From NCBI GenBank assembly GCA_005881175.1, contig VBEN01000008.1:1-53699 (forward strand): 53,699 bases of DNA, in the 5' to 3' direction. The position numbers and the translations under genes are program-made. The notes below the pieces were generated by a model. The model saw nothing but the letters and a program-made list of their open reading frames with translations, was not told the DNA's origin and did not search any database. Source of the DNA: Chloroflexota bacterium. GTDB taxonomy: Bacteria > Chloroflexota > Dormibacteria > CF-121. Positions 1 through 53,699 of the stretch are shown here, piece by piece; position 1 is the first letter of the stretch, and every line of letters begins with the position of its first letter.

Positions 1-1
1 C

Positions 2-70
2 TGGATCGATGCCATCAAGGCGATCCTGCGCGATGAGGCTCGAGCGCCAGCGATGGCGATGACGTCCTGA
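2..70 (+). CDS. 3' end of a gene truncated by the window edge
   Basis: Open frame WIDAIKAILRDEARAPAMAMTS ending in TGA at 68-70, with GC3-rich codons. Confidence 0.5.
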   Translation, partial: WIDAIKAILRDEARAPAMAMTS

Positions 71-86
71 TGGCCCATCGACCTGA

Positions 87-1325
87 CTAGAAGACGGCCC
101 AGTTGACGGTTGACAGCTCCTCGTCGGTAAACGGCACGTTGGGCTGTTGGAGATAGAGGTAGCCGATGAGCCGTGTGACTCGCGCCTCCTGATAGTAGTA
201 GCGGCGATGATCCTCAAAGGCGCTGGCGTGGATCGCCTGCCCGCTCTGGCCGCGGGCCGCGCTCTCCTCGGCCGTCAGGATCAGGTCGTAGTTTTCAAGG
301 AACCGCTTGACCCGCGTGTCGCGATAGACCATCAACCGCTTCGGTGCGGAGGACAGGTCGACGGTGATGCGCTGAAAATCCGTGCGCATGGCGGCCAGCG
401 CGCCCGGCGGGGACGGCGATTGGGTCGCTCGATCGAGGTCCTGGTTTAGGGTCGCTAGGCCCGCCGTGACCCGGTCCAGGTAGGCCGACTCATCCGGCTG
501 CACGTCATCGGGCCGCACGTAGGGGAACGTGGCCTGGCCGTGAAGGAAGTCGATCACCTCGTATCCAAGCTCGCCATTTTTGGCCGTGTCCTGGAGAAAG
601 AAGGCATCGACGGGGGGTGACTGGCGGGTACTGTAGCGATAAAAGCCCACCCGATGGGACTGCACCTCTCGCAGCTTCGCCTGGCGCTCAGACAGGCAGA
701 GATCCGCAAAGTCGGTGAGCCCCGGACGCTGGAGCACAAACAGGCGCGCGTTCGAGTAGTCGACAATGCTCCGATCGGTGGTATCGAGGATGAAGGCCTC
801 GTAAAGAGCGGCATCCTGCTTCGTTGCCCGAAGCGCGCGCGCCACCGACTGCACCGCGTCCAGGTCGAGTGGCCGCTGGCCATAGGCGTTCATCTCGAGC
901 GTGCTGCCGTCCTTCCAGCAGTGGACGGCCAGTAAGCCGGCGCCCAGGTTGGGACAGTTGACGGCCTGTTCGGTGGTTCGGAATGGCCGGCGGTCCGCCG
1001 ACACACCGGCGAACGCGAGGAAAACGATCGCGATTCCGACCGCGACCGCGATGAGCCCGGCTGCCCAGGCGAGGAGGCCCCGGCGAAGGGCGGCCGGAAT
1101 CAGCCGCCGGCTGAGCCAGAGCAGCACGGCGGCTGTCGGAATGAACAGCACCGTGTACGATGCCAGACTGAAAACCGTGTCCGCCTGCGCCGTGCAGGGC
1201 ATGCCGGGATAGGTCCCGCCGGCCCGAAGCGGGGCAATCAGCCAGGCAATCAGCAGCAGCCCGAGCGGCCACACCCATCCCAGCCACTGCGCAAGACGGC
1301 TGCGGTTTTTTTGGGCGACCTTCAC
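87..1325 (-). CDS. hypothetical membrane protein (about 3 N-terminal TM segments plus a large soluble domain)
   Basis: 412-aa ORF; GTG start overlaps the patatin stop (GTGA); hydrophobic N-terminal stretches. Confidence 0.75.
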   Translation of the reverse strand: MKVAQKNRSRLAQWLGWVWPLGLLLIAWLIAPLRAGGTYPGMPCTAQADTVFSLASYTVLFIPTAAVLLWLSRRLIPAALRRGLLAWAAGLIAVAVGIAIVFLAFAGVSADRRPFRTTEQAVNCPNLGAGLLAVHCWKDGSTLEMNAYGQRPLDLDAVQSVARALRATKQDAALYEAFILDTTDRSIVDYSNARLFVLQRPGLTDFADLCLSERQAKLREVQSHRVGFYRYSTRQSPPVDAFFLQDTAKNGELGYEVIDFLHGQATFPYVRPDDVQPDESAYLDRVTAGLATLNQDLDRATQSPSPPGALAAMRTDFQRITVDLSSAPKRLMVYRDTRVKRFLENYDLILTAEESAARGQSGQAIHASAFEDHRRYYYQEARVTRLIGYLYLQQPNVPFTDEELSTVNWAVF

Positions 1326-2293
1326 TGCGCGAGGGAGACGACGGCCTGGCGGCGCGGCGGGAGCATGTAGTGGATGCCTGGCTCGAGCCGCCCCTGGCTG
1401 TCCAGTCCGCCGGCCTGGAGAAAAGCGCGGGTGCGGGCGTATGCCTCGTCGATCAGGCGATCCACCTGACTGAAATCCGTTCCGGCCGTCCCAAACTCGA
1501 CGTTGGGAACCAGCAGGCAGATCTCCGCCTGCTGGGCGAAGCGCTGATACTCTTCCAGCATTCGCTGGCCGAGCATGATCTGGATGCTCTGCGCCAGGAT
1601 GCCGGTCAAGCTGTGGTTCGGGGGCCGGCGTGGGTTCGAGGTGCTGTTGTCGATGGCGACGATATGGGTGGCGCCGAGCTGGATCGCCTCGGCCAGGCCG
1701 ACGTTCTCCGCAACGGCTCCGTCGACGAATTCCTCGTTGCCAATGCGATAGGGGTTGAAGAGCCCGGGAATCGCGGACGATGCGGCGACGGCGTCCGGCA
1801 CGCTGCCCGTCGTAAAGATTTCCTTTCGGGCTCGGGTGAGGTTGGTCGCAATTACCGCACAGGGCAGGGTCAACTGCTCGAAGGTCGCTGGCAGGTTCAT
1901 GGCGGCCAAGGTTCGCAGGTAGCGGCTATCGAAGAAGCTGTTGTGGCTGCGCATGTAGCGGTACGCCATCCGCAGCGGGTTTCGGTCAAACAGGTCGCGG
2001 TTGCGGATCGATCCCCAGACGCGGGCCAGCTGTTCGATCGTCTGGAGGTCCGGTTTGGCGGCCAGCGCGACCGCATTGAACGCTCCCGAGCTGCAGCCGA
2101 CGAGCCCGTCCGGCCTGATGCCGGCTTCGAGCAGGGCCTTGAGCACACCCACGCTGCAGGCGCCACGGCTGCCCCCGCCTCCCAGGACGAAGATGAGGCG
2201 GCGTGCTCGTTCCACGGTTTGCGAGTTCGATGGGCGGCGTCGTCGCCACCAGGACAGCATGGAGGGGGATCGCCAGAACCCAGTTTCCGCCAT
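1322..2293 (-). CDS. patatin-like phospholipase
   Basis: GGGGSRG oxyanion motif, GCSSG nucleophile elbow, DGA catalytic Asp motif. Confidence 0.93.
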   Translation of the reverse strand: MAETGFWRSPSMLSWWRRRRPSNSQTVERARRLIFVLGGGGSRGACSVGVLKALLEAGIRPDGLVGCSSGAFNAVALAAKPDLQTIEQLARVWGSIRNRDLFDRNPLRMAYRYMRSHNSFFDSRYLRTLAAMNLPATFEQLTLPCAVIATNLTRARKEIFTTGSVPDAVAASSAIPGLFNPYRIGNEEFVDGAVAENVGLAEAIQLGATHIVAIDNSTSNPRRPPNHSLTGILAQSIQIMLGQRMLEEYQRFAQQAEICLLVPNVEFGTAGTDFSQVDRLIDEAYARTRAFLQAGGLDSQGRLEPGIHYMLPPRRQAVVSLAQ

Positions 2294-2473
2294 GGAGATT
2301 ACGTTTCAGATCCCGATCCGAACATGCGCACGGCTGAGTGTAACGGGTCGGTGGAAGTCAGCCGGAATCGGGCCGGAAGCATGTGGACGCTGCGTTGTCT
2401 GGCTAGAAGAGGGTGACGACAGGGCGAACGCGGCCAGCCGCGTGTTAGTCTTGGAGTATCACTTTTTCTGCCT

Positions 2474-2686
2474 ATGCGCTGTCCGTACCTTGAGCAGATC
2501 CTTCGCAAGCGCCAAGCCTTCCTGAAAGTCTTTCAGGCAGACTGCCACGTCGACCGCCGGGTCCACTACTTTTGGGGAGTGGCGAAGTGGCCGTCGCCGC
2601 CCTGCCTGGGGAAAGTCGCCACCTGCGCCCTGTACCAGGGCGCCCGAGCCAGCGAAGATCAACGGCTTCGCCGGCTCATCGACTAG
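2474..2686 (+). CDS. small Cys/His-rich hypothetical protein
   Basis: 70 aa, MRCPY...CH...H...C...C; fills the intergenic gap with typical codon use. Confidence 0.55.
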   Translation: MRCPYLEQILRKRQAFLKVFQADCHVDRRVHYFWGVAKWPSPPCLGKVATCALYQGARASEDQRLRRLID

Positions 2687-2746
2687 TCCAGTCACCCAGA
2701 CACCTGATTAGGCGACTGCTGCCGCCGCGCTGACTATGCTGACAGC

Positions 2747-3865
2747 GTGAGTCCGGACGTCATCGTGATAGGCGCCGGCGCCATCGGAACATCGATTGCC
2801 TTCCAGCTCGCAAAGGCCGGGCTGAAGGTCATGGTCTTCGAGCGCGGCCGGGTTGGCGGGGAAGCCACAGGGGCGTCGGCAGGAATGATCCAGCTCAACC
2901 CTGACCGCGGCACGCCGCCGGCATACGCTGCGCTGTCGACTGAGAGTGCCCGTCTCTTCAGTGCACTGGCGGCTGAGCTGCTGGAACGCACCGGGATCGA
3001 TATCGGCTATCGTCGGGCTCCGCTGCTCCACGTCACGCTCGATGAAGCCGAAGAGGCGCGGCTCCGAGGGCACCGCGCCTGGCAGCTCGACCATGGCATG
3101 ACTGTCGGCTGGCTCGACGGCGCTGCCGCATTGGATCTCGAACCCGCCCTGAACCCGGCGGTGCGCGCCGCGCTGCTCTATCAGGACCACTACCAGGTCC
3201 TGCCGCGTGCCCTTGCGCAGGCGCTAGCGCGTGCCGCGACCGACCTCGGCGCGGTCGTTCGGGAAGGCGCAGCTGTCGATCGGCTCCTCACGCAGGGCGA
3301 TCGTGTGATTGGGGTTGCCCTGGGCAGCGAGACGATTCGTTCGGCGGAGACCGTCGCCGCGAACGGCGCCTGGGCCTCGGCATGGGCGGAGGCACTGCAT
3401 ACGCCGATCCCGGTGCGGCCGGTGCGCGGCCAGATGGTGGGCCTGTCAACCACCGCAACTCCGCTACGCCACGCGATCAGCTCCAGCAGCGGGTACATCC
3501 TGACCAAAGCCGACGGGTCGACCATCGTCGGCACGACCGTCGAGGAGGTTGGGTTCGACGCGCGGCCCACGACCGCAGGGGTCGCCGGATTGCTGGCCCT
3601 GGCTCCACGGCTCGCGCCGCGACTGGCCGATGCCACCGTCTCCGGCGCGTGGGCCGGTTTACGGCCAGGCACTCCGGACGGTCTCCCGTTATTGGGACGG
3701 CCGCCCGGATGGGGCGGAATCGTGGTGGCTGCCGGTCACTTCCGCGAGGGGATCTTGCTGACTCCGATCACGGCTGAGCTGGTCCTGGACCTGCTGGCCC
3801 GGCGACGGCCTCGTCTTGCCCTCGATGTTTTCGACCCCGGACGGTTCCGTATCCGTGCCGCCTGA
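2747..3865 (+). CDS. thiO: glycine oxidase ThiO / FAD-dependent D-amino acid oxidase family
   Basis: GAGAIG Rossmann motif, ATGASAGM, PVRGQ, GLRPGTPDGLP, GHFREGILLTP. Confidence 0.85.
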   Translation: MSPDVIVIGAGAIGTSIAFQLAKAGLKVMVFERGRVGGEATGASAGMIQLNPDRGTPPAYAALSTESARLFSALAAELLERTGIDIGYRRAPLLHVTLDEAEEARLRGHRAWQLDHGMTVGWLDGAAALDLEPALNPAVRAALLYQDHYQVLPRALAQALARAATDLGAVVREGAAVDRLLTQGDRVIGVALGSETIRSAETVAANGAWASAWAEALHTPIPVRPVRGQMVGLSTTATPLRHAISSSSGYILTKADGSTIVGTTVEEVGFDARPTTAGVAGLLALAPRLAPRLADATVSGAWAGLRPGTPDGLPLLGRPPGWGGIVVAAGHFREGILLTPITAELVLDLLARRRPRLALDVFDPGRFRIRAA

Positions 3866-4211
3866 CATTCCGCGCGCCTTCGAGCGGCGGGCCGATGGCT
3901 TCCGCCACGCCGCCGGTGGCGGCTTGTGGCTGGCACCGCTGGTTTACCTCGAGCACGCCCGCTTCGGTCCGGGCTGGTATGGCAAGGTGGTCAGCGCCGA
4001 CCCCAATCGGCTGCTGGCCTGGGCGGTCAGCAAAGCCATCCCGCAGCGAGCGCTACAGTTCAAGTCACTCCCCGACCTCGACTCACCCCTTCACCGCCGA
4101 CGGCGTCTGCCCGGTTATCACATCGACCTTTGGGGGGCTCGACTGGCGCTGGCGTACGATCCGCAAACCATCGCCCGCGCCCGGGCCCGCTCCCCAGCTC
4201 CAATCCCCTAA
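3855..4211 (+). CDS. hypothetical protein, possibly DUF4031-like
   Basis: GTG at 3855 overlaps the end of thiO; LLAWA...YHIDL resembles the DUF4031 HYDL motif. Confidence 0.55.
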   Translation: MPPDIPRAFERRADGFRHAAGGGLWLAPLVYLEHARFGPGWYGKVVSADPNRLLAWAVSKAIPQRALQFKSLPDLDSPLHRRRRLPGYHIDLWGARLALAYDPQTIARARARSPAPIP

Positions 4212-5173
4212 TAGCGCTCGATTGCTTTCAGCCCCGATCCCGTGATGATGAGAACTGCGCCGGCCGGAAGATTGAGCACGCGGGCCCCCACGATCGCCGC
4301 GGCGGAGGTCGGTTCGATCAGCATCCCAACCGTGGCGGCCTGCCGCCAGGCCTGCTCGATCGCGTCATCTGGCACGGCGATCCAGCGACCGCCGCTGTAT
4401 CGGACCGCGGCGTAACTGCGCTCTGCCCGGGTCGGCTCCGGGATGCGAATGCCATCCGCGATCGAGGGTTGGCGCACGACGGGCGCGGGGCGGCCGATGG
4501 CGGCGCCCCGAACCAGGGGCGCGCACGCCTCGGATTGCACGCCATGCAGTTTTGGCGCCTTCGCCATGCGGCCGGCGGCCACCAGATCGGCAAACCCCAT
4601 CGCCAGCCCGATCAGCATGGTGCCCTGGCCAACCGGCGTCACGATGTCGTGCAGCTCGTCGCCGAGCGCCTCGAATAATTCGTACGCGATCGTCTTGATC
4701 CCTTCGAGAAAGGCATCGTCGCGAGCGTGGCCGACGTCGTAGGCATCTCTGGCGGCTATCAGAGCGGCCTCCGTCACGGCGGAGCGCGGGCCGGATATCT
4801 TGACCAGCTCGGCGCCCAGGACCTGGATGGCTCGCGCCTTCGAGGCCACGATGTCATCCGGTGCGTAAATCCGCGCTCGCAATCCGGCGGCGGCGGCGTA
4901 GGCGGCGATCGCCGTTCCGGCGTTGCCCGATGAGTCTTCGACGACGATCCGTGCCCCGGCTGCGCGGGCGGCCGTGATCGCGGTGGCGGCCCCACGGTCT
5001 TTGAACGACCCGGTCGGGGAGATGCTCTCGAGCTTCAGGAGGAATCTCTCGTAGGGCACGATTGGGGTGGCGCCCTCGCCCAGCGTGACCGGTTCACCGC
5101 GAACCGCCAGGTCGGCGCGGTAGCGCCAGAGCCCTCGCCCGGACCGGGTCCCGGGCTCAGCCGTCTGGCTCAC
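4208..5173 (-). CDS. threonine synthase-like PLP-dependent enzyme (fold type II)
   Basis: TLGEGATP, SPTGSFKDRG PLP-lysine motif, SSGNAG, IEPTSAAA, TGSGLK. Confidence 0.88.
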   Translation of the reverse strand: MSQTAEPGTRSGRGLWRYRADLAVRGEPVTLGEGATPIVPYERFLLKLESISPTGSFKDRGAATAITAARAAGARIVVEDSSGNAGTAIAAYAAAAGLRARIYAPDDIVASKARAIQVLGAELVKISGPRSAVTEAALIAARDAYDVGHARDDAFLEGIKTIAYELFEALGDELHDIVTPVGQGTMLIGLAMGFADLVAAGRMAKAPKLHGVQSEACAPLVRGAAIGRPAPVVRQPSIADGIRIPEPTRAERSYAAVRYSGGRWIAVPDDAIEQAWRQAATVGMLIEPTSAAAIVGARVLNLPAGAVLIITGSGLKAIERY

Positions 5174-6369
5174 GAGAGGATCTTCTGGAGGGCCGGATCG
5201 AGGAACTCCTTCGTCAGTGGGAAGGGCTCGAAGCTGCTCACCGTGCCGTCACGGGCGACCAGGACGCTGACCGGCAAACCGGTGCTGCTGAGCGTGACAC
5301 CATACGCATCGCTGGCACGGCCATCGGGATCCAGCACCGGGACCGGCTGCAGGTCCAACGACTTCCAGAATCGCCTCACGGTGTCGGGTGATTCATCGCC
5401 CCAATCGATGGCGACGACGGTGAGGCCTTCGGCTCGATGGGCCAGGTACTCATCGCGGATGAGCGGCAGCTCGTTGCGGCAGGGAACGCACCAGGTTGCC
5501 CAGAAGTTGATCAGGACCGGCTTTCCTTTGAGGTCGGAGAGCGAGACCGGCTGGCCGTCGAGATCCTTGAGGCTGAAGGCCGGCGCCGGCATCCCCACCT
5601 GGACGGGTCCGTGGGTGGTCGGCAGGGTCGACTCATCACTCTGGAAATGGGAGTCGAAGGGGGTGGTGACGGCGACAACAGGGAAGAAATCATTGAACAC
5701 CGTCAGTCGGTTGGAGAAGATCAGGATGCCCATGCCGATGAGAAATACGGCCGCGACCGCCTTGAGGACGCGGTAGGCGCCTCGTACCCGCGCCAACCCC
5801 TGGGTCAGCACGCCGGAGATTCCGGCGGCGATCAGAAATGGCAATCCCAGGCCGGCGGAATAGAAGGCCAGCAGCAGCGCGCCCTGGGCCGCCGTGCCGC
5901 TGCTGCCGGCGCGCAGCAGGATGGCGGCCAGGATCGGACCCACACAGGGTGTCCATCCGATCGCGAAGGCGAGACCGATCACATACGATGCCCAGGGGGC
6001 ACGGGGAAGCCGATGGGCGATGTCGAAGCGTTTCTCCCCCATCAGTCCGGGAATGCGGCCAAGCGCCAGGAGCGCGATTCCGATCAACACCAGCGCAACG
6101 CCGGCCACCTGCAGCAGGAGTGGACGGTAGGCCTTCAAGTCCGCGCCGATCAGGCCGAAGGAGGCGCCTAGTGCGACGAACGCCGAGGCGAACCCGGCGA
6201 CGAACAGCGCGGCGTTGCCCAGGACTTGGAGTTGTTGGCGGAGCGTCATTGTGGTGCCCGCCGCGGCCGCGCCCATATAGGTCACGTAGGCTGGTACCAG
6301 CGGCAGGACGCAGGTGGACGCGAACGATAACAGTCCGGCGAGGAACGCCAGGGCCAGGTCGACGATCAT
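5170..6369 (-). CDS. CcdA transmembrane domain fused to a TlpA/redoxin domain
   Basis: SFASTCVLP and GWTPCVGP CcdA cysteines; C-terminal NFWATWCVPC thioredoxin motif. Confidence 0.92.
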   Translation of the reverse strand: MIVDLALAFLAGLLSFASTCVLPLVPAYVTYMGAAAAGTTMTLRQQLQVLGNAALFVAGFASAFVALGASFGLIGADLKAYRPLLLQVAGVALVLIGIALLALGRIPGLMGEKRFDIAHRLPRAPWASYVIGLAFAIGWTPCVGPILAAILLRAGSSGTAAQGALLLAFYSAGLGLPFLIAAGISGVLTQGLARVRGAYRVLKAVAAVFLIGMGILIFSNRLTVFNDFFPVVAVTTPFDSHFQSDESTLPTTHGPVQVGMPAPAFSLKDLDGQPVSLSDLKGKPVLINFWATWCVPCRNELPLIRDEYLAHRAEGLTVVAIDWGDESPDTVRRFWKSLDLQPVPVLDPDGRASDAYGVTLSSTGLPVSVLVARDGTVSSFEPFPLTKEFLDPALQKILS

Positions 6370-6378
6370 CCGGCCGGC

Positions 6379-6633
6379 TTAAGCTTCTCGGTCGCGAGCT
6401 GGCGGTTTTTCGGTTGCGAGCTGCCGGACCCAATCCCGCAGCCGCGCCGGGGCATCGTCGGTGCAGCACTCTTTGCGAACCAGACGCTTCATCTCTGCCT
6501 GGAAGTCGAAGACCTTCTCACAGGGCGGGCAATCGTCCAGGTGCGCCTTGACGCTGCGGACCTCCGCATCGCTTAGCTCGCGGTCGATGTACACCGAAAG
6601 TTTTCGCATCGTCTGCTCACAGTGGTCGCCCAT
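6379..6633 (-). CDS. zinc-binding anti-sigma factor, RsrA/RshA type
   Basis: HLDDCPPC (HxxxCxxC) and KECC motifs; ATG overlaps the sigma stop (TGATG). Confidence 0.9.
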   Translation of the reverse strand: MGDHCEQTMRKLSVYIDRELSDAEVRSVKAHLDDCPPCEKVFDFQAEMKRLVRKECCTDDAPARLRDWVRQLATEKPPARDREA

Positions 6634-7220
6634 CAGTGTGCTCCCACGGCCACCGGCCGGGCCCTGGGCCGGCCGGAATACTCCCATAACTTCTTCTGCA
6701 AGGCCTGGCGCCCCCGGTGCAGCCTGGACATGACAGTGCCAATCTTGATCCCCAGGATCGAGGCAACCTCCTTATAGGAGAAGTCCTCGACGTCCACCAG
6801 CACGACCACCATCCGCATGGGCAACGGCAACTCCTCGAGCGCGTGCTTCACCTCATCGCCAAACCCCCGCTCGACGATGATCTCCTCCGGGGACATGAGA
6901 TGAACCGGCATCCCCTCCCGTCGCAGCTGGTCGTAGATCGAGAAGTCGGTTCCGGGCTGATCGAGCGGCTCGGTGGGAGCGGGCCGCTGGCGCAACCGGT
7001 TGCGGAACACGTTGGTCATGATCGTGAACAGCCAGGCTTTTTCGTTTGTGCCCGGCTTGAACCGATTTCGGTAGCGGTAGGCTCGCAAATACGTTTCTTG
7101 CACCAGGTCCTCGGCGTCCTCTGGCTTCCTCGTGAGGCGCAGCGCGCTCCGATACAGCGCGTCGACGTGCCTCTCAAAGAGCGAAAAGTCGCTATTCATG
7201 CCAACGCCTCGCTGGTCCAT
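6633..7220 (-). CDS. ECF sigma factor, SigR/SigH-like (start 7220 or 7199)
   Basis: DAEDLVQETYLRAY, KAWLFTIMTN, FSYKEVA, GTVMSRLHRGR; adjacent to the anti-sigma gene. Confidence 0.92.
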   Translation of the reverse strand: MDQRGVGMNSDFSLFERHVDALYRSALRLTRKPEDAEDLVQETYLRAYRYRNRFKPGTNEKAWLFTIMTNVFRNRLRQRPAPTEPLDQPGTDFSIYDQLRREGMPVHLMSPEEIIVERGFGDEVKHALEELPLPMRMVVVLVDVEDFSYKEVASILGIKIGTVMSRLHRGRQALQKKLWEYSGRPRARPVAVGAH

Positions 7221-7221
7221 T

Positions 7222-7857
7222 CTATTCCGGCGAATTTGTCCCGCCACCCTGGCCTGGAGGAGCGCCCGGTCGCGGGCCGCGACCCCGGCCCCGACCTCGA
7301 CGGCGGCGCCGGCGGTTCGAATCCTGCGGCGGACGCTCGTCTCCCTTTGGGGGGGAGGGTCGGTTTCCCGATTCTCCCTCCCCGCTCGTGGGGGAGGGTC
7401 GGGGTGGGGGGTTCGGCCGATGCCCCCGCCGCGATGGCGCGACCGGTGGTCGTGCCTGCGCCTTACCCTGCACCGACTCGGGTTGGGCCGGCGGCAGGCC
7501 GCGCCCGCCTCGGCGCCGCCGGCGGCCGCGACGTTGCTGATCGGCGGGTTCTGGACGCCCACGCTCTGCGCTTACCTCCTTGCGTGGCTGCTCCGGCCGC
7601 GCGGGGGCGGGCACGATGCGGGCTAGCCCGCGGGGACGGCGGCGCCGGCTCGGCTGCTCGCGTGGACGTGCATCCTGATGCCTGACCCGCTCTTCGAACT
7701 CTGAGAGCCACTCGTCCATCGGCCGTTTGATCTGCGGTCGCGGCGCGCGTGGCTCTTCCGGCCAAATACGCGGCCGGTCAGGGCGAATGGCTTCGGGCGG
7801 TGGGTCGGCATCGGTTGGTTCCGGTTCGACCGCGAGCTCAGGCGGGAGTTCCGACAT
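7222..7857 (-). CDS. Arg/Pro-rich low-complexity hypothetical protein
   Basis: ORF fills the gap between the ECF S gene and the sigma gene; poly-Arg tracts and a DEWLSEFEER segment. Confidence 0.55.
   Translation of the reverse strand: MSELPPELAVEPEPTDADPPPEAIRPDRPRIWPEEPRAPRPQIKRPMDEWLSEFEERVRHQDARPREQPSRRRRPRGLARIVPAPARPEQPRKEVSAERGRPEPADQQRRGRRRRRGGRGLPPAQPESVQGKAQARPPVAPSRRGHRPNPPPRPSPTSGEGESGNRPSPPKGDERPPQDSNRRRRRRGRGRGRGPRPGAPPGQGGGTNSPE
7341..7412. repeat. two REP-like GC palindromes (CCCTCCCC...GGGGAGGG type) inside an ORF
   Basis: CTCCCTTTGGGGGGGAGGGTCGG and CCCTCCCCGCTCGTGGGGGAGGGTCGGGGTGGGGG; on the minus strand they encode PSPPKGD and PSPTSGEG. Confidence 0.55.
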
Positions 7858-8677
7858 CTCTCGAAATCTTACCCGTGGTCTGTTCACGAACCGGTTGGCG
7901 ACTCGTCCAGTTGACGAGGAAGCGGCGGCGGAACCGGTCCAAGGCGGTGATCACGGCGCGGCCGAGCAGCGCGATCAGGATGACGTTGCCGGCCGCCCGG
8001 AACGAGTCGTAGACGAGCGATGTTGAAAGGTAGAAGGTCCCAAAGCGGCGCACGATCTCGCCGACTGCAAGCCCGGGTACCCAACTCAGCTGGGAGGAAG
8101 CCGGGGCGAGCAGCAGTGGCCATTCCCAGAGATCGAGCAAAAGCCCGTAGGCCAGGCCTGCGACCGCGCCGTAGCAGCACAAGAGCCCGATGCCCAATCG
8201 CGAGGTGGATCGCCCACTCAGGCGGCCGAGATACCCCGCGCCCATACCAACCCAACCGGCTGCAAGCATCTGGTACGGCAGCCAGGGGCCGAGTCCGGCC
8301 GTGAGCACGGCTGAAAGAAGCAGCGTCAGCGCCCCGCTGGCGAAGCCGAAGCTGGGGCCCATGGCGAAGCCGCCAGCAATGATGAGGAAGAAGATCGGCG
8401 AAAACCCGAGCAGGCCGATGACGATGACCAGCCGCATCACGGCATCGACCGCGACCAGTGCGGCGAGGATCGCCAGCAGTCGAGTCGAAAGCCGGTGCGT
8501 CTGCACGGCCACCGCCAGCACGACGAGCGCCGAGACGGCGACCAGTGCGCTGAAGAGCAGCACCGCCTGCGGAAATCGTGAACCGAGGAGAAGCGGGGCG
8601 ATGAAGAGCATCACCCCGGCAGCGGTGATGCCCACCAGCACGGCATCCTCGACAGCGGTGCCGAAGGCACGGCTCAA
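7838..8677 (-). CDS. ECF transporter S component, probably for cobalamin
   Basis: GFSPIFFLII, GLGPWLPYQM and YDSFRAAGN motifs; multi-TM; TTG start overlaps the ATPase stop (TTGA). Confidence 0.85.
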   Translation of the reverse strand: MSRAFGTAVEDAVLVGITAAGVMLFIAPLLLGSRFPQAVLLFSALVAVSALVVLAVAVQTHRLSTRLLAILAALVAVDAVMRLVIVIGLLGFSPIFFLIIAGGFAMGPSFGFASGALTLLLSAVLTAGLGPWLPYQMLAAGWVGMGAGYLGRLSGRSTSRLGIGLLCCYGAVAGLAYGLLLDLWEWPLLLAPASSQLSWVPGLAVGEIVRRFGTFYLSTSLVYDSFRAAGNVILIALLGRAVITALDRFRRRFLVNWTSRQPVREQTTGKISRDVGTPA

Positions 8678-10176
8678 ACCGGAACCTCTTCCGGCAGCAG
8701 CCACTGGCCGCCCAGCAGCTTGTTGATCTGCGTGGAGAAGACCAGCGAGTCACTGAGCACGCCGCGCGGCGGGCCGTCGGCATAAATCTCGCCGTCGGCC
8801 ATCAACAGGACGCGGTCGGCGGTTCGCGCCGCCCATTCGACGTCGTGAGTCGCGACCAGAATCGACGCCCCGTTTTCGGCGCGCGTCCGCAAGAAGCCGC
8901 TCAGCGCCCGTTTGACGACTGGATCCAGTCCTCGCGTCGGCTCGTCGAGCAGGAGAAGCTCCGCTCGGGCGGCAACCACGGCGATGGCCAGCTGCTGCCG
9001 TTCTCCGGAGCTCAAGTCGCGTGGATACCGGTGACGCCAATCGCGAAAGGGGGCAATCGACGCATCGGCCAGACCGCGAAGCTCGTCCTTCACCGTCGGC
9101 GCAAACAGCAGCGCATCGGCATCCTGCGGAACGTACCCGGCCCCCACGTGGACCTTGATGTGACCGCGCTGCGGTCGGAGGATGCCCGCGATCAATTTCA
9201 GCAGCGTGGTCTTCCCCGAAGCATTGCGACCCATCAACGCCGTCACCTGGCCACGACGCAGCATCAGCGACACGCCCTCGACGGCGCGCACGCCGTCATA
9301 CGAGTAGGCGACGCCCTCGAGTCGGCACATCACCTCGCCTGTGCCATGAATTGCTGGTGCGATGGGCGTTCGGATTGGTAGCTGCGTCGTGTGGATCCGT
9401 GCATCCCGTAATCCCAGTGGGATGGGCGCCCAGCCCGCCCGAATCGCCAGGTCCACGACTGGCGGGCGGGCCCCTCCGTCCGCCACCGCTGCCCTCGGCG
9501 CCTGGTCTTGCATCGACCCGGATTCGAGGGTCCAAATTCGGTCAACAAACGGAGCGATCCGCTCCACGCGATGCTCGGCGATCACGGTCGTCATCCCGAG
9601 CTCCGCGACCAGTCGCAGCACGACCTGGAGCACATCCTCGGCCGCCTGCGGATCGAGTTGCGACGTCGGTTCGTCGAGGGCAAGCGCCTGTGGATGCATG
9701 GCGAGGGCCGCGGCAATCGCCACCCGCTGACGTTCGCCGCCGGATAGGGTGCCAATCCGACGGCGTCGAAGCGCGTGGATGCCGACCTGGTCAATCACCT
9801 CCTCGATGCGTTTACGCATCAGCGACCGCCCCAGGCCCAGGTTCTCGAGGCCGAAGGCGAGCTCGGCCTCGACATCCTCCAGCACGAACTGGGCGTCGGG
9901 ATGTTGAAAGACGAAACCGATGCGCGCGCCCAGCTCGCGCGGGAGCTGCGCCCGTGTGTCGAGTCCACACACGATGACCCGGCCGCTGAATGCTCCACCG
10001 GTGCTGTGCGGCACGAGACCGTTGAGGCAGCGAAGTAGGGTCGACTTTCCGCTGCCCGATGGTCCGCGCAACAGGATCACCGCCCCGGGCTCGACACGAG
10101 CGCTGATTCCCTGGAGGGCCGGCGCGCCCGCCTCCGGGTAGCGGTACCGAACGTCGTCAAGCGTGATGATCGGCAT
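8674..10176 (-). CDS. ECF transporter ATPase with two ABC domains
   Basis: Two Walker A motifs (GPSGSGKST, GRNASGKTT), FQHPDAQ Q-helix, LSGGE/LSSGE, two DEPT motifs. Confidence 0.93.
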   Translation of the reverse strand: MPIITLDDVRYRYPEAGAPALQGISARVEPGAVILLRGPSGSGKSTLLRCLNGLVPHSTGGAFSGRVIVCGLDTRAQLPRELGARIGFVFQHPDAQFVLEDVEAELAFGLENLGLGRSLMRKRIEEVIDQVGIHALRRRRIGTLSGGERQRVAIAAALAMHPQALALDEPTSQLDPQAAEDVLQVVLRLVAELGMTTVIAEHRVERIAPFVDRIWTLESGSMQDQAPRAAVADGGARPPVVDLAIRAGWAPIPLGLRDARIHTTQLPIRTPIAPAIHGTGEVMCRLEGVAYSYDGVRAVEGVSLMLRRGQVTALMGRNASGKTTLLKLIAGILRPQRGHIKVHVGAGYVPQDADALLFAPTVKDELRGLADASIAPFRDWRHRYPRDLSSGERQQLAIAVVAARAELLLLDEPTRGLDPVVKRALSGFLRTRAENGASILVATHDVEWAARTADRVLLMADGEIYADGPPRGVLSDSLVFSTQINKLLGGQWLLPEEVPV

Positions 10177-10993
10177 GGTCCGTTGGAGCCAGGGCAGCCG
10201 TGACCGCCGGCGCGGCCAGCAATACGACGGCGATCAGGCTCACCGAGGTCGGCGCCGTCGGCGCCAGGTCGACGTAAGGGTTGTAGGGCGTCGCCGGGAA
10301 CACGAGCGTCACGGTCAGGGCGGCCAGCGACGCGATGATCGCGGCCGCATCGAGCGCTGACCACTGGAGTGGACGGTAACGCGAACGATGACGGCTGCCA
10401 TAGCCACGCGCGTCGAGCGACTCGCCGTACTGGAGTGCCTGCTCCAGCGTGCTCAGCAAGAGGGGGACGAGGACCCCAGGGGCCGATTGCCAACCGGTCC
10501 GGTGACCGCGGAGCCTGCGCGCCTCGCGGATCGCTTGAAACGATGCCCCGGTCTTGGGGGCAAAGGCGAGTGACAGCGCAAGTGCGGTGCCGGCGCGATA
10601 CAGCGGCCGAGGAAGCAGCGACAGTAGGTCCGCGCTTCGAACCGTCGCCGAAAGGATCCCGAAGATGGCGACCGTCAGCAGGAGGGCGACGCCGGTCGAC
10701 ACCCCATAGAGGATGGCCTCCCAGGTCCATGCCCCTCCGATGATCGGGATTGGCGGAAGGTTGACCAGCACGTGATGGCCGAACCGGCTAAGCGCCGCGC
10801 TGAACAGGATGGGGACGATGGCGAGCGTGGCACCGACTTTCCACGACGTCGAGCCTCGCCGGCCTCGGTATGCCAGCCACACGTTGATCACGACCAGGAG
10901 CAGCACGCCCTGAAGAAAGGGGCTTCGGTCGATGAACGCCGCCGATAGGGCGGCGATCGCCCACGAACACCAGGCCAAGGGGTTTCGGATCAT
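10157..10993 (-). CDS. ECF transporter transmembrane T component
   Basis: MIRNPLAW start overlaps the upstream stop (ATGA); ARRLRG and SLDARGY Arg motifs. Confidence 0.9.
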   Translation of the reverse strand: MIRNPLAWCSWAIAALSAAFIDRSPFLQGVLLLVVINVWLAYRGRRGSTSWKVGATLAIVPILFSAALSRFGHHVLVNLPPIPIIGGAWTWEAILYGVSTGVALLLTVAIFGILSATVRSADLLSLLPRPLYRAGTALALSLAFAPKTGASFQAIREARRLRGHRTGWQSAPGVLVPLLLSTLEQALQYGESLDARGYGSRHRSRYRPLQWSALDAAAIIASLAALTVTLVFPATPYNPYVDLAPTAPTSVSLIAVVLLAAPAVTAALAPTDHADHHA

Positions 10994-11724
10994 GGCCCGC
11001 GTCGCCGCAGGTTGATCACGCCCAGGCTGAGGAGTAATGTCGCGGTCCCACCCACCAGCAGCCATGGCCACATCGCGGCCGACTTCGGCGTTTGGCTCGT
11101 CGAACCGGTGATGGCCAGCACGGACCGGCCGCTCGTCGATACGCTCGGGGCTGCCGCCTCCAGGCTGGTCGGTGCCGGCGTCGAGGCCGCGGTCGGCAGT
11201 GCCGTCGCTGTTGGGGCGGCGCGAACCGCCGCCGGCGCACTGGCCGCGTGGGTCGCGGCGACGGGCGGCACCGCCACCTTGCAGACCTGGCCGAAGCCGG
11301 TTGACGGGGGCGGCGCGCCGTACGCTGACGTGTAGGTCCAGCCCTCGATATCGCCGTCGCGGAGCCTGTAGCCGCTGACGCCAGTTGATCGTGCGACCCA
11401 TCCTGAGGGTGTGACATACCAGTCGGACCAGTTCGGGCCGGACGTGGGACCAAAGCAGCGGTCGGGAACGGGGGTGGGCTGGCGATCGAGCTGGCAGACG
11501 GTATCGGCCCCGCCGCCCCAGTTGTATACCTGGGGCGGCTGGCCAGAATTCACGCCGGCAAGCTCCAGCAGGGCGAGGCCGCTGATGGCTTCTTGCGCGA
11601 ACTCGACGCATTTCCAGAGCACGCGCGGGCCAGGCCACCCGGCACCGTGCTCGATCACGAGGGCGGCGCGATGGGTCGCGGCATGCGCGGGCGCGTGCCA
11701 CAGCACGCCACTGGATAGCGCCAA
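10990..11724 (-). CDS. exported, C-terminally anchored protein with a DUF4430/transcobalamin-beta-like domain (start uncertain)
   Basis: AxA signal, SGLALL...VCQLD...NWSDWY...W...STGVSGYRLRDGDIEGWTY, Ala/Pro/Thr linker, TM segment plus RRR. Confidence 0.7.
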   Translation of the reverse strand: MALSSGVLWHAPAHAATHRAALVIEHGAGWPGPRVLWKCVEFAQEAISGLALLELAGVNSGQPPQVYNWGGGADTVCQLDRQPTPVPDRCFGPTSGPNWSDWYVTPSGWVARSTGVSGYRLRDGDIEGWTYTSAYGAPPPSTGFGQVCKVAVPPVAATHAASAPAAVRAAPTATALPTAASTPAPTSLEAAAPSVSTSGRSVLAITGSTSQTPKSAAMWPWLLVGGTATLLLSLGVINLRRRGP

Positions 11725-11747
11725 CCCCAGCGCGATGGTCGAGCGGA

Positions 11748-12869
11748 CTATCGACGGCGCGCGCGTCGGCGAGACCTCATGAGGATAACGGCGCCCAGCA
11801 GGAGGACGGCAAGACCGGCAACCGATGGCCGGATCTCAGGCGACGTGCCCGTCTGGGCCAGCCGCGGCGGCGTCGCCGCCGAGCTCGTCACGGGCGTTGG
11901 TTGCGGTGCCGGAGTCGCCGTGGTGGTCGTCGAGCAGGCGAGGAGCGGCACCGCGTTTTCGGCGAGACCACTGATGGTCAGCGGACGCAGGAGGAACGCG
12001 GCCGGTGCGAGCGTGGTGGCGAACAGCTTGCTGTACGGGTTGGAAATGGCTCCGGCATCGGCTCCGCTGCCCAGCTGCAAGCCTGCCAGGTGCGTCAGCG
12101 CCTGATCCAGTTTCGAGCGCCAGCTCTGGTTGGTCTGCTGGTTCGCGGCCACAATCGCCTGAATCGCCAGCTCGTCCGAGTTGCCGTCCGGGGCAGCGCC
12201 TGGCGTGTCCGCAAATCCTCCCTGGCCGAAGACCGATTGCAGATACGCAAAGCCGTGTGTGATTGCCTCATCGTCTGATGGCACGCCGTCGCTCAGCAGG
12301 GCCTGGATGACGAGCGCGGTCGTGTTGGAGTCGGTGTACTGGTCGCCAGCGAAACTCCATCCACCATCCGCCTGCTGGTGGTCTTTAAGGAATGTCACCG
12401 CGTCCGGGCCGACGGCCTGCTTCGCGGCGCGTAGGCCGAGGATCGCCAGCGCATCACTGAAGATGTCGGCGCCGTACTCGCCATTGGTGCCTTTGGCGGC
12501 CTGCAGTTGCGCGATGACCACCGCGGTTGGGCCGGCATGCGGCTGCGACGCGCGCGCGAGCAGCAGCTCGCCATTCGTTCCGACATCCGTGCTGACGGCG
12601 GTCTTGAGGTAATCGGCCAGCGACTCGGCGCCGGTCTTCATCGCCGAGGCGTCCTGGCCGGCCGCCGCCAAGCCAAACGCGACCTCCGACGAGCGGGCGA
12701 TGGGATTGCCGCCGCTGCCGATCTGTCCGTTGGGCTGCTGCTGGGTGCATTGCAGCCATTGCAGGGCTCGCTGGGCATTACTCGTGAGCCGGCTCTCCGC
12801 GCCGGCTGTGATCGAAGCCAACAACAGCAGGGCGATGGCGATGACATTCGCGGTCGTCAGTCGTTTCAT
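11748..12869 (-). CDS. secreted prenyltransferase/squalene-cyclase-repeat protein with LAXTG sorting signal
   Basis: GGAGG RBS; signal peptide; QQPNGQ, QQADGGW and DSNTTALVIQAL repeats; LAQTG followed by TM and RSRRRARRR. Confidence 0.8.
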   Translation of the reverse strand: MKRLTTANVIAIALLLLASITAGAESRLTSNAQRALQWLQCTQQQPNGQIGSGGNPIARSSEVAFGLAAAGQDASAMKTGAESLADYLKTAVSTDVGTNGELLLARASQPHAGPTAVVIAQLQAAKGTNGEYGADIFSDALAILGLRAAKQAVGPDAVTFLKDHQQADGGWSFAGDQYTDSNTTALVIQALLSDGVPSDDEAITHGFAYLQSVFGQGGFADTPGAAPDGNSDELAIQAIVAANQQTNQSWRSKLDQALTHLAGLQLGSGADAGAISNPYSKLFATTLAPAAFLLRPLTISGLAENAVPLLACSTTTTATPAPQPTPVTSSAATPPRLAQTGTSPEIRPSVAGLAVLLLGAVILMRSRRRARRR

Positions 12870-12920
12870 GTGAACCTCCAGAGCAAGAATGCGCAGCTGG
12901 AGGCCGATCGGAGTCGCCAG

Positions 12921-12957
12921 AAAAACAAAACGCTCCCAGACCTCGACGGCGGGAGCG
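12921..12957 (-). terminator. intrinsic terminator, likely the riboswitch expression platform
   Basis: Minus strand CGCTCCC-loop-GGGAGCG followed by TTTTGTTTTT, between the riboswitch and the first gene. Confidence 0.8.
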
Positions 12958-13006
12958 ATGAAGATGCCTGGCATCTCCCTCTCAGCCTCGAAGAGGGTCG
13001 TGATCC

Positions 13007-13166
13007 CCGACAGGCAGGTCTCCTGGCTCCGGATCGTCGCCGTTGGACTCCTTCCCAAGGCCACGGCCTCGGTGGATCTCGTCCACGGCTCCCCGGTTAC
13101 AGTGACGGGTTCGCGCCGGATTCACACCGGCTTCCCTTTTCAGCTCTCATCGAGCCACCTGTCGGC
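13007..13166 (-). promoter_or_regulatory. cobalamin riboswitch
   Basis: Minus strand AGGT...AAAAGGGAAGCCGGTGTGAATCCGGCGC...CCCGTCACTGT...GGGAAG...GAGCCAGGAGACCTGCC; P1 CCGACAGG/CCTGTCGG; TATAAT upstream at 13227-13222. Confidence 0.95.
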
Positions 13167-13241
13167 GTTCTTTACTTGTCGTGGCGCCTGGCCGGCATCA
13201 CCTCCCCAAAGGGTGACCGCAATTATAGGATGCGTGCCGGG

Positions 13242-13272
13242 AAAAAGAAACGCCGTCCGAATGCCGGACGGC
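13242..13272 (-). terminator. intrinsic terminator of the 13301-13642 gene
   Basis: Minus strand GCCGTCCG-loop-CGGACGGC followed by GTTTCTTTTT. Confidence 0.75.
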
Positions 13273-13300
13273 AGCCGATCAGTTTGCCGCGACGCTACTG

Positions 13301-13642
13301 CTAGGCGACGCGCGACTGCTCGAAGTAGACTTCCAGCTCCTCGATGGTCGGCACCCGGTTGATCTCGTCCGGCTCAACGTTCATGAATTCTTCCTGGGCC
13401 GTGAAGACGAGCTCGATCAGGTCGGGAATCGTGATGCCGGGTGCATACGGCACGCTGAAGGCGCGCAGCTGCTCGACGAGGTGGCGGGGAACGACGGTCC
13501 GTTCTGCCAGATTGAGCTCTTCGAGCCCCCACAAAATCCTGTCCAGCCCGTAAAGGCTGAGCTTGCGCTTGGCCTCCTGGGCACGGGTCGCGATGACGCG
13601 CAGCGTCGTGCGTTGGGTCTCTGCTTGGATCGCTTCGTACAT
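13301..13642 (-). CDS. hypothetical helical protein, apparent paralog of 31317-31628
   Basis: GGAGG upstream, own terminator, typical codon use. Confidence 0.8.
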   Translation of the reverse strand: MYEAIQAETQRTTLRVIATRAQEAKRKLSLYGLDRILWGLEELNLAERTVVPRHLVEQLRAFSVPYAPGITIPDLIELVFTAQEEFMNVEPDEINRVPTIEELEVYFEQSRVA

Positions 13643-13798
13643 CGTTAGGATGGTTCCTCCGACGCTTGCCGTGGTTGGGGTCAGCGACCACGGTACGTGC
13701 CTGTTCCCACAGCCAGCAAATAACTTTCGTTAAAACATGTAAATAGGCGACCCGCTGTCACCGGCAGGCTTTCGAAAACTCGCGGGATAATACCCACA

Positions 13799-15553
13799 AT
13801 GGCGTACATCGACGCCGACGCGGATCGCGTACCCGGACGGGATGCCGTCGAGCTGTACACCCGCACCTACGGCACGCTGCTGCGCAGCTCTGGAGAAACC
13901 AAGCTCAAGGTGCTGGAACAGTCGCACATCGGCATGCGGTCCAGCCTGCATCCGAAGGCCGGATCGGCCGAGCCTGACACCGGTGCGCTGATCTACGCGC
14001 TGCGCCGTCTGCCCCCCTGCATTACGACAGTGCGGCGGATCGTTCTCGGCCAATCGGCCGAGGTTTTCAAGCGGATGCTCAACGTCGACGTCGAGCGCTG
14101 GGAGATGCAGAGCTCGCCTGGTCGCCGCCGCCGTTATTACTACGACGGTAAGGAAACGCTTGCCGTCTACATCGCCAGCCCGTCGGACATTGATGATGTC
14201 ATTCCGCAACTCGTCGCGCTGCAAATCGAATGGAACAAGTTGCACGCCTTGCTGAGCGCCGAAGATCTGAGCGGATTAGAGACCGTCGCGGAGCAGTTCG
14301 AGGTTCTCGAGCGGCTTGGAATCTCCGAGGACGACGCGATCCGACTCGTCGAGATTTGGACCGACCTGCTGAGTCCACTGCGCCGCATCCAGGCGGACGA
14401 GAAAGACTTCACCGTTCGGATGCTCGGCGGTTCGGAGATCGGCTACATCAAGGCGACACGCCGGTGGTGGGCGCCGATCGAGTCGCTGATGCAGAGTCAG
14501 GGGGTTGGCGACCGTCCGGTCTATTTCATATCGAGCAATACCCATAGCCTCGTCAACCTGCTGAGTGGCTCGGCGCGACGGCACCAACAGGAAATCGTCG
14601 ATTACATCGAGCGCAGCAATAACCTCGAGCTGGTCCCGGAGCTGCGCAAGCTCCGCCAGGGGCAGTCGCGTGGCAACTGGGACAACTTCCTCTATTACGC
14701 GGCCCGGGCGTACTATGGCCAATCCGCCGAAGCCGGACAGCGGCGGGCGCAGCGGACCAGCGAAGAGGAGGCCCGCGGCATCTTCTTCCTTCCGAGCCAC
14801 GCCGGCCTTGACGTTGCCGCGCAGGTCATCGTCCTGGATCGGCTGGTGGCGAGCGATCTCGACGCGCGACTCGGCGATCCGCCGGCGGATCGCTTGAAAC
14901 GCAGCCCCGCGGTTTTGATCAATGTCAACTACCCGTTGGGCCTCGGCGCATACAACGTTCTCCGCGAGGTTGCGGTCAGTGTGGGGACGCTGCGCGGCGT
15001 CTACGTGCTCGGCAAGGCGGCCACCTTGAACGGCAGCATCGGCGACGTCATGATCTCCAACGTCGTCTTTGAAGAGCATTCGGAAAACACCTACTGGCTG
15101 GAAAACTGCTTCAGCTTCGACAGCGTGGCTCCTTTCCTCGTGTATGGCTCGGCCCTGGACAATCAGCGCGCCGTGACCGTCAGAGGCACCTTCCTGCAGA
15201 ACCGGGGCTACCTCGACTTCTATCACCGCGAGAGTTTCACCGTGGTTGAGATGGAAGGCGGCCCCTACCTCAATGCCCTGTACGAAGCCGCGGAATCATC
15301 TCGCTACCCGATGCGCGAGAACATCAACTTCACCAAGCTGCCGTTCGATCTCGGCGTCCTCCACTACGCGTCAGATACGCCCTATACCCAAGCCCGGACG
15401 TTGGGGGCCCGCGGTCTCTCCTACTACGGGATGGATTCGACCTATGCGTCGACCGTGGCAATTCTCCGGCGGATCCTGGCCCAGGAGCGGGTCCTTACGG
15501 CCGACGTTGCGGCGCAACGGTGGGCGGACGCGGAAGCGCGTCAGGGCGCCTGA
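13799..15553 (+). CDS. DUF6909-like protein with a nucleoside-phosphorylase-like C-terminal domain
   Basis: ISSNTHS, GKAATLNGSIGDVMIS, EMEGGPY, HYASDTP motifs. Confidence 0.75.
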   Translation: MAYIDADADRVPGRDAVELYTRTYGTLLRSSGETKLKVLEQSHIGMRSSLHPKAGSAEPDTGALIYALRRLPPCITTVRRIVLGQSAEVFKRMLNVDVERWEMQSSPGRRRRYYYDGKETLAVYIASPSDIDDVIPQLVALQIEWNKLHALLSAEDLSGLETVAEQFEVLERLGISEDDAIRLVEIWTDLLSPLRRIQADEKDFTVRMLGGSEIGYIKATRRWWAPIESLMQSQGVGDRPVYFISSNTHSLVNLLSGSARRHQQEIVDYIERSNNLELVPELRKLRQGQSRGNWDNFLYYAARAYYGQSAEAGQRRAQRTSEEEARGIFFLPSHAGLDVAAQVIVLDRLVASDLDARLGDPPADRLKRSPAVLINVNYPLGLGAYNVLREVAVSVGTLRGVYVLGKAATLNGSIGDVMISNVVFEEHSENTYWLENCFSFDSVAPFLVYGSALDNQRAVTVRGTFLQNRGYLDFYHRESFTVVEMEGGPYLNALYEAAESSRYPMRENINFTKLPFDLGVLHYASDTPYTQARTLGARGLSYYGMDSTYASTVAILRRILAQERVLTADVAAQRWADAEARQGA

Positions 15554-15594
15554 CATTTAGCGGCACCGTAATGCGGCGTTGATAGGCTGCGGTC

Positions 15595-15665
15595 AGTCAG
15601 AAGCATTTCCCCAGCCCCCCTCCTCCCCCACAATAGGCCGCCCTTAACCAGCGGCCTTTTGTTTT
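15595..15665 (+). ncRNA. candidate small RNA with a CCUCCUCCC anti-SD motif and terminator
   Basis: Extended -10 TGnTAGGCT at 15580-15588, C-rich tract at 15615-15629, hairpin AGGCCGC/GCGGCCT followed by TTTGTTTT. Confidence 0.45.
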
Positions 15666-15678
15666 GGTGGACGCGTTC

Positions 15679-16383
15679 TCAGGCAGCTCGCCTTCGCTGA
15701 CGGCTCCGGCTTTCCTCCTTGCGGAGGGCCAGCCCTTGAAGCGCGACGTCGATTCGCCGGTCTGACGGGTCGAGATGCTTGGCACCCGTCAAATGCCGGT
15801 GGGCGGCGATCAGGTCGCCCCGTTGCATCTCGGCCAATCCCAGCTGCAGCGTAAAGCCTGGGTCGACGGGGCATGCCTTCACGGCTTCTTCGAGGTACAG
15901 GAAGGCGTCGTCGCGCTGACCGATCTCCCAGAGCAACGTCCCCAGCTCCGCCAGGATCTCGGGCTCATCGGGCGCCACATTCAGGGCTCGCACGTAAGCC
16001 AGGCGGGCCACCTCGGCATGGCCGAGCAGGCGATGATCTCGACCGATCAGGTACCAGGTCTGCCAAGAGGTCGGCGCCAGCAGCATGGTGCGGGTGTAGG
16101 CGGCCTTGGCCCGTTCCCGATCGCCAACTGCATCACAGGTCAGGCCCAGCCGGAAGGCGACGTCCGGATGGTCCGGATCGATGCGACTTGCTTCGTCGAG
16201 CACCTGTCGGGCGCGGGCGAAGTCGCGGGTGCGATGGCACAGCGTTCCCAGTCGAAGCCACGGAAGGGCTTCCTCCGGGGCGAGCGTGGCAGCCGCCTGA
16301 TAACAGACCAGGGCCTCGCGCACGTTGCCTTCCGATTCCGCCCGCCGGCCGGTCTCCAGGAGACGCTCGGCTTCCGCGGTCAT
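15679..16383 (-). CDS. tetratricopeptide repeat protein
   Basis: About 34-aa repeats with the W-x2-LG...A...Y/A...P pattern. Confidence 0.88.
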   Translation of the reverse strand: MTAEAERLLETGRRAESEGNVREALVCYQAAATLAPEEALPWLRLGTLCHRTRDFARARQVLDEASRIDPDHPDVAFRLGLTCDAVGDRERAKAAYTRTMLLAPTSWQTWYLIGRDHRLLGHAEVARLAYVRALNVAPDEPEILAELGTLLWEIGQRDDAFLYLEEAVKACPVDPGFTLQLGLAEMQRGDLIAAHRHLTGAKHLDPSDRRIDVALQGLALRKEESRSRQRRRAA

Positions 16384-16415
16384 CGATCAGGAATAACGCG
16401 CGCCGCCGGCCGCTC

Positions 16416-16631
16416 CTACGCTGGCCGCGCCTGGTCGAGGAAACGGAGCAGCTCCGGCTCCTCCATATCCTGCGCCGGGAGCACCGGCGTGTACTTGAGG
16501 CGTGTCGCCAGCTTCATCGCCAGCTCCACTTTGAAATCGACCGGCGTGAAGCCCTTGTCGGTGAAGATTCCGAGGCTTCGGTCGCGTATGACCAGAGCGG
16601 CGCCCTGCTTGCGCGCCAGCACCGTCATCAC
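16416..16631 (-). CDS. small hypothetical protein
   Basis: 71 aa; GTG overlaps the response-regulator stop (GTGA). Confidence 0.7.
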   Translation of the reverse strand: MMTVLARKQGAALVIRDRSLGIFTDKGFTPVDFKVELAMKLATRLKYTPVLPAQDMEEPELLRFLDQARPA

Positions 16632-16996
16632 GGCCGTCCCGCCGTTGGCGCGGGCGCGAGCTGCGCGACGAGCCGCGCAAGCTGCGTCGGCTTGAAGGGT
16701 TTTTCAACGGTCGCCAGCGCTCCCGCCGACAGCGCACGATTCGGGGTAACAACATCGCGAAACTCGGTCATCATCACCACCGGCGGATTGGGGGAAAGCG
16801 CTCTCAGCAGGTCAAAGGGGTCACCATCCGGAAGGCTCGAATCCAGCAGCACAAGGTCAGGCTGCGTCGTCCTGGCGGCATCGAGCACCGCCGACGCGCT
16901 CGATTCCCAGCGCACCTGGTGTCCTTCGCGCTCCAGCTTGAAGACGATGATCGACGCGATATTGGGCTCGTCCTCGACGAGCAGGACGCGTGCCAT
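16628..16996 (-). CDS. single-domain response regulator
   Basis: VLLVEDE, PDLVLLD phosphoacceptor, T, KPF. Confidence 0.88.
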   Translation of the reverse strand: MARVLLVEDEPNIASIIVFKLEREGHQVRWESSASAVLDAARTTQPDLVLLDSSLPDGDPFDLLRALSPNPPVVMMTEFRDVVTPNRALSAGALATVEKPFKPTQLARLVAQLAPAPTAGRP

Positions 16997-17018
16997 GACG
17001 CGGCACTAATGTTAACGG

Positions 17019-17555
17019 GTGCCGTCGCCATCATCCAGCGCCCATACCATTTATCTGGCACACGGCGCATCGGGTGATGCCTCCAGCATGCGACCCTACG
17101 TTCGGGCGTTGGCCGTGCGCAAGCTGCCGGCCGCCGCCATCGATCTGCCGCGCTCGGGCCGCTCGGTGGTCAAAGCCGAGAAGGCGGTGCCCACGTTCAT
17201 CGAAAAGGTGCCTGCGGGGTCGATTGCCGGTGGCCATTCTTACGGCGGCCGCGTCGCCAGCATGGCCGCCACCGAGGTGCGTTATGCGGCGTTACTGCTC
17301 CTCAGCTATCCGCTCCACCGGCCCGGGCACCCGGAGGACCTGCGCACCGAACACTGGCCCCAGATCGCCTGTCCGGTACTCCTGCTTTCGGGAGAATCGG
17401 ATCCATTTGCCAGAGTGGAGCTGCTGCGGGCATCGGTCCGGTTGTTGCCGAAGGCCGAGCTCGTGACATTTGCCGGCGTGGGCCATGGTCTCCTGCCGGT
17501 GCTGGACGACGCGATGGACCGCGTCGCCGCGTTTGTTCGCAGGCATCGACTCTAA
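17019..17555 (+). CDS. alpha/beta hydrolase (KANL3/Tex30-like)
   Basis: LAHGA, GGHSYGGR, YPLH.PG, GESDPF, GH. Confidence 0.88.
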   Translation: MPSPSSSAHTIYLAHGASGDASSMRPYVRALAVRKLPAAAIDLPRSGRSVVKAEKAVPTFIEKVPAGSIAGGHSYGGRVASMAATEVRYAALLLLSYPLHRPGHPEDLRTEHWPQIACPVLLLSGESDPFARVELLRASVRLLPKAELVTFAGVGHGLLPVLDDAMDRVAAFVRRHRL

Positions 17556-17641
17556 TAGGCTTGGAGAATGCCGCTATCGACGACGCGCTGGCCCGGACGT
17601 TCCGGTTCGTCGCGCGGGTCCTCACGTCACCCGCTGATCGC

Positions 17642-18520
17642 TTAGCCGGTGAAGCCTTCAGGCAGCAGGACCTCGCCCTTGGTCGTCTGGACGTAGACCT
17701 GCCAGTTGTAGTAGCCGAGAAAGGCATGCGAGTCATCGAACATCTGCTTGGCGTATAGCTGGACCGCTCGGACATATAGCCAGCTCGGGTTGTAGGCGTA
17801 GATGGCGCCGGTCATGTTTTGGGGGGCGCCGTGGACGTGCAGGTAGCGACCGGCAGCGAGGATGGCATCCCGCGGATTGTTGACGTCGCCCCGACCGTAG
17901 CTCGCCCACGTCGCCGGCATGAACTGCATCGGTCCCTGGGCCCCGGCGGAGCTGAGACCCTGGATCCGGCCCATATTGGTCTCGATCAGGTTGATAGCGG
18001 CGAGATACTGCCACTGGACACCCGAGCTTTGCTGGGATTCACGGTAGTAGCTGAGTAGCACATCCGACGTCGGCGGGTCGATGATCCGCCAGTGCGGCAG
18101 CGTCGTGCGTGCCCCGTTCAAATCATCGATTTGCTGGGCAGCCGACAGGTTGTCCTGAACGACCGCCCGCAGGGGTGCGGGGATGCTGCCGAGGACTGCG
18201 CCGACCCAGTCCCGATGCGCGGCAAGCAGGTGATAGGCCTGCTGCTGTCGCTGGCCGAGAACCACGTACTCCTCGGTTGCGGTGTCAGGAATGCGGATCG
18301 CCTGCTCCACCCCGGCGAGTTCGATCGCCAGCGACGCCGCATCAACGATGTTCGCTGGTGAGGCGGGTGTCGCCGTCGGCGAGGAAACGGGCTCGCTAGG
18401 AGTGGCCGCAGGCGAGGCGGCATGCGACGAGGGGATCGGCTTTAGGCTCTGAGACGCCGCCCCGCACCCGCTCAGGCTGAGAGCCACGACGGTGGCGATG
18501 ACTCGAAAGACAGGGCGCAT
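17642..18520 (-). CDS. lytic transglycosylase (SLT) lipoprotein
   Basis: LSGC lipobox; AAINLIET, SSAGAQGPMQFMPATW, AYN. Confidence 0.9.
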   Translation of the reverse strand: MRPVFRVIATVVALSLSGCGAASQSLKPIPSSHAASPAATPSEPVSSPTATPASPANIVDAASLAIELAGVEQAIRIPDTATEEYVVLGQRQQQAYHLLAAHRDWVGAVLGSIPAPLRAVVQDNLSAAQQIDDLNGARTTLPHWRIIDPPTSDVLLSYYRESQQSSGVQWQYLAAINLIETNMGRIQGLSSAGAQGPMQFMPATWASYGRGDVNNPRDAILAAGRYLHVHGAPQNMTGAIYAYNPSWLYVRAVQLYAKQMFDDSHAFLGYYNWQVYVQTTKGEVLLPEGFTG

Positions 18521-18641
18521 TTCGCGCTGGGAAGTCTAGATGTCGGCGACCGCTGAATCAATGCCCGGGGTACTAACGTTTCTGTTCAGCGCCCGGCACG
18601 ATCCTGGCAGAAGGTCGGCGCCGGCCCGACGTTGCACCCGA

Positions 18642-18986
18642 GTGAGTTACCCCTGGACTCGGGTGCCAAAGGGTCTCCCACCGCTGGACCTCGTGCAGGT
18701 ACGCCTTCTTCCGCTGGCCGACTTCTTTATGGGCCTGATGTGGTCGCGGCCCGGTGGCCTGTCGCTGCGCACCACGTGGGTTACGCCGGCAACATTGTGG
18801 TTGTCGACAGCCGTTGTGCTTCTGGTCGGGCTTCCCGGAGTGGCCGCGATCGCCTACGGTATCGCGACAGGCCAGGTTCTCATGCTCTTCGCGGGACTGG
18901 TCGCCGCCGCCCTTGGCACTGGCGCCGGCGCGGTTGCGACCTACGGCATCCGGCAACGCCGCCTCGCCCCTGCCGCTCGGCGCTGA
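18642..18986 (+). CDS. small membrane protein (start uncertain)
   Basis: Two hydrophobic segments and a basic tail. Confidence 0.55.
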   Translation: MSYPWTRVPKGLPPLDLVQVRLLPLADFFMGLMWSRPGGLSLRTTWVTPATLWLSTAVVLLVGLPGVAAIAYGIATGQVLMLFAGLVAAALGTGAGAVATYGIRQRRLAPAARR

Positions 18987-19005
18987 AGCCTACTGCGCCG
19001 GGCGT

Positions 19006-19428
19006 CTATCTCACGAGCGCCGGCGCTGCTTGATAGGTCGGTGGCAAAGGCGTGCCCACCTGGGCTGAATCGACCTCGACGATGTCAGGCTTTAGCGGGC
19101 CGAGCACACCCAGGACCTCGTCTTGTTCGGTCTTGCCGACTTTGAACTGGTTCAAGGTCGCTACGAGATCCGTGACGAGGGCGTCGAACTCGCCCGTCGT
19201 GACACCCATCCCCGCGTGGGCCTCCTTCATGCCCCGCCCGGTATAGGTGCACGGTCCTCCAGCAGCTTCGCAGACCTGATCGATCAGCATCTTCGTCAGC
19301 CGGCCCAGGTCCGTTCTGGCGAACTTCTGATTGATCCGATCATCACGGGCGACGCGATCTCTGAAATCCTTGACCACCGCGGTAATCGAATCGATCCCAC
19401 CGAGACGCTCGTACAGCGAATTGTCCAT
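19006..19428 (-). CDS. glbN: group I truncated hemoglobin
   Basis: SLYERLGG, GGPCTYTGRGMKEAH motifs; GGGAG RBS. Confidence 0.9.
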   Translation of the reverse strand: MDNSLYERLGGIDSITAVVKDFRDRVARDDRINQKFARTDLGRLTKMLIDQVCEAAGGPCTYTGRGMKEAHAGMGVTTGEFDALVTDLVATLNQFKVGKTEQDEVLGVLGPLKPDIVEVDSAQVGTPLPPTYQAAPALVR

Positions 19429-19603
19429 GCTCCCACTCCTCCCGATTGACAGCCTCTTGCGGCCGGCACCGCGCCAGCCCCCGATATGCCGACTATTGGG
19501 CGTCAGGCTCGCGATGTCAATAGCCCGGCGTTCGAGGTGCTAACTTTTAGGGGACCCAATTGCGGTTCGCACTGCGTTCGAGACGGCGGTAAGGAGGGAG
19601 TTC

Positions 19604-21397
19604 ATGAGAAAACCTACGCTTGCGTTGCTGGCGTCGATGGCCGTCGTGCTGATATCTACGACCGGCGCTTTTGCTCAGACATCAAGCCGTGTCAGCGTCG
19701 GCAGCCCGGCGGGCAATACTCCGCAGAACCATCAGAACGAGCCGGCGGTTGCCCTGGATGCGAACTCGCCGAATGTCCTCGTGGCAGGGTCGAATGACTT
19801 TGTCGACGAGCAGGCCTGCCCTCAGCCACTCGCCGTAAACCGTGGGACATGTTTGGACCGAGCCACCGGGGTCGGTGTATCCGGTGTTTATTTCTCGTTC
19901 GACTCGGGTCACAACTGGACGCAACCCACCTACACGGGTTGGACCACCGCCGACTGCGATCCGCTGACCCCCTGTAAAGGTCACCCCGGTGCCATCCACA
20001 CCTTGCCCTGGTACTACGAGAACCAGCTCGTCTCTTTTGGCGATCCGGCCGTGGCCGTCGGGCCCGTTCCTGGCAGCGACGGGACGTTCTCGTGGGGCAA
20101 TGGAGAGCGCGTCTACTACGCGAACCTGACGACCGCCTTCAGCACCCAGGTCGAGTTCTCCTTCCCCAACCCTGTCTTCAACGGATTCGTTGGTATCGCC
20201 GCCTCTCGCCTGGACAACCCCACGCCGGCGACCATCCTCGCCAAGAGCAGCTGGCAGCCGCCGGTGATCGTGACGAGTGCGCAGGGACAGACGTCCTTCT
20301 ATGACAAGGAGCAGATCTGGGCTGACAACGCCGCCTCGAGCCCGTTCTTTGGGCATACCTACATCTGCGCCAACGATTTCCGAAGCAATGGCAGTCACAA
20401 GAACGGCAACTCCCCGGTGCCGATGCAAGTCCTCTCGTCGGCGGACGGCGGGAGTAGTTGGACGAAGCGGATGGTCACCTCGGCGACGACCAACGGCCGC
20501 GGACCCAATGATTTCGGCTACAGCGGATGCACGATCAGGACCGACAACGCTGGGGTCGTCTACCTTTTCGCGGAGCGGTTCGCGAACCCGGCGCTAACGG
20601 GACTTCCGACGCACAGCGTGCAAGTGATGTTCAAGTCGTTCGACGCCGGTCTGCACTGGACCGCGCCCACCGTGATCGCCAACGTGACCGACCCCTGCTA
20701 CTTCATCGATCCGGTCGAGGGCCGCTGCGTGATGGACGGTTACGCCGGTGCGCGAACCGATCTTGCCGCCTCACCGAGTGTGTCGATTGCCAACGGCGCT
20801 CCAACCGGAGCCGGAGCCACCAACGAGATCGTCGACGCCTGGGCCGATGCTCCGGTGCTGAATGGCGAAGTCGCTGACTTCATCTATTCGACGAACGGAG
20901 GGGCATCCTGGAGCACCCCGACCGCCGTTTCACGGGCAGGTGATCGGCCCCTGTACGCGGCGCCGGCCATCGCGCCCGATGGTTCGCGCGCGTACGTGAT
21001 CTATGAAGCGGATATGGCGCCGTGGGCTGGCGCCGACTTCCACACGCCGCGACCGTACCATGGCGTGTTTGTCAGTTCGGCTCTCGGATCAAATGGGGCT
21101 CCGACTGGATGGACGACCGTGTTCAATGAGCTGCCGGGCGACCTCCTCGCGACCTACCCGGGCCACGATCTGTATCAGGAGCGTGTGGGCGATTACGTCT
21201 ACGCGGCCGCGTCCGACAGCTACGGGGTCGGCGTCTGGGCCTCTGCGGCGAATGCCGCTGTATGCTCGGCGATCCAGGATTACCGCGAGCGCTCCTTCGC
21301 CGCGGGACACCGAGTTCTCCCTGGAGCACCATGGCCGCTGGCAGAGTGCCCGCCGAACTTCGGCAACACCGACATCCAGTCTGTTTCGACAGGCTAG
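19604..21397 (+). CDS. secreted BNR/Asp-box beta-propeller (sialidase-like) protein
   Basis: AAGGAGG RBS; signal peptide; SFDSGHNW, SADGGSSW, SFDAGLHW, STNGGASW. Confidence 0.82.
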   Translation: MRKPTLALLASMAVVLISTTGAFAQTSSRVSVGSPAGNTPQNHQNEPAVALDANSPNVLVAGSNDFVDEQACPQPLAVNRGTCLDRATGVGVSGVYFSFDSGHNWTQPTYTGWTTADCDPLTPCKGHPGAIHTLPWYYENQLVSFGDPAVAVGPVPGSDGTFSWGNGERVYYANLTTAFSTQVEFSFPNPVFNGFVGIAASRLDNPTPATILAKSSWQPPVIVTSAQGQTSFYDKEQIWADNAASSPFFGHTYICANDFRSNGSHKNGNSPVPMQVLSSADGGSSWTKRMVTSATTNGRGPNDFGYSGCTIRTDNAGVVYLFAERFANPALTGLPTHSVQVMFKSFDAGLHWTAPTVIANVTDPCYFIDPVEGRCVMDGYAGARTDLAASPSVSIANGAPTGAGATNEIVDAWADAPVLNGEVADFIYSTNGGASWSTPTAVSRAGDRPLYAAPAIAPDGSRAYVIYEADMAPWAGADFHTPRPYHGVFVSSALGSNGAPTGWTTVFNELPGDLLATYPGHDLYQERVGDYVYAAASDSYGVGVWASAANAAVCSAIQDYRERSFAAGHRVLPGAPWPLAECPPNFGNTDIQSVSTG

Positions 21398-21412
21398 GTT
21401 CGTTCGACACGT

Positions 21413-21443
21413 TGGGAAAGGGCGTTCGGCTCGCCCTTTCCCA
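21413..21443. terminator. stem-loop between convergent genes
   Basis: TGGGAAAGGGCG / CGCCCTTTCCCA 12-bp stem, no U tract. Confidence 0.6.
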
Positions 21444-21478
21444 CCCAGCCGAGCTCAGCCGGTCAGGTCAGGCCTGGC

Positions 21479-21841
21479 CTAGAACGCGATGTTGCGTCCT
21501 TCCATGATGAGCCGCGCCCATCCTTTGGGGTCCAGCCAGGAACCGCCGACAGCATCGACCTCAGCTTGCGAGACCCCACGGGCCTCGGCGCAACCCTTTC
21601 AGACATGGATTCTGATCTTGTTGTCGCGTGCGAAATCCAGCACCTCCGTGAGTGGCGGCACGCCTTTGCCATGTACGGTACCGGCAACCCCGGTGCGGAT
21701 CAGGTCTGTCGAATCTCCGGCGAGAACCATCCGAACCTCGATGCCGGCCTGCTTGGCTCCGCGAGCAAGATGAAATGGGATGGTCGCCTTCGTCGGGTCG
21801 GTTGTTCCCCACGTTGTCGAGATCGTCAAGACCGCTTCCAT
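21479..21841 (-). CDS. DsrE-family protein, probable selenoprotein (UGA at 21601-21599 read as Sec), 120 aa
   Basis: GGAGG RBS; TWGTTDPTKATIPF...IHV-UGA-KGCAEARG (UxxC); frame stays open to TAG at 21479. Confidence 0.85.
21563..21598 (-). promoter_or_regulatory. candidate bacterial SECIS element
   Basis: Directly after the UGA: UUGCG..GAGGCCC-GUG-GGGUCUC-GCAA stem-loop with G in the apical loop. Confidence 0.65.
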
Positions 21842-21947
21842 GCTGCACCTCCCGGACGTCTTGACAGGTTCCCCATACTAACCCTGTTTGATCCGCGAAG
21901 AATCCCGCGTTTCATTGCTCGCGATGCTGCCGGGGGCCACCGGGCGC

Positions 21948-22676
21948 TCAAGCTTTACTAATCCGACGACTCGCCGGTTCCCAAACCGCTTGATCGTGGG
22001 CGAAAACGATTCGTGCGGGATCGAGTTTTTGGAGCCGCTCGACCCACGGCCGGTACGGCAACGCGGCATCGTCAACGGATTTCTCCTGTTGCGCCCGCCA
22101 GGCTAGCTGGTCGGTGGTGTAATCGAACGCTGAGTCGTGCGCCTGGCCGGCAAGGACAACCGTCCCGTCAGCGGCACGAACCGCGATTGCCTGGTGGCCG
22201 TCCGTGTGCCCCGGAGTTGGGATTACAAGAACGTCCGGCAGGATCTCCGTCTCGCCTTCCATTTCATGGTAGAGGGCACCGTTGAAGTCAACGAGGCTGG
22301 GCAGCGTGTAGTCTGTGTCGCTGCGAGCCTGCTGCAATTCGCACGACTGGACGAAGATCGGACGGCCGGCGAGGGCCGGGTTCCCGCCGCAGTGATCGAA
22401 GTGTAGGTGACAGTTCGCGACCCACCGGACGTCATCCAGGACAATCCCCGCCAGGAGCAGCGCGTCGGGTAGTGGCCGCCGGACCGGCCGATAATGCGTA
22501 TCGACGGCGGCATCCCCCTGCCCCAGGCCGGTATCGAAGAGCAGCAGACCGGTTGAGTGCTGGACCGCATAGCCAAGGACGCACTCGACGCGAGGCTTGC
22601 CGGTGCCGGTCTCACTCCCCGGCCGCACGAAGTAGCCGAAATCGATCCGCCGGATGCTCCCGACGATCGGGGTCAT
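21948..22676 (-). CDS. metallo-beta-lactamase-fold hydrolase (AHL-lactonase-like)
   Basis: LFDTG, HLHFDH, TPGHTDGH, FAHD; likely leaderless ATG at 22676. Confidence 0.85.
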   Translation of the reverse strand: MTPIVGSIRRIDFGYFVRPGSETGTGKPRVECVLGYAVQHSTGLLLFDTGLGQGDAAVDTHYRPVRRPLPDALLLAGIVLDDVRWVANCHLHFDHCGGNPALAGRPIFVQSCELQQARSDTDYTLPSLVDFNGALYHEMEGETEILPDVLVIPTPGHTDGHQAIAVRAADGTVVLAGQAHDSAFDYTTDQLAWRAQQEKSVDDAALPYRPWVERLQKLDPARIVFAHDQAVWEPASRRISKA

Positions 22677-22811
22677 CGGCCCACAGTAGCAGCAGCGACA
22701 GCCAGCGCCGGCCATCACGTAACTCTCCGGCTGGCTCCCGGCGCCCGTGGTCTGCGGATGGCTCTCAGGGCCTCGGGTTGGCTTTAGCTCCGGACTTCTC
22801 AAAGAGGTCAA

Positions 22812-22886
22812 TAGCCCGTAGCGGATTCGAACCGCTGATTTCTGCCTTGAGAGGGCAGCGTCCTGGACCAGCTAGACGAACGGGCC
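22812..22886 (-). tRNA. tRNA-Glu(CTC), CCA not encoded
   Basis: GGCCCGTTCGTCTAG...CTGCC-CT CTC AA-GGCAG...GGTTCGAATCC; TATAAT upstream. Confidence 0.95.
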
Positions 22887-22949
22887 TTGGGGGCTCGGAG
22901 GCGACCCTTATTATAGGTAGGCGAAAATTCAGCACCGGAGGATGCGATC

Positions 22950-23192
22950 GTGATTTACGATCCGACCGGCGTCAATTACGTGATGAACACGCTCCAGGCC
23001 GCGAGTTACCTGGGCGTCCCCTCGGACCTGATCGATGACATGGTGAGCAAGCACCAGATTCCATTCACCAAGGTGGGCGAACGTGTGGTCTTTTCCAAGG
23101 CTGCCCTGGACTACTGGATCTACGCGAAGTCCATGGAGAACCTTCGAGACGATCTTCCGAACCTGGGCTTCCAGGGTCGCAAGGCCGGCTGA
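22950..23192 (+). CDS. small excisionase/BldC-like HTH DNA-binding protein
   Basis: GGAGG RBS; MNTLQAASYLGV...IPFTKVGERVVFSKAALDYWI. Confidence 0.85.
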   Translation: MIYDPTGVNYVMNTLQAASYLGVPSDLIDDMVSKHQIPFTKVGERVVFSKAALDYWIYAKSMENLRDDLPNLGFQGRKAG

Positions 23193-23195
23193 TCC

Positions 23196-23495
23196 GTGCG
23201 TCTCGGCCGTCTGCTCCGGGCCGCTGCTCTCTTTCTCGCGCTGGCTGCCGTCGCCCAAGAGCTAAGCAAGCCGGAGGGCCAGCGAAGCTGGCACGGTCGG
23301 GTTGCCGGCGTCCCGTATGACTTCCGCTTTCCGACCCTGAAGCGGTTCAAGGAAAGCTACTGGAATCCCGACGACGACCGCGTCTTTACCGACCGGGTGG
23401 TGGGCATCGGATGGGCGGTGAACTTCGCGCAGTTGCTGCCACGGTTGCAGGAGGGGTACCGCCGGCTCGCCGAGCGCACCGGCGCCTCGTCGTGA
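23196..23495 (+). CDS. DUF5808-like protein
   Basis: GVPYDFRFPT, WNPDDDRVF, GIGWAVNF. Confidence 0.75.
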   Translation: MRLGRLLRAAALFLALAAVAQELSKPEGQRSWHGRVAGVPYDFRFPTLKRFKESYWNPDDDRVFTDRVVGIGWAVNFAQLLPRLQEGYRRLAERTGASS

Positions 23496-23625
23496 CGGTC
23501 CGGTAACGTCCGCTTCCGTCGAGTGACAGCCTTTCCGCCACTCAGCGTTCTATTAACGTGCCCGCGGCCAGCCATCGCCCCTGCTCAACGATCCGTGGCC
23601 GCATTTCCCTAGGCGGAACGGTCGG

Positions 23626-25617
23626 ATGAGCGGACTTCAAGAGTTCCTGACGCCCTTCAGTCACCTCATCTTCGCGAACCGGGACAAGGTCATCGTCCTA
23701 CTGGCGGCGCTTCTCGCCTGGTTCACCATCCAGCTCCTGATCACGCGCTGGCGGAACGAGCGCCTGGAACGTGACCTATCGGCCGCCAAGACGGGCGGTT
23801 CCGCTCCCAGCGGGCGGCGCTATGCGACGAGCGCGCCCGTCGAGGAAGCGCACGCCGAGGGTGGAGCGCTGCCACCAGTGAAGGGTGGTCGAACCTACGC
23901 CCGAAACCTTGGCACGGCGCTTCAAAAGGCAGGGATGTCCGGTCCGGCAATCTATTCACCACCCACGCCGGCGGGCTGGACGCCGAACACGAATCCGCAG
24001 GCCGGTCCACCGCAGCCTCAACCTGGGATGGCACCGCCCTATGCCACTCCGAACGCTCCTTGGGCCGTGCCCACCCAGCCGCCCCCAGCGCCCTGGGGCT
24101 TCCCGACCGCGGCCGGGCGGCCAATGCCGGGGCCGCAACCCAACCAAGCCCCCTTCTACCAGCCGCAACCACCGCCCTCCCAGCCAATGGGTCCGCCGCA
24201 ATCGCCACCGCCGGTGCCCGCCCTGTACGGACCGCCCCCGCCGTTCGGACAACCGGCCTACCCGGCGGCCTCGAGCGGACCTGCGGCCCCCGCGCCCTTC
24301 AGCGCCCCACCCGGCATCCCGACGATGCCCGGGGCCATGCCCCCCTTTGGGAGTCCAGCTGGAGTCGAGCCCACGAGCGGCGAGCCGCCTTCCCAGGACG
24401 CCGGGCGCCGGGGAAAGCCGAAACGCCGCCGATTCAATTTCAACGTTTTGGAGAACCTGGAGAAAATGGTCCAGCAGAAGGTAGAGCCCGCGCCGGCGAC
24501 CGGCTGGACGCCTCCGGCACCGGCGAGCGGCGGCTCGGTCACGCCACCCCTAACCACAACCCCAGTATCGCCACCCCCGCCGACGTTGACGGGGCCATGG
24601 CAGCCGCCGGCGGTCGCGGCCGAAACGACAGCGTCACCTAAGCAAGCCACAGCAAAGGAGGAGGAGTCGCTTCCCCTGCACTTCGGCCCGCCCGAGGATG
24701 AGCAGCCGGCCGAGATCGACGCGGCTACCGATTCGGAGACGACAGCGAGTGTGGAGGATGCGCCCGAAACGGCGACCTTTGCACCCGAGGAATCCGACGT
24801 GGCGCCAGAGCCGCAGGCAGCCGTTGCGAGTGGAGGGGAGCCCGAGGCGCAGCGCAAACCGGACGCACGTCGGTCGATGCGCGCCATGATGTTCGGGGAG
24901 GAATCCAGCGGGGGCGAAAAGCCGACCGAGGCATCGACCGAGTCCGAACCGTCGTCTTCGGACTCGAGCTGGAGAACACAACCGTGGGGCCGGTCGGAAG
25001 AAGGCCCCGTTTCCACCGAAGCCGAGGAGGCCGCCGTCGAAGCCGAAGCCACGTCGGCGGCAGAGGGCGTCCCCACGGAATCGGCGGCCGCGGAAGCATA
25101 CGATGCCTGGCGGCCGACGTCGCTAGCGGAAGCTGACGCTGAACCCGCACCCGCCACCGATTCTGCGGAAACACCCGGGGCCGATATTCCCGAGACGCCC
25201 GTGGCCGAGAACGGAGATCGGCCCAGCGCCGGGACGATCGTGATTATCGAGGACGACCACGCCGCCGCCAGCTATTACGCGACGCTCTTCAAGGGCAACG
25301 GCTACCACGTCGAGGTCGCCAACGACGGTGTGTCAGGCGTAGATCTCTGCACCCGGGTGCAGCCCCAGGTGATCCTGCTCGATGTCATGATGCCGCGCCA
25401 GAACGGGATCCTTGTCCTCCAGACCCTGCGCGCATCCGATGAGACGAAGAACACACCAGTCGTCGTGATGTCGAACTTCAGCGAGCCGACCTTGATCAAG
25501 CGCGCGATCCAGTTGGGTGCCCTGGAATACGTCATCAAGACCCAGGTCGAGGGCCCGGCGTTGCTAAACGCGCTGCCTCGCTGGATGAACCGCGAGAAAG
25601 CGTTCGCCGCGGCGTAA
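23626..25617 (+). CDS. membrane-anchored protein with a long Pro-rich/acidic disordered region and a C-terminal receiver domain
   Basis: N-terminal TM; about 500 low-complexity residues; IIEDD...LLDVMMP...SN...YVIK. Confidence 0.85.
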   Translation: MSGLQEFLTPFSHLIFANRDKVIVLLAALLAWFTIQLLITRWRNERLERDLSAAKTGGSAPSGRRYATSAPVEEAHAEGGALPPVKGGRTYARNLGTALQKAGMSGPAIYSPPTPAGWTPNTNPQAGPPQPQPGMAPPYATPNAPWAVPTQPPPAPWGFPTAAGRPMPGPQPNQAPFYQPQPPPSQPMGPPQSPPPVPALYGPPPPFGQPAYPAASSGPAAPAPFSAPPGIPTMPGAMPPFGSPAGVEPTSGEPPSQDAGRRGKPKRRRFNFNVLENLEKMVQQKVEPAPATGWTPPAPASGGSVTPPLTTTPVSPPPPTLTGPWQPPAVAAETTASPKQATAKEEESLPLHFGPPEDEQPAEIDAATDSETTASVEDAPETATFAPEESDVAPEPQAAVASGGEPEAQRKPDARRSMRAMMFGEESSGGEKPTEASTESEPSSSDSSWRTQPWGRSEEGPVSTEAEEAAVEAEATSAAEGVPTESAAAEAYDAWRPTSLAEADAEPAPATDSAETPGADIPETPVAENGDRPSAGTIVIIEDDHAAASYYATLFKGNGYHVEVANDGVSGVDLCTRVQPQVILLDVMMPRQNGILVLQTLRASDETKNTPVVVMSNFSEPTLIKRAIQLGALEYVIKTQVEGPALLNALPRWMNREKAFAAA

Positions 25618-25638
25618 CATCGATCGAGGCGACGCCGC

Positions 25639-28005
25639 TTATCGGGTAAGGCGCAGCGTCGCGATCTCCCACGGACGCAATGGCACTCGTATGATGCCGT
25701 CCTGAAACCCGACGTCCTCTCGGAGCTCGCCGCCCAGCGTGATCCACGCGGCGCCTGCGAGGTGGAGTATGCACCGAACCGTCGCTAGCCGTGGTTGGTC
25801 CGACGCATTCAACAGCCGCAGGTCCAACCCACTCGGGCGCGGGATGCAGGCGGTCATCTGGATACAGTCTGGTTCGAGCTCGATACCGGACGCTGGCGTT
25901 ACGACCGCCGGCCCGCGACCCGGCAGGATGGGAACCAGCGCGGCCTCCGCCGCTCGCCAGACCGCCGCGCGTTCCCAATCGCCGGCGTGGAAGAAGAGAC
26001 TGTAGCGGAACCGCTGTTCGCCGAGCAGCTGGGCGCCTGGAGTCTCGAGGCCAGGGCCGGCATGCCCGGTGCGGGTCGTCAGGTCGTCTCGAGATAGCCA
26101 GCCCACCCCGCGCAGCAGCGTCAGGGCCAGTTCCTGCCGGCCGCCGGCCAGCAGTTCGTACTCGTGCAGGCCGTCGGTGATTACGGCGAGGCCAACGCGA
26201 CCATCACTCGCGTCCACAAAGGACCACATCGGATAGGTCGGCAGCTCCAGCTCGGGTGAGCCGGGGTCTCGGCGCGCAGCCAGCACCGGCCGGCGTGTTA
26301 CGTCGAAGGGAGTATCGGCGGCCGACTGTGTCACGGAAAAGGGGAGAGGAAAATGGACGCGGAGCCGATGGTCGGTCGCCCGGTTTATCACCTCCAGCTC
26401 GATGTCGAGCCGGGGCGACTCAGCCTCGAGCGATAGGGCAAGTCGAACCGGCAGCGTGGTCTCGGCATCGGCACGACGTCGGCGGTCCTTGCTGAGCCCG
26501 CTGGGGACCACATAGTCGAACCGTGCCTCGAGGCGGGCGCGAAGCGGGCCCGATTCGCTGATGGTGCTGGAGAAATTGCGAACTGGGCCCGGTGGCGTGC
26601 CGGCCGGGGTCGGCGAGAAGTTGTACTCATCCCCGGCATCGCCCTCGTCGACCAGCCGGTGCAGGGCCGGGTAACGCGTACCCGTTTGTCGGTCGACCAC
26701 GGTGAAGGTGCCGTCCGGGCTCAGCTCGCAGGTCAGGAGCGCGTTTTCGAGGCGCATGGAACGGGCGATGGCCGAGATGCCAGGATCGCCGCCGGCGAGC
26801 AAACCAACCGAGCAGCCGGAAATCACTGGCGTTCTGATCAGACTGCCGCCCACCTCGACCAGCCCGGCTCGCGGGAACGCGCTCGGATTCCAGGCCTGGC
26901 CATCGCCAGCCAGCTGGGGAAGCGCGCGCTCGAGAACGCTGCTGGCGATCGTCAGGGCGTCGACACTCCGTTGCCGAGACTCATCGGCGACAGCGTCAAT
27001 CCCCGAACCGCACGCCGTGTCGTGGGCAGCGTTTTGCAACAGCAAGGTCCAGGCCCGCTCCAGGTCCGCGGCGGCATCGACCCGGCTAAGGGCGGCGATC
27101 GGCTCCGCCACTCGCTCCAGCATCCGGGTTGCCTGCGCATACACCTGTTTCTCGCCAACCCGGACGGAGAGCGTCCCCATCAGCACGTTGGCTCGCGCCG
27201 AGGAGCGGAGTTCCCCACGCCAGAGGGGCCACTCGTGCTCCGGCAGCGTGGCGAGGTAATCGTCAAGCCGTGCGAGTCGGATCTGCGTCCCGTTCAGCCG
27301 TCCGCTGGCGCCGCGAACCGCGGCGCTCAGCGCCCGTTGGGGAAGGACGTGGTCGTTGCCGTTCATCAACAAGACATCGGCGCCTGGATGAAACGGCTCG
27401 ATGGCCCGGAGCGCGGCGGCGATCCGGGTCGCCAGACCGTCGGCTTCTGTCGGCAGGTCCACGCCGTGCGAGTAGGAGTTGCCCATGTAGGCGGTCAGAA
27501 TCCGACTACCATCCGGTGCTTCCCACATAAAAGCGACCCGGTCGATCGCCAGTGGCACGCCGCGCCAGACGGCAGCATGCCGAAATCCGAGCTGCCGGTA
27601 GAGCTGCGGCATCTGGGCCGCGTGGCCGAACGAGTCGGGAAGATAGCCAACCCGCATCGAACCGCCGTGCGCATCGGCCGACGCGATGCCTCGCTGTAAA
27701 TCGCGAATCAGGGTTTCGCCAGAGACCAGGAACTCATCGGGAAGTGTGTACCAGGGTCCGACCTGGATCTGGCCGCGAGCAACAGCGCGCTCGAGCCGCG
27801 GCTTGGCATCCGGGCGGACCTCCAGGTAATCGTCGATGACCACAGTCTGGCCGTCCATGAGGAAGCGGAAGTCTGGGTCCGCTTCCGTCAGGGCAAGCAG
27901 CTCGTCCCAGAGGTCCACGAGCTGGGCGCGAAATGTCGCGAAAGTCTCGTACCACTCGCGGTCCCAGTGCGTGTGCGGGACGACGTAGACGGTTCTTTCT
28001 GTCAG
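25639..28005 (-). CDS. GH38 alpha-mannosidase (MngB-like), probable CTG start
   Basis: VVPHTHWDREWY lies upstream of the tracked start; DGQT, PDSFGH, NGNDH, AHD motifs. Confidence 0.9.
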   Translation of the reverse strand: MTERTVYVVPHTHWDREWYETFATFRAQLVDLWDELLALTEADPDFRFLMDGQTVVIDDYLEVRPDAKPRLERAVARGQIQVGPWYTLPDEFLVSGETLIRDLQRGIASADAHGGSMRVGYLPDSFGHAAQMPQLYRQLGFRHAAVWRGVPLAIDRVAFMWEAPDGSRILTAYMGNSYSHGVDLPTEADGLATRIAAALRAIEPFHPGADVLLMNGNDHVLPQRALSAAVRGASGRLNGTQIRLARLDDYLATLPEHEWPLWRGELRSSARANVLMGTLSVRVGEKQVYAQATRMLERVAEPIAALSRVDAAADLERAWTLLLQNAAHDTACGSGIDAVADESRQRSVDALTIASSVLERALPQLAGDGQAWNPSAFPRAGLVEVGGSLIRTPVISGCSVGLLAGGDPGISAIARSMRLENALLTCELSPDGTFTVVDRQTGTRYPALHRLVDEGDAGDEYNFSPTPAGTPPGPVRNFSSTISESGPLRARLEARFDYVVPSGLSKDRRRRADAETTLPVRLALSLEAESPRLDIELEVINRATDHRLRVHFPLPFSVTQSAADTPFDVTRRPVLAARRDPGSPELELPTYPMWSFVDASDGRVGLAVITDGLHEYELLAGGRQELALTLLRGVGWLSRDDLTTRTGHAGPGLETPGAQLLGEQRFRYSLFFHAGDWERAAVWRAAEAALVPILPGRGPAVVTPASGIELEPDCIQMTACIPRPSGLDLRLLNASDQPRLATVRCILHLAGAAWITLGGELREDVGFQDGIIRVPLRPWEIATLRLTR

Positions 28006-28017
28006 AGCCCCGTTAGC

Positions 28018-29586
28018 TTAGATGCCGCCGTGCCACTTCTGGGAGCCGATGACGTGCACCCAGGTCAACCCGTTGTCCAGCTCGATCGGGTTTCCACTCG
28101 CGTCGAGGTAGACGGCCGGGACATTTGGATCCGGATGGTGCCAGGTGGCGTGAATCAGCACGCCATCGACGAAGATGTCGGCCCGGCCATCACCGGTCAG
28201 CTCGTAGGCCTCGGTGTAATAGCCGTGGAAGCTGTTTGCCGGGTTGGTGTCGAGGAAGGAGTTGACGTACTCGACGATCACGGTTTTGGCGTGGACCCGC
28301 CCGGTGCCCACATTGTTGAAGGCCCGGCCGTCCTGAGATTTGAAGTACTGCTTCGAATTGGCATCGTACTGCCAGACCGCCCCATGGTCGGGAACCGAGA
28401 TCTGGGGAGCGGGATCGCCGGTGAAGTTCCCATCAGCATGCTTCGAGGCGATGTCATAGGTGGGCGCCGCCAGGTTCTGCTTGGCGGTCCACGCGGTGGC
28501 ATTTGTTCCGCGCATCATCACGTTGTGCGGCGCGAAACGCGGCGGGTTTGCGCGGTAGAAGACGCCGCCGGCACCACGGGCATAGTCATTGACCATATTC
28601 GGAGACTTCCAGACCAGGCCCAGGATGTAGTCGTTCGCGCCGGAGCAATAGATCATCCCCCTGTACATCAGCTCCAGGCGGATCGTGATCAGGCGGCAGC
28701 TGCGCACCGGAACGACGAGCTCCGGAAGTGGATGCCAGTAGATGACACTCAACCGGGGGATCGAGCCTTCGCTGATGTACTCGTACACCATGTCAGCCTG
28801 CTGCATGCCGGCTTGGGGACGGGCATCACTGCTGTTTTCGACCTGGATGATGGTTGGGGCCCCCGCGCCGATCCGGGCCGCGTCGCCCTGGGACGGCACC
28901 TCGATGATCGTAGTAAAGGAGAACTTCCAGTCCGCCGCCAGTGGGTCCTGCTTGCGATTGACCGCCGTCTGCGGAATGGAAAGCTGATAGGGGTGGCTGT
29001 GGCCGAGCTTGAAGTCGAGGGTTGCTGTTTTGCCATCGCCCGACCAGCTGACCTTCTTGCTGTCGAAGGGCTTGCCGTTCAGCGTAATCGGCGTTTTTCC
29101 GCCGTCCATCGGCTGCGAGAATCCGATCTGCACGTTCCCGGCGGGCTTTAGGCTCTGCTGGCCGTCGGTCACCTTTTCGTTGTTGACCTTGACCGCCGCG
29201 ATGCTGGGCGCGGGCTCCGTCTTGAAGCGGAAGCTGCTGCTCACCCCACGGCCCGACGTGTTCTTCGCATCCTTGACGGTGACGCGGTAAGAGGTGTTCG
29301 GCGCCATCTTTGGCCGGAACTGGAACTCCCTCGCGCTCACCGTCTTGAAGCCAACCAGCACAGCCGGGCTGATGCTGAATGCCTGCTGCACCGAATCCGC
29401 TTTCATGTCCTGGTTGAAGCGAAGATCGATGGTGGCCGTCCGGGGGACCGCCTGGTCGCCGTCGTTGACGTTGGCGTTGACCTCGAGCGGCGTGGTGATG
29501 ATGCGAATGATGATGGCGGCCGCCACCACCAGAATCGCAATCGGTGCGAGCCACCAACGTTGGCGAAGGGTCTGCGTCCAGGTCAT
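28018..29586 (-). CDS. Ig-like (Big_5) domains plus DUF3048 (YerB-like) protein
   Basis: N-terminal TM; FNQDM/FSQPM Ig motifs; VEN..DARPQAG...ADMVYE..SEG.I.R, APHN, GLTWV. Confidence 0.85.
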   Translation of the reverse strand: MTWTQTLRQRWWLAPIAILVVAAAIIIRIITTPLEVNANVNDGDQAVPRTATIDLRFNQDMKADSVQQAFSISPAVLVGFKTVSAREFQFRPKMAPNTSYRVTVKDAKNTSGRGVSSSFRFKTEPAPSIAAVKVNNEKVTDGQQSLKPAGNVQIGFSQPMDGGKTPITLNGKPFDSKKVSWSGDGKTATLDFKLGHSHPYQLSIPQTAVNRKQDPLAADWKFSFTTIIEVPSQGDAARIGAGAPTIIQVENSSDARPQAGMQQADMVYEYISEGSIPRLSVIYWHPLPELVVPVRSCRLITIRLELMYRGMIYCSGANDYILGLVWKSPNMVNDYARGAGGVFYRANPPRFAPHNVMMRGTNATAWTAKQNLAAPTYDIASKHADGNFTGDPAPQISVPDHGAVWQYDANSKQYFKSQDGRAFNNVGTGRVHAKTVIVEYVNSFLDTNPANSFHGYYTEAYELTGDGRADIFVDGVLIHATWHHPDPNVPAVYLDASGNPIELDNGLTWVHVIGSQKWHGGI

Positions 29587-31175
29587 TGATCACTCCCTAT
29601 TACGTGAACCCAGGTCAGCCCGGTGTTGAGGTCAACCGGGTTGCCGCTGGCATCGTAGTAAACCACCGGTAAGTCGCGATTGGGATGTTTCCAGGTCGCG
29701 TGGATCATCCCACCGTCTGAATAGATGTCGGCGGTGCCTTCGCCAGCCAGCTCGTAGTACTCCGTGTTATAGGTGCCGTGCACTCCGGTATTCGCCGGGT
29801 TCCGATCGATGTAGGAGGTCACGCGCTCGATGATCAAGTTCTTGGCGTGCACCTGTCCGGTGCCGACGTTGGTGAAGGGTACGCCATCCTGCCACTTCAG
29901 GTACTCGTGTCGGTTGGCATCGTACCGCCAGATGGCGCTGTGCTGTCTGATGGTGACGCTGGTCGCGGGAACCGCGCCGGGCAGCGCCACGTCGGGGTGT
30001 GCGGCGGCGACGTCGTAATTCAGCGTACCCAGGTTGGCTGCCGCCGTATGTGCGGTGACCTGGTCCGGCCGGGCGATCACATTGTGTGGCGCGTAGCGGT
30101 CGGAGGCCCGATACATGTAGGCGTACATGTAGGCGTAGTCGTAGACCACGTTCGGCCATTTCCACACCTGCCCGAGTACGTAGTTGTTGGCGCCGGAACA
30201 ATAGATCATCCCCCGATACATCTGCTCCAGCTGGACCGTGATCAGGCGGCAGCTCCGTACCGGACCGATCAGGCTCGACGGCGGATGCCAGTAAATCGCG
30301 GAAAGTCTCGGGATGCCGAACTCGCTGATGTACTCGTAGACCATGTCCGCCTGCTGCATTCCCGTCTGGGGACGGACCGTGGGCTGCGAGCTGTTCTCAA
30401 TCTGAATGATGATGGGAGCGCTCGACGCACCGATCCGCGCGGTCGACCCAGCGGATGGCACCTGCACCATGGTGGTGAAGCTGAGCTTCCAATCGGTCAC
30501 CGCGGTGTCCCGCATGCGATTGGTCGCGGTTTTCGGCACCAGTAGGGTATGGGTTCGACTGTGGCTGAGTGAAAGGGGAACGTTCGCCGTCAGGCCGTAC
30601 TTGTCCCAGCTGATGGTCTTGAGATCTAGCTGGGCGCCGTCGAGGAGCAACGCGGTCCGGGCGGCGTCCATCGGCTGCGAAAACGTGACCTTGAGGGTGC
30701 CGTGCAGCGTGACCGCCTGCTGGCCGTCGGCCAGCGCCGCATCGTTGAAGCTCGCCCCCGTCACCTTGGGTGCCGGCTCGGTATGAAATGCGACAGTGTA
30801 GTTCTCCTTGCCGAAGCCGATGCCCTTGCGGGCACCCGTGACCTGCATCCGGTAGCCGGTGTCGGGCTGGAGCTGGGCACGGAACTCGAAGGTGCGCGGG
30901 TTCTTTACCACCACCGCATAGGGCACCGATGGGATGATCTGGAAGCCGTGCTTGACGGAGGCGATATCCATGTCCTGGCTGAAGGTCAGGACGACCGCGG
31001 AACTGCGGACCACGGCCCGATCGCCGTCGGCGACGCTGGCGCTGACGGCCAACGGGGCGGTCAACGCCCGCAGGACCAGCCCGGCTGCAACCAGCAGCAG
31101 GACAATCGGAAGGACCCACCAGCGACGACGTAACGTCGCTCCCAGCCCGCCGGCGCGGGCCGCAACCTGTGGCAT
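29583..31175 (-). CDS. Ig-like domains plus DUF3048 protein, tandem paralog
   Basis: Same motifs as the neighbouring gene; ATGA coupling between the two. Confidence 0.85.
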   Translation of the reverse strand: MPQVAARAGGLGATLRRRWWVLPIVLLLVAAGLVLRALTAPLAVSASVADGDRAVVRSSAVVLTFSQDMDIASVKHGFQIIPSVPYAVVVKNPRTFEFRAQLQPDTGYRMQVTGARKGIGFGKENYTVAFHTEPAPKVTGASFNDAALADGQQAVTLHGTLKVTFSQPMDAARTALLLDGAQLDLKTISWDKYGLTANVPLSLSHSRTHTLLVPKTATNRMRDTAVTDWKLSFTTMVQVPSAGSTARIGASSAPIIIQIENSSQPTVRPQTGMQQADMVYEYISEFGIPRLSAIYWHPPSSLIGPVRSCRLITVQLEQMYRGMIYCSGANNYVLGQVWKWPNVVYDYAYMYAYMYRASDRYAPHNVIARPDQVTAHTAAANLGTLNYDVAAAHPDVALPGAVPATSVTIRQHSAIWRYDANRHEYLKWQDGVPFTNVGTGQVHAKNLIIERVTSYIDRNPANTGVHGTYNTEYYELAGEGTADIYSDGGMIHATWKHPNRDLPVVYYDASGNPVDLNTGLTWVHVIGSDQ

Positions 31176-31316
31176 CAGCACAACCTCGATAGGCTCAATT
31201 CGACCGGCCGCACAGGCTATTTGACGCACAGTTGGGATTCAACTGCAACGGCTATCCGGCTTGTTGAGCCCCCCGCCTATCGGTTTTCTAGTCGGTGGAT
31301 CCCCTCCCGGGGCGGG

Positions 31317-31628
31317 CTACGCCACCATCAACCGCGGCAAAAGCAGTTGCTGCACGTCGAAGAGGACGTCCAGCACCCGTACCGGGTCACGGGTGACGTT
31401 GCGGTTGAGCGCCCGAAGCAACTTACGGCTGAGGGGCCGGACAAAGCGGGTGATCTCGTCCATCAGCGGGGCGGGGACGGCCCCGCGCTGGTTCTCGATG
31501 ATGTCTTCGATCGAGAGAAGGAAGTCGTCCACACGCTTTACGTCCGCCCGACGGCGGGCCTCCTGGTCACGCCGGTCGGCCGCCGCCTGGAACTCACGAT
31601 GGATCTCGTCGATCGCGTCGCTCAGCAT
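31317..31628 (-). CDS. hypothetical helical protein, apparent paralog of 13301-13642
   Basis: GGGAG RBS; TTGACA upstream; typical codon use. Confidence 0.8.
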   Translation of the reverse strand: MLSDAIDEIHREFQAAADRRDQEARRRADVKRVDDFLLSIEDIIENQRGAVPAPLMDEITRFVRPLSRKLLRALNRNVTRDPVRVLDVLFDVQQLLLPRLMVA

Positions 31629-31745
31629 CTACCTGCTCCCTTCACTAACGCCAATGTACCGGGCTGACGATTCACGAAAGGTGATACATGCACTGTTACA
31701 TAGTCCACAAGGCCTGTCAAGCATTTTCACTCTGCGTGCTCAGGT

Positions 31746-32093
31746 TCAGGCCGTCAGACCGTTCCCAGACACCTCCTGCAGCGTGTCGAGCTCGCGGACC
31801 TGGTTGAGATCCAGGCCCTGGTTGCCCAGCGATTGCAACAGATGCAGCACGTATTTCACGCCCGCCAGATTCACTCCCTTCTGACGAGTCAGGAACTGAA
31901 TCACGCGAACCCGTCGGATATCGTCTTCGGAGTAGCGCCGTCGGTTCGTAGCCGTTCGCTGTGGCTTGATCAGATTCTCGCTCTCGTAAATCATCAGGGT
32001 GCGGGGATGGAGGTTGAGGATCTCGCTGGCGATGCTGGGGGTGAAAACCGCCCGCCCGGGGGCAATCGCCGGCATCCTCTTTCGTTTTCCCAT
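31746..32093 (-). CDS. HspR-like MerR-family regulator (copy 1)
   Basis: SIASEIL..HPRTLMIYE, RT.TNRRRYS, GVNLAGV; TTGCGC-N17-TATCGT upstream. Confidence 0.9.
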   Translation of the reverse strand: MGKRKRMPAIAPGRAVFTPSIASEILNLHPRTLMIYESENLIKPQRTATNRRRYSEDDIRRVRVIQFLTRQKGVNLAGVKYVLHLLQSLGNQGLDLNQVRELDTLQEVSGNGLTA

Positions 32094-32233
32094 ATCACCC
32101 CAGCGCGGAGCATCCCCCGACCCCGCATTGCCGTAACTTTATATTCACGATATCACTTATTGCTGACTGGCGCAAGCCTTTAATTTCCCGACTCCAGATG
32201 TCTGGGGCATGCCGCGTACAGTAAGACGAAGCG

Positions 32234-33796
32234 ATGCTGGCGATCGAGCAGTACACCCGCCGCCTTCTCAAGGACTTTCATCCGATCGTGGCGGCCAATC
32301 GGCCGCCGGTCGACCTGGCGCCCGACGCCGGCGACCGGGAACGCTTCGTGCGGGGATCCGGCGGGCTCGTCACGGGACTCTCAGGCCTTGCGCAGGCCAC
32401 GGGAGCGGTGTGGGTGGCATCGGCGCGAGATGGATTCGAAGCCGAGCTCGACCCGGGGAGCGGCGGAGAACCGATGGTGGTTGAAACGGCGGATGGCGCC
32501 CGCTTCCAGGTGAGTTGGGTCAATCCGCCGCGACTCGCCTACGACCTGTACTACAACACCATTGCCAACCCGCTGCTCTGGTTCGTTCAGCACTACCTCT
32601 GGAACCTGGCGGAAGCGCCGGTGCTCGATGACAGCACGCACCGGGCCTGGAATGAGGGCTACCGGCGGGTCAACCAGCTGTTTGCCCAGCAGGTGGTGCG
32701 CGAAGCGCGGCGTGGTCGCAAGCGGCCGCTCGTGCTTTCGCACGATTACCACCTCTACCTGGTTCCAAGGTTGGTGCGCCGTGAGCTCGCCGATGCCGTG
32801 CTACAGCACTTCGTCCACATCCCCTGGCCCACACCGCAATACTGGAAGGTGTTGCCGCAATACATGCGGGACGAGATCATGGACGGCCTGCTGGCGGCCG
32901 ACATCATCGGTTTGCAGACCCATTCGGATGTGCGCAACTTCTTACTCACCTGCGAAGAGAACATGGGCCTCCCGGTCGATTTTCGGCAACAGACCGCCTT
33001 CTATCGCGGCCGGACCGTATGGGTGCGTCGCTATCCCATCTCGATTGACGTCCGAGAGTTCGAGCGCAGCGCCGCCAGCCCTGGAGTCGAGCGCGCGGAG
33101 CGGGAGATCCTTCGCTGGCGCCCGGAACAGCTGATCTACCGGGTCGACCGCATGGATCTCTCGAAAAACATCGTGCGCGGGTTCTACGCCTACGAGCGCC
33201 TACTTCAAGCCCACGCCGAATGGCGGCGGCGGATCATCTTTTGGGCGATGCTGCAAAAGACGCGCCAGAATGTGCCGGAGTACCGGGAATACGCCCGCCA
33301 GGTGCTCCAGGTGGCCAGGGTGATCAATAGCCGTCTAGCGTCCGATGATTGGCAGCCCATTCGCCTCGAGCTTCGCGAGGATATGAACCGGGCGGTGGCC
33401 GGTTACAAGCAGTTCGATGTACTTCTCGTCAATCCCCTGTACGACGGCATGAACCTGGTGGCGAAAGAGGGAATCACCGTGAACCGCCGGGGCGGTGCCT
33501 TGGTGCTCTCAGAGAATGCCGGTACGCATGAGGAGCTTGGAGAATGGGCCATCACGATTAATCCATTTGATGTCGACGCAACCGCGCAGGCGCTGCAGCA
33601 TGCCCTCCTGATGGACCCGGTCGAACGCCACGCCCGGGCCGAGAAAATGCGCGCGGTCGTGCAACAGAATGATGTCGCCCGCTGGATCTCGGCGCAGTTG
33701 CAAGACATCCGGGACCTGGTGGAGCCGCTGGCGGCGCGGCGCCCGGAGGTCGCGCGGGAGGAGACGCTCTCGATCGGACGCGAAGGTACGCTCTAG
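32234..33796 (+). CDS. otsA: trehalose-6-phosphate synthase (GT20)
   Basis: GGLV, HDYHL, HIPWP, RVDRMDLSKNI, DGMNLVAKE, LSENAG; acceptor specificity not verified. Confidence 0.88.
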   Translation: MLAIEQYTRRLLKDFHPIVAANRPPVDLAPDAGDRERFVRGSGGLVTGLSGLAQATGAVWVASARDGFEAELDPGSGGEPMVVETADGARFQVSWVNPPRLAYDLYYNTIANPLLWFVQHYLWNLAEAPVLDDSTHRAWNEGYRRVNQLFAQQVVREARRGRKRPLVLSHDYHLYLVPRLVRRELADAVLQHFVHIPWPTPQYWKVLPQYMRDEIMDGLLAADIIGLQTHSDVRNFLLTCEENMGLPVDFRQQTAFYRGRTVWVRRYPISIDVREFERSAASPGVERAEREILRWRPEQLIYRVDRMDLSKNIVRGFYAYERLLQAHAEWRRRIIFWAMLQKTRQNVPEYREYARQVLQVARVINSRLASDDWQPIRLELREDMNRAVAGYKQFDVLLVNPLYDGMNLVAKEGITVNRRGGALVLSENAGTHEELGEWAITINPFDVDATAQALQHALLMDPVERHARAEKMRAVVQQNDVARWISAQLQDIRDLVEPLAARRPEVAREETLSIGREGTL

Positions 33797-33799
33797 CGC

Positions 33800-34102
33800 T
33801 CAGGCCCAGAGATGGCGGGCGCCGGCAAGCTCCGGAAATTCGTTCTCGGGGATCTGCAGGCGGCTTTGCACGGCGGCCTCCATCAGAGAAAAGATGACTT
33901 TGACACCGGCGAGATTGATGCCGTGCACCGTGGTCAGTTCGCGAATCAGTCGGATCCGCTCGATGTCGCGGCGCGAGTAACGCCGGCGCTGCGTCGGGGT
34001 CCGCTCGGGGGCGATCAGATTCTCGCTTTCGTAGACGAAAAGCGTCCGGGGCTCGATGTCGAACATATCGGAGACTTCGCTGGACTTATGCGGCATTGCC
34101 AA
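33800..34102 (-). CDS. HspR-like MerR-family regulator (copy 2, most divergent)
   Basis: TTG with GGAGG RBS and TATAAT; EPRTLFVYE, RRRYS, GINLAGV. Confidence 0.87.
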   Translation of the reverse strand: MAMPHKSSEVSDMFDIEPRTLFVYESENLIAPERTPTQRRRYSRRDIERIRLIRELTTVHGINLAGVKVIFSLMEAAVQSRLQIPENEFPELAGARHLWA

Positions 34103-34349
34103 GTGTCGCCCTCCCGGGTGGAAAGCTGTAAACAATTATAGCCCACATGTCAGGATTTGTGATAAACACCGGAAGCTACCGTCGTTTGCGGGAATTGTGG
34201 CGCCACTGTGCGCAGCGTGACAGATCGGAAAACCCTACCCATTGGTTGTGCGGGGGCGTATCACCTTAGCCCTCGTGACGCTCGCTTGAACACGTTCGAG
34301 CTTGCCGTTAGTGTCACGGCCGGACGGTGCCACCGCCGGTCCTTGCAGC

Positions 34350-35480
34350 ATGTCGCGCATCTTACGTCAAGTCACGCTTTTTGGAGGGAGGGTTGTGCTG
34401 GGAGTGATGCTTTTCGCTCTCCTCACGCCCCCGTTTGGCTTGCGCGCCTACCTCGAGGCTCGAGCTCAGGAGCAAGCACAGGCTAGCCACGTGATCGTCA
34501 GCTTCGGCCGGCCGGCTGCCGCGATCGTCCCGTTGCCGGTAACGGCGCGGCCGTTCGCCCAGGCGCCGCGCTCACCCCTCGACGGGGTCAAGGGCAAGGG
34601 CGCCTGGCTGATGATCTTCAACGGTGATTGGAATGATCCCGATTCCGATCGGGCCGCGGCCATCGTCGATGCGGCCGTCCGGGCTGACCTCAGCCACCTG
34701 TATATAAGGATCGCCGACTCGAGATACCATTTTTACGGTACCTCGGCCCTCCAGGACCTTCTACCCATCGCTCATCAGCACGGGCTCAACATCATCGGTT
34801 GGATCGAACCGATGCTGGATGATTCGAACGCCGACACCGCCGATGCGCTGGCGGCTGCTCAGTTCGAAGAGCAGGGCCAGCGACTGGATGGGCTTGCGCT
34901 GACGATCGAGGGTAACAGCACATCCGACCCCAATGTGGGCCAGTATCTAGCGGGAATCCGCGGCGGCATCCAGGGCATGAATGGCCTCGGGGATCGCTAC
35001 CTGCTGATCGCCAGCACGTTGCCCACCCCCTACGACCACCCGGGCTATGCGTACGCGACCATGTCGCGCTATTGTCAGGTCTTTGCCCCGATGGTGTACT
35101 GGCGAGCCACCGGCCTGCCCCAGTACAGCGGGGTGGGCGGTGCCCGCGCCTACGTTGCCCAGGTATTCCAACAGTTCCGTGACCCAGGGGTCAACCCGTT
35201 CAAGCGCCCGCTGACCATCACGGCGCAAGCCTATGATGCCGCACCCGAGTACGGCACCCCGGGCGCCCCACCCGGCGATGAGATCGTCACCTCGATGGAT
35301 GAGACACGCGCCCAGGGCGGGATCAGCTGGTCTTATTACCGGCTGGCGAATGCGGATAATGGCGTGACCGGGGAAGAGCAACAGGCGATCACCGGCTACC
35401 CGTTCTGGCAGCGCTTTCGTACGGGAGGCATCGCGGGCACGGCGCTGATCGCGCTACCTGACCAACCGGTCGCGTATTAA
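34350..35480 (+). CDS. exported or membrane-anchored putative glycoside hydrolase-like TIM-barrel protein
   Basis: N-terminal TM; GKGAW, HLYIRIAD, GLNIIGW, FAPMVYW, QAYD, GISWS; family not certain. Confidence 0.6.
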   Translation: MSRILRQVTLFGGRVVLGVMLFALLTPPFGLRAYLEARAQEQAQASHVIVSFGRPAAAIVPLPVTARPFAQAPRSPLDGVKGKGAWLMIFNGDWNDPDSDRAAAIVDAAVRADLSHLYIRIADSRYHFYGTSALQDLLPIAHQHGLNIIGWIEPMLDDSNADTADALAAAQFEEQGQRLDGLALTIEGNSTSDPNVGQYLAGIRGGIQGMNGLGDRYLLIASTLPTPYDHPGYAYATMSRYCQVFAPMVYWRATGLPQYSGVGGARAYVAQVFQQFRDPGVNPFKRPLTITAQAYDAAPEYGTPGAPPGDEIVTSMDETRAQGGISWSYYRLANADNGVTGEEQQAITGYPFWQRFRTGGIAGTALIALPDQPVAY

Positions 35481-35500
35481 GGAGAGGGGTTGAGAAACCA

Positions 35501-37465
35501 ATGAAAAGGCTTGTTCGCCGTTTTTCTGCCTTATCGAGGCTGCGCCGCAAATGGATGCTCGTGCCCACGTTCGTGGCGCTCGCCCTTCTCGTTACCGGTG
35601 GTCTGTGGTACCTAGGACACGCCGGAGCAAATTCCGTGTGGAACCAGCCAAGTGTTCCGATCAGCGATGTGCTCGATCGCGTCGACCGCGGCGAGATCCT
35701 GGGCGCCAGCATCAGCGGTCAGCGCATCCTCTTAACCGACCAGGCCGGCCATCAATCGTGGACCATCGAAAAAGAATCGTCCATGGGATCGACCGAGCAG
35801 TACCTGCGGAATCACAACGTCAAAGTCGCGGTTCAGTCGACCGACGAAACCTCGTTCGCCACCATGCTGCCGAACCTGCTCGGACTGCTTGTCCTGCTGG
35901 CGTTGCTGTTCATCTTGCTACGACGGTCCAACCTCCTGGGCAGTCCGATGGGGGCCATGACGAAACATCTCGCCGACGCCCGTCTGGGCGACGGCGAGCA
36001 GGTGACCTTCTCCCAGGTGGTCGGTGTCGATGAAGCCAAGCACGAGCTGGAAGAGGTTGTCGAATTCCTCAAAGCTCCGAGCAATTTCGGGAAGCTGGGC
36101 GCTCGCATGCCGCGCGGCATCCTGCTCGTCGGTCCTCCGGGGACCGGAAAGACGCTTCTCTCTCGGGCGGTGGCCGGCGAGGCCAAGGTCCCCTATTTCT
36201 CGTTAAGCGGTTCGGACTTCGTCGAGATGTTCGTCGGCGTGGGCGCCGCCCGCGTCCGTGACCTCTTTCGGCACGCGAAGAAGAACTCCCCGTGCCTGGT
36301 GTTCCTTGACGAGATCGACGCACTCGGGCGCAAGCGTGGCGGTGCGCAGATCCGCACCAATGAGGAGCGTGAGCAAACCCTCAACCAGTTGCTCGTGGAG
36401 ATGGACGGGTTCAATACCGACTCTGCTGTCGTCGTGATCGCGGCCACAAACCGTCCGGACGTCCTTGATCCGGCGCTGCTGCGCTCCGGCCGCTTCGATC
36501 GGCGGGTGGCGATCGACGCGCCCGACCTCAATGGCCGGCGCGCGATCCTGAGCCTCTATGCTGCCCAGAAGCCGCTGGCCGAGAACATCGACCTCGACGT
36601 GGTCGCCAGGCAGACGCCGGGCTTCACCGGTGCTGACCTTGCCAACCTCCTGAACGAGGCGGCCATCCTCGCCGCCCGGAACAAGAAAGTCGCGATTGGC
36701 AGGCAGGAGCTGGACGAGGCCAGCCTTCGCGTGATGGCCGGACCCGAGAAGCGCAGCCGGATGATCACGCCGGAGGAGAAGTCGATCATCGCCTACCATG
36801 AGGTCGGCCACGCGTTGGTGATGAAATCGATTGCGAAGAGCGACCCGGTGCACAAGGTCTCGGTGGTATCGCGCGGGCAGGCCCTGGGCGTCACCATCCA
36901 GCTCCCGTTGAAGGACCGTTACCTGACCTCGAAGTCTGAGCTGATGACCCGGATGGCGGCGGCGATGGGTGGCCGCGCGGCTGAAGAGATCATCTTCGGC
37001 GATGTCACCACCGGCGCGAAGCAGGACATCGAGCAGGCCACTAGCATCGCGCGCCAGATGGTCTGCGAGTTTGGAATGAGCGAGCGGCTCGGCCTGGTGA
37101 CCTTGCACCGCCGCGGCGAGGGTGACAGCTTGTTCTTCTCCGAGTTGACCGCGGCCGATGTCGACGCGGAAGTGAAGGCGCTGACCGACACGGCGTATCG
37201 CCACGCGTACGATATCTGCCAGACTCGTCGGTCCACGCTGGTGCGAATCGCCGAGCACCTACAGATCGTGGAAACGATCGATGGCGATGAGCTCGACCGC
37301 CTGCTGTTGGAAGAGGCAATGCCTCCGGTCACGGTCATGTTGCCGAAAGTCGAGGAGTCGGCTGTCGCCGGGCGGATCGCGGCCGCCGAAGCTAATGACT
37401 GGGAGGACTCGTCCGCTGCTTCGGCTGTCGAGAGCGATGCCGAGCCGCCGCTTGCCGCGAGCTAG
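35501..37465 (+). CDS. ftsH: ATP-dependent zinc metalloprotease FtsH
   Basis: Two TM segments, [24 protein letters not shown] motif, HEVGH. Confidence 0.96.
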
Positions 37466-37824
37466 ATAATCTCTTCGTACAGGTCGTAGACCTGTTTGAG
37501 GTCGTCTGGCGGTTTCACTCCGCCACGCTTGAGCGACTCCAGCAGCATCAGGATGTACTTGACGCCGGCCAGGTTGACGCCCTTCTCTCGGGTCAGCTGC
37601 TGGATGACCTGCAGCTTGCGCACGTTGCGTTGCGAGTAGCGCCGCCGGTTGGTGGCCGTGCGGTACGGCTCGATCAGGCCGAGGTCCTCGTACATCATCA
37701 AGGTGCGAGGATGGGTCTCGAGGATCTCTGACGCAACGCTGATGGTGTAGAGGGGCTTGTCGAGATCAAACGCCCCGGAGATGCGCGGGTCGCGATTCGG
37801 GACCAACGCTATTCCTTGACCCAA
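37462..37824 (-). CDS. HspR-like MerR-family regulator (copy 3; start TTG 37824 or 37806)
   Basis: LDKPLYTISVASEILETHPRTLMMYE, GVNLAGV. Confidence 0.92.
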   Translation of the reverse strand: MGQGIALVPNRDPRISGAFDLDKPLYTISVASEILETHPRTLMMYEDLGLIEPYRTATNRRRYSQRNVRKLQVIQQLTREKGVNLAGVKYILMLLESLKRGGVKPPDDLKQVYDLYEEII

Positions 37825-38198
37825 TCCTGTACGCCGCGGCTGAGGCTTGCGGGCGTGGTCTCGGACTTGATCAGATAATCGAGCGCGCCTAGCTTGAGAC
37901 CGCGATCGACCAACTCCTTTTCTCCGTAATTGGAGAGGATGATCACCGGGATGTTCTTGGTCACGCTATCCGAGCGCAGATTTTCCAGGACGGCAAACCC
38001 ATCCATCTTGGGAAGCCGGATGTCGAGAAACACGATGTCCGGCACCTGATTCTTGGCATGGTCGAGGCCCTCTTCGCCGGACTTGGCTACGGTAACCCGG
38101 TAGCCGTCGAGCTCGAGCTTGAGCTTGTACATCTCGGCGACCGCCGGGTCATCTTCGATGAAGAGGACGTTAACGTCCTCATCGACCACGTCACTCAT
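37809..38198 (-). CDS. single-domain response regulator (RR1)
   Basis: AAGGAGG RBS; IEDD, FLDIRLPKMDG, ILSN, YLIK. Confidence 0.93.
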   Translation of the reverse strand: MSDVVDEDVNVLFIEDDPAVAEMYKLKLELDGYRVTVAKSGEEGLDHAKNQVPDIVFLDIRLPKMDGFAVLENLRSDSVTKNIPVIILSNYGEKELVDRGLKLGALDYLIKSETTPASLSRGVQDWVKE

Positions 38199-38410
38199 GT
38201 CCCCTCCTTAGCCGCCGTATCGCGAAACTCGACATCGTGCCTGTCACCTTTCCCCCCTTTCTATCGGTGGTTAGTATAACCAAGTTCACCCAGGATTCCG
38301 AAATTTGCCGATAAAAAGCCCGTGTCGGTCGGGCAAAACGCAAGTGGTACGATGGCCGTAGCTCCTGGGAGTCCCGTCCGGGGTTGGCGCGGGAGGAGCG
38401 TATTTTTCAG

Positions 38411-38644
38411 ATGGGATATTTGCGAGGTCTCACCCATGGCGCGATCGCCGGGGTCGTGCTTGGGCTCCTGTATGCGCCCGAGTCCGGGGTCAGCATGCGG
38501 CAGCGGGTGGCGCGCCTGCTCGGTCAGGCGGAGGACATGATGGCCGCCGACAGCACAGCGGTGGCGCCGGGTTCGCCGGTTATGCCCCGCCGGCGGGGCA
38601 GCTCCGGGAACAGAAAGCAGGGCCAGGCGCCCATAGGAGGATGA
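38411..38644 (+). CDS. YtxH-domain protein
   Basis: GAIAGVVLGLLYAPESG..MR motif. Confidence 0.8.
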   Translation: MGYLRGLTHGAIAGVVLGLLYAPESGVSMRQRVARLLGQAEDMMAADSTAVAPGSPVMPRRRGSSGNRKQGQAPIGG

Positions 38645-39021
38645 CGATGGATCAGACCGTGGAGAAGACGATCGACCGGTTGAGCGACCTACTCGACCGC
38701 GCGAACAAGGCGGCTCAAGACCTTGAGGTGAAAGACCGTTTAACCGATGCGGTTGCCGCCCTCCGACGGACCCGCATCACCCAGGACGAGGACGCCGGTA
38801 TCGAGCGGTTTGTTACCGGGCTTCTGATCGGGGTGGCGGTCGGCTTTGGGCTGGCATTGCTGCTCGCGCCCAAGTCGGGCGAGGAGATGCGAGATGACCT
38901 GATGCAGCGCGGCATCGAGCTGCGCGACCGCGCCGGCGAGCTCGCATCCAAAATGCCGTTCGGCGACGGGGAGCAGGGCCGCACCGAAAAAGCCCCGACC
39001 GACCAGCCTGGGATCGCCTGA
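38641..39021 (+). CDS. YtxH-domain protein
   Basis: FVTGLLIG...LLLAPKSGEEMR motif; ATGA overlap with the preceding gene. Confidence 0.88.
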   Translation: MTMDQTVEKTIDRLSDLLDRANKAAQDLEVKDRLTDAVAALRRTRITQDEDAGIERFVTGLLIGVAVGFGLALLLAPKSGEEMRDDLMQRGIELRDRAGELASKMPFGDGEQGRTEKAPTDQPGIA

Positions 39022-39060
39022 CCCGACCGAAGCGCGAACGAGGGAAGGATTCGGCCGGAC

Positions 39061-41358
39061 TCAGCCGTTCGCCGGCTTGCACTTGTCCGGTGGGCCAGGC
39101 GGGCAGATCGTCGGTGCCGGAGATGGGGCAGGTGATGGCGCCGGTGCCGGCGGTGGCTTCGGCGCGTTGATGACACAGTAGACGCCATCGACGGTGATCT
39201 GCGAATAACTCAGGTTGTAGGGGCTGTAGTTTGCCGGGAGCTTGCACTGGGGCCACGGCTGCGCCAGCGTTTTCGGCAGGTTTTCGGTGCCGGTCAGGAA
39301 GTAACTTTGCCCAATCTGGTGAATCCCGGCCGGAACGGCGCTGTACCACTCATCCGGTTTGCCGGCGAGTGCCTGCGTCATGAACTTGTGCCAGATGGGA
39401 GCCGCGCCGACGATTCCAGTCGAGTTGTGGCTCAGCGGCTTGTTGTCCGGGTTTCCCACCCAGACGGCGGTCGCCAGGCTGGGGGTGAAACCGACCGTCC
39501 AATTATCTTTGAAATCATTGGTGGTGCCGGTCTTGGCAGCGACGTGACGCCCAGCCAGCGTCAGGTCGCCCCCACAGCCGAAACTCATGCAACGGTTGCG
39601 GTCGTCGGACATGATGGAGGCGATGATGAAGGCGACGCCGGGGTCGACAGCGCGGTACTCCACCGTTTTTGGATCGTAGGTGTAGACCGCGCGACCCAGC
39701 CCGTCCTTGATACTCAGAATCGGGGCTTCGCGGTGCCGGACGCCGAGCGTCGCGAGGGTTGAGGCCGCGGTCGCCATATCGGCCAACCGCACCGGATAGG
39801 CACCCAGCGTCAGGCTCATGCCATAGGTGTCAACGGAGCGCGGCTTATCGCACGGCTCCCCTAAGCAGGTGAGGCCGAGACGATGCGCCATGTCGACGAC
39901 TGCTGGAATACCGGTACGAAGCTCGACTTTCAAGGCCGGGATGTTGAGTGAGTTGCCCATCACCATCTTCAGCGGCAGCGTGCCGTGGAAGCGCCGATCG
40001 TAGTTTTGGGGGATGTACTTGGCGAATCCGCTGGCGTAGCCCGGACCATCGCCACCGATGGGAAACACCATCGGGGCGTCCTGGACTGGGCTCAGCATGT
40101 TCACCTTCCGGCTCTCGATCGCCGCGGTATAGGTGAAGATCTTGAAGCTCGAGCCAGGCGGGCGGGCGACATCGTACGCGAAGTTGAACTGGCCGCCGGG
40201 TCGGTTGTAGTCGACGCCGCCGACCATGGCGAGAACCTGGCCGGTTTTGGGGTCCATGCTGACCAGGGCCGCATCATGAAAGTTGTAGAAGCTGCCCTTC
40301 TGCGCCACCTGGTCGCGGACCACCTTCTCCGCCATGTGCTGGAGATTCAGGTCGAGGCTGGTGTAGACGCGATAGCCCCGCTGATCGCTGGAATTGATGC
40401 CGTGTTCCTTGGCGAGCGTCTTCAAGACATAGTCGACGAAGTAGGGCGCCTCGAATTTGGTGACAGGCGAGAAGACCTGTAGCTTGTCGGCGTAGGCGGA
40501 CTGCGCCTGTGCCGCCGTAATGAACTTCTCGCCGACCATGGCGGCGAGCACCTGGGCCTGGCGCTGCTTGGCCGACGCGAAATTGACGACGGGGTTATAG
40601 CGCGTCGGTGCCTGAGGGAGCCCGGCCAGCATGGCGGCCTGCGCCAGCGAGACGTCATGGGCGTTCGTCTGGAAATAGCTGCGAGCCGCCGCCTCGATGC
40701 CGTAGGTCTGACTGCCATAGAAGATGGTATTGAGATACATTTCCAGGATCTGATTCTTGCTGTACTCGCGGTTCAGCTCGATGGCTAGGATCGCTTCCTT
40801 CATCTTGCGCTGGATGTCGTTGGGCGCATTGCTGCCGATGTAGACCTGCTTGATCAACTGCTGGCTGATCGTGCTGCCGCCCTGCTGAATGTGATGGTGC
40901 TGGTAGTTCGCGATTGCGGCACGAAGAATGCCGCCAACATCGATGCCGCTGTTGCTGTAGAAGGTCCGGTCCTCGGTAGCGAGGGTCGCCTTCACCACCC
41001 ATGGCGAGACGTAGTTAAGGGGTACCACGATCCGGTGGTTGCCCTCTTTGCCGACGTCGGCGAGCAGTTGGCCATGCCGGTCGTAGATCAGGGTGTCCTG
41101 TTGCAGCTTGTCCGAGGACAGGCCGCTGACGGCGGGCAGGGGCCCGACGGCCTGGGCGGTGATGGCGGGGATGCCCATCAACGGCACCAGCAGCACGACC
41201 ATCAGGCCAAGGATCACGGTGCGCCGGAAGTCGGCGCGGCTGCGCTTCCGCCACCGGTCCACGTTGCGCTGCGTGCGCCGACGAGCCGCTAGGCGCTCAG
41301 AAACCCGGAGATCCCCGAAAGCAGGAGCCACAGAGAGAGGAGCATAACCGCTCCCCAC
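39061..41358 (-). CDS. class A penicillin-binding protein (transglycosylase plus transpeptidase); start uncertain
   Basis: EDRTF, GGSTISQQL, RKMKE; SSFK, SLN, KTG motifs. Confidence 0.95.
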   Translation of the reverse strand: MGSGYAPLSVAPAFGDLRVSERLAARRRTQRNVDRWRKRSRADFRRTVILGLMVVLLVPLMGIPAITAQAVGPLPAVSGLSSDKLQQDTLIYDRHGQLLADVGKEGNHRIVVPLNYVSPWVVKATLATEDRTFYSNSGIDVGGILRAAIANYQHHHIQQGGSTISQQLIKQVYIGSNAPNDIQRKMKEAILAIELNREYSKNQILEMYLNTIFYGSQTYGIEAAARSYFQTNAHDVSLAQAAMLAGLPQAPTRYNPVVNFASAKQRQAQVLAAMVGEKFITAAQAQSAYADKLQVFSPVTKFEAPYFVDYVLKTLAKEHGINSSDQRGYRVYTSLDLNLQHMAEKVVRDQVAQKGSFYNFHDAALVSMDPKTGQVLAMVGGVDYNRPGGQFNFAYDVARPPGSSFKIFTYTAAIESRKVNMLSPVQDAPMVFPIGGDGPGYASGFAKYIPQNYDRRFHGTLPLKMVMGNSLNIPALKVELRTGIPAVVDMAHRLGLTCLGEPCDKPRSVDTYGMSLTLGAYPVRLADMATAASTLATLGVRHREAPILSIKDGLGRAVYTYDPKTVEYRAVDPGVAFIIASIMSDDRNRCMSFGCGGDLTLAGRHVAAKTGTTNDFKDNWTVGFTPSLATAVWVGNPDNKPLSHNSTGIVGAAPIWHKFMTQALAGKPDEWYSAVPAGIHQIGQSYFLTGTENLPKTLAQPWPQCKLPANYSPYNLSYSQITVDGVYCVINAPKPPPAPAPSPAPSPAPTICPPGPPDKCKPANG

Positions 41359-41483
41359 CCTGCTCCGCTCGCCAGCGCCCGAGCCGTCGACCGGCGCTGA
41401 CGCCGGATCTGCCGTCGGCGAGCGGCGAGGGACGAGAGGCCGTCGGCGGTTACTGAGTGGGTCGCATGCCGGATGTATATCAA
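41289..41483 (-). CDS. possible small membrane protein upstream of the PBP
   Basis: TTG with AGGGG RBS and TACAAT upstream; Arg-rich segment then a C-terminal TM. Confidence 0.45.
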   Translation of the reverse strand: MIYIRHATHSVTADGLSSLAARRRQIRRQRRSTARALASGAGWGAVMLLSLWLLLSGISGFLSA

Positions 41484-41676
41484 TTCAGGCCCCTAAATCG
41501 TACCGTTACTGCTCTACGGAAATCTGACTTAGCCATTGTAACCTAAGCGGAGCTCCTCTGTACGGAATAGGCCTGACCGTGTCGCCGGCTGCCTCTGTCC
41601 AACGGCGCGGCCCGGACTTTGGTTACGGCCGTGGTGAAGCTGTCGCGAGGGGACGCCTACTTATAATGGGGCAGCG

Positions 41677-42222
41677 TTGTCGAGCCAGGTATCGCCCGGG
41701 AGTGGCACCGTGTTCTGCCGCTTGTGCGGCAAGCCGATCGAGTCGGACGCCCGGTTCTGTCGGTTTTGTGGGAAGTCTCAGGCAGAGCCGGCCGGACGGC
41801 CCGCGGCATCGACCCCGAGCCGCCTCGGGCGCACCGGCTTCAACCTGGAAGACCGCCTTCAGCAGCTGTTTCCACGGCATCCGCTCCAGGACGAGTTCAT
41901 GCATATCGGCAGCATCGCGGCCTTCTTCATGGCGCTGATCGGCTTCGTGCTCGGCTTCTTTACATCCGCGATGGGCAGCCCATGGCTGAGCGTGAACTTC
42001 CTGCTGGGGTCGGTTGCCCTGCTCCTCTACCTGATTTTGCGCCAGTCAACCCTGAGCCAGGTTCGACCCCATGCGGACGGCCCAACTGCGACGGAGGCCG
42101 GGACCGCGAGTGGCCAGCAGGCCGGACGGCGGGGGGCGGGGGCATCTGAGGTTTCCAGCGAAGCCGCGACCGCCGAGTCTTCGCCACCGGGCGCCACCCG
42201 CCCACCAGCCACCCCGCGATAA
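41677..42222 (+). CDS. zinc-ribbon membrane protein
   Basis: FCRLCG...FCRFCG followed by two TM segments; TATAAT upstream. Confidence 0.8.
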   Translation: MSSQVSPGSGTVFCRLCGKPIESDARFCRFCGKSQAEPAGRPAASTPSRLGRTGFNLEDRLQQLFPRHPLQDEFMHIGSIAAFFMALIGFVLGFFTSAMGSPWLSVNFLLGSVALLLYLILRQSTLSQVRPHADGPTATEAGTASGQQAGRRGAGASEVSSEAATAESSPPGATRPPATPR

Positions 42223-42246
42223 AAAAACCGGCCCGAAGGCCGGTTT
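42221..42246. terminator. bidirectional intrinsic terminator
   Basis: A7-CCGGCC-CGAA-GGCCGG-TTT between convergent genes. Confidence 0.85.
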
Positions 42247-42263
42247 GCGCGATGTCCGGTACG

Positions 42264-42452
42264 CTACAGTCCCTTCTCGCCTTCGACCGGCTCGCCCGTG
42301 GCGGGCTCGCCTTCGGTCATCTCGCGTCCGGCGCCTTCGACGTCACCTTTCACCTTCTGCGCCTTACCTTCCCACTCCATCTTCTTGTCGCCGCTCAGCT
42401 TCCCGCCGGTATCCTTCAGTTCGCCTTCCGCCTTGTCGCCAAGCTCGCCCAC
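42264..42452 (-). CDS. CsbD-family stress protein
   Basis: GGAGG RBS and GTG; DKAEG.LK...GKLSGDKKME.EGKAQKVKG. Confidence 0.88.
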   Translation of the reverse strand: MGELGDKAEGELKDTGGKLSGDKKMEWEGKAQKVKGDVEGAGREMTEGEPATGEPVEGEKGL

Positions 42453-42689
42453 GCTGCACCTCCCTAGATTTAACGCCGACGATGGCGCTGTTAGCAAACA
42501 TGATAACAGCGCACTGAGGTTCTGTCTATATCATGAGCCCCCGGGTGGGCCTTCAACTGAGTTCACATCTATTTACGAATCCTACGTTGAGGCCGCTCAC
42601 CATGCGCCCCTATACTCTCAGGGCGATTTCGCCGTCCCAATTCACGCGGCGGACCGTCAGGACCGGAAGCAAGAGAACTGGAGGAACCT

Positions 42690-43037
42690 ATGGTAACCGC
42701 CGTCAAGCGCGAGACCCGACGCGACACGAACATCTCCCTCGACAAGCCGATCTACACCATCAGCGTGGCATCGGAGATCCTGGAGACCCATCCGCGGACC
42801 CTGATGATGTACGAGCACCTCGGCTTGGTCGTGCCCAAGCGGACATCGACGAACCGGCGGCGCTTCTCGCAGCGCGACGTCATGAAGCTGCAGACGATCC
42901 AGAAGCTCACCCGGCAGCACTCCGTCAACCTGGCGGGGGTCCGTTACATCATGAAACTGCTGAAGCTGCTTTACGAAAACCAGCTGACGGCACCGGTCGA
43001 GCTTCGCGACATCGACGTATCGCAGCTCGACGTCTAA
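42690..43037 (+). CDS. HspR-like MerR-family regulator (copy 4)
   Basis: GGAGG RBS; LDKPIYTISVASEILETHPRTLMMYE; TTGAGG-N18-TATACT upstream. Confidence 0.93.
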   Translation: MVTAVKRETRRDTNISLDKPIYTISVASEILETHPRTLMMYEHLGLVVPKRTSTNRRRFSQRDVMKLQTIQKLTRQHSVNLAGVRYIMKLLKLLYENQLTAPVELRDIDVSQLDV

Positions 43038-43143
43038 ACGCGACGGATCGCCTGGGCGGCCGCTGAAATTTTTGCGGATCGTTATGCGCAGGGTTCCCGG
43101 TTTACCGACAGTCGGCGCGGGACAATTACTGACTGTGCTCCTG

Positions 43144-43172
43144 TTGACAAGACTCGTGGGCCTTCCTATAAT
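43144..43172 (+). promoter_or_regulatory. perfect-consensus sigma70 promoter
   Basis: TTGACA (43144-43149), 17-nt spacer, TATAAT (43167-43172). Confidence 0.9.
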
Positions 43173-43177
43173 CCGCA

Positions 43178-43232
43178 TTAGTTCTCTTGCCCCCCTCTTC
43201 GGGCCCTCCCTTCGGAGGGCCTTAAACTTTTC
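43178..43232 (+). ncRNA. candidate short C-rich RNA or structured leader
   Basis: CUUGCCCCCCUCUUC, then GGCCCTCC/GGAGGGCC hairpin and TTAAACTTTT, right after the consensus promoter. Confidence 0.4.
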
Positions 43233-43348
43233 TGGGGGATTCCCGACGGTTGGGCGTATGCCTTGGAGGCATCGGGCCGTATCACTTTCCACAAGGGCGG
43301 CGAGATTCACCGACTTCGTCTATACTGCTTCGCGCCAAGGGGAGTGTT

Positions 43349-43777
43349 ATGGAAAGTAAGACGCGCCGCGGCGCCGGAGCGAGCCGGGCGACGCAGACGG
43401 ATGAGGATCTGGTCGATGTTCTCCTCGTGGAAGACGATCCCTCCGTTCTGGAGATGTACCGCCTCAAGCTGGAGCTCGATGGTTATCGCGTCAACACCGC
43501 GCTCGATGGCGAGGAAGGCCTCAAGAAAGCGGGAGACCTGACGCCCGACATCATCTTCCTCGATATCCGCCTGCCGAAAATGGACGGGCTCGAGGTGTTG
43601 AGAAAATTGCGAGCGCAAGAGAAGACGCGGGATATTCCGGTTATCATCCTTTCTAATTACGATGAAGAGGATCTGGTCGCGCGCGGGTTGCGCCTGGGGG
43701 CCCACGAATACCTCATCAAGGCGCGGACCACGCCGACCAGTCTGTCTGAGGGGATTGAGGATTGGCTAAAGGAGTAA
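43349..43777 (+). CDS. single-domain response regulator (RR2)
   Basis: TATACT at 43321 and GGGAG RBS; VEDD, FLDIRLPKMDG, ILSN, YLIK. Confidence 0.93.
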   Translation: MESKTRRGAGASRATQTDEDLVDVLLVEDDPSVLEMYRLKLELDGYRVNTALDGEEGLKKAGDLTPDIIFLDIRLPKMDGLEVLRKLRAQEKTRDIPVIILSNYDEEDLVARGLRLGAHEYLIKARTTPTSLSEGIEDWLKE

Positions 43778-44109
43778 CCCGTCGCGCACCGTCTGACACG
43801 AGCCTGTCGCTGGATAAGCCGATCTACACCATCAGCGTTGCCTCGGAGATTCTGCAGACCCATCCTCGAACGCTGATGATGTACGAGCACCTGGGCCTGG
43901 TTGTCCCCAAGCGCACGTCCACCAACCGCCGCCGCTTTTCACAGCGCGATATCCGAAAACTCCAGGCGATCCAGACCTTAACGCGCCAGCATGGCGTCAA
44001 CCTCAATGGCGCCCGCTACGTATTGCGTTTGCTCCGAATCCTGGTCGACAACGGGCTACAGGCCCCGGCCGAACTCCGCGACCTCGACGTTAAAGAACTG
44101 GACGTCTAG
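43762..44109 (+). CDS. HspR-like MerR-family regulator (copy 5)
   Basis: Core nearly identical to copy 4; TTG start lies inside the 3' end of RR2. Confidence 0.92.
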   Translation: MAKGVTRRAPSDTSLSLDKPIYTISVASEILQTHPRTLMMYEHLGLVVPKRTSTNRRRFSQRDIRKLQAIQTLTRQHGVNLNGARYVLRLLRILVDNGLQAPAELRDLDVKELDV

Positions 44110-44242
44110 GACCAGCCGGTGCGGGCGCGTCCCGCGCCGTCGTCGGGAAGGGAAAGCTCTCGTCACACGGGGGCAACATCTCTGCAGCGATGCGATGGCC
44201 GAAATGTTGGCTTTGATTGCGCTCGATACTTTATGAGCACGC

Positions 44243-44731
44243 ATGAGCTTTCGGCCGGATAGCCCGCTGAATCGGCTCGTCATCCTCTGGCCCGGTGTTC
44301 CGATTGCCGCGTGTGCGCTCGGGTTCGTGCTGGCCGTCGTCGAAGTCTCGGAGACCCACAACGGCTCCTTTGCGGCACTCGCGATTGCGATGGGCTGCGG
44401 TCTGGCATTCAGCGTCGGCCTGCTCTTCCACAGCTTCTTCATCGAGTGGATGGAAGTCACGGTCACTCGCGAAGGCATTGCGGTGCGCCCCGTCGGGCAC
44501 GCCTGGCTCAATCGCCAGCCACGGATAGTCCCCTGGGATCGGGTCCAGGGGACGAACCAGGTCATCACGCGCCAGGGTGGCCATCTCGAAATCGCCGCTG
44601 GCAGCCAGATCCTGAAATTGGATCGCGCCCTGTTCCGTGCCGACACCTTTGCGAACCTATCCGCCGCGCTCGCCCAGCGAACCCGCCAGTGGGGCGCGGC
44701 CAGCTACGACGAGGAACTTGCGGCAGCCTGA
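44243..44731 (+). CDS. membrane protein with two TM segments and a PH-like beta domain
   Basis: Two TM segments, then VTVTREGI...VPWDRV. Confidence 0.7.
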   Translation: MSFRPDSPLNRLVILWPGVPIAACALGFVLAVVEVSETHNGSFAALAIAMGCGLAFSVGLLFHSFFIEWMEVTVTREGIAVRPVGHAWLNRQPRIVPWDRVQGTNQVITRQGGHLEIAAGSQILKLDRALFRADTFANLSAALAQRTRQWGAASYDEELAAA

Positions 44732-44743
44732 GTCGCCGAGTCG

Positions 44744-45364
44744 CTAACTGCGGTAATAGACCTGCGCCGAGTGCACGGCTTGCCGATAGCTGCCATAACG
44801 GGCCTGCAGTGTGGTGCGATCGCCGTACCACGGGTCGTTGATATAGAGGGTGTGGCCACTGTGGCCGGTGATCACCACAAAGTGCATGCCCCCGTACAGC
44901 CGCACCTCGGCGACGACCAGGCGACCGGCATCGAGTTGAGCCTCCACCATGGATTGCGGGGGCAGGTCTTCGATGTCCTGGTCGTCGGTGCGTAGCTGGG
45001 ACACCATGCCGGGAACGTGCAGCCACTTCCAGCGCACAGATCCCTGGGTCGCGGCTGCGGCCTGACGCCAGAGCAGGAGGTCATTCTCGAGGTAGCCCCC
45101 ATTTGCGGTCAGCCAGCGGTTGAGCATTCCCGGATTGGTGGAGTAACCGTAGGCCGCCGTCACCATCGTGACCGCGGTCAGCGCGCAGCCGGCTGAGCCG
45201 ATCGTGTCCACTCGATCGCTGCCCAGCGCGTCGCGAGACCATTGCAGCGAGCGCTGGCTGAAAGTTGGCACCGGCGCGCCGGCAAATGCTCCTAGGCTCC
45301 CCGCCGCCCACGCTACGATGGCCAGCACGCTGGCCGCCAGCGCCCGGCGCCGAGCCCTCTCCAC
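44744..45364 (-). CDS. secreted C39-like cysteine peptidase
   Basis: Signal peptide; FSQ...W, GCALTA (Cys), HFVV (His), INDP (Asp). Confidence 0.88.
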   Translation of the reverse strand: MERARRRALAASVLAIVAWAAGSLGAFAGAPVPTFSQRSLQWSRDALGSDRVDTIGSAGCALTAVTMVTAAYGYSTNPGMLNRWLTANGGYLENDLLLWRQAAAATQGSVRWKWLHVPGMVSQLRTDDQDIEDLPPQSMVEAQLDAGRLVVAEVRLYGGMHFVVITGHSGHTLYINDPWYGDRTTLQARYGSYRQAVHSAQVYYRS

Positions 45365-45448
45365 GGCGCCATCTTACGGTCGAGGTTGGGTCAAGTCCAG
45401 CGGCGGCGATGTCGGCTTTGGATCGTTACCGGTTGGTGACAGTCTGGG

Positions 45449-45769
45449 TCAGCGAAGCAGGCTCTTCAGGTCGCCGGCGTGGCCGCCCAGCGCCAGGCGG
45501 GCATCGAGAACATCGTCGGGACTGATGGGAACGCCCAGCTCCTCGGTGGGCTCGTCACGCACGTCAATCACGGGCGTGGCAGTCTCGGTCTCAGCCGCGA
45601 CGGCGACGGCGATCAGCCGGGCGTCCTGGCAATGGGCACACGTCACCTTGACCAGCGACTGCTCATCATGGTGCGTCACCATTTCGAGCTGGCAGTCGGC
45701 CAGGCTCTGCCCGCACCTGGGGCACTGGAAGCGACCGGCCTGACGCCGGAGAATATCAAGCACGTCCAC
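45449..45769 (-). CDS. zinc-ribbon hypothetical protein
   Basis: CPRC and CAHC pairs; PISPDDVLD motif. Confidence 0.78.
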   Translation of the reverse strand: MDVLDILRRQAGRFQCPRCGQSLADCQLEMVTHHDEQSLVKVTCAHCQDARLIAVAVAAETETATPVIDVRDEPTEELGVPISPDDVLDARLALGGHAGDLKSLLR

Positions 45770-45912
45770 GTTTTTTTCCTACCCGGAAGCTGGCGGAGCA
45801 AACCAGCAAAGCTGATAGCGGTGGCACGGTGTAAGCGCCTAATGGCTGAGCCTCAGTTGATGCAAGACCGATCGTTTGCCGGTCCGGTGGCACCCAGCGA
45901 TACTCGCGCCGG

Positions 45913-47556
45913 ATGCGCCTTCCCGTCTTTGTGGGCGCCGGGGCGATGGCCACCGGAATCCTGTTGCTGGGCGGCCTCCTGGCAACCGAGCTGAACCCCA
46001 TGCCGGTGGTCAATGTCGATGCCATGGAGATCGACGGCGCCTCTGTGCTATCGGTACCCCTGCCTGAGGTGTCGCCCCGGCCACAGCTGGTGATCAAGGT
46101 CAGCGGGCCGCTTCGGCCTGGAGATTGGCACCTCACGATCGATGGCCGGCCGCTCGCCGTTTCCGCGGTTTCGCAGGCGGCCATTTTGCGGGTGATGATC
46201 CCCGGGCCCCTGCCGCTCGGCAGCCGTCACACCGTCCAACTGTCAGCGGGGGCAATGCACATTCGCGCCGCCTTTCAGATCGTGCCTCCCCTGAGTGCCA
46301 GCATCACCACGCGTCTCTATCAGCTGCAGGCCGACGCTCAGATCAGCGTGGCGGCGACTATCCGCTTTTCGCGCGCGGTGATGAACCACGCGCAGGCTGA
46401 GCAGCACCTGCACATGACCGGAAACCCGATTTTGACCTGGCGCGACCACCAGACGCTTGATGCGATTTCCACCGGGTTTGCCCTGTCCGGCCACGCGGCC
46501 GTCGCGCTTGATGCGGGCGTGCAGGCCGCCGATGGCACGTTCAGCCGGCAACCCGCCGCCGCTGCACTCTCGATCCCATCGACCATCACCCAGGTGGCGC
46601 CCGGCCACATGGTGCAGATGTATTACGTCAACACCGACGATGGCCGGGCCGCGCTGTTGTCGCATCTGAAGCAGATCGATGTGCTCAGCCCCGCCTGGTA
46701 CGACGCCAATGCGAATGGCAGCATCACGGGCTATGCGCGGCGCGATGTGATCGATGCGGCCCACGCGAACGGGATTGCCATCATTCCGCTGGTAGTCAAT
46801 AAAGATGTTGACCCCGGCGTCGGGCACGCCATCCTCGCCGATCCAGACCGGCGCGCGACGCTGGCCCGCAATCTCGTCAACGAGGCCAAGACTTACGGCT
46901 ACGCTGGCTTCCAGCTCGACTTCGAGCAGATTCCCTGGACCGACCGCGACCTGCTCACGGCGCTGGTCCAGGACTGTGCAAGTGCCTTCCATGCCGCCGG
47001 TCTCAACCTCTCGATCGCGGTGATCCCTCGGCTTCCGAGTGATGAGACAGCGACCGGCTGGTTGCTCAAATACTTCCACCAATGGTCGGGCGCCTATGAC
47101 TTCGCCGCCCTGGCGAAGGCGGCCGACTTTCTGTCCTTCATGACCTACGACGAGCACAACGGTGTCACCGAGGCGGGCGCCGTCGCTGGAACGCCGTGGA
47201 TGCGCCAGGCGCTCGAGTTCTCGATGCAGGGCGTGCCCCCGGAGAAGGCAACCCTCGGCCTGCCAACCTACTATCACGACTGGACGGGCGTCGGGTACCT
47301 GACGTCGAGCTCCTACGCCGATGCGATGATGCTGGCCCAGCAGCATGGGGCGACCCCGGTTTTTGATCCAGTCGAGGATGAGATGCACTTCGGTTACGAC
47401 GCCTATGGGGTGCATCACGAGCTCTGGATTCAGAGCACCGAAACGCTGCGCCGAAAACTGCCGCTGATGTACGAGTTCGGCCTCAAGGGCATCAGTGTCT
47501 GGCGGCTGGGCTTCGAAGATCCTTCTTTCTGGAATCTGATTCCGCCGCGGCGATAG
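45913..47556 (+). CDS. GH18 glycoside hydrolase (YaaH/YdhD-like) with N-terminal Ig-like domains
   Basis: LSPAWY, GFQLDFE, AYDF, MTYDEH, GISVWRLGFED. Confidence 0.88.
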   Translation: MRLPVFVGAGAMATGILLLGGLLATELNPMPVVNVDAMEIDGASVLSVPLPEVSPRPQLVIKVSGPLRPGDWHLTIDGRPLAVSAVSQAAILRVMIPGPLPLGSRHTVQLSAGAMHIRAAFQIVPPLSASITTRLYQLQADAQISVAATIRFSRAVMNHAQAEQHLHMTGNPILTWRDHQTLDAISTGFALSGHAAVALDAGVQAADGTFSRQPAAAALSIPSTITQVAPGHMVQMYYVNTDDGRAALLSHLKQIDVLSPAWYDANANGSITGYARRDVIDAAHANGIAIIPLVVNKDVDPGVGHAILADPDRRATLARNLVNEAKTYGYAGFQLDFEQIPWTDRDLLTALVQDCASAFHAAGLNLSIAVIPRLPSDETATGWLLKYFHQWSGAYDFAALAKAADFLSFMTYDEHNGVTEAGAVAGTPWMRQALEFSMQGVPPEKATLGLPTYYHDWTGVGYLTSSSYADAMMLAQQHGATPVFDPVEDEMHFGYDAYGVHHELWIQSTETLRRKLPLMYEFGLKGISVWRLGFEDPSFWNLIPPRR

Positions 47557-49063
47557 GGGTTCCGTGCTCGGGCCCTCCGCGTGGGGGAAAGAGCAGGTCA
47601 TAGAGGTCTTGCTGGCGCCGCCGGGCACGCTCGTAGATCGCGTGGACGCTCGCCCGCGGCTGGTGACTTCTACCGCGCGCCGGTGATGAGGACCACAACC
47701 GGGGCAACCGGCCGAGCGCCTCGAGCGCGAGCAGCGCCGCACCACGACTTGAGGCCTCTCTTTCGGGGGACGTCGTCACCGGCAGGTTGAGGGCGTCGGC
47801 CAGCATCTGGCGCCAGGCGGCGGAATGAATAAGCTGGCCGCCGGTCGCGATCACCGCGCGGGGGCGGGGCACGGCATGGTCGATGGCGCTGGCGACGGCG
47901 ACGAGCTGATAGGTGATCGCCTCCATGGAGGCACGCAGCATGTGCGCCGGCTGGCTGCCGAGCGACAACCCGGCGATCACCGCTCGGGCGTCGCCGCGCC
48001 AGTTCGGGCTGCGCTCGCCGGCCCAGAAGGGAAGCACGGTGAGGCCGTGGCTGTCTGGTGGAACGGCGGCGGCTGCACGCTCCAACGCTTTGTAGTGCTG
48101 TTGACCGAGCCCGGCGGTGAGCCAGCGCACCACGTTGCCGCCTTCGCTCAGGGCGCCGCCCAGGACGTAGCGCTCTCGATCGAGCCGGTAGACGAAGGCG
48201 CCCCACGGGATGGTCAGGTCGTTCTGGTCGAGGATGACGCGTAGAGCGCTCGAGGTGCCAATGGTGGCGCAGAGCCAGCGAGGGTCGACGCAGCCGGCGC
48301 CCACGTTCGCGAGCGCGCCGTCGCCCAGAGGAAGGAACCAGGGGACGTCGCGCAGCTGCGGCCAGCGTTTGACGAAGCTCGGACGTAGTGTCGTGATCGG
48401 CTGGTCGCGGTCCGCCAGCGGTGCGAGGTAGTCGGTGCCGATACCCGCAATCTCGAGTGCCTCCGCGTCCCACTGACAATGATGGATGTCGAACAACCCG
48501 GTGCCGGACGCAATCGAGAGGCTAACGCGATACTCGCCCAGCAATCGCTGATAGAGGTGCTCGGCGAGTGAGATCCACCGCACCGTTCGGGCGACCGCCG
48601 GCCGCCGGGTCTCCCGCAGCCAGCGGAGCTTCGCCGGCCAGAAGCTCGCGTGAAAAAAGCAGCCGGTGCGGTTGTGGTAGGCGCGCTCATCGAATTGCGT
48701 GCGCAGGTTGCGCGTTTGGGGTGCGCCGCGCGTGTCGGCCCAGGTAAGCAGCTCGGTGGTCGGGCGGCCGCTGCGGTCGACTCCCATCAGGCTGTGCCAG
48801 TAGCAGGCGGCGGCGGCGGCAATGATGTCGACCTTCTCTTTGCGGGCCGCCTTCAGCGCGGCATCGATGCTTGATGCGATGAGTCGCAGCAAATCATCGG
48901 GATCCGAGGAGACCTCTCCCGGATCGGTGGTCCGGACCTTGTAGGGAAGATCGCAAAGCGTTGGCGCGAGCATCTGTCCGCGGGTGTCGTAGACCACCGC
49001 GCGGACGGATGAGGTGCCGATGTCCAAGGCCAGCACGCCTTCACCGGATTTCGTCTTGGGCAT
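47492..49063 (-). CDS. gntK: gluconokinase (FGGY family)
   Basis: ALDIGTSS, HSLMG, TWADTR, GDGALAN, IGTSSALR, GERSPNW. Confidence 0.85.
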   Translation of the reverse strand: MPKTKSGEGVLALDIGTSSVRAVVYDTRGQMLAPTLCDLPYKVRTTDPGEVSSDPDDLLRLIASSIDAALKAARKEKVDIIAAAAACYWHSLMGVDRSGRPTTELLTWADTRGAPQTRNLRTQFDERAYHNRTGCFFHASFWPAKLRWLRETRRPAVARTVRWISLAEHLYQRLLGEYRVSLSIASGTGLFDIHHCQWDAEALEIAGIGTDYLAPLADRDQPITTLRPSFVKRWPQLRDVPWFLPLGDGALANVGAGCVDPRWLCATIGTSSALRVILDQNDLTIPWGAFVYRLDRERYVLGGALSEGGNVVRWLTAGLGQQHYKALERAAAAVPPDSHGLTVLPFWAGERSPNWRGDARAVIAGLSLGSQPAHMLRASMEAITYQLVAVASAIDHAVPRPRAVIATGGQLIHSAAWRQMLADALNLPVTTSPEREASSRGAALLALEALGRLPRLWSSSPARGRSHQPRASVHAIYERARRRQQDLYDLLFPPRGGPEHGTPIAAAESDSRKKDLRSPAARH

Positions 49064-49117
49064 GCCTGATTTTCCGCCAATCCTCTGATAAACTGTGCCA
49101 GCCTAAAGCCGTACCGC

Positions 49118-49193
49118 TGGGGCGTGGCCAAGCTGGTAAGGCGCCTGACTCTGGATCAGGTAATCCTAGGTTCGAATCCTAGCGCCCCAGCCA
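49118..49193 (+). tRNA. tRNA-Gln(CTG)
   Basis: TGGGGCG...CCTGA-CT CTG GA-TCAGG...GGTTCGAATCC...CGCCCCAGCCA. Confidence 0.96.
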
Positions 49194-49395
49194 TCGCCTG
49201 CAGCGCGAGCCGTCCTCCTCAAGATTGGGCCGGTTGTTCGTAGGACTCCGCCTTGACCGAGCTGGCTCGCGGCTCGGCTGCAGCGCGATCTGTTCACCAA
49301 TCAGGAACGGACGAGCCACATGGTGGAATTGATGGACCTGCAACACACGTGACGGGCGGGGGGAGGCTCGCTACCACAAGTTCGGGTTTACGCGA

Positions 49396-49837
49396 GTGTC
49401 TGAGCGCTGGCCGCGGCCGAGCCAGGACAGGCACCATTCGGAGGAATCCCCTGCGACTCATGCGGAGATCGATCAAGCCGAACGGCGGCTAGGCGTCCGG
49501 TTTCCTGCCGACTATCGGTCGTACCTGCTGGGTCAGAACGGCCTAAAGGGCTGGTTCGGCGACGTCTATCTGGAGCTGTATCCGGTGAGTCGAGTGGTCG
49601 ATGCGACCGAGGCTCATGACCATCAGACGTGGCAGCCAGGGCTAGTCCTAATCGGCGGAGACGGTGCCGGCGAGGCGGTGGGCTACGACTTCCGTAAGCC
49701 GGAGCCCCCTATAGTCCTTGTCAACTTGGTGTCAGCCGGATGGGAGGATGCCTCCTTTTCAAGCAGCCTCCTTTACCGAGTTCATGGGGCAGCGACGCCG
49801 CGGCGAGGAGTTCAGCTTCGTTAGTGGCTACGAGTAG
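49396..49837 (+). pseudogene. SMI1/KNR4-family protein with an apparent 1-nt frameshift near the 3' end
   Basis: PATHAEI..AERRLGVRFPADYR, IGGDGAGEAVGYD; QAASFTEFM continues in the +1 frame after TTTT at 49756-49759. Confidence 0.65.
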
Positions 49838-49945
49838 TACCTCGGAGCAGTTCCGCCGCTCGAATTGAGGAGACGATTCAGCGGCGCCACGAGATGAACA
49901 CTTCTTGAACACCAGACGCGTCGAGCGCATCTGTTCAACACTTGG

Positions 49946-52546
49946 TCACGGCCCTCCCAGGATCTCGACGTAGCCGTCCCTTCCGTTCACGCGGATCCGT
50001 TGCCCATCTCGGATCAACCGGGTGGCATGTTCCACCCCCACGACGGCCGGCAAACCGTACTCCCGTGCGATGACGGCGCCGTGAGTCATCACGCCCCCGA
50101 CCTCCGTTACCAGGCCCGCGATCGCGACGAACAGAGGGACCCAGCTGGGGTCCGTGTAGGCCGTGACCAGGATGTCGCCCGGTTCGAGATCGGCATCCGC
50201 CATGTCCAGGATGACTCGCGCCCGCCCTTCGATGGTCCCGGCCGAAACCGGCAGACCGACCAACGCACCTGGCGGCACGCCATCGCGTCGGTACGCCGCG
50301 GCAATGACCTCGCCATCCGACGTGAACACCCGGGGCGGCGTCAGCGCTTGATACGACCTGAACGCGTCCTTGCGCTGGGCGATGAGCTGTTCATCCACTT
50401 GGGCCGTGCGCGCGACCTCGTGGAGTTCCTGAAATCTGAGGTAGAAGATGTCCTCCTTCTCACGCAGCACGTGCGCCTGCACGAGGCGCTCGGCCTCTTC
50501 CAACAAGGCCTGCTTGTAGACGAAGTAGCGGCTGACCATGCCGTACTTTGGATACTCCCGGTACCCGATGAAGGCGCGGACGCGGTCGATCCTCCGCTTG
50601 GCCTCTTCGGCTTTCTGGGCTCCGTCCGGCAGAGCCCGTAGGCGCTCCAGCAACTCCTGTTCCTTCGCCCACGCCTCCTGCCGCCCTTGCTTGAATCGCT
50701 GTGCGCCGGCGCCCGGCTTGAAGTTCTTGATGTTGCCGAGGAGCACGGGGACGAGCGTGGTGGGCCGTTCGCTCCAACGCGGCCTCGTGATGTCGATCTC
50801 GCCGACGCAGCGCATGCCGTACATCTCGAGAAAGCCCCGGATGGCGTCCCGCGCTTCCCGACCGCCTGCCAACGTGGGCAGTTCATCCAGGAAGCCGTCA
50901 TCGTCGACGCGTTGCAGAAACGCCACCACCTCCGGATGCGGGCGGATCACGTCGGCGACGCCGAGGAGCGCCAGCCCCATCTCCGACGTGACGTTGTGGG
51001 GCACGGACTGCGTGAGCGTGTCGGCCGCGTTCTTCTCGCCCAGCCACGCCTCCAGTCGCTCGTTGAGCCACGACGTGGCTTCCATCGCCGACATGAACAC
51101 CGCATGGCTCTGCCGATCGAACAGGATTCGCCGCAGCTCCTGGATGTCGGCCCGGATGAAGTCGAATAGGGCCGATCCAGACTTCGTCCGGATGTCGCGT
51201 TTCAAGGCGGCAATGGATTCCTGGTTCCGCGCGATCAGATCGGTGACGATGGCGGGATCGGTCTCGATCGGGGCTGGCGCGCCACCTGCCAGCGCGCCAG
51301 CAGGACTCGCGTCCGGGAGCGACGGAATGAAGTCGCCGCGTTCGAGGATGCGCTGCAGCGCGTCCCCGATCAGCGGATCGGATTTCCCTGCGAGCTCCAC
51401 GAGGCGGACGCGGATCGCCGGCGACCCCAGGTCTCGGACGACGTCGACGAACAGCCTGCCGCCCGCCTCGTACATCGGCCGCGCCGTCGTCATCTGCCAG
51501 AAAGAGAGACCGAGGGGTTTCATGGGGTCGGTCATCATCTGCTGGTGACCGACTGAGATATAGACGTGATTCTCTTGGTCGTCGACCGCGGGAATGGGGA
51601 ACAGCGTGGTGATCGGCCGGCTCTGGACGATCTGGAAGTCATCATCGACCAGGCACCATTCGATGTCTTGTGGGCAACCGAAATGTTGCTCGATGGTTCT
51701 GCCCATGCGCGCAACCTGCAAAATCTGCTTATCCGTCAGCGCTTGCGCATTCTGCCGATCAGGCTCAATCTCCTGTTCTTTCGTCCCCCCGTCTTTTGAA
51801 GCATAAATTGCCAGTTTCTTAGTGGAGATCTTCTTATCGATTATCTTGCCGTCGAGCACTTTATAAACATCAGGATTCACCAGGCCGGAGACCAAAGCCT
51901 CACCAAGCCCGAAGCTGGCATCAATGGATAACACTTTTCTACTAGAGGTCACGGGATCGGCAGTAAACAAAATTCCTGATGCCTGCGGGAAGACCATCTT
52001 CTGAACAACCACAGCCATATGGACTTTGCGGTGGTCAAGGCCATTTTGAAGGCGGTAAATTACTGCCCGCTGTGTAAATAGTGATGCCCAGCACTTGCTG
52101 ATATTCCTTAGGATTGCCTCCTTTCCGACAACGTTCAGATACGTATCATGTTGGCCTGCAAAGGAGGCTGTCGGTAAATCCTCTGCGGTTGCGCTGGATC
52201 GAACCGCATAGGAATTTTTTTCACCAAGCCTGGAGAGGAAGCTCGTGACTTCCTTGTTGATGTCTTGAGGGATGGCCAGCCCTTCGATGCTCCTGCGTAT
52301 CTCACTGCTAAGTTCAACGATTTCATCCCGGTCTTCCACCTTTAGAAGCGATAAGTTATCAAGCAATTCGTTAATCGACGACGTTTCCCCAATGCTTCTC
52401 TTAAAGGCTTCAGCAGAAATACAAAAGCCATCCGGTACGCGTATTCCTTCAATCTTGGAAATTTCCCCCAGGTTCGCGCCCTTGCCGCCAGCAACCAGGA
52501 GTTTGCCTTTATCAACATCCTGAAAACCAACCACAAAGGAACTCAT
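49946..52546 (-). CDS. rph: rifamycin-inactivating phosphotransferase
   Basis: GGKGANLGE, AVRSSATAED, PQDIEW, YISVGHQQMMTD, YREYPK, swivel-domain THGAVIAREYG; 866 aa. Confidence 0.93.
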   Translation of the reverse strand: MSSFVVGFQDVDKGKLLVAGGKGANLGEISKIEGIRVPDGFCISAEAFKRSIGETSSINELLDNLSLLKVEDRDEIVELSSEIRRSIEGLAIPQDINKEVTSFLSRLGEKNSYAVRSSATAEDLPTASFAGQHDTYLNVVGKEAILRNISKCWASLFTQRAVIYRLQNGLDHRKVHMAVVVQKMVFPQASGILFTADPVTSSRKVLSIDASFGLGEALVSGLVNPDVYKVLDGKIIDKKISTKKLAIYASKDGGTKEQEIEPDRQNAQALTDKQILQVARMGRTIEQHFGCPQDIEWCLVDDDFQIVQSRPITTLFPIPAVDDQENHVYISVGHQQMMTDPMKPLGLSFWQMTTARPMYEAGGRLFVDVVRDLGSPAIRVRLVELAGKSDPLIGDALQRILERGDFIPSLPDASPAGALAGGAPAPIETDPAIVTDLIARNQESIAALKRDIRTKSGSALFDFIRADIQELRRILFDRQSHAVFMSAMEATSWLNERLEAWLGEKNAADTLTQSVPHNVTSEMGLALLGVADVIRPHPEVVAFLQRVDDDGFLDELPTLAGGREARDAIRGFLEMYGMRCVGEIDITRPRWSERPTTLVPVLLGNIKNFKPGAGAQRFKQGRQEAWAKEQELLERLRALPDGAQKAEEAKRRIDRVRAFIGYREYPKYGMVSRYFVYKQALLEEAERLVQAHVLREKEDIFYLRFQELHEVARTAQVDEQLIAQRKDAFRSYQALTPPRVFTSDGEVIAAAYRRDGVPPGALVGLPVSAGTIEGRARVILDMADADLEPGDILVTAYTDPSWVPLFVAIAGLVTEVGGVMTHGAVIAREYGLPAVVGVEHATRLIRDGQRIRVNGRDGYVEILGGP

Positions 52547-52750
52547 ACGTCTTGCTTGGTCAAATCGATCGTGGGCGACGTCGGACCTCCTCCGGCGATG
52601 CCCACCGCATGCGCTCAGGCGCAGCTGACTCCACTGCCCGATACTAAGCCGCAGGCCGCGCCGCGCCGCTAGCCTGTAGCCGGTTACAGTCGACGCTGAA
52701 ATTCAGTACGCGATGAACTTCAGCGAACTCTGGCGAACTGCAGATTGCGA

Positions 52751-52795
52751 TCTGCAAAACCTCCACCGCGGGTTCGAATCCCGCACTCGCCTCCA
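52751..52795 (+). pseudogene. 3' half of tRNA-Cys(GCA), probable att-site remnant
   Basis: TCTGCAAAACCTCCACC-GCGGGTTCGAATCCCGC-ACTCGCCTCCA; no matching D arm or 5' anticodon stem. Confidence 0.7.
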
Positions 52796-52859
52796 GTTTT
52801 GAATACGATCAGCCTCGACCGAAACGTTTGGATTCGAGGGGGCCCGGAAGGAGCGAACG

Positions 52860-53342
52860 ATGGAACCGATTGTGCTCTTCGGGATTCAATTCACGTTGAG
52901 CTTGCTCGCGTATTTGCTCATCGCATTCTGGTATGTCGTGCCTCGCCTGTCGGGGCTGCCACGGGAACTGGCCCTCGTGCCACTGCTGTGGGTCCATGCG
53001 TTCCGCATCGTCGGCGGGACGATCCTGGCGCCGGGCGCGGTCGGCCCCGGCGTGCCGATGGAATTTCGGACGATGATCGGATATGGCGACTTGATAACGG
53101 CATTCCTCGCGCTGCTGGCGTTGGCTGCCCTTCGCGCCCGCCTCCCAGCCGCTATCGCTTTCGTCTGGCTATGCGTCGTCGTTGGAATGCTCGACACCGT
53201 GAATGCGATCGTCGAATCGGTGCGTTTCAACGTGTTCACGTACGCGCTTGGCGTGAATTGGGTAATCGTGACGGTCTATGTGCCCGCGTTGCTGGTGAGC
53301 AGCCTTCTGATCTTCATGCAGCTACTCCGCCGCGATCGCTGA
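52860..53342 (+). CDS. multi-pass membrane hypothetical protein
   Basis: AAGGAG RBS; about 5 TM segments; HAFR and YGDL motifs. Confidence 0.82.
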   Translation: MEPIVLFGIQFTLSLLAYLLIAFWYVVPRLSGLPRELALVPLLWVHAFRIVGGTILAPGAVGPGVPMEFRTMIGYGDLITAFLALLALAALRARLPAAIAFVWLCVVVGMLDTVNAIVESVRFNVFTYALGVNWVIVTVYVPALLVSSLLIFMQLLRRDR

Positions 53343-53371
53343 ACCGCCAATGGATCCGCGGCGCCGCAGCC

Positions 53372-53698
53372 TTAACGACCTGAGTCCAAAGCGCGCGGTT
53401 TGGTGGCCTGATGGCTGGGAGATGGACGCCAGACGTACTCTCGGAACCGACAGTAGTCTTTGAACCCGAGAGCTCCGTAGAGGAGCGCGCCCGGTCCTGA
53501 GGCCGTGAGGCTCGCGATGGTATGGCCGGCCGACCTTGCGTTGGCAAGCGCGCGCTTTGTCAGCGCCGTCCCCACTCCCTGGCGCCGCGCCGCTGGGATC
53601 GTGCCGACCGAGTAGAGTCCGGCGGTGCTGCCCAGGTGCAGGGCGCAGGTTCCGACTGGCCGGTCGTCGATGCGAGCGAGATACAGGTGCCAGCCACT
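53372..53698 (-). CDS. GNAT acetyltransferase, 5' truncated by the window edge
   Basis: VGTIPAARRQGVG motif A and LYGALGF motif B. Confidence 0.85.
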   Translation of the reverse strand, partial: SGWHLYLARIDDRPVGTCALHLGSTAGLYSVGTIPAARRQGVGTALTKRALANARSAGHTIASLTASGPGALLYGALGFKDYCRFREYVWRPSPSHQATKPRALDSGR

Positions 53699-53699
53699 C

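Follow-up and report, generated by a model that had tools for sequence, protein, structure and literature searches.

Five HspR-like MerR paralogs and two coupled receivers probably form a new stress-response switch in Dormibacteria

The window (the whole stretch of 53,699 nucleotides that was analysed) belongs to a MAG of the Dormibacteria (Chloroflexota), an uncultured soil bacterium, with an assembly size of 2.88 Mb. As the original prediction held, five short MerR genes (A to E) lie within 12,364 bp of it (31746-44109), each matching Pfam MerR_1 at 57-62 bits (cut-off 21.6), and they are interleaved with two stand-alone receivers (RR1 and RR2) and with genes for trehalose synthesis, proteolysis and the cell envelope. 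The features of the region are:

31317-31628, minus strand: hyp103, conserved helical protein, family unassigned, no Pfam or NCBIfam match
31746-32093, minus strand: MerR_A, MerR_1 59 bits, NCBIfam NF047375 82.8 bits (cut-off 105), divergent from otsA, family f1 only
32234-33796, plus strand: otsA, trehalose-6-phosphate synthase, Glyco_transf_20 (GT20) 377 bits
33800-34135, minus strand: MerR_B, the most divergent paralog, recognition helix EPRTLFVYE, family f1 only
34302-35480, plus strand: hyp392, secreted or membrane-anchored, ftsH directly after
35501-37465, plus strand: ftsH, AAA and M41 protease
37462-37824, minus strand: MerR_C, class-wide 'C-type' paralog, C-terminal tail ..PP.DL..VY..Y.EII
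37809-38198, minus strand: RR1, stand-alone receiver, Response_reg 91 bits, stop overlapping the longest MerR_C start by 16 nt
38384-39021, plus strand: ytxH1 and ytxH2, YtxH 32.9 bits (cut-off 37.5) and 55 bits, divergent from RR1-merR_C
39061-41358, minus strand: class A penicillin-binding protein (PBP), Transgly 205 bits, Transpeptidase 69 bits
41677-42222, plus strand: zinc-ribbon membrane protein (Pfam scan)
42264-42497, minus strand: CsbD-like small protein, CsbD 29.5 bits (under the cut-off of 40)
42690-43037, plus strand: MerR_D, D/E-type paralog, tail ..ELRDIDVSQLDV, no receiver of its own
43144-43235, plus strand: consensus sigma-70 promoter TTGACA-17-TATAAT, then, ~30 nt on, a conserved GC hairpin of 9 bp and a T-rich run
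43349-43777, plus strand: RR2, stand-alone receiver, stop overlapping the MerR_E start by 16 nt
43762-44109, plus strand: MerR_E, D/E-type paralog, coupled to RR2
44243-47556, block tail: hyp162 (plus), C39-like peptidase (Peptidase_C39_2, minus), zinc-ribbon protein (minus) and GH18 protein (plus), syntenic and collinear in f1 loci

Of the neighbours first proposed, OtsA, FtsH, the class A PBP, YtxH2, the zinc-ribbon protein at 41677-42222, Peptidase_C39_2 and GH18 were recovered by profile, whereas YtxH1 and CsbD fell below their cut-offs and the supposed glycoside-hydrolase-like barrel (hyp392) had no Pfam match; it is possibly such a barrel, the one line of support being Atlas feature leads (0.88-0.89) to GH18/DUF4015 clusters. 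The GH18 protein carries no LysM domain, so its earlier 'YaaH-type' label is unsupported. Pfam scans of 50 window ORFs, chosen by codon-position GC, returned no HisKA/HATPase domain, in keeping with the predicted absence of a histidine kinase. Orthologs of hyp103 (35-45% identity) adjoin OtsA in two loci of other families (L086 and L096); this 103-aa ORF at the start of the region is not a receiver. Two more receivers lie in the window outside the region, at 16628-16996 and at the C-terminus of 23626-25617. RNA-library contigs (four runs, three studies) cover RR1, merR_D, RR2-merR_E, ytxH, merR_A, merR_B and hyp103, with DNA carry-over possible and no transcript ends visible.

The paralogs are 111-120 aa long with a conserved C-terminal helix. 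In the tree, D and E are sister groups, 72% identical, which we read as recent duplicates, and MerR_A groups with B only; C-E, C-D and A-C share 65%, 62% and 60% identity, and B shares 41-51% with the others. Five of the seven genomic MerR_1 matches, and all five genomic matches to the HspR model, fall inside 12.4 kb of a 2.88 Mb genome, so their clustering is not due to chance. HspR-like copy number is 4-6 in all 24 f1 genomes (exactly 5 in 21) and 1-3 in families f2-f4, the five-copy block being fixed in one family and the expansion confined to it. The 22-gene order from MerR_A to MerR_E is intact in 23 of the 25 f1-like loci with flanks reaching both ends, and in six of six long f1 stretches (five g1 genomes, one g13 genome), at protein identities of 60-97%; in L029, ytxH2-ytxH1/RR1-merR_C is inverted as a single piece. 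Outside f1, 11 of 16 D/E-type genes lie ≤1.5 kb from a PBP1A homolog and the C-type gene adjoins obg-nadD-rsfS in 34 of 42 cases. We take the block for a regulatory island specific to the Dormibacteria lineage, and the synteny on which the original prediction depended is present, as gene order kept across family f1 and its core across the class.

GlnR-like half-site dyads (TRTCA/TGAYA, 7-bp spacer) are conserved at promoters within the block:

31682-31698: dyad TGATA-N7-TGTTA upstream of hyp103, overlapping the box TATCACCTT at 31678-31686 (minus strand), arms kept in 33/35 orthologous regions (25 distinct sequences), spacer variable
32139-32155: dyad TTATA-N7-TATCA in the merR_A/otsA divergent intergenic region, kept in 36/36 (28 distinct sequences)
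34136-34164: array TTATA-N7-TGTCA-N7-TGATA, three half-sites across the merR_B promoter, kept in 33-35/35 (30 distinct sequences)
38230-38246: dyad CGACA-N7-TGTCA in the RR1/ytxH1 divergent intergenic region, overlapping the box TGTCACCTT at 38242-38250, kept in 8/11

Arms are conserved whilst spacers vary (36/36, 33/35, 35/35 and 8/11 orthologous regions), and the box TATCACCTT recurs at 34259-34267, by hyp392. Half-sites occur in both inverted and everted arrangements, so a single fixed dimer geometry is insufficient. No conserved dyad was found at merR_D (5/34 orthologous regions), RR2-merR_E (0/25) or csbD, where the dyad at 42489-42505 is kept in 3/25; nor was the 9-nt box TRTCACYTT enriched in the loci of other families (3 in 625 kb, ~5 expected from the genome-wide rate). 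TGAYA-N7-TRTCA (≤1 mismatch) occurs six times in the window against 1.65 expected, matched by 0/100 shuffles, with four of the six intergenic, beside merR_A, merR_B and RR1; this enrichment is partly circular because the patterns derive in part from the locus itself. Of the four sites in the locus, those at 31682 and 34136 came to light only once the pattern was fixed. The exact dyad TGTCA-N7-TGATA occurs three times in the genome, always between genes: in the merR_B promoter, upstream of mem166 (a membrane protein) and upstream of a gene for a KGG-repeat stress protein, the latter pair being unlinked to the block. The mem166 -10 box lies between its arms in 16 of 18 f1 loci, and 11 of 18 have it upstream of the KGG gene. 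Through conserved candidate dyads the block is connected with stress genes at other genomic positions.

One alternative is that tandem duplication produced the block as a side effect, without a shared programme: each paralog would only autoregulate or control one neighbour, and the unlinked dyads would be those of a different transcription factor. MerR genes are commonly divergent from one target, D and E are recent duplicates, and a low-information, AT-rich dyad will naturally be more frequent between genes when the genome is GC-rich. The dyads could belong to another regulator. We consider the alternative improbable, however, given the retained 22-gene order and the specific enrichment of N7 over other spacings of the same half-sites: genome-wide, 42 intergenic sites have N7 vs. 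18-27 for N5, N6, N8 and N9, and perfect intergenic sites number eight vs. one or two. The identical exact dyad is, moreover, restricted to merR_B and the mem166/KGG pair, and the distribution of this pair (mem166 in 18/18 f1 genomes and 2/42 from other families, the KGG family in 0/5 other-family genomes) matches that of the f1-only paralogs A and B.

Equally improbable, in our judgement, is that the five paralogs act as a cascade or heterodimer code driving a differentiated resting cell, in a developmental programme ranking with Spo0A or Whi/Bld. With recognition helices that differ at only one position (E vs. Q), C, D and E could share sites, by competition or by pairing, and half-site arrays at 12-bp spacing would permit mixed occupancy. 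Dyads also precede the hemerythrin and BrkB genes in this genome, and Ku both here and in one of the two close (76%) Ku orthologs examined, and the C-type gene outside f1 keeps the company of obg-nadD-rsfS. A preprint reports that an ethanol-resistant fraction was enriched in Dormibacteraeota, which carry T6P synthase, but in its own authors' words spore formation is unproven (10.1101/647651). Against the developmental reading, these are the genes of a general stress response, and one to three copies suffice in most families. A general-stress or desiccation regulon accounts for the gene content as well as a resting-cell or developmental programme does, and the five regulators are probably a new stress-response switch, not a proven programme of dormancy.

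The two receivers were predicted to be similar, stand-alone orphans. They are indeed stand-alone domains (RR2 was detected by tblastn at 43397-43774, 66% identical to RR1, its start best placed at ATG 43349), but they are not scattered loosely: translational coupling ties each of them to one MerR paralog and is the main mechanistic clue. A receiver directly precedes the C gene in 43/43 f1-like loci, the E gene in 32/32 and the C-type gene in 32/46 loci of other families, and none lies upstream of MerR_A (0/34 loci), MerR_B (0/40) or MerR_D (0/33); the receiver and HspR-like pair is present in four of five sampled families, and our literature searches found no published description of it. The RR1 residues D16, D17, D59, S89 and K111 are invariant among 29 orthologs, leaving all phospho-acceptor residues intact in a protein with no output domain. 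Two matches to a fused receiver-MerR protein were rejected, one being an apparent frameshift and the other resembling a read-through call. The 43144-43235 element ahead of RR2 is a candidate short RNA or attenuator, its overall fold being no better than shuffles (z = -0.03).

It is quite unlikely, in our view, that the receivers never touch MerR, serving as co-transcribed phosphate sinks or CheY-like adaptors whilst MerR senses stress directly (e.g. heat, redox or a chaperone). In its favour, DnaK modulates canonical HspR, paralogs A, B and D and 14 of the 46 C-type genes found outside f1 manage with no dedicated receiver, and the predicted receiver-MerR complex lends weak support to binding. 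Yet the tight coupling is kept in 57 distinct pairs across families (most orthologs have an overlap or a gap of ≤10 nt, the gap reaching 56 nt in L044), and the pair was duplicated as a whole unit, with the 16-nt overlap identical in both copies.

The five paralogs probably descended from Chloroflexota HspR and have since left the chaperone operon, to judge from profiles and phylogeny. NF047375 (HspR) is the best NCBIfam model for all five at 69.6-92.1 bits, below its cut-off of 105, and the tree (a quick search of 120 columns, midpoint-rooted, with SH-aLRT as its sole measure of support) separates 18 chaperone-linked Chloroflexota HspR (SH-aLRT 98) from 52 Dormibacteria proteins, agreeing with the prediction of HspR-like proteins distinct from chaperone HspR. 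One of dnaK, grpE, dnaJ, clpB or hsp20 adjoins the homolog in 16 of 18 non-Dormibacteria loci, vs. a chaperone gene near a MerR paralog in 0/101 Dormibacteria loci. The recognition helix reads HPRTLM(M/I)YE here (B excepted), vs. HPQTLRHYE, or a sequence close to it (HQQ.., HEQ..), in 11 of 13 core copies read from chaperone operons, with L113 and L117 differing further. No HAIR site was found genome-wide at ≤1 mismatch, none of nine 2-mismatch matches lies beside dnaK, clpB, grpE-dnaJ, groEL or hsp20 (the closest approach being 17 kb, to the second dnaJ), and the upstream regions of dnaK and clpB, inspected by eye, contain neither HAIR nor a TRTCAC half-site.

That these are ordinary heat-shock repressors, displaced HspR copies still repressing dnaK, clpB and other chaperones in trans beside incidental neighbours, is very unlikely: HspR is their top model, the single homolog of other Chloroflexota sits in dnaK-grpE-dnaJ-hspR-clpB, dnaK and clpB are close together here with no hspR between, and FtsH and trehalose are also heat-related, but all five score under the equivalog cut-off with altered base-contacting helix positions, HAIR is lacking at ≤1 mismatch, and HrcA is encoded, with CIRCE at groEL and hrcA-grpE-dnaJ. 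A local function is favoured by the five fixed copies and by synteny, across the class, with otsA and the PBP.

The explanation that we favour, and which as a whole we hold about as apt to stand as to fall, is that the block encodes receiver-controlled, HspR-derived repressors of a general-stress/desiccation regulon. The paralogs would be the operator-binding proteins, most likely repressors rather than activators, and their operators would be dyads or short arrays of T(A/G)TCA(C)/TGA(Y)A placed 7 bp apart (12 bp centre to centre), overlapping the promoters of merR_A/otsA, hyp103, merR_B/hyp392-ftsH and RR1-merR_C/ytxH, as well as those of the unlinked membrane protein and KGG-repeat stress protein. 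The physiological trigger would enter via the two phosphorylatable single-domain receivers coupled to C and E, each of which may bind its partner MerR and switch its dimerisation or DNA binding, so that the two polypeptides, receiver and MerR, would together amount to one split response regulator. As output we propose a regulon of the general-stress or desiccation type, comprising trehalose synthesis, FtsH, YtxH, the KGG protein and envelope enzymes.

Compared with known systems, the paralogs share with HspR the ..RT.(T/G).RRYS. and GVNLAGV motifs of the N-terminal winged helix-turn-helix as well as the best profile match, but differ in the recognition helix (Q to R, R to M/F and H to M/I/V), in having ~30 residues with a short conserved helix in place of the long C-terminal helix, and in their five copies, two of them coupled to receivers, outside any chaperone operon and without a HAIR site. 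Single-domain response regulators such as Spo0F, DivK and CheY work through protein partners; the receivers here similarly have intact phospho-acceptor residues and no output domain but, unlike these, are translationally coupled to a MerR-type DNA-binding protein. BldC is not known to have a receiver partner, and the likeness to it originally drawn is weak, as only paralog B matches the NCBIfam BldC model (24.5 bits, cut-off 77). Streptomyces BldC, a developmental regulator, is described as a small MerR-like protein of 68 residues with no coiled coil that forms multimers on repeat arrays (PMC5859096), which the half-site arrays at 12-bp spacing may recall by analogy, although the paralogs here are longer and keep their C-terminal helix.

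In build, the paralogs resemble TnrA and GlnR, the B. subtilis nitrogen regulators (PDB 4r4e, 4r22, 7tea), with a predicted winged helix-turn-helix and, after it, a short conserved helix at the C-terminus. The AF2 model of MerR_C (pLDDT 86.9; helices 85-101 and 107-117) lacks a long coiled coil, its closest solved relatives by both sequence profile (E = 9.7e-13) and fold are GlnR/TnrA-DNA complexes (Foldseek, 42% identity, rmsd 1.0-1.4 Å), and R40, which is invariant, aligns with the Arg through which GlnR reads guanine (PMC9249791). Differences are that the NCBIfam TnrA model scores 24-27 bits for the paralogs (cut-off 140), that no N-terminal helix is predicted for MerR_C, that the Arg and the Tyr contacting T7' and T3 are Met here (Phe/Val in paralog B), all five paralogs also departing from chaperone HspR at positions that contact bases in GlnR/TnrA, and that dyad-adjacent genes are not nitrogen genes. 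The candidate operators nonetheless share the 17-bp layout of 5-bp TGTNA-like arms and a 7-bp spacer (PMC4335299; PMC9249791), and the short C-terminal region could likewise be a partner-binding sensor; here the partner gene is a receiver, not glutamine synthetase, and its action on MerR would be analogous to that of glutamine synthetase on the GlnR tail.

The window derives from a 2.88-Mb MAG that is 89% complete, whose class is filed in the genome collection in the same phylum as the classical Chloroflexota. Genes were called by codon-position GC and then scanned against Pfam and NCBIfam, giving the following order between 28 and 49 kb, in which MerR_A to MerR_E are the five short HspR-like MerR paralogs, RR1 and RR2 are stand-alone receivers and the hyp genes are unassigned ORFs.

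Gene order between 28 and 49 kb
28018-31229, minus strand: two tandem paralogs with Big_5 and DUF3048 N- and C-domains, first in the order
hyp103, between the DUF3048 pair and MerR_A
MerR_A (minus) and otsA (plus), divergent pair
MerR_B (minus) and hyp392-ftsH (plus), divergent pair
MerR_C and RR1 (minus) and ytxH1-ytxH2 (plus), divergent
Class A PBP, minus strand, after ytxH1-ytxH2
Zinc-ribbon protein, plus strand, between the class A PBP and the CsbD-like gene
CsbD-like gene (minus) and MerR_D (plus), divergent pair
RR2-MerR_E, plus strand, after MerR_D
hyp162, plus strand, after MerR_E
C39-like peptidase, minus strand, after hyp162
Second zinc-ribbon protein, minus strand, between the C39-like peptidase and GH18
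GH18, plus strand, between the second zinc-ribbon protein and the FGGY kinase
FGGY kinase, minus strand, last in the order

The scans left the gene inventory of the original prediction essentially intact, with a few corrections: both stand-alone receivers are present, but the second lies at 43349-43777 rather than at the first ORF of the finding; the YtxH and CsbD genes are called, but YtxH1 and CsbD score under the Pfam cut-offs; the GH18 hydrolase is present but has no LysM domain; and the 'GH-like barrel' has a single Atlas lead behind it. The prediction had seen no histidine kinase in the window, and the 50 scanned ORFs showed no such kinase domain. RNA-library contigs from four soil runs in three studies, which record presence but neither transcript ends nor levels and may include DNA carry-over, cover RR1 in all four runs, and also merR_D, RR2-merR_E, ytxH, merR_A, merR_B, hyp103 and parts of the PBP gene and hyp392; none covers 45742-48000 of the window.

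Elsewhere in the window, a further stand-alone receiver lies at 16628-16996 (minus strand), and a 663-aa protein (23626-25617, plus strand) carries a receiver at its C-terminus and ~530 N-terminal residues without a Pfam match. An Rfam search gave no match within the region of the finding; a cobalamin riboswitch (117 bits; 12996-13177, minus strand) lies upstream of a minus-strand row encoding a squalene-hopene-cyclase-like-repeat protein, CbiQ, an ABC ATPase and an ECF-type component. Between merR_D and RR2 (43144-43235, plus strand) lies a perfect match to the sigma-70 promoter consensus (TTGACA-17-TATAAT), and ~30 nt further on come a fully conserved C-rich stretch and then a 9-bp GC hairpin that ends in T-rich sequence; this could be a ~55-nt RNA or an attenuator, and the whole fold was not better than those of shuffled sequences.

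All five paralogs pass the gathering cut-off (21.6 bits) of Pfam MerR_1 (PF13411) over the HTH-wing region, at 57.3–61.8 bits, and for each the best NCBIfam match is the HspR equivalog NF047375 (A 82.8, B 69.6, C 92.1, D 91.2 and E 88.0 bits). They are the only HspR-model matches of the genome and five of its seven MerR_1 matches, and none reaches the NF047375 cut-off of 105 bits. The BldC model NF033787 (cut-off 77 bits) matched paralog B alone, at 24.5 bits. A profile built from the five proteins, run against 151 genomes of the phylum (including the unpublished genome G065), gave 140–196 bits in Dormibacteria versus at most 100 bits, mostly in single copy, in other classes. In those other classes dnaK, grpE, dnaJ, clpB or hsp20 adjoins the gene in 16 of the 18 loci fetched, most in the order dnaK-grpE-dnaJ-hspR-clpB, and no chaperone gene was found near the Dormibacteria copies in 101 loci (1.36 Mb). 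The sole exception to the 100-bit ceiling comes from a genome of a different Chloroflexota family, in which a 2.4-kb contig (L114, G045:C164) carries a C-type gene of Dormibacteria kind at 66% identity; contamination during binning is a likelier source than gene transfer.

A quick IQ-TREE maximum-likelihood tree (70 rows, 120 columns, midpoint root, SH-aLRT as the only support; near-duplicate rows from loci L085, L004 and L089 dropped) split the 18 chaperone-linked rows from the 52 Dormibacteria rows with an SH-aLRT of 98. On the Dormibacteria side, the C-type and D/E-type groups (the latter supported at 99) extend across the class, and a third group, A+B, was found in the window's family only. 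As recognition helix, C, D and E share HPRTLMMYE, A has HPRTLMIYE and B has EPRTLFVYE; of 13 core chaperone-operon copies inspected, 11 have HPQTLRHYE or a near variant (HQQ.., HEQ..); the helices of two loci, L113 and L117, diverge further from HPQTLRHYE. DnaK is the co-repressor of HspR, whose operator, HAIR, has the consensus CTTGAGT-N7-ACTCAAG. No HAIR site within one mismatch occurs in the genome, and a scan of the region of the finding found none; at two mismatches there are nine sites genome-wide, none next to the located chaperone genes. Three loci of other Chloroflexota (L108, L110 and L115) do have HAIR-like sites upstream of dnaK. In the window's genome the HrcA operator CIRCE lies upstream of both hrcA-grpE-dnaJ and groEL, and dnaK is near clpB with no hspR between them. 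With their own side of the tree, scores under the equivalog cut-off and no chaperone neighbours, the paralogs fall outside chaperone-linked HspR, as their proposed role supposed, and judged from their sequences the five regulators are HspR-derived, yet not HspR.

Two observations concern the chaperone genes of this genome. At C99:10441-18569 (L128) only a DUF2231 membrane-protein gene separates dnaK from the clpB-like gene, without grpE, dnaJ or hspR, and a stand-alone receiver and a zinc-ribbon protein are encoded 2–3 kb upstream of dnaK. At C224:4020-4576, HrcA matches fall in two overlapping frames, indicating a frameshifted gene or an assembly error, with a CIRCE-like site before and grpE and dnaJ after.

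We surveyed 121 genomes of the class, each at least 85% complete, for profile matches at E ≤ 1e-30. Matches were present in all 24 genomes of the window's family, f1 (window included; five copies in 21, six in two, four in one), in 31 of 33 genomes of family f2 and 44 of 45 of f3 (1–3 copies in each), in all seven of f4 (1–2 copies) and in none of the 12 of f49, so that the regulator family is present in four of the five sampled families; in five f49 genomes the HspR-model matches were weak, generic MerR hits of at most 50 bits. Without seven unpublished genomes (G215, G224, G262, G180, G232, G246 and G191) the counts are 23/23 for f1, 29/31 for f2 and 40/41 for f3; a further unpublished genome, G018, is counted in a separate set of tallies.

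Synteny in relatives, on which the idea of a single locus depended, is kept: the entire 22-gene order is retained in 23 of the 25 f1-like loci with flanks reaching both MerR_A and MerR_E, and in all six long f1 stretches (five genomes of genus g1 and one of g13). One rearrangement (L029) inverts ytxH2-ytxH1/RR1-merR_C as a single block. The DUF3048 tandem pair (28018-31229) is collinear with the block in every f1 locus that extends that far. Outside f1, counted without redundancy, 11 of 16 D/E-type genes have a PBP gene within 1.5 kb and 11 have otsA within 3.5 kb, whilst C-type genes adjoin rsfS in 34 of 42, in an obg-nadD-rsfS row, and a PBP gene in 7 of 42. This comparison implies that f1 merged two older contexts, and that paralogs A and B and the second receiver pair were added in f1. 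In many other Dormibacteria (loci L040-L062, e.g. L040:5018-8360) the receiver/C-type MerR pair directly follows obg, nadD and rsfS (ribosome silencing factor), and in a sub-clade including L063 the MerR gene follows rsfS with the receiver absent. In family f4 (L056, L061, L077 and kin) an inverted repeat follows a TATAAA box upstream of the receiver gene, its arms co-varying between lineages (GACGAAA/TTTCGTC versus GGTGAAA/TTTCACC); either a leader hairpin or an operator that co-evolves might account for it.

RR1 (129 aa) matches the receiver domain (PF00072) at 91 bits, RR2 (142 aa) is 66% identical to it, and both are receiver only, with no DNA-binding output on the same polypeptide. The acidic pocket, phospho-acceptor Asp, Ser/Thr and Lys (D16, D17, D59, S89 and K111) are invariant in all 29 aligned orthologs. 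An overlap of 16 nt joins the RR1 stop to the longest MerR_C start, and likewise the RR2 stop to the MerR_E start, and in most of 57 distinct orthologous pairs the genes overlap or are separated by ~10 nt or less, the maximum gap being 56 nt (L044). A receiver lies directly upstream of the C gene in 43/43 f1-like loci and of the E gene in 32/32, but of A, B and D in 0/34, 0/40 and 0/33, respectively; in other families it precedes the C-type gene in 32/46 loci and the D/E-type gene in 3/20 (loci in these counts being partly redundant). A search among longer proteins for fused receiver-MerR genes returned two matches in all, both likely artefacts: one is an apparent frameshift joining RR2 and MerR_E, in which identity to RR2 stops at residue 113 of 142, the other a PBP gene apparently read through into a MerR gene. 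Complex prediction for MerR_C and RR1 scored 0.41 (runs 0.40, 0.41 and 0.42; best of three controls 0.00), with at least 73% contact agreement between runs and a partner pLDDT of at least 87, a verdict of weak support that we weigh neither way on binding. In the calibration, 58 of 80 solved complexes passed the mark, as did 2 of 110 mismatched pairs, and scores of at most 0.60 belonged to only seven of the 80 solved complexes plus both passing mismatches; these calibration counts are approximate for our prediction because it used alignments of our own (29 rows for MerR_C).

An initial motif search, by conserved 6-mers and long inverted repeats, gave little besides the palindrome TGGTTAGTATAACCA at the RR1 promoter, which could simply be an extended -10 element. 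When the intergenic regions were footprinted phylogenetically, conserved blocks emerged that resolve into a half-site T(A/G)TCA(C), its reverse complement TGA(Y)A and 7-bp spacers. The everted dyad TGAYA-N7-TRTCA (at most one mismatch) occurs six times in the window versus 1.65 expected, with six or more in 0 of 100 shuffles; four of the six are intergenic, beside merR_A, merR_B and RR1, two of these (31682 and 34136) being found only once the pattern was fixed. With three occurrences, the GlnR-like arrangement, TRTCA-N7-TGAYA, shows no significant excess in the window, and a perfect example lies in the merR_B promoter within the array TTATA-N7-TGTCA-N7-TGATA. Genome-wide, N7 is commoner than N5, N6, N8 and N9 for both arrangements, and for the everted dyad there are 42 intergenic sites at N7 versus 18–27 at other spacings, of which 8 versus 1–2 are perfect. 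Where orthologous intergenic regions hold a dyad, the arms are kept and the spacers vary.

Dyad retention in orthologous intergenic regions
merR_A/otsA: 36 of 36
hyp103: 33 of 35
merR_B/hyp392: 35 of 35
RR1/ytxH: 8 of 11
csbD/merR_D: GlnR-like form 3 of 25, everted form 2 of 25
merR_D/RR2: 5 of 34
merR_E/hyp162: 0 of 25

The csbD dyad at 42489, retained in just 3 of 25 regions, was accordingly rejected. We infer that the paralogs themselves bind the dyads, since these sit in the regulators' own promoters and have a GlnR-type layout, and since the paralogs are the only strong HspR-model matches in the genome, with GlnR and TnrA as their closest solved relatives. A 9-nt box, TRTCACYTT, a pattern derived post hoc, occurs five times in the window versus 0.49 expected and 22 times genome-wide (8 intergenic), is not enriched in the loci of other families (3 in 625 kb), and is read as the dyad half-site plus flanking bases; its other neighbours (Nramp and a CvpA-trypsin-like protease) were uninformative. 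The fifth copy, TATCACTTT (2457-2465, plus strand), falls in the intergenic region that separates a patatin-like gene from a DAO oxidoreductase gene, and 9 nt after it comes a 70-aa ORF that matches no family.

The genome has three copies of the exact form TGTCA-N7-TGATA, all between genes: one at merR_B and the other two ahead of a pair of neighbouring genes on another contig (C63:4376-5391; L129, L148), which encode a 166-aa membrane protein (mem166) and a KGG-repeat 'stress-induced' protein (Pfam, 75.8 bits). Each of the two is preceded by TTGACA, a spacer and the dyad around the -10 box, an arrangement conserved in five f1 genera. Of 18 loci in f1 relatives, 16 have the dyad bracketing the mem166 -10 box at a constant distance, and 11 have it upstream of the KGG gene. 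mem166 is present in 18 of 18 f1 genomes versus 2 of 42 of other families, and the KGG family was found in none of five other-family genomes. Perfect everted dyads also lie upstream of Ku, hemerythrin, BrkB-like, SnoaL-like and Nramp genes, and of two close (76%) Ku orthologs inspected, one retains the site.

On the best-supported account, the paralogs are GlnR-like repressors of HspR descent, under receiver control, and their regulon is of a general-stress or desiccation type; general-stress genes of B. subtilis include csbD, ytxH and gsiB, which encodes a KGG protein. A more specific model, which we consider unlikely, is a split response regulator: a single-domain receiver, once phosphorylated, would bind an HspR-derived MerR protein that lacks the coiled coil, docking at its C-terminal helix and thereby setting the oligomeric state of the MerR protein on TRTCA half-site arrays, with the logic of glutamine synthetase acting on GlnR, wired instead to a kinase. 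In f1 this module would have been multiplied to five paralogs with common operators, and would act as the master switch by which cells entering the resistant resting state behind the class name load trehalose, remodel the envelope and manage proteostasis. Dormibacteria are abundant, uncultured soil bacteria, whose persistence by dormancy is supposed. A preprint (10.1101/647651) reports trehalose-6-phosphate synthase genes in Dormibacteraeota and their enrichment after ethanol treatment, and calls sporulation unproven; the passages concerned name no regulator, and its text lacks the word 'MerR'. Our searches found no literature on Dormibacterota together with HspR, and nothing relevant on HspR paralogs with response regulators more broadly in Chloroflexi. 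The kinds of protein involved, MerR/HspR/GlnR-type regulators and single-domain receivers, are already known. The locus offers concrete candidates (a regulator family, likely operators and an initial list of target genes), a heat-shock repressor lineage rewired away from chaperones, and suggests a new route coupling two-component signalling to a MerR-type DNA binder.

The nearest solved relatives of the paralogs are GlnR and TnrA DNA complexes (profile E = 9.7e-13; fold match at 42% identity, rmsd 1.0–1.4 Å), although against the NCBIfam TnrA model NF053740 they score 24.2–26.6 bits, below its cut-off of 140. PMC4335299 describes GlnR/TnrA as a MerR offshoot without the coiled coil, whose C-terminal tail is a protein-binding sensor; in the GlnR case covered in PMC9249791, feedback-inhibited glutamine synthetase binds the tail and joins two monomers as a DNA-binding dimer. 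The AlphaFold2 model of MerR_C (pLDDT 86.9, 29-sequence alignment) has a winged HTH followed by helices at 85-101 (17 residues) and 107-117 with a Pro-Pro break between them, and no long coiled coil, and ~32 residues follow the GVNLAGV motif in the paralogs versus ~50–60 in chaperone-operon HspR copies. As modelled, MerR_C resembles TnrA and GlnR in having a short C-terminal region in place of the MerR coiled coil. At the N-terminus, TnrA and GlnR have an extra dimerisation helix, alpha1', of 11–20 residues (Schumacher et al. 2015); the paralogs have an extension of ~22 residues with an invariant FDLDKP.YTIS motif, modelled in MerR_C as coil and strand with pLDDT <50 for residues 1-15. Base contacts in GlnR/TnrA are made by Arg (G4/T5), Arg (T7') and Tyr (T3), according to PMC9249791; the guanine-reading Arg aligns with the invariant R40 of the paralogs, whereas the other two positions are Met here, and Phe/Val in paralog B. 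The TnrA/GlnR operator, as given by Schumacher et al. 2015, is a 17-bp TGTNA-N7-TNACA, to which the candidate T(G/A)TCA-N7-TGA(T/C)A dyads at merR_B, mem166 and the KGG gene may be compared, the arrangement being everted at otsA, hyp103 and ytxH.
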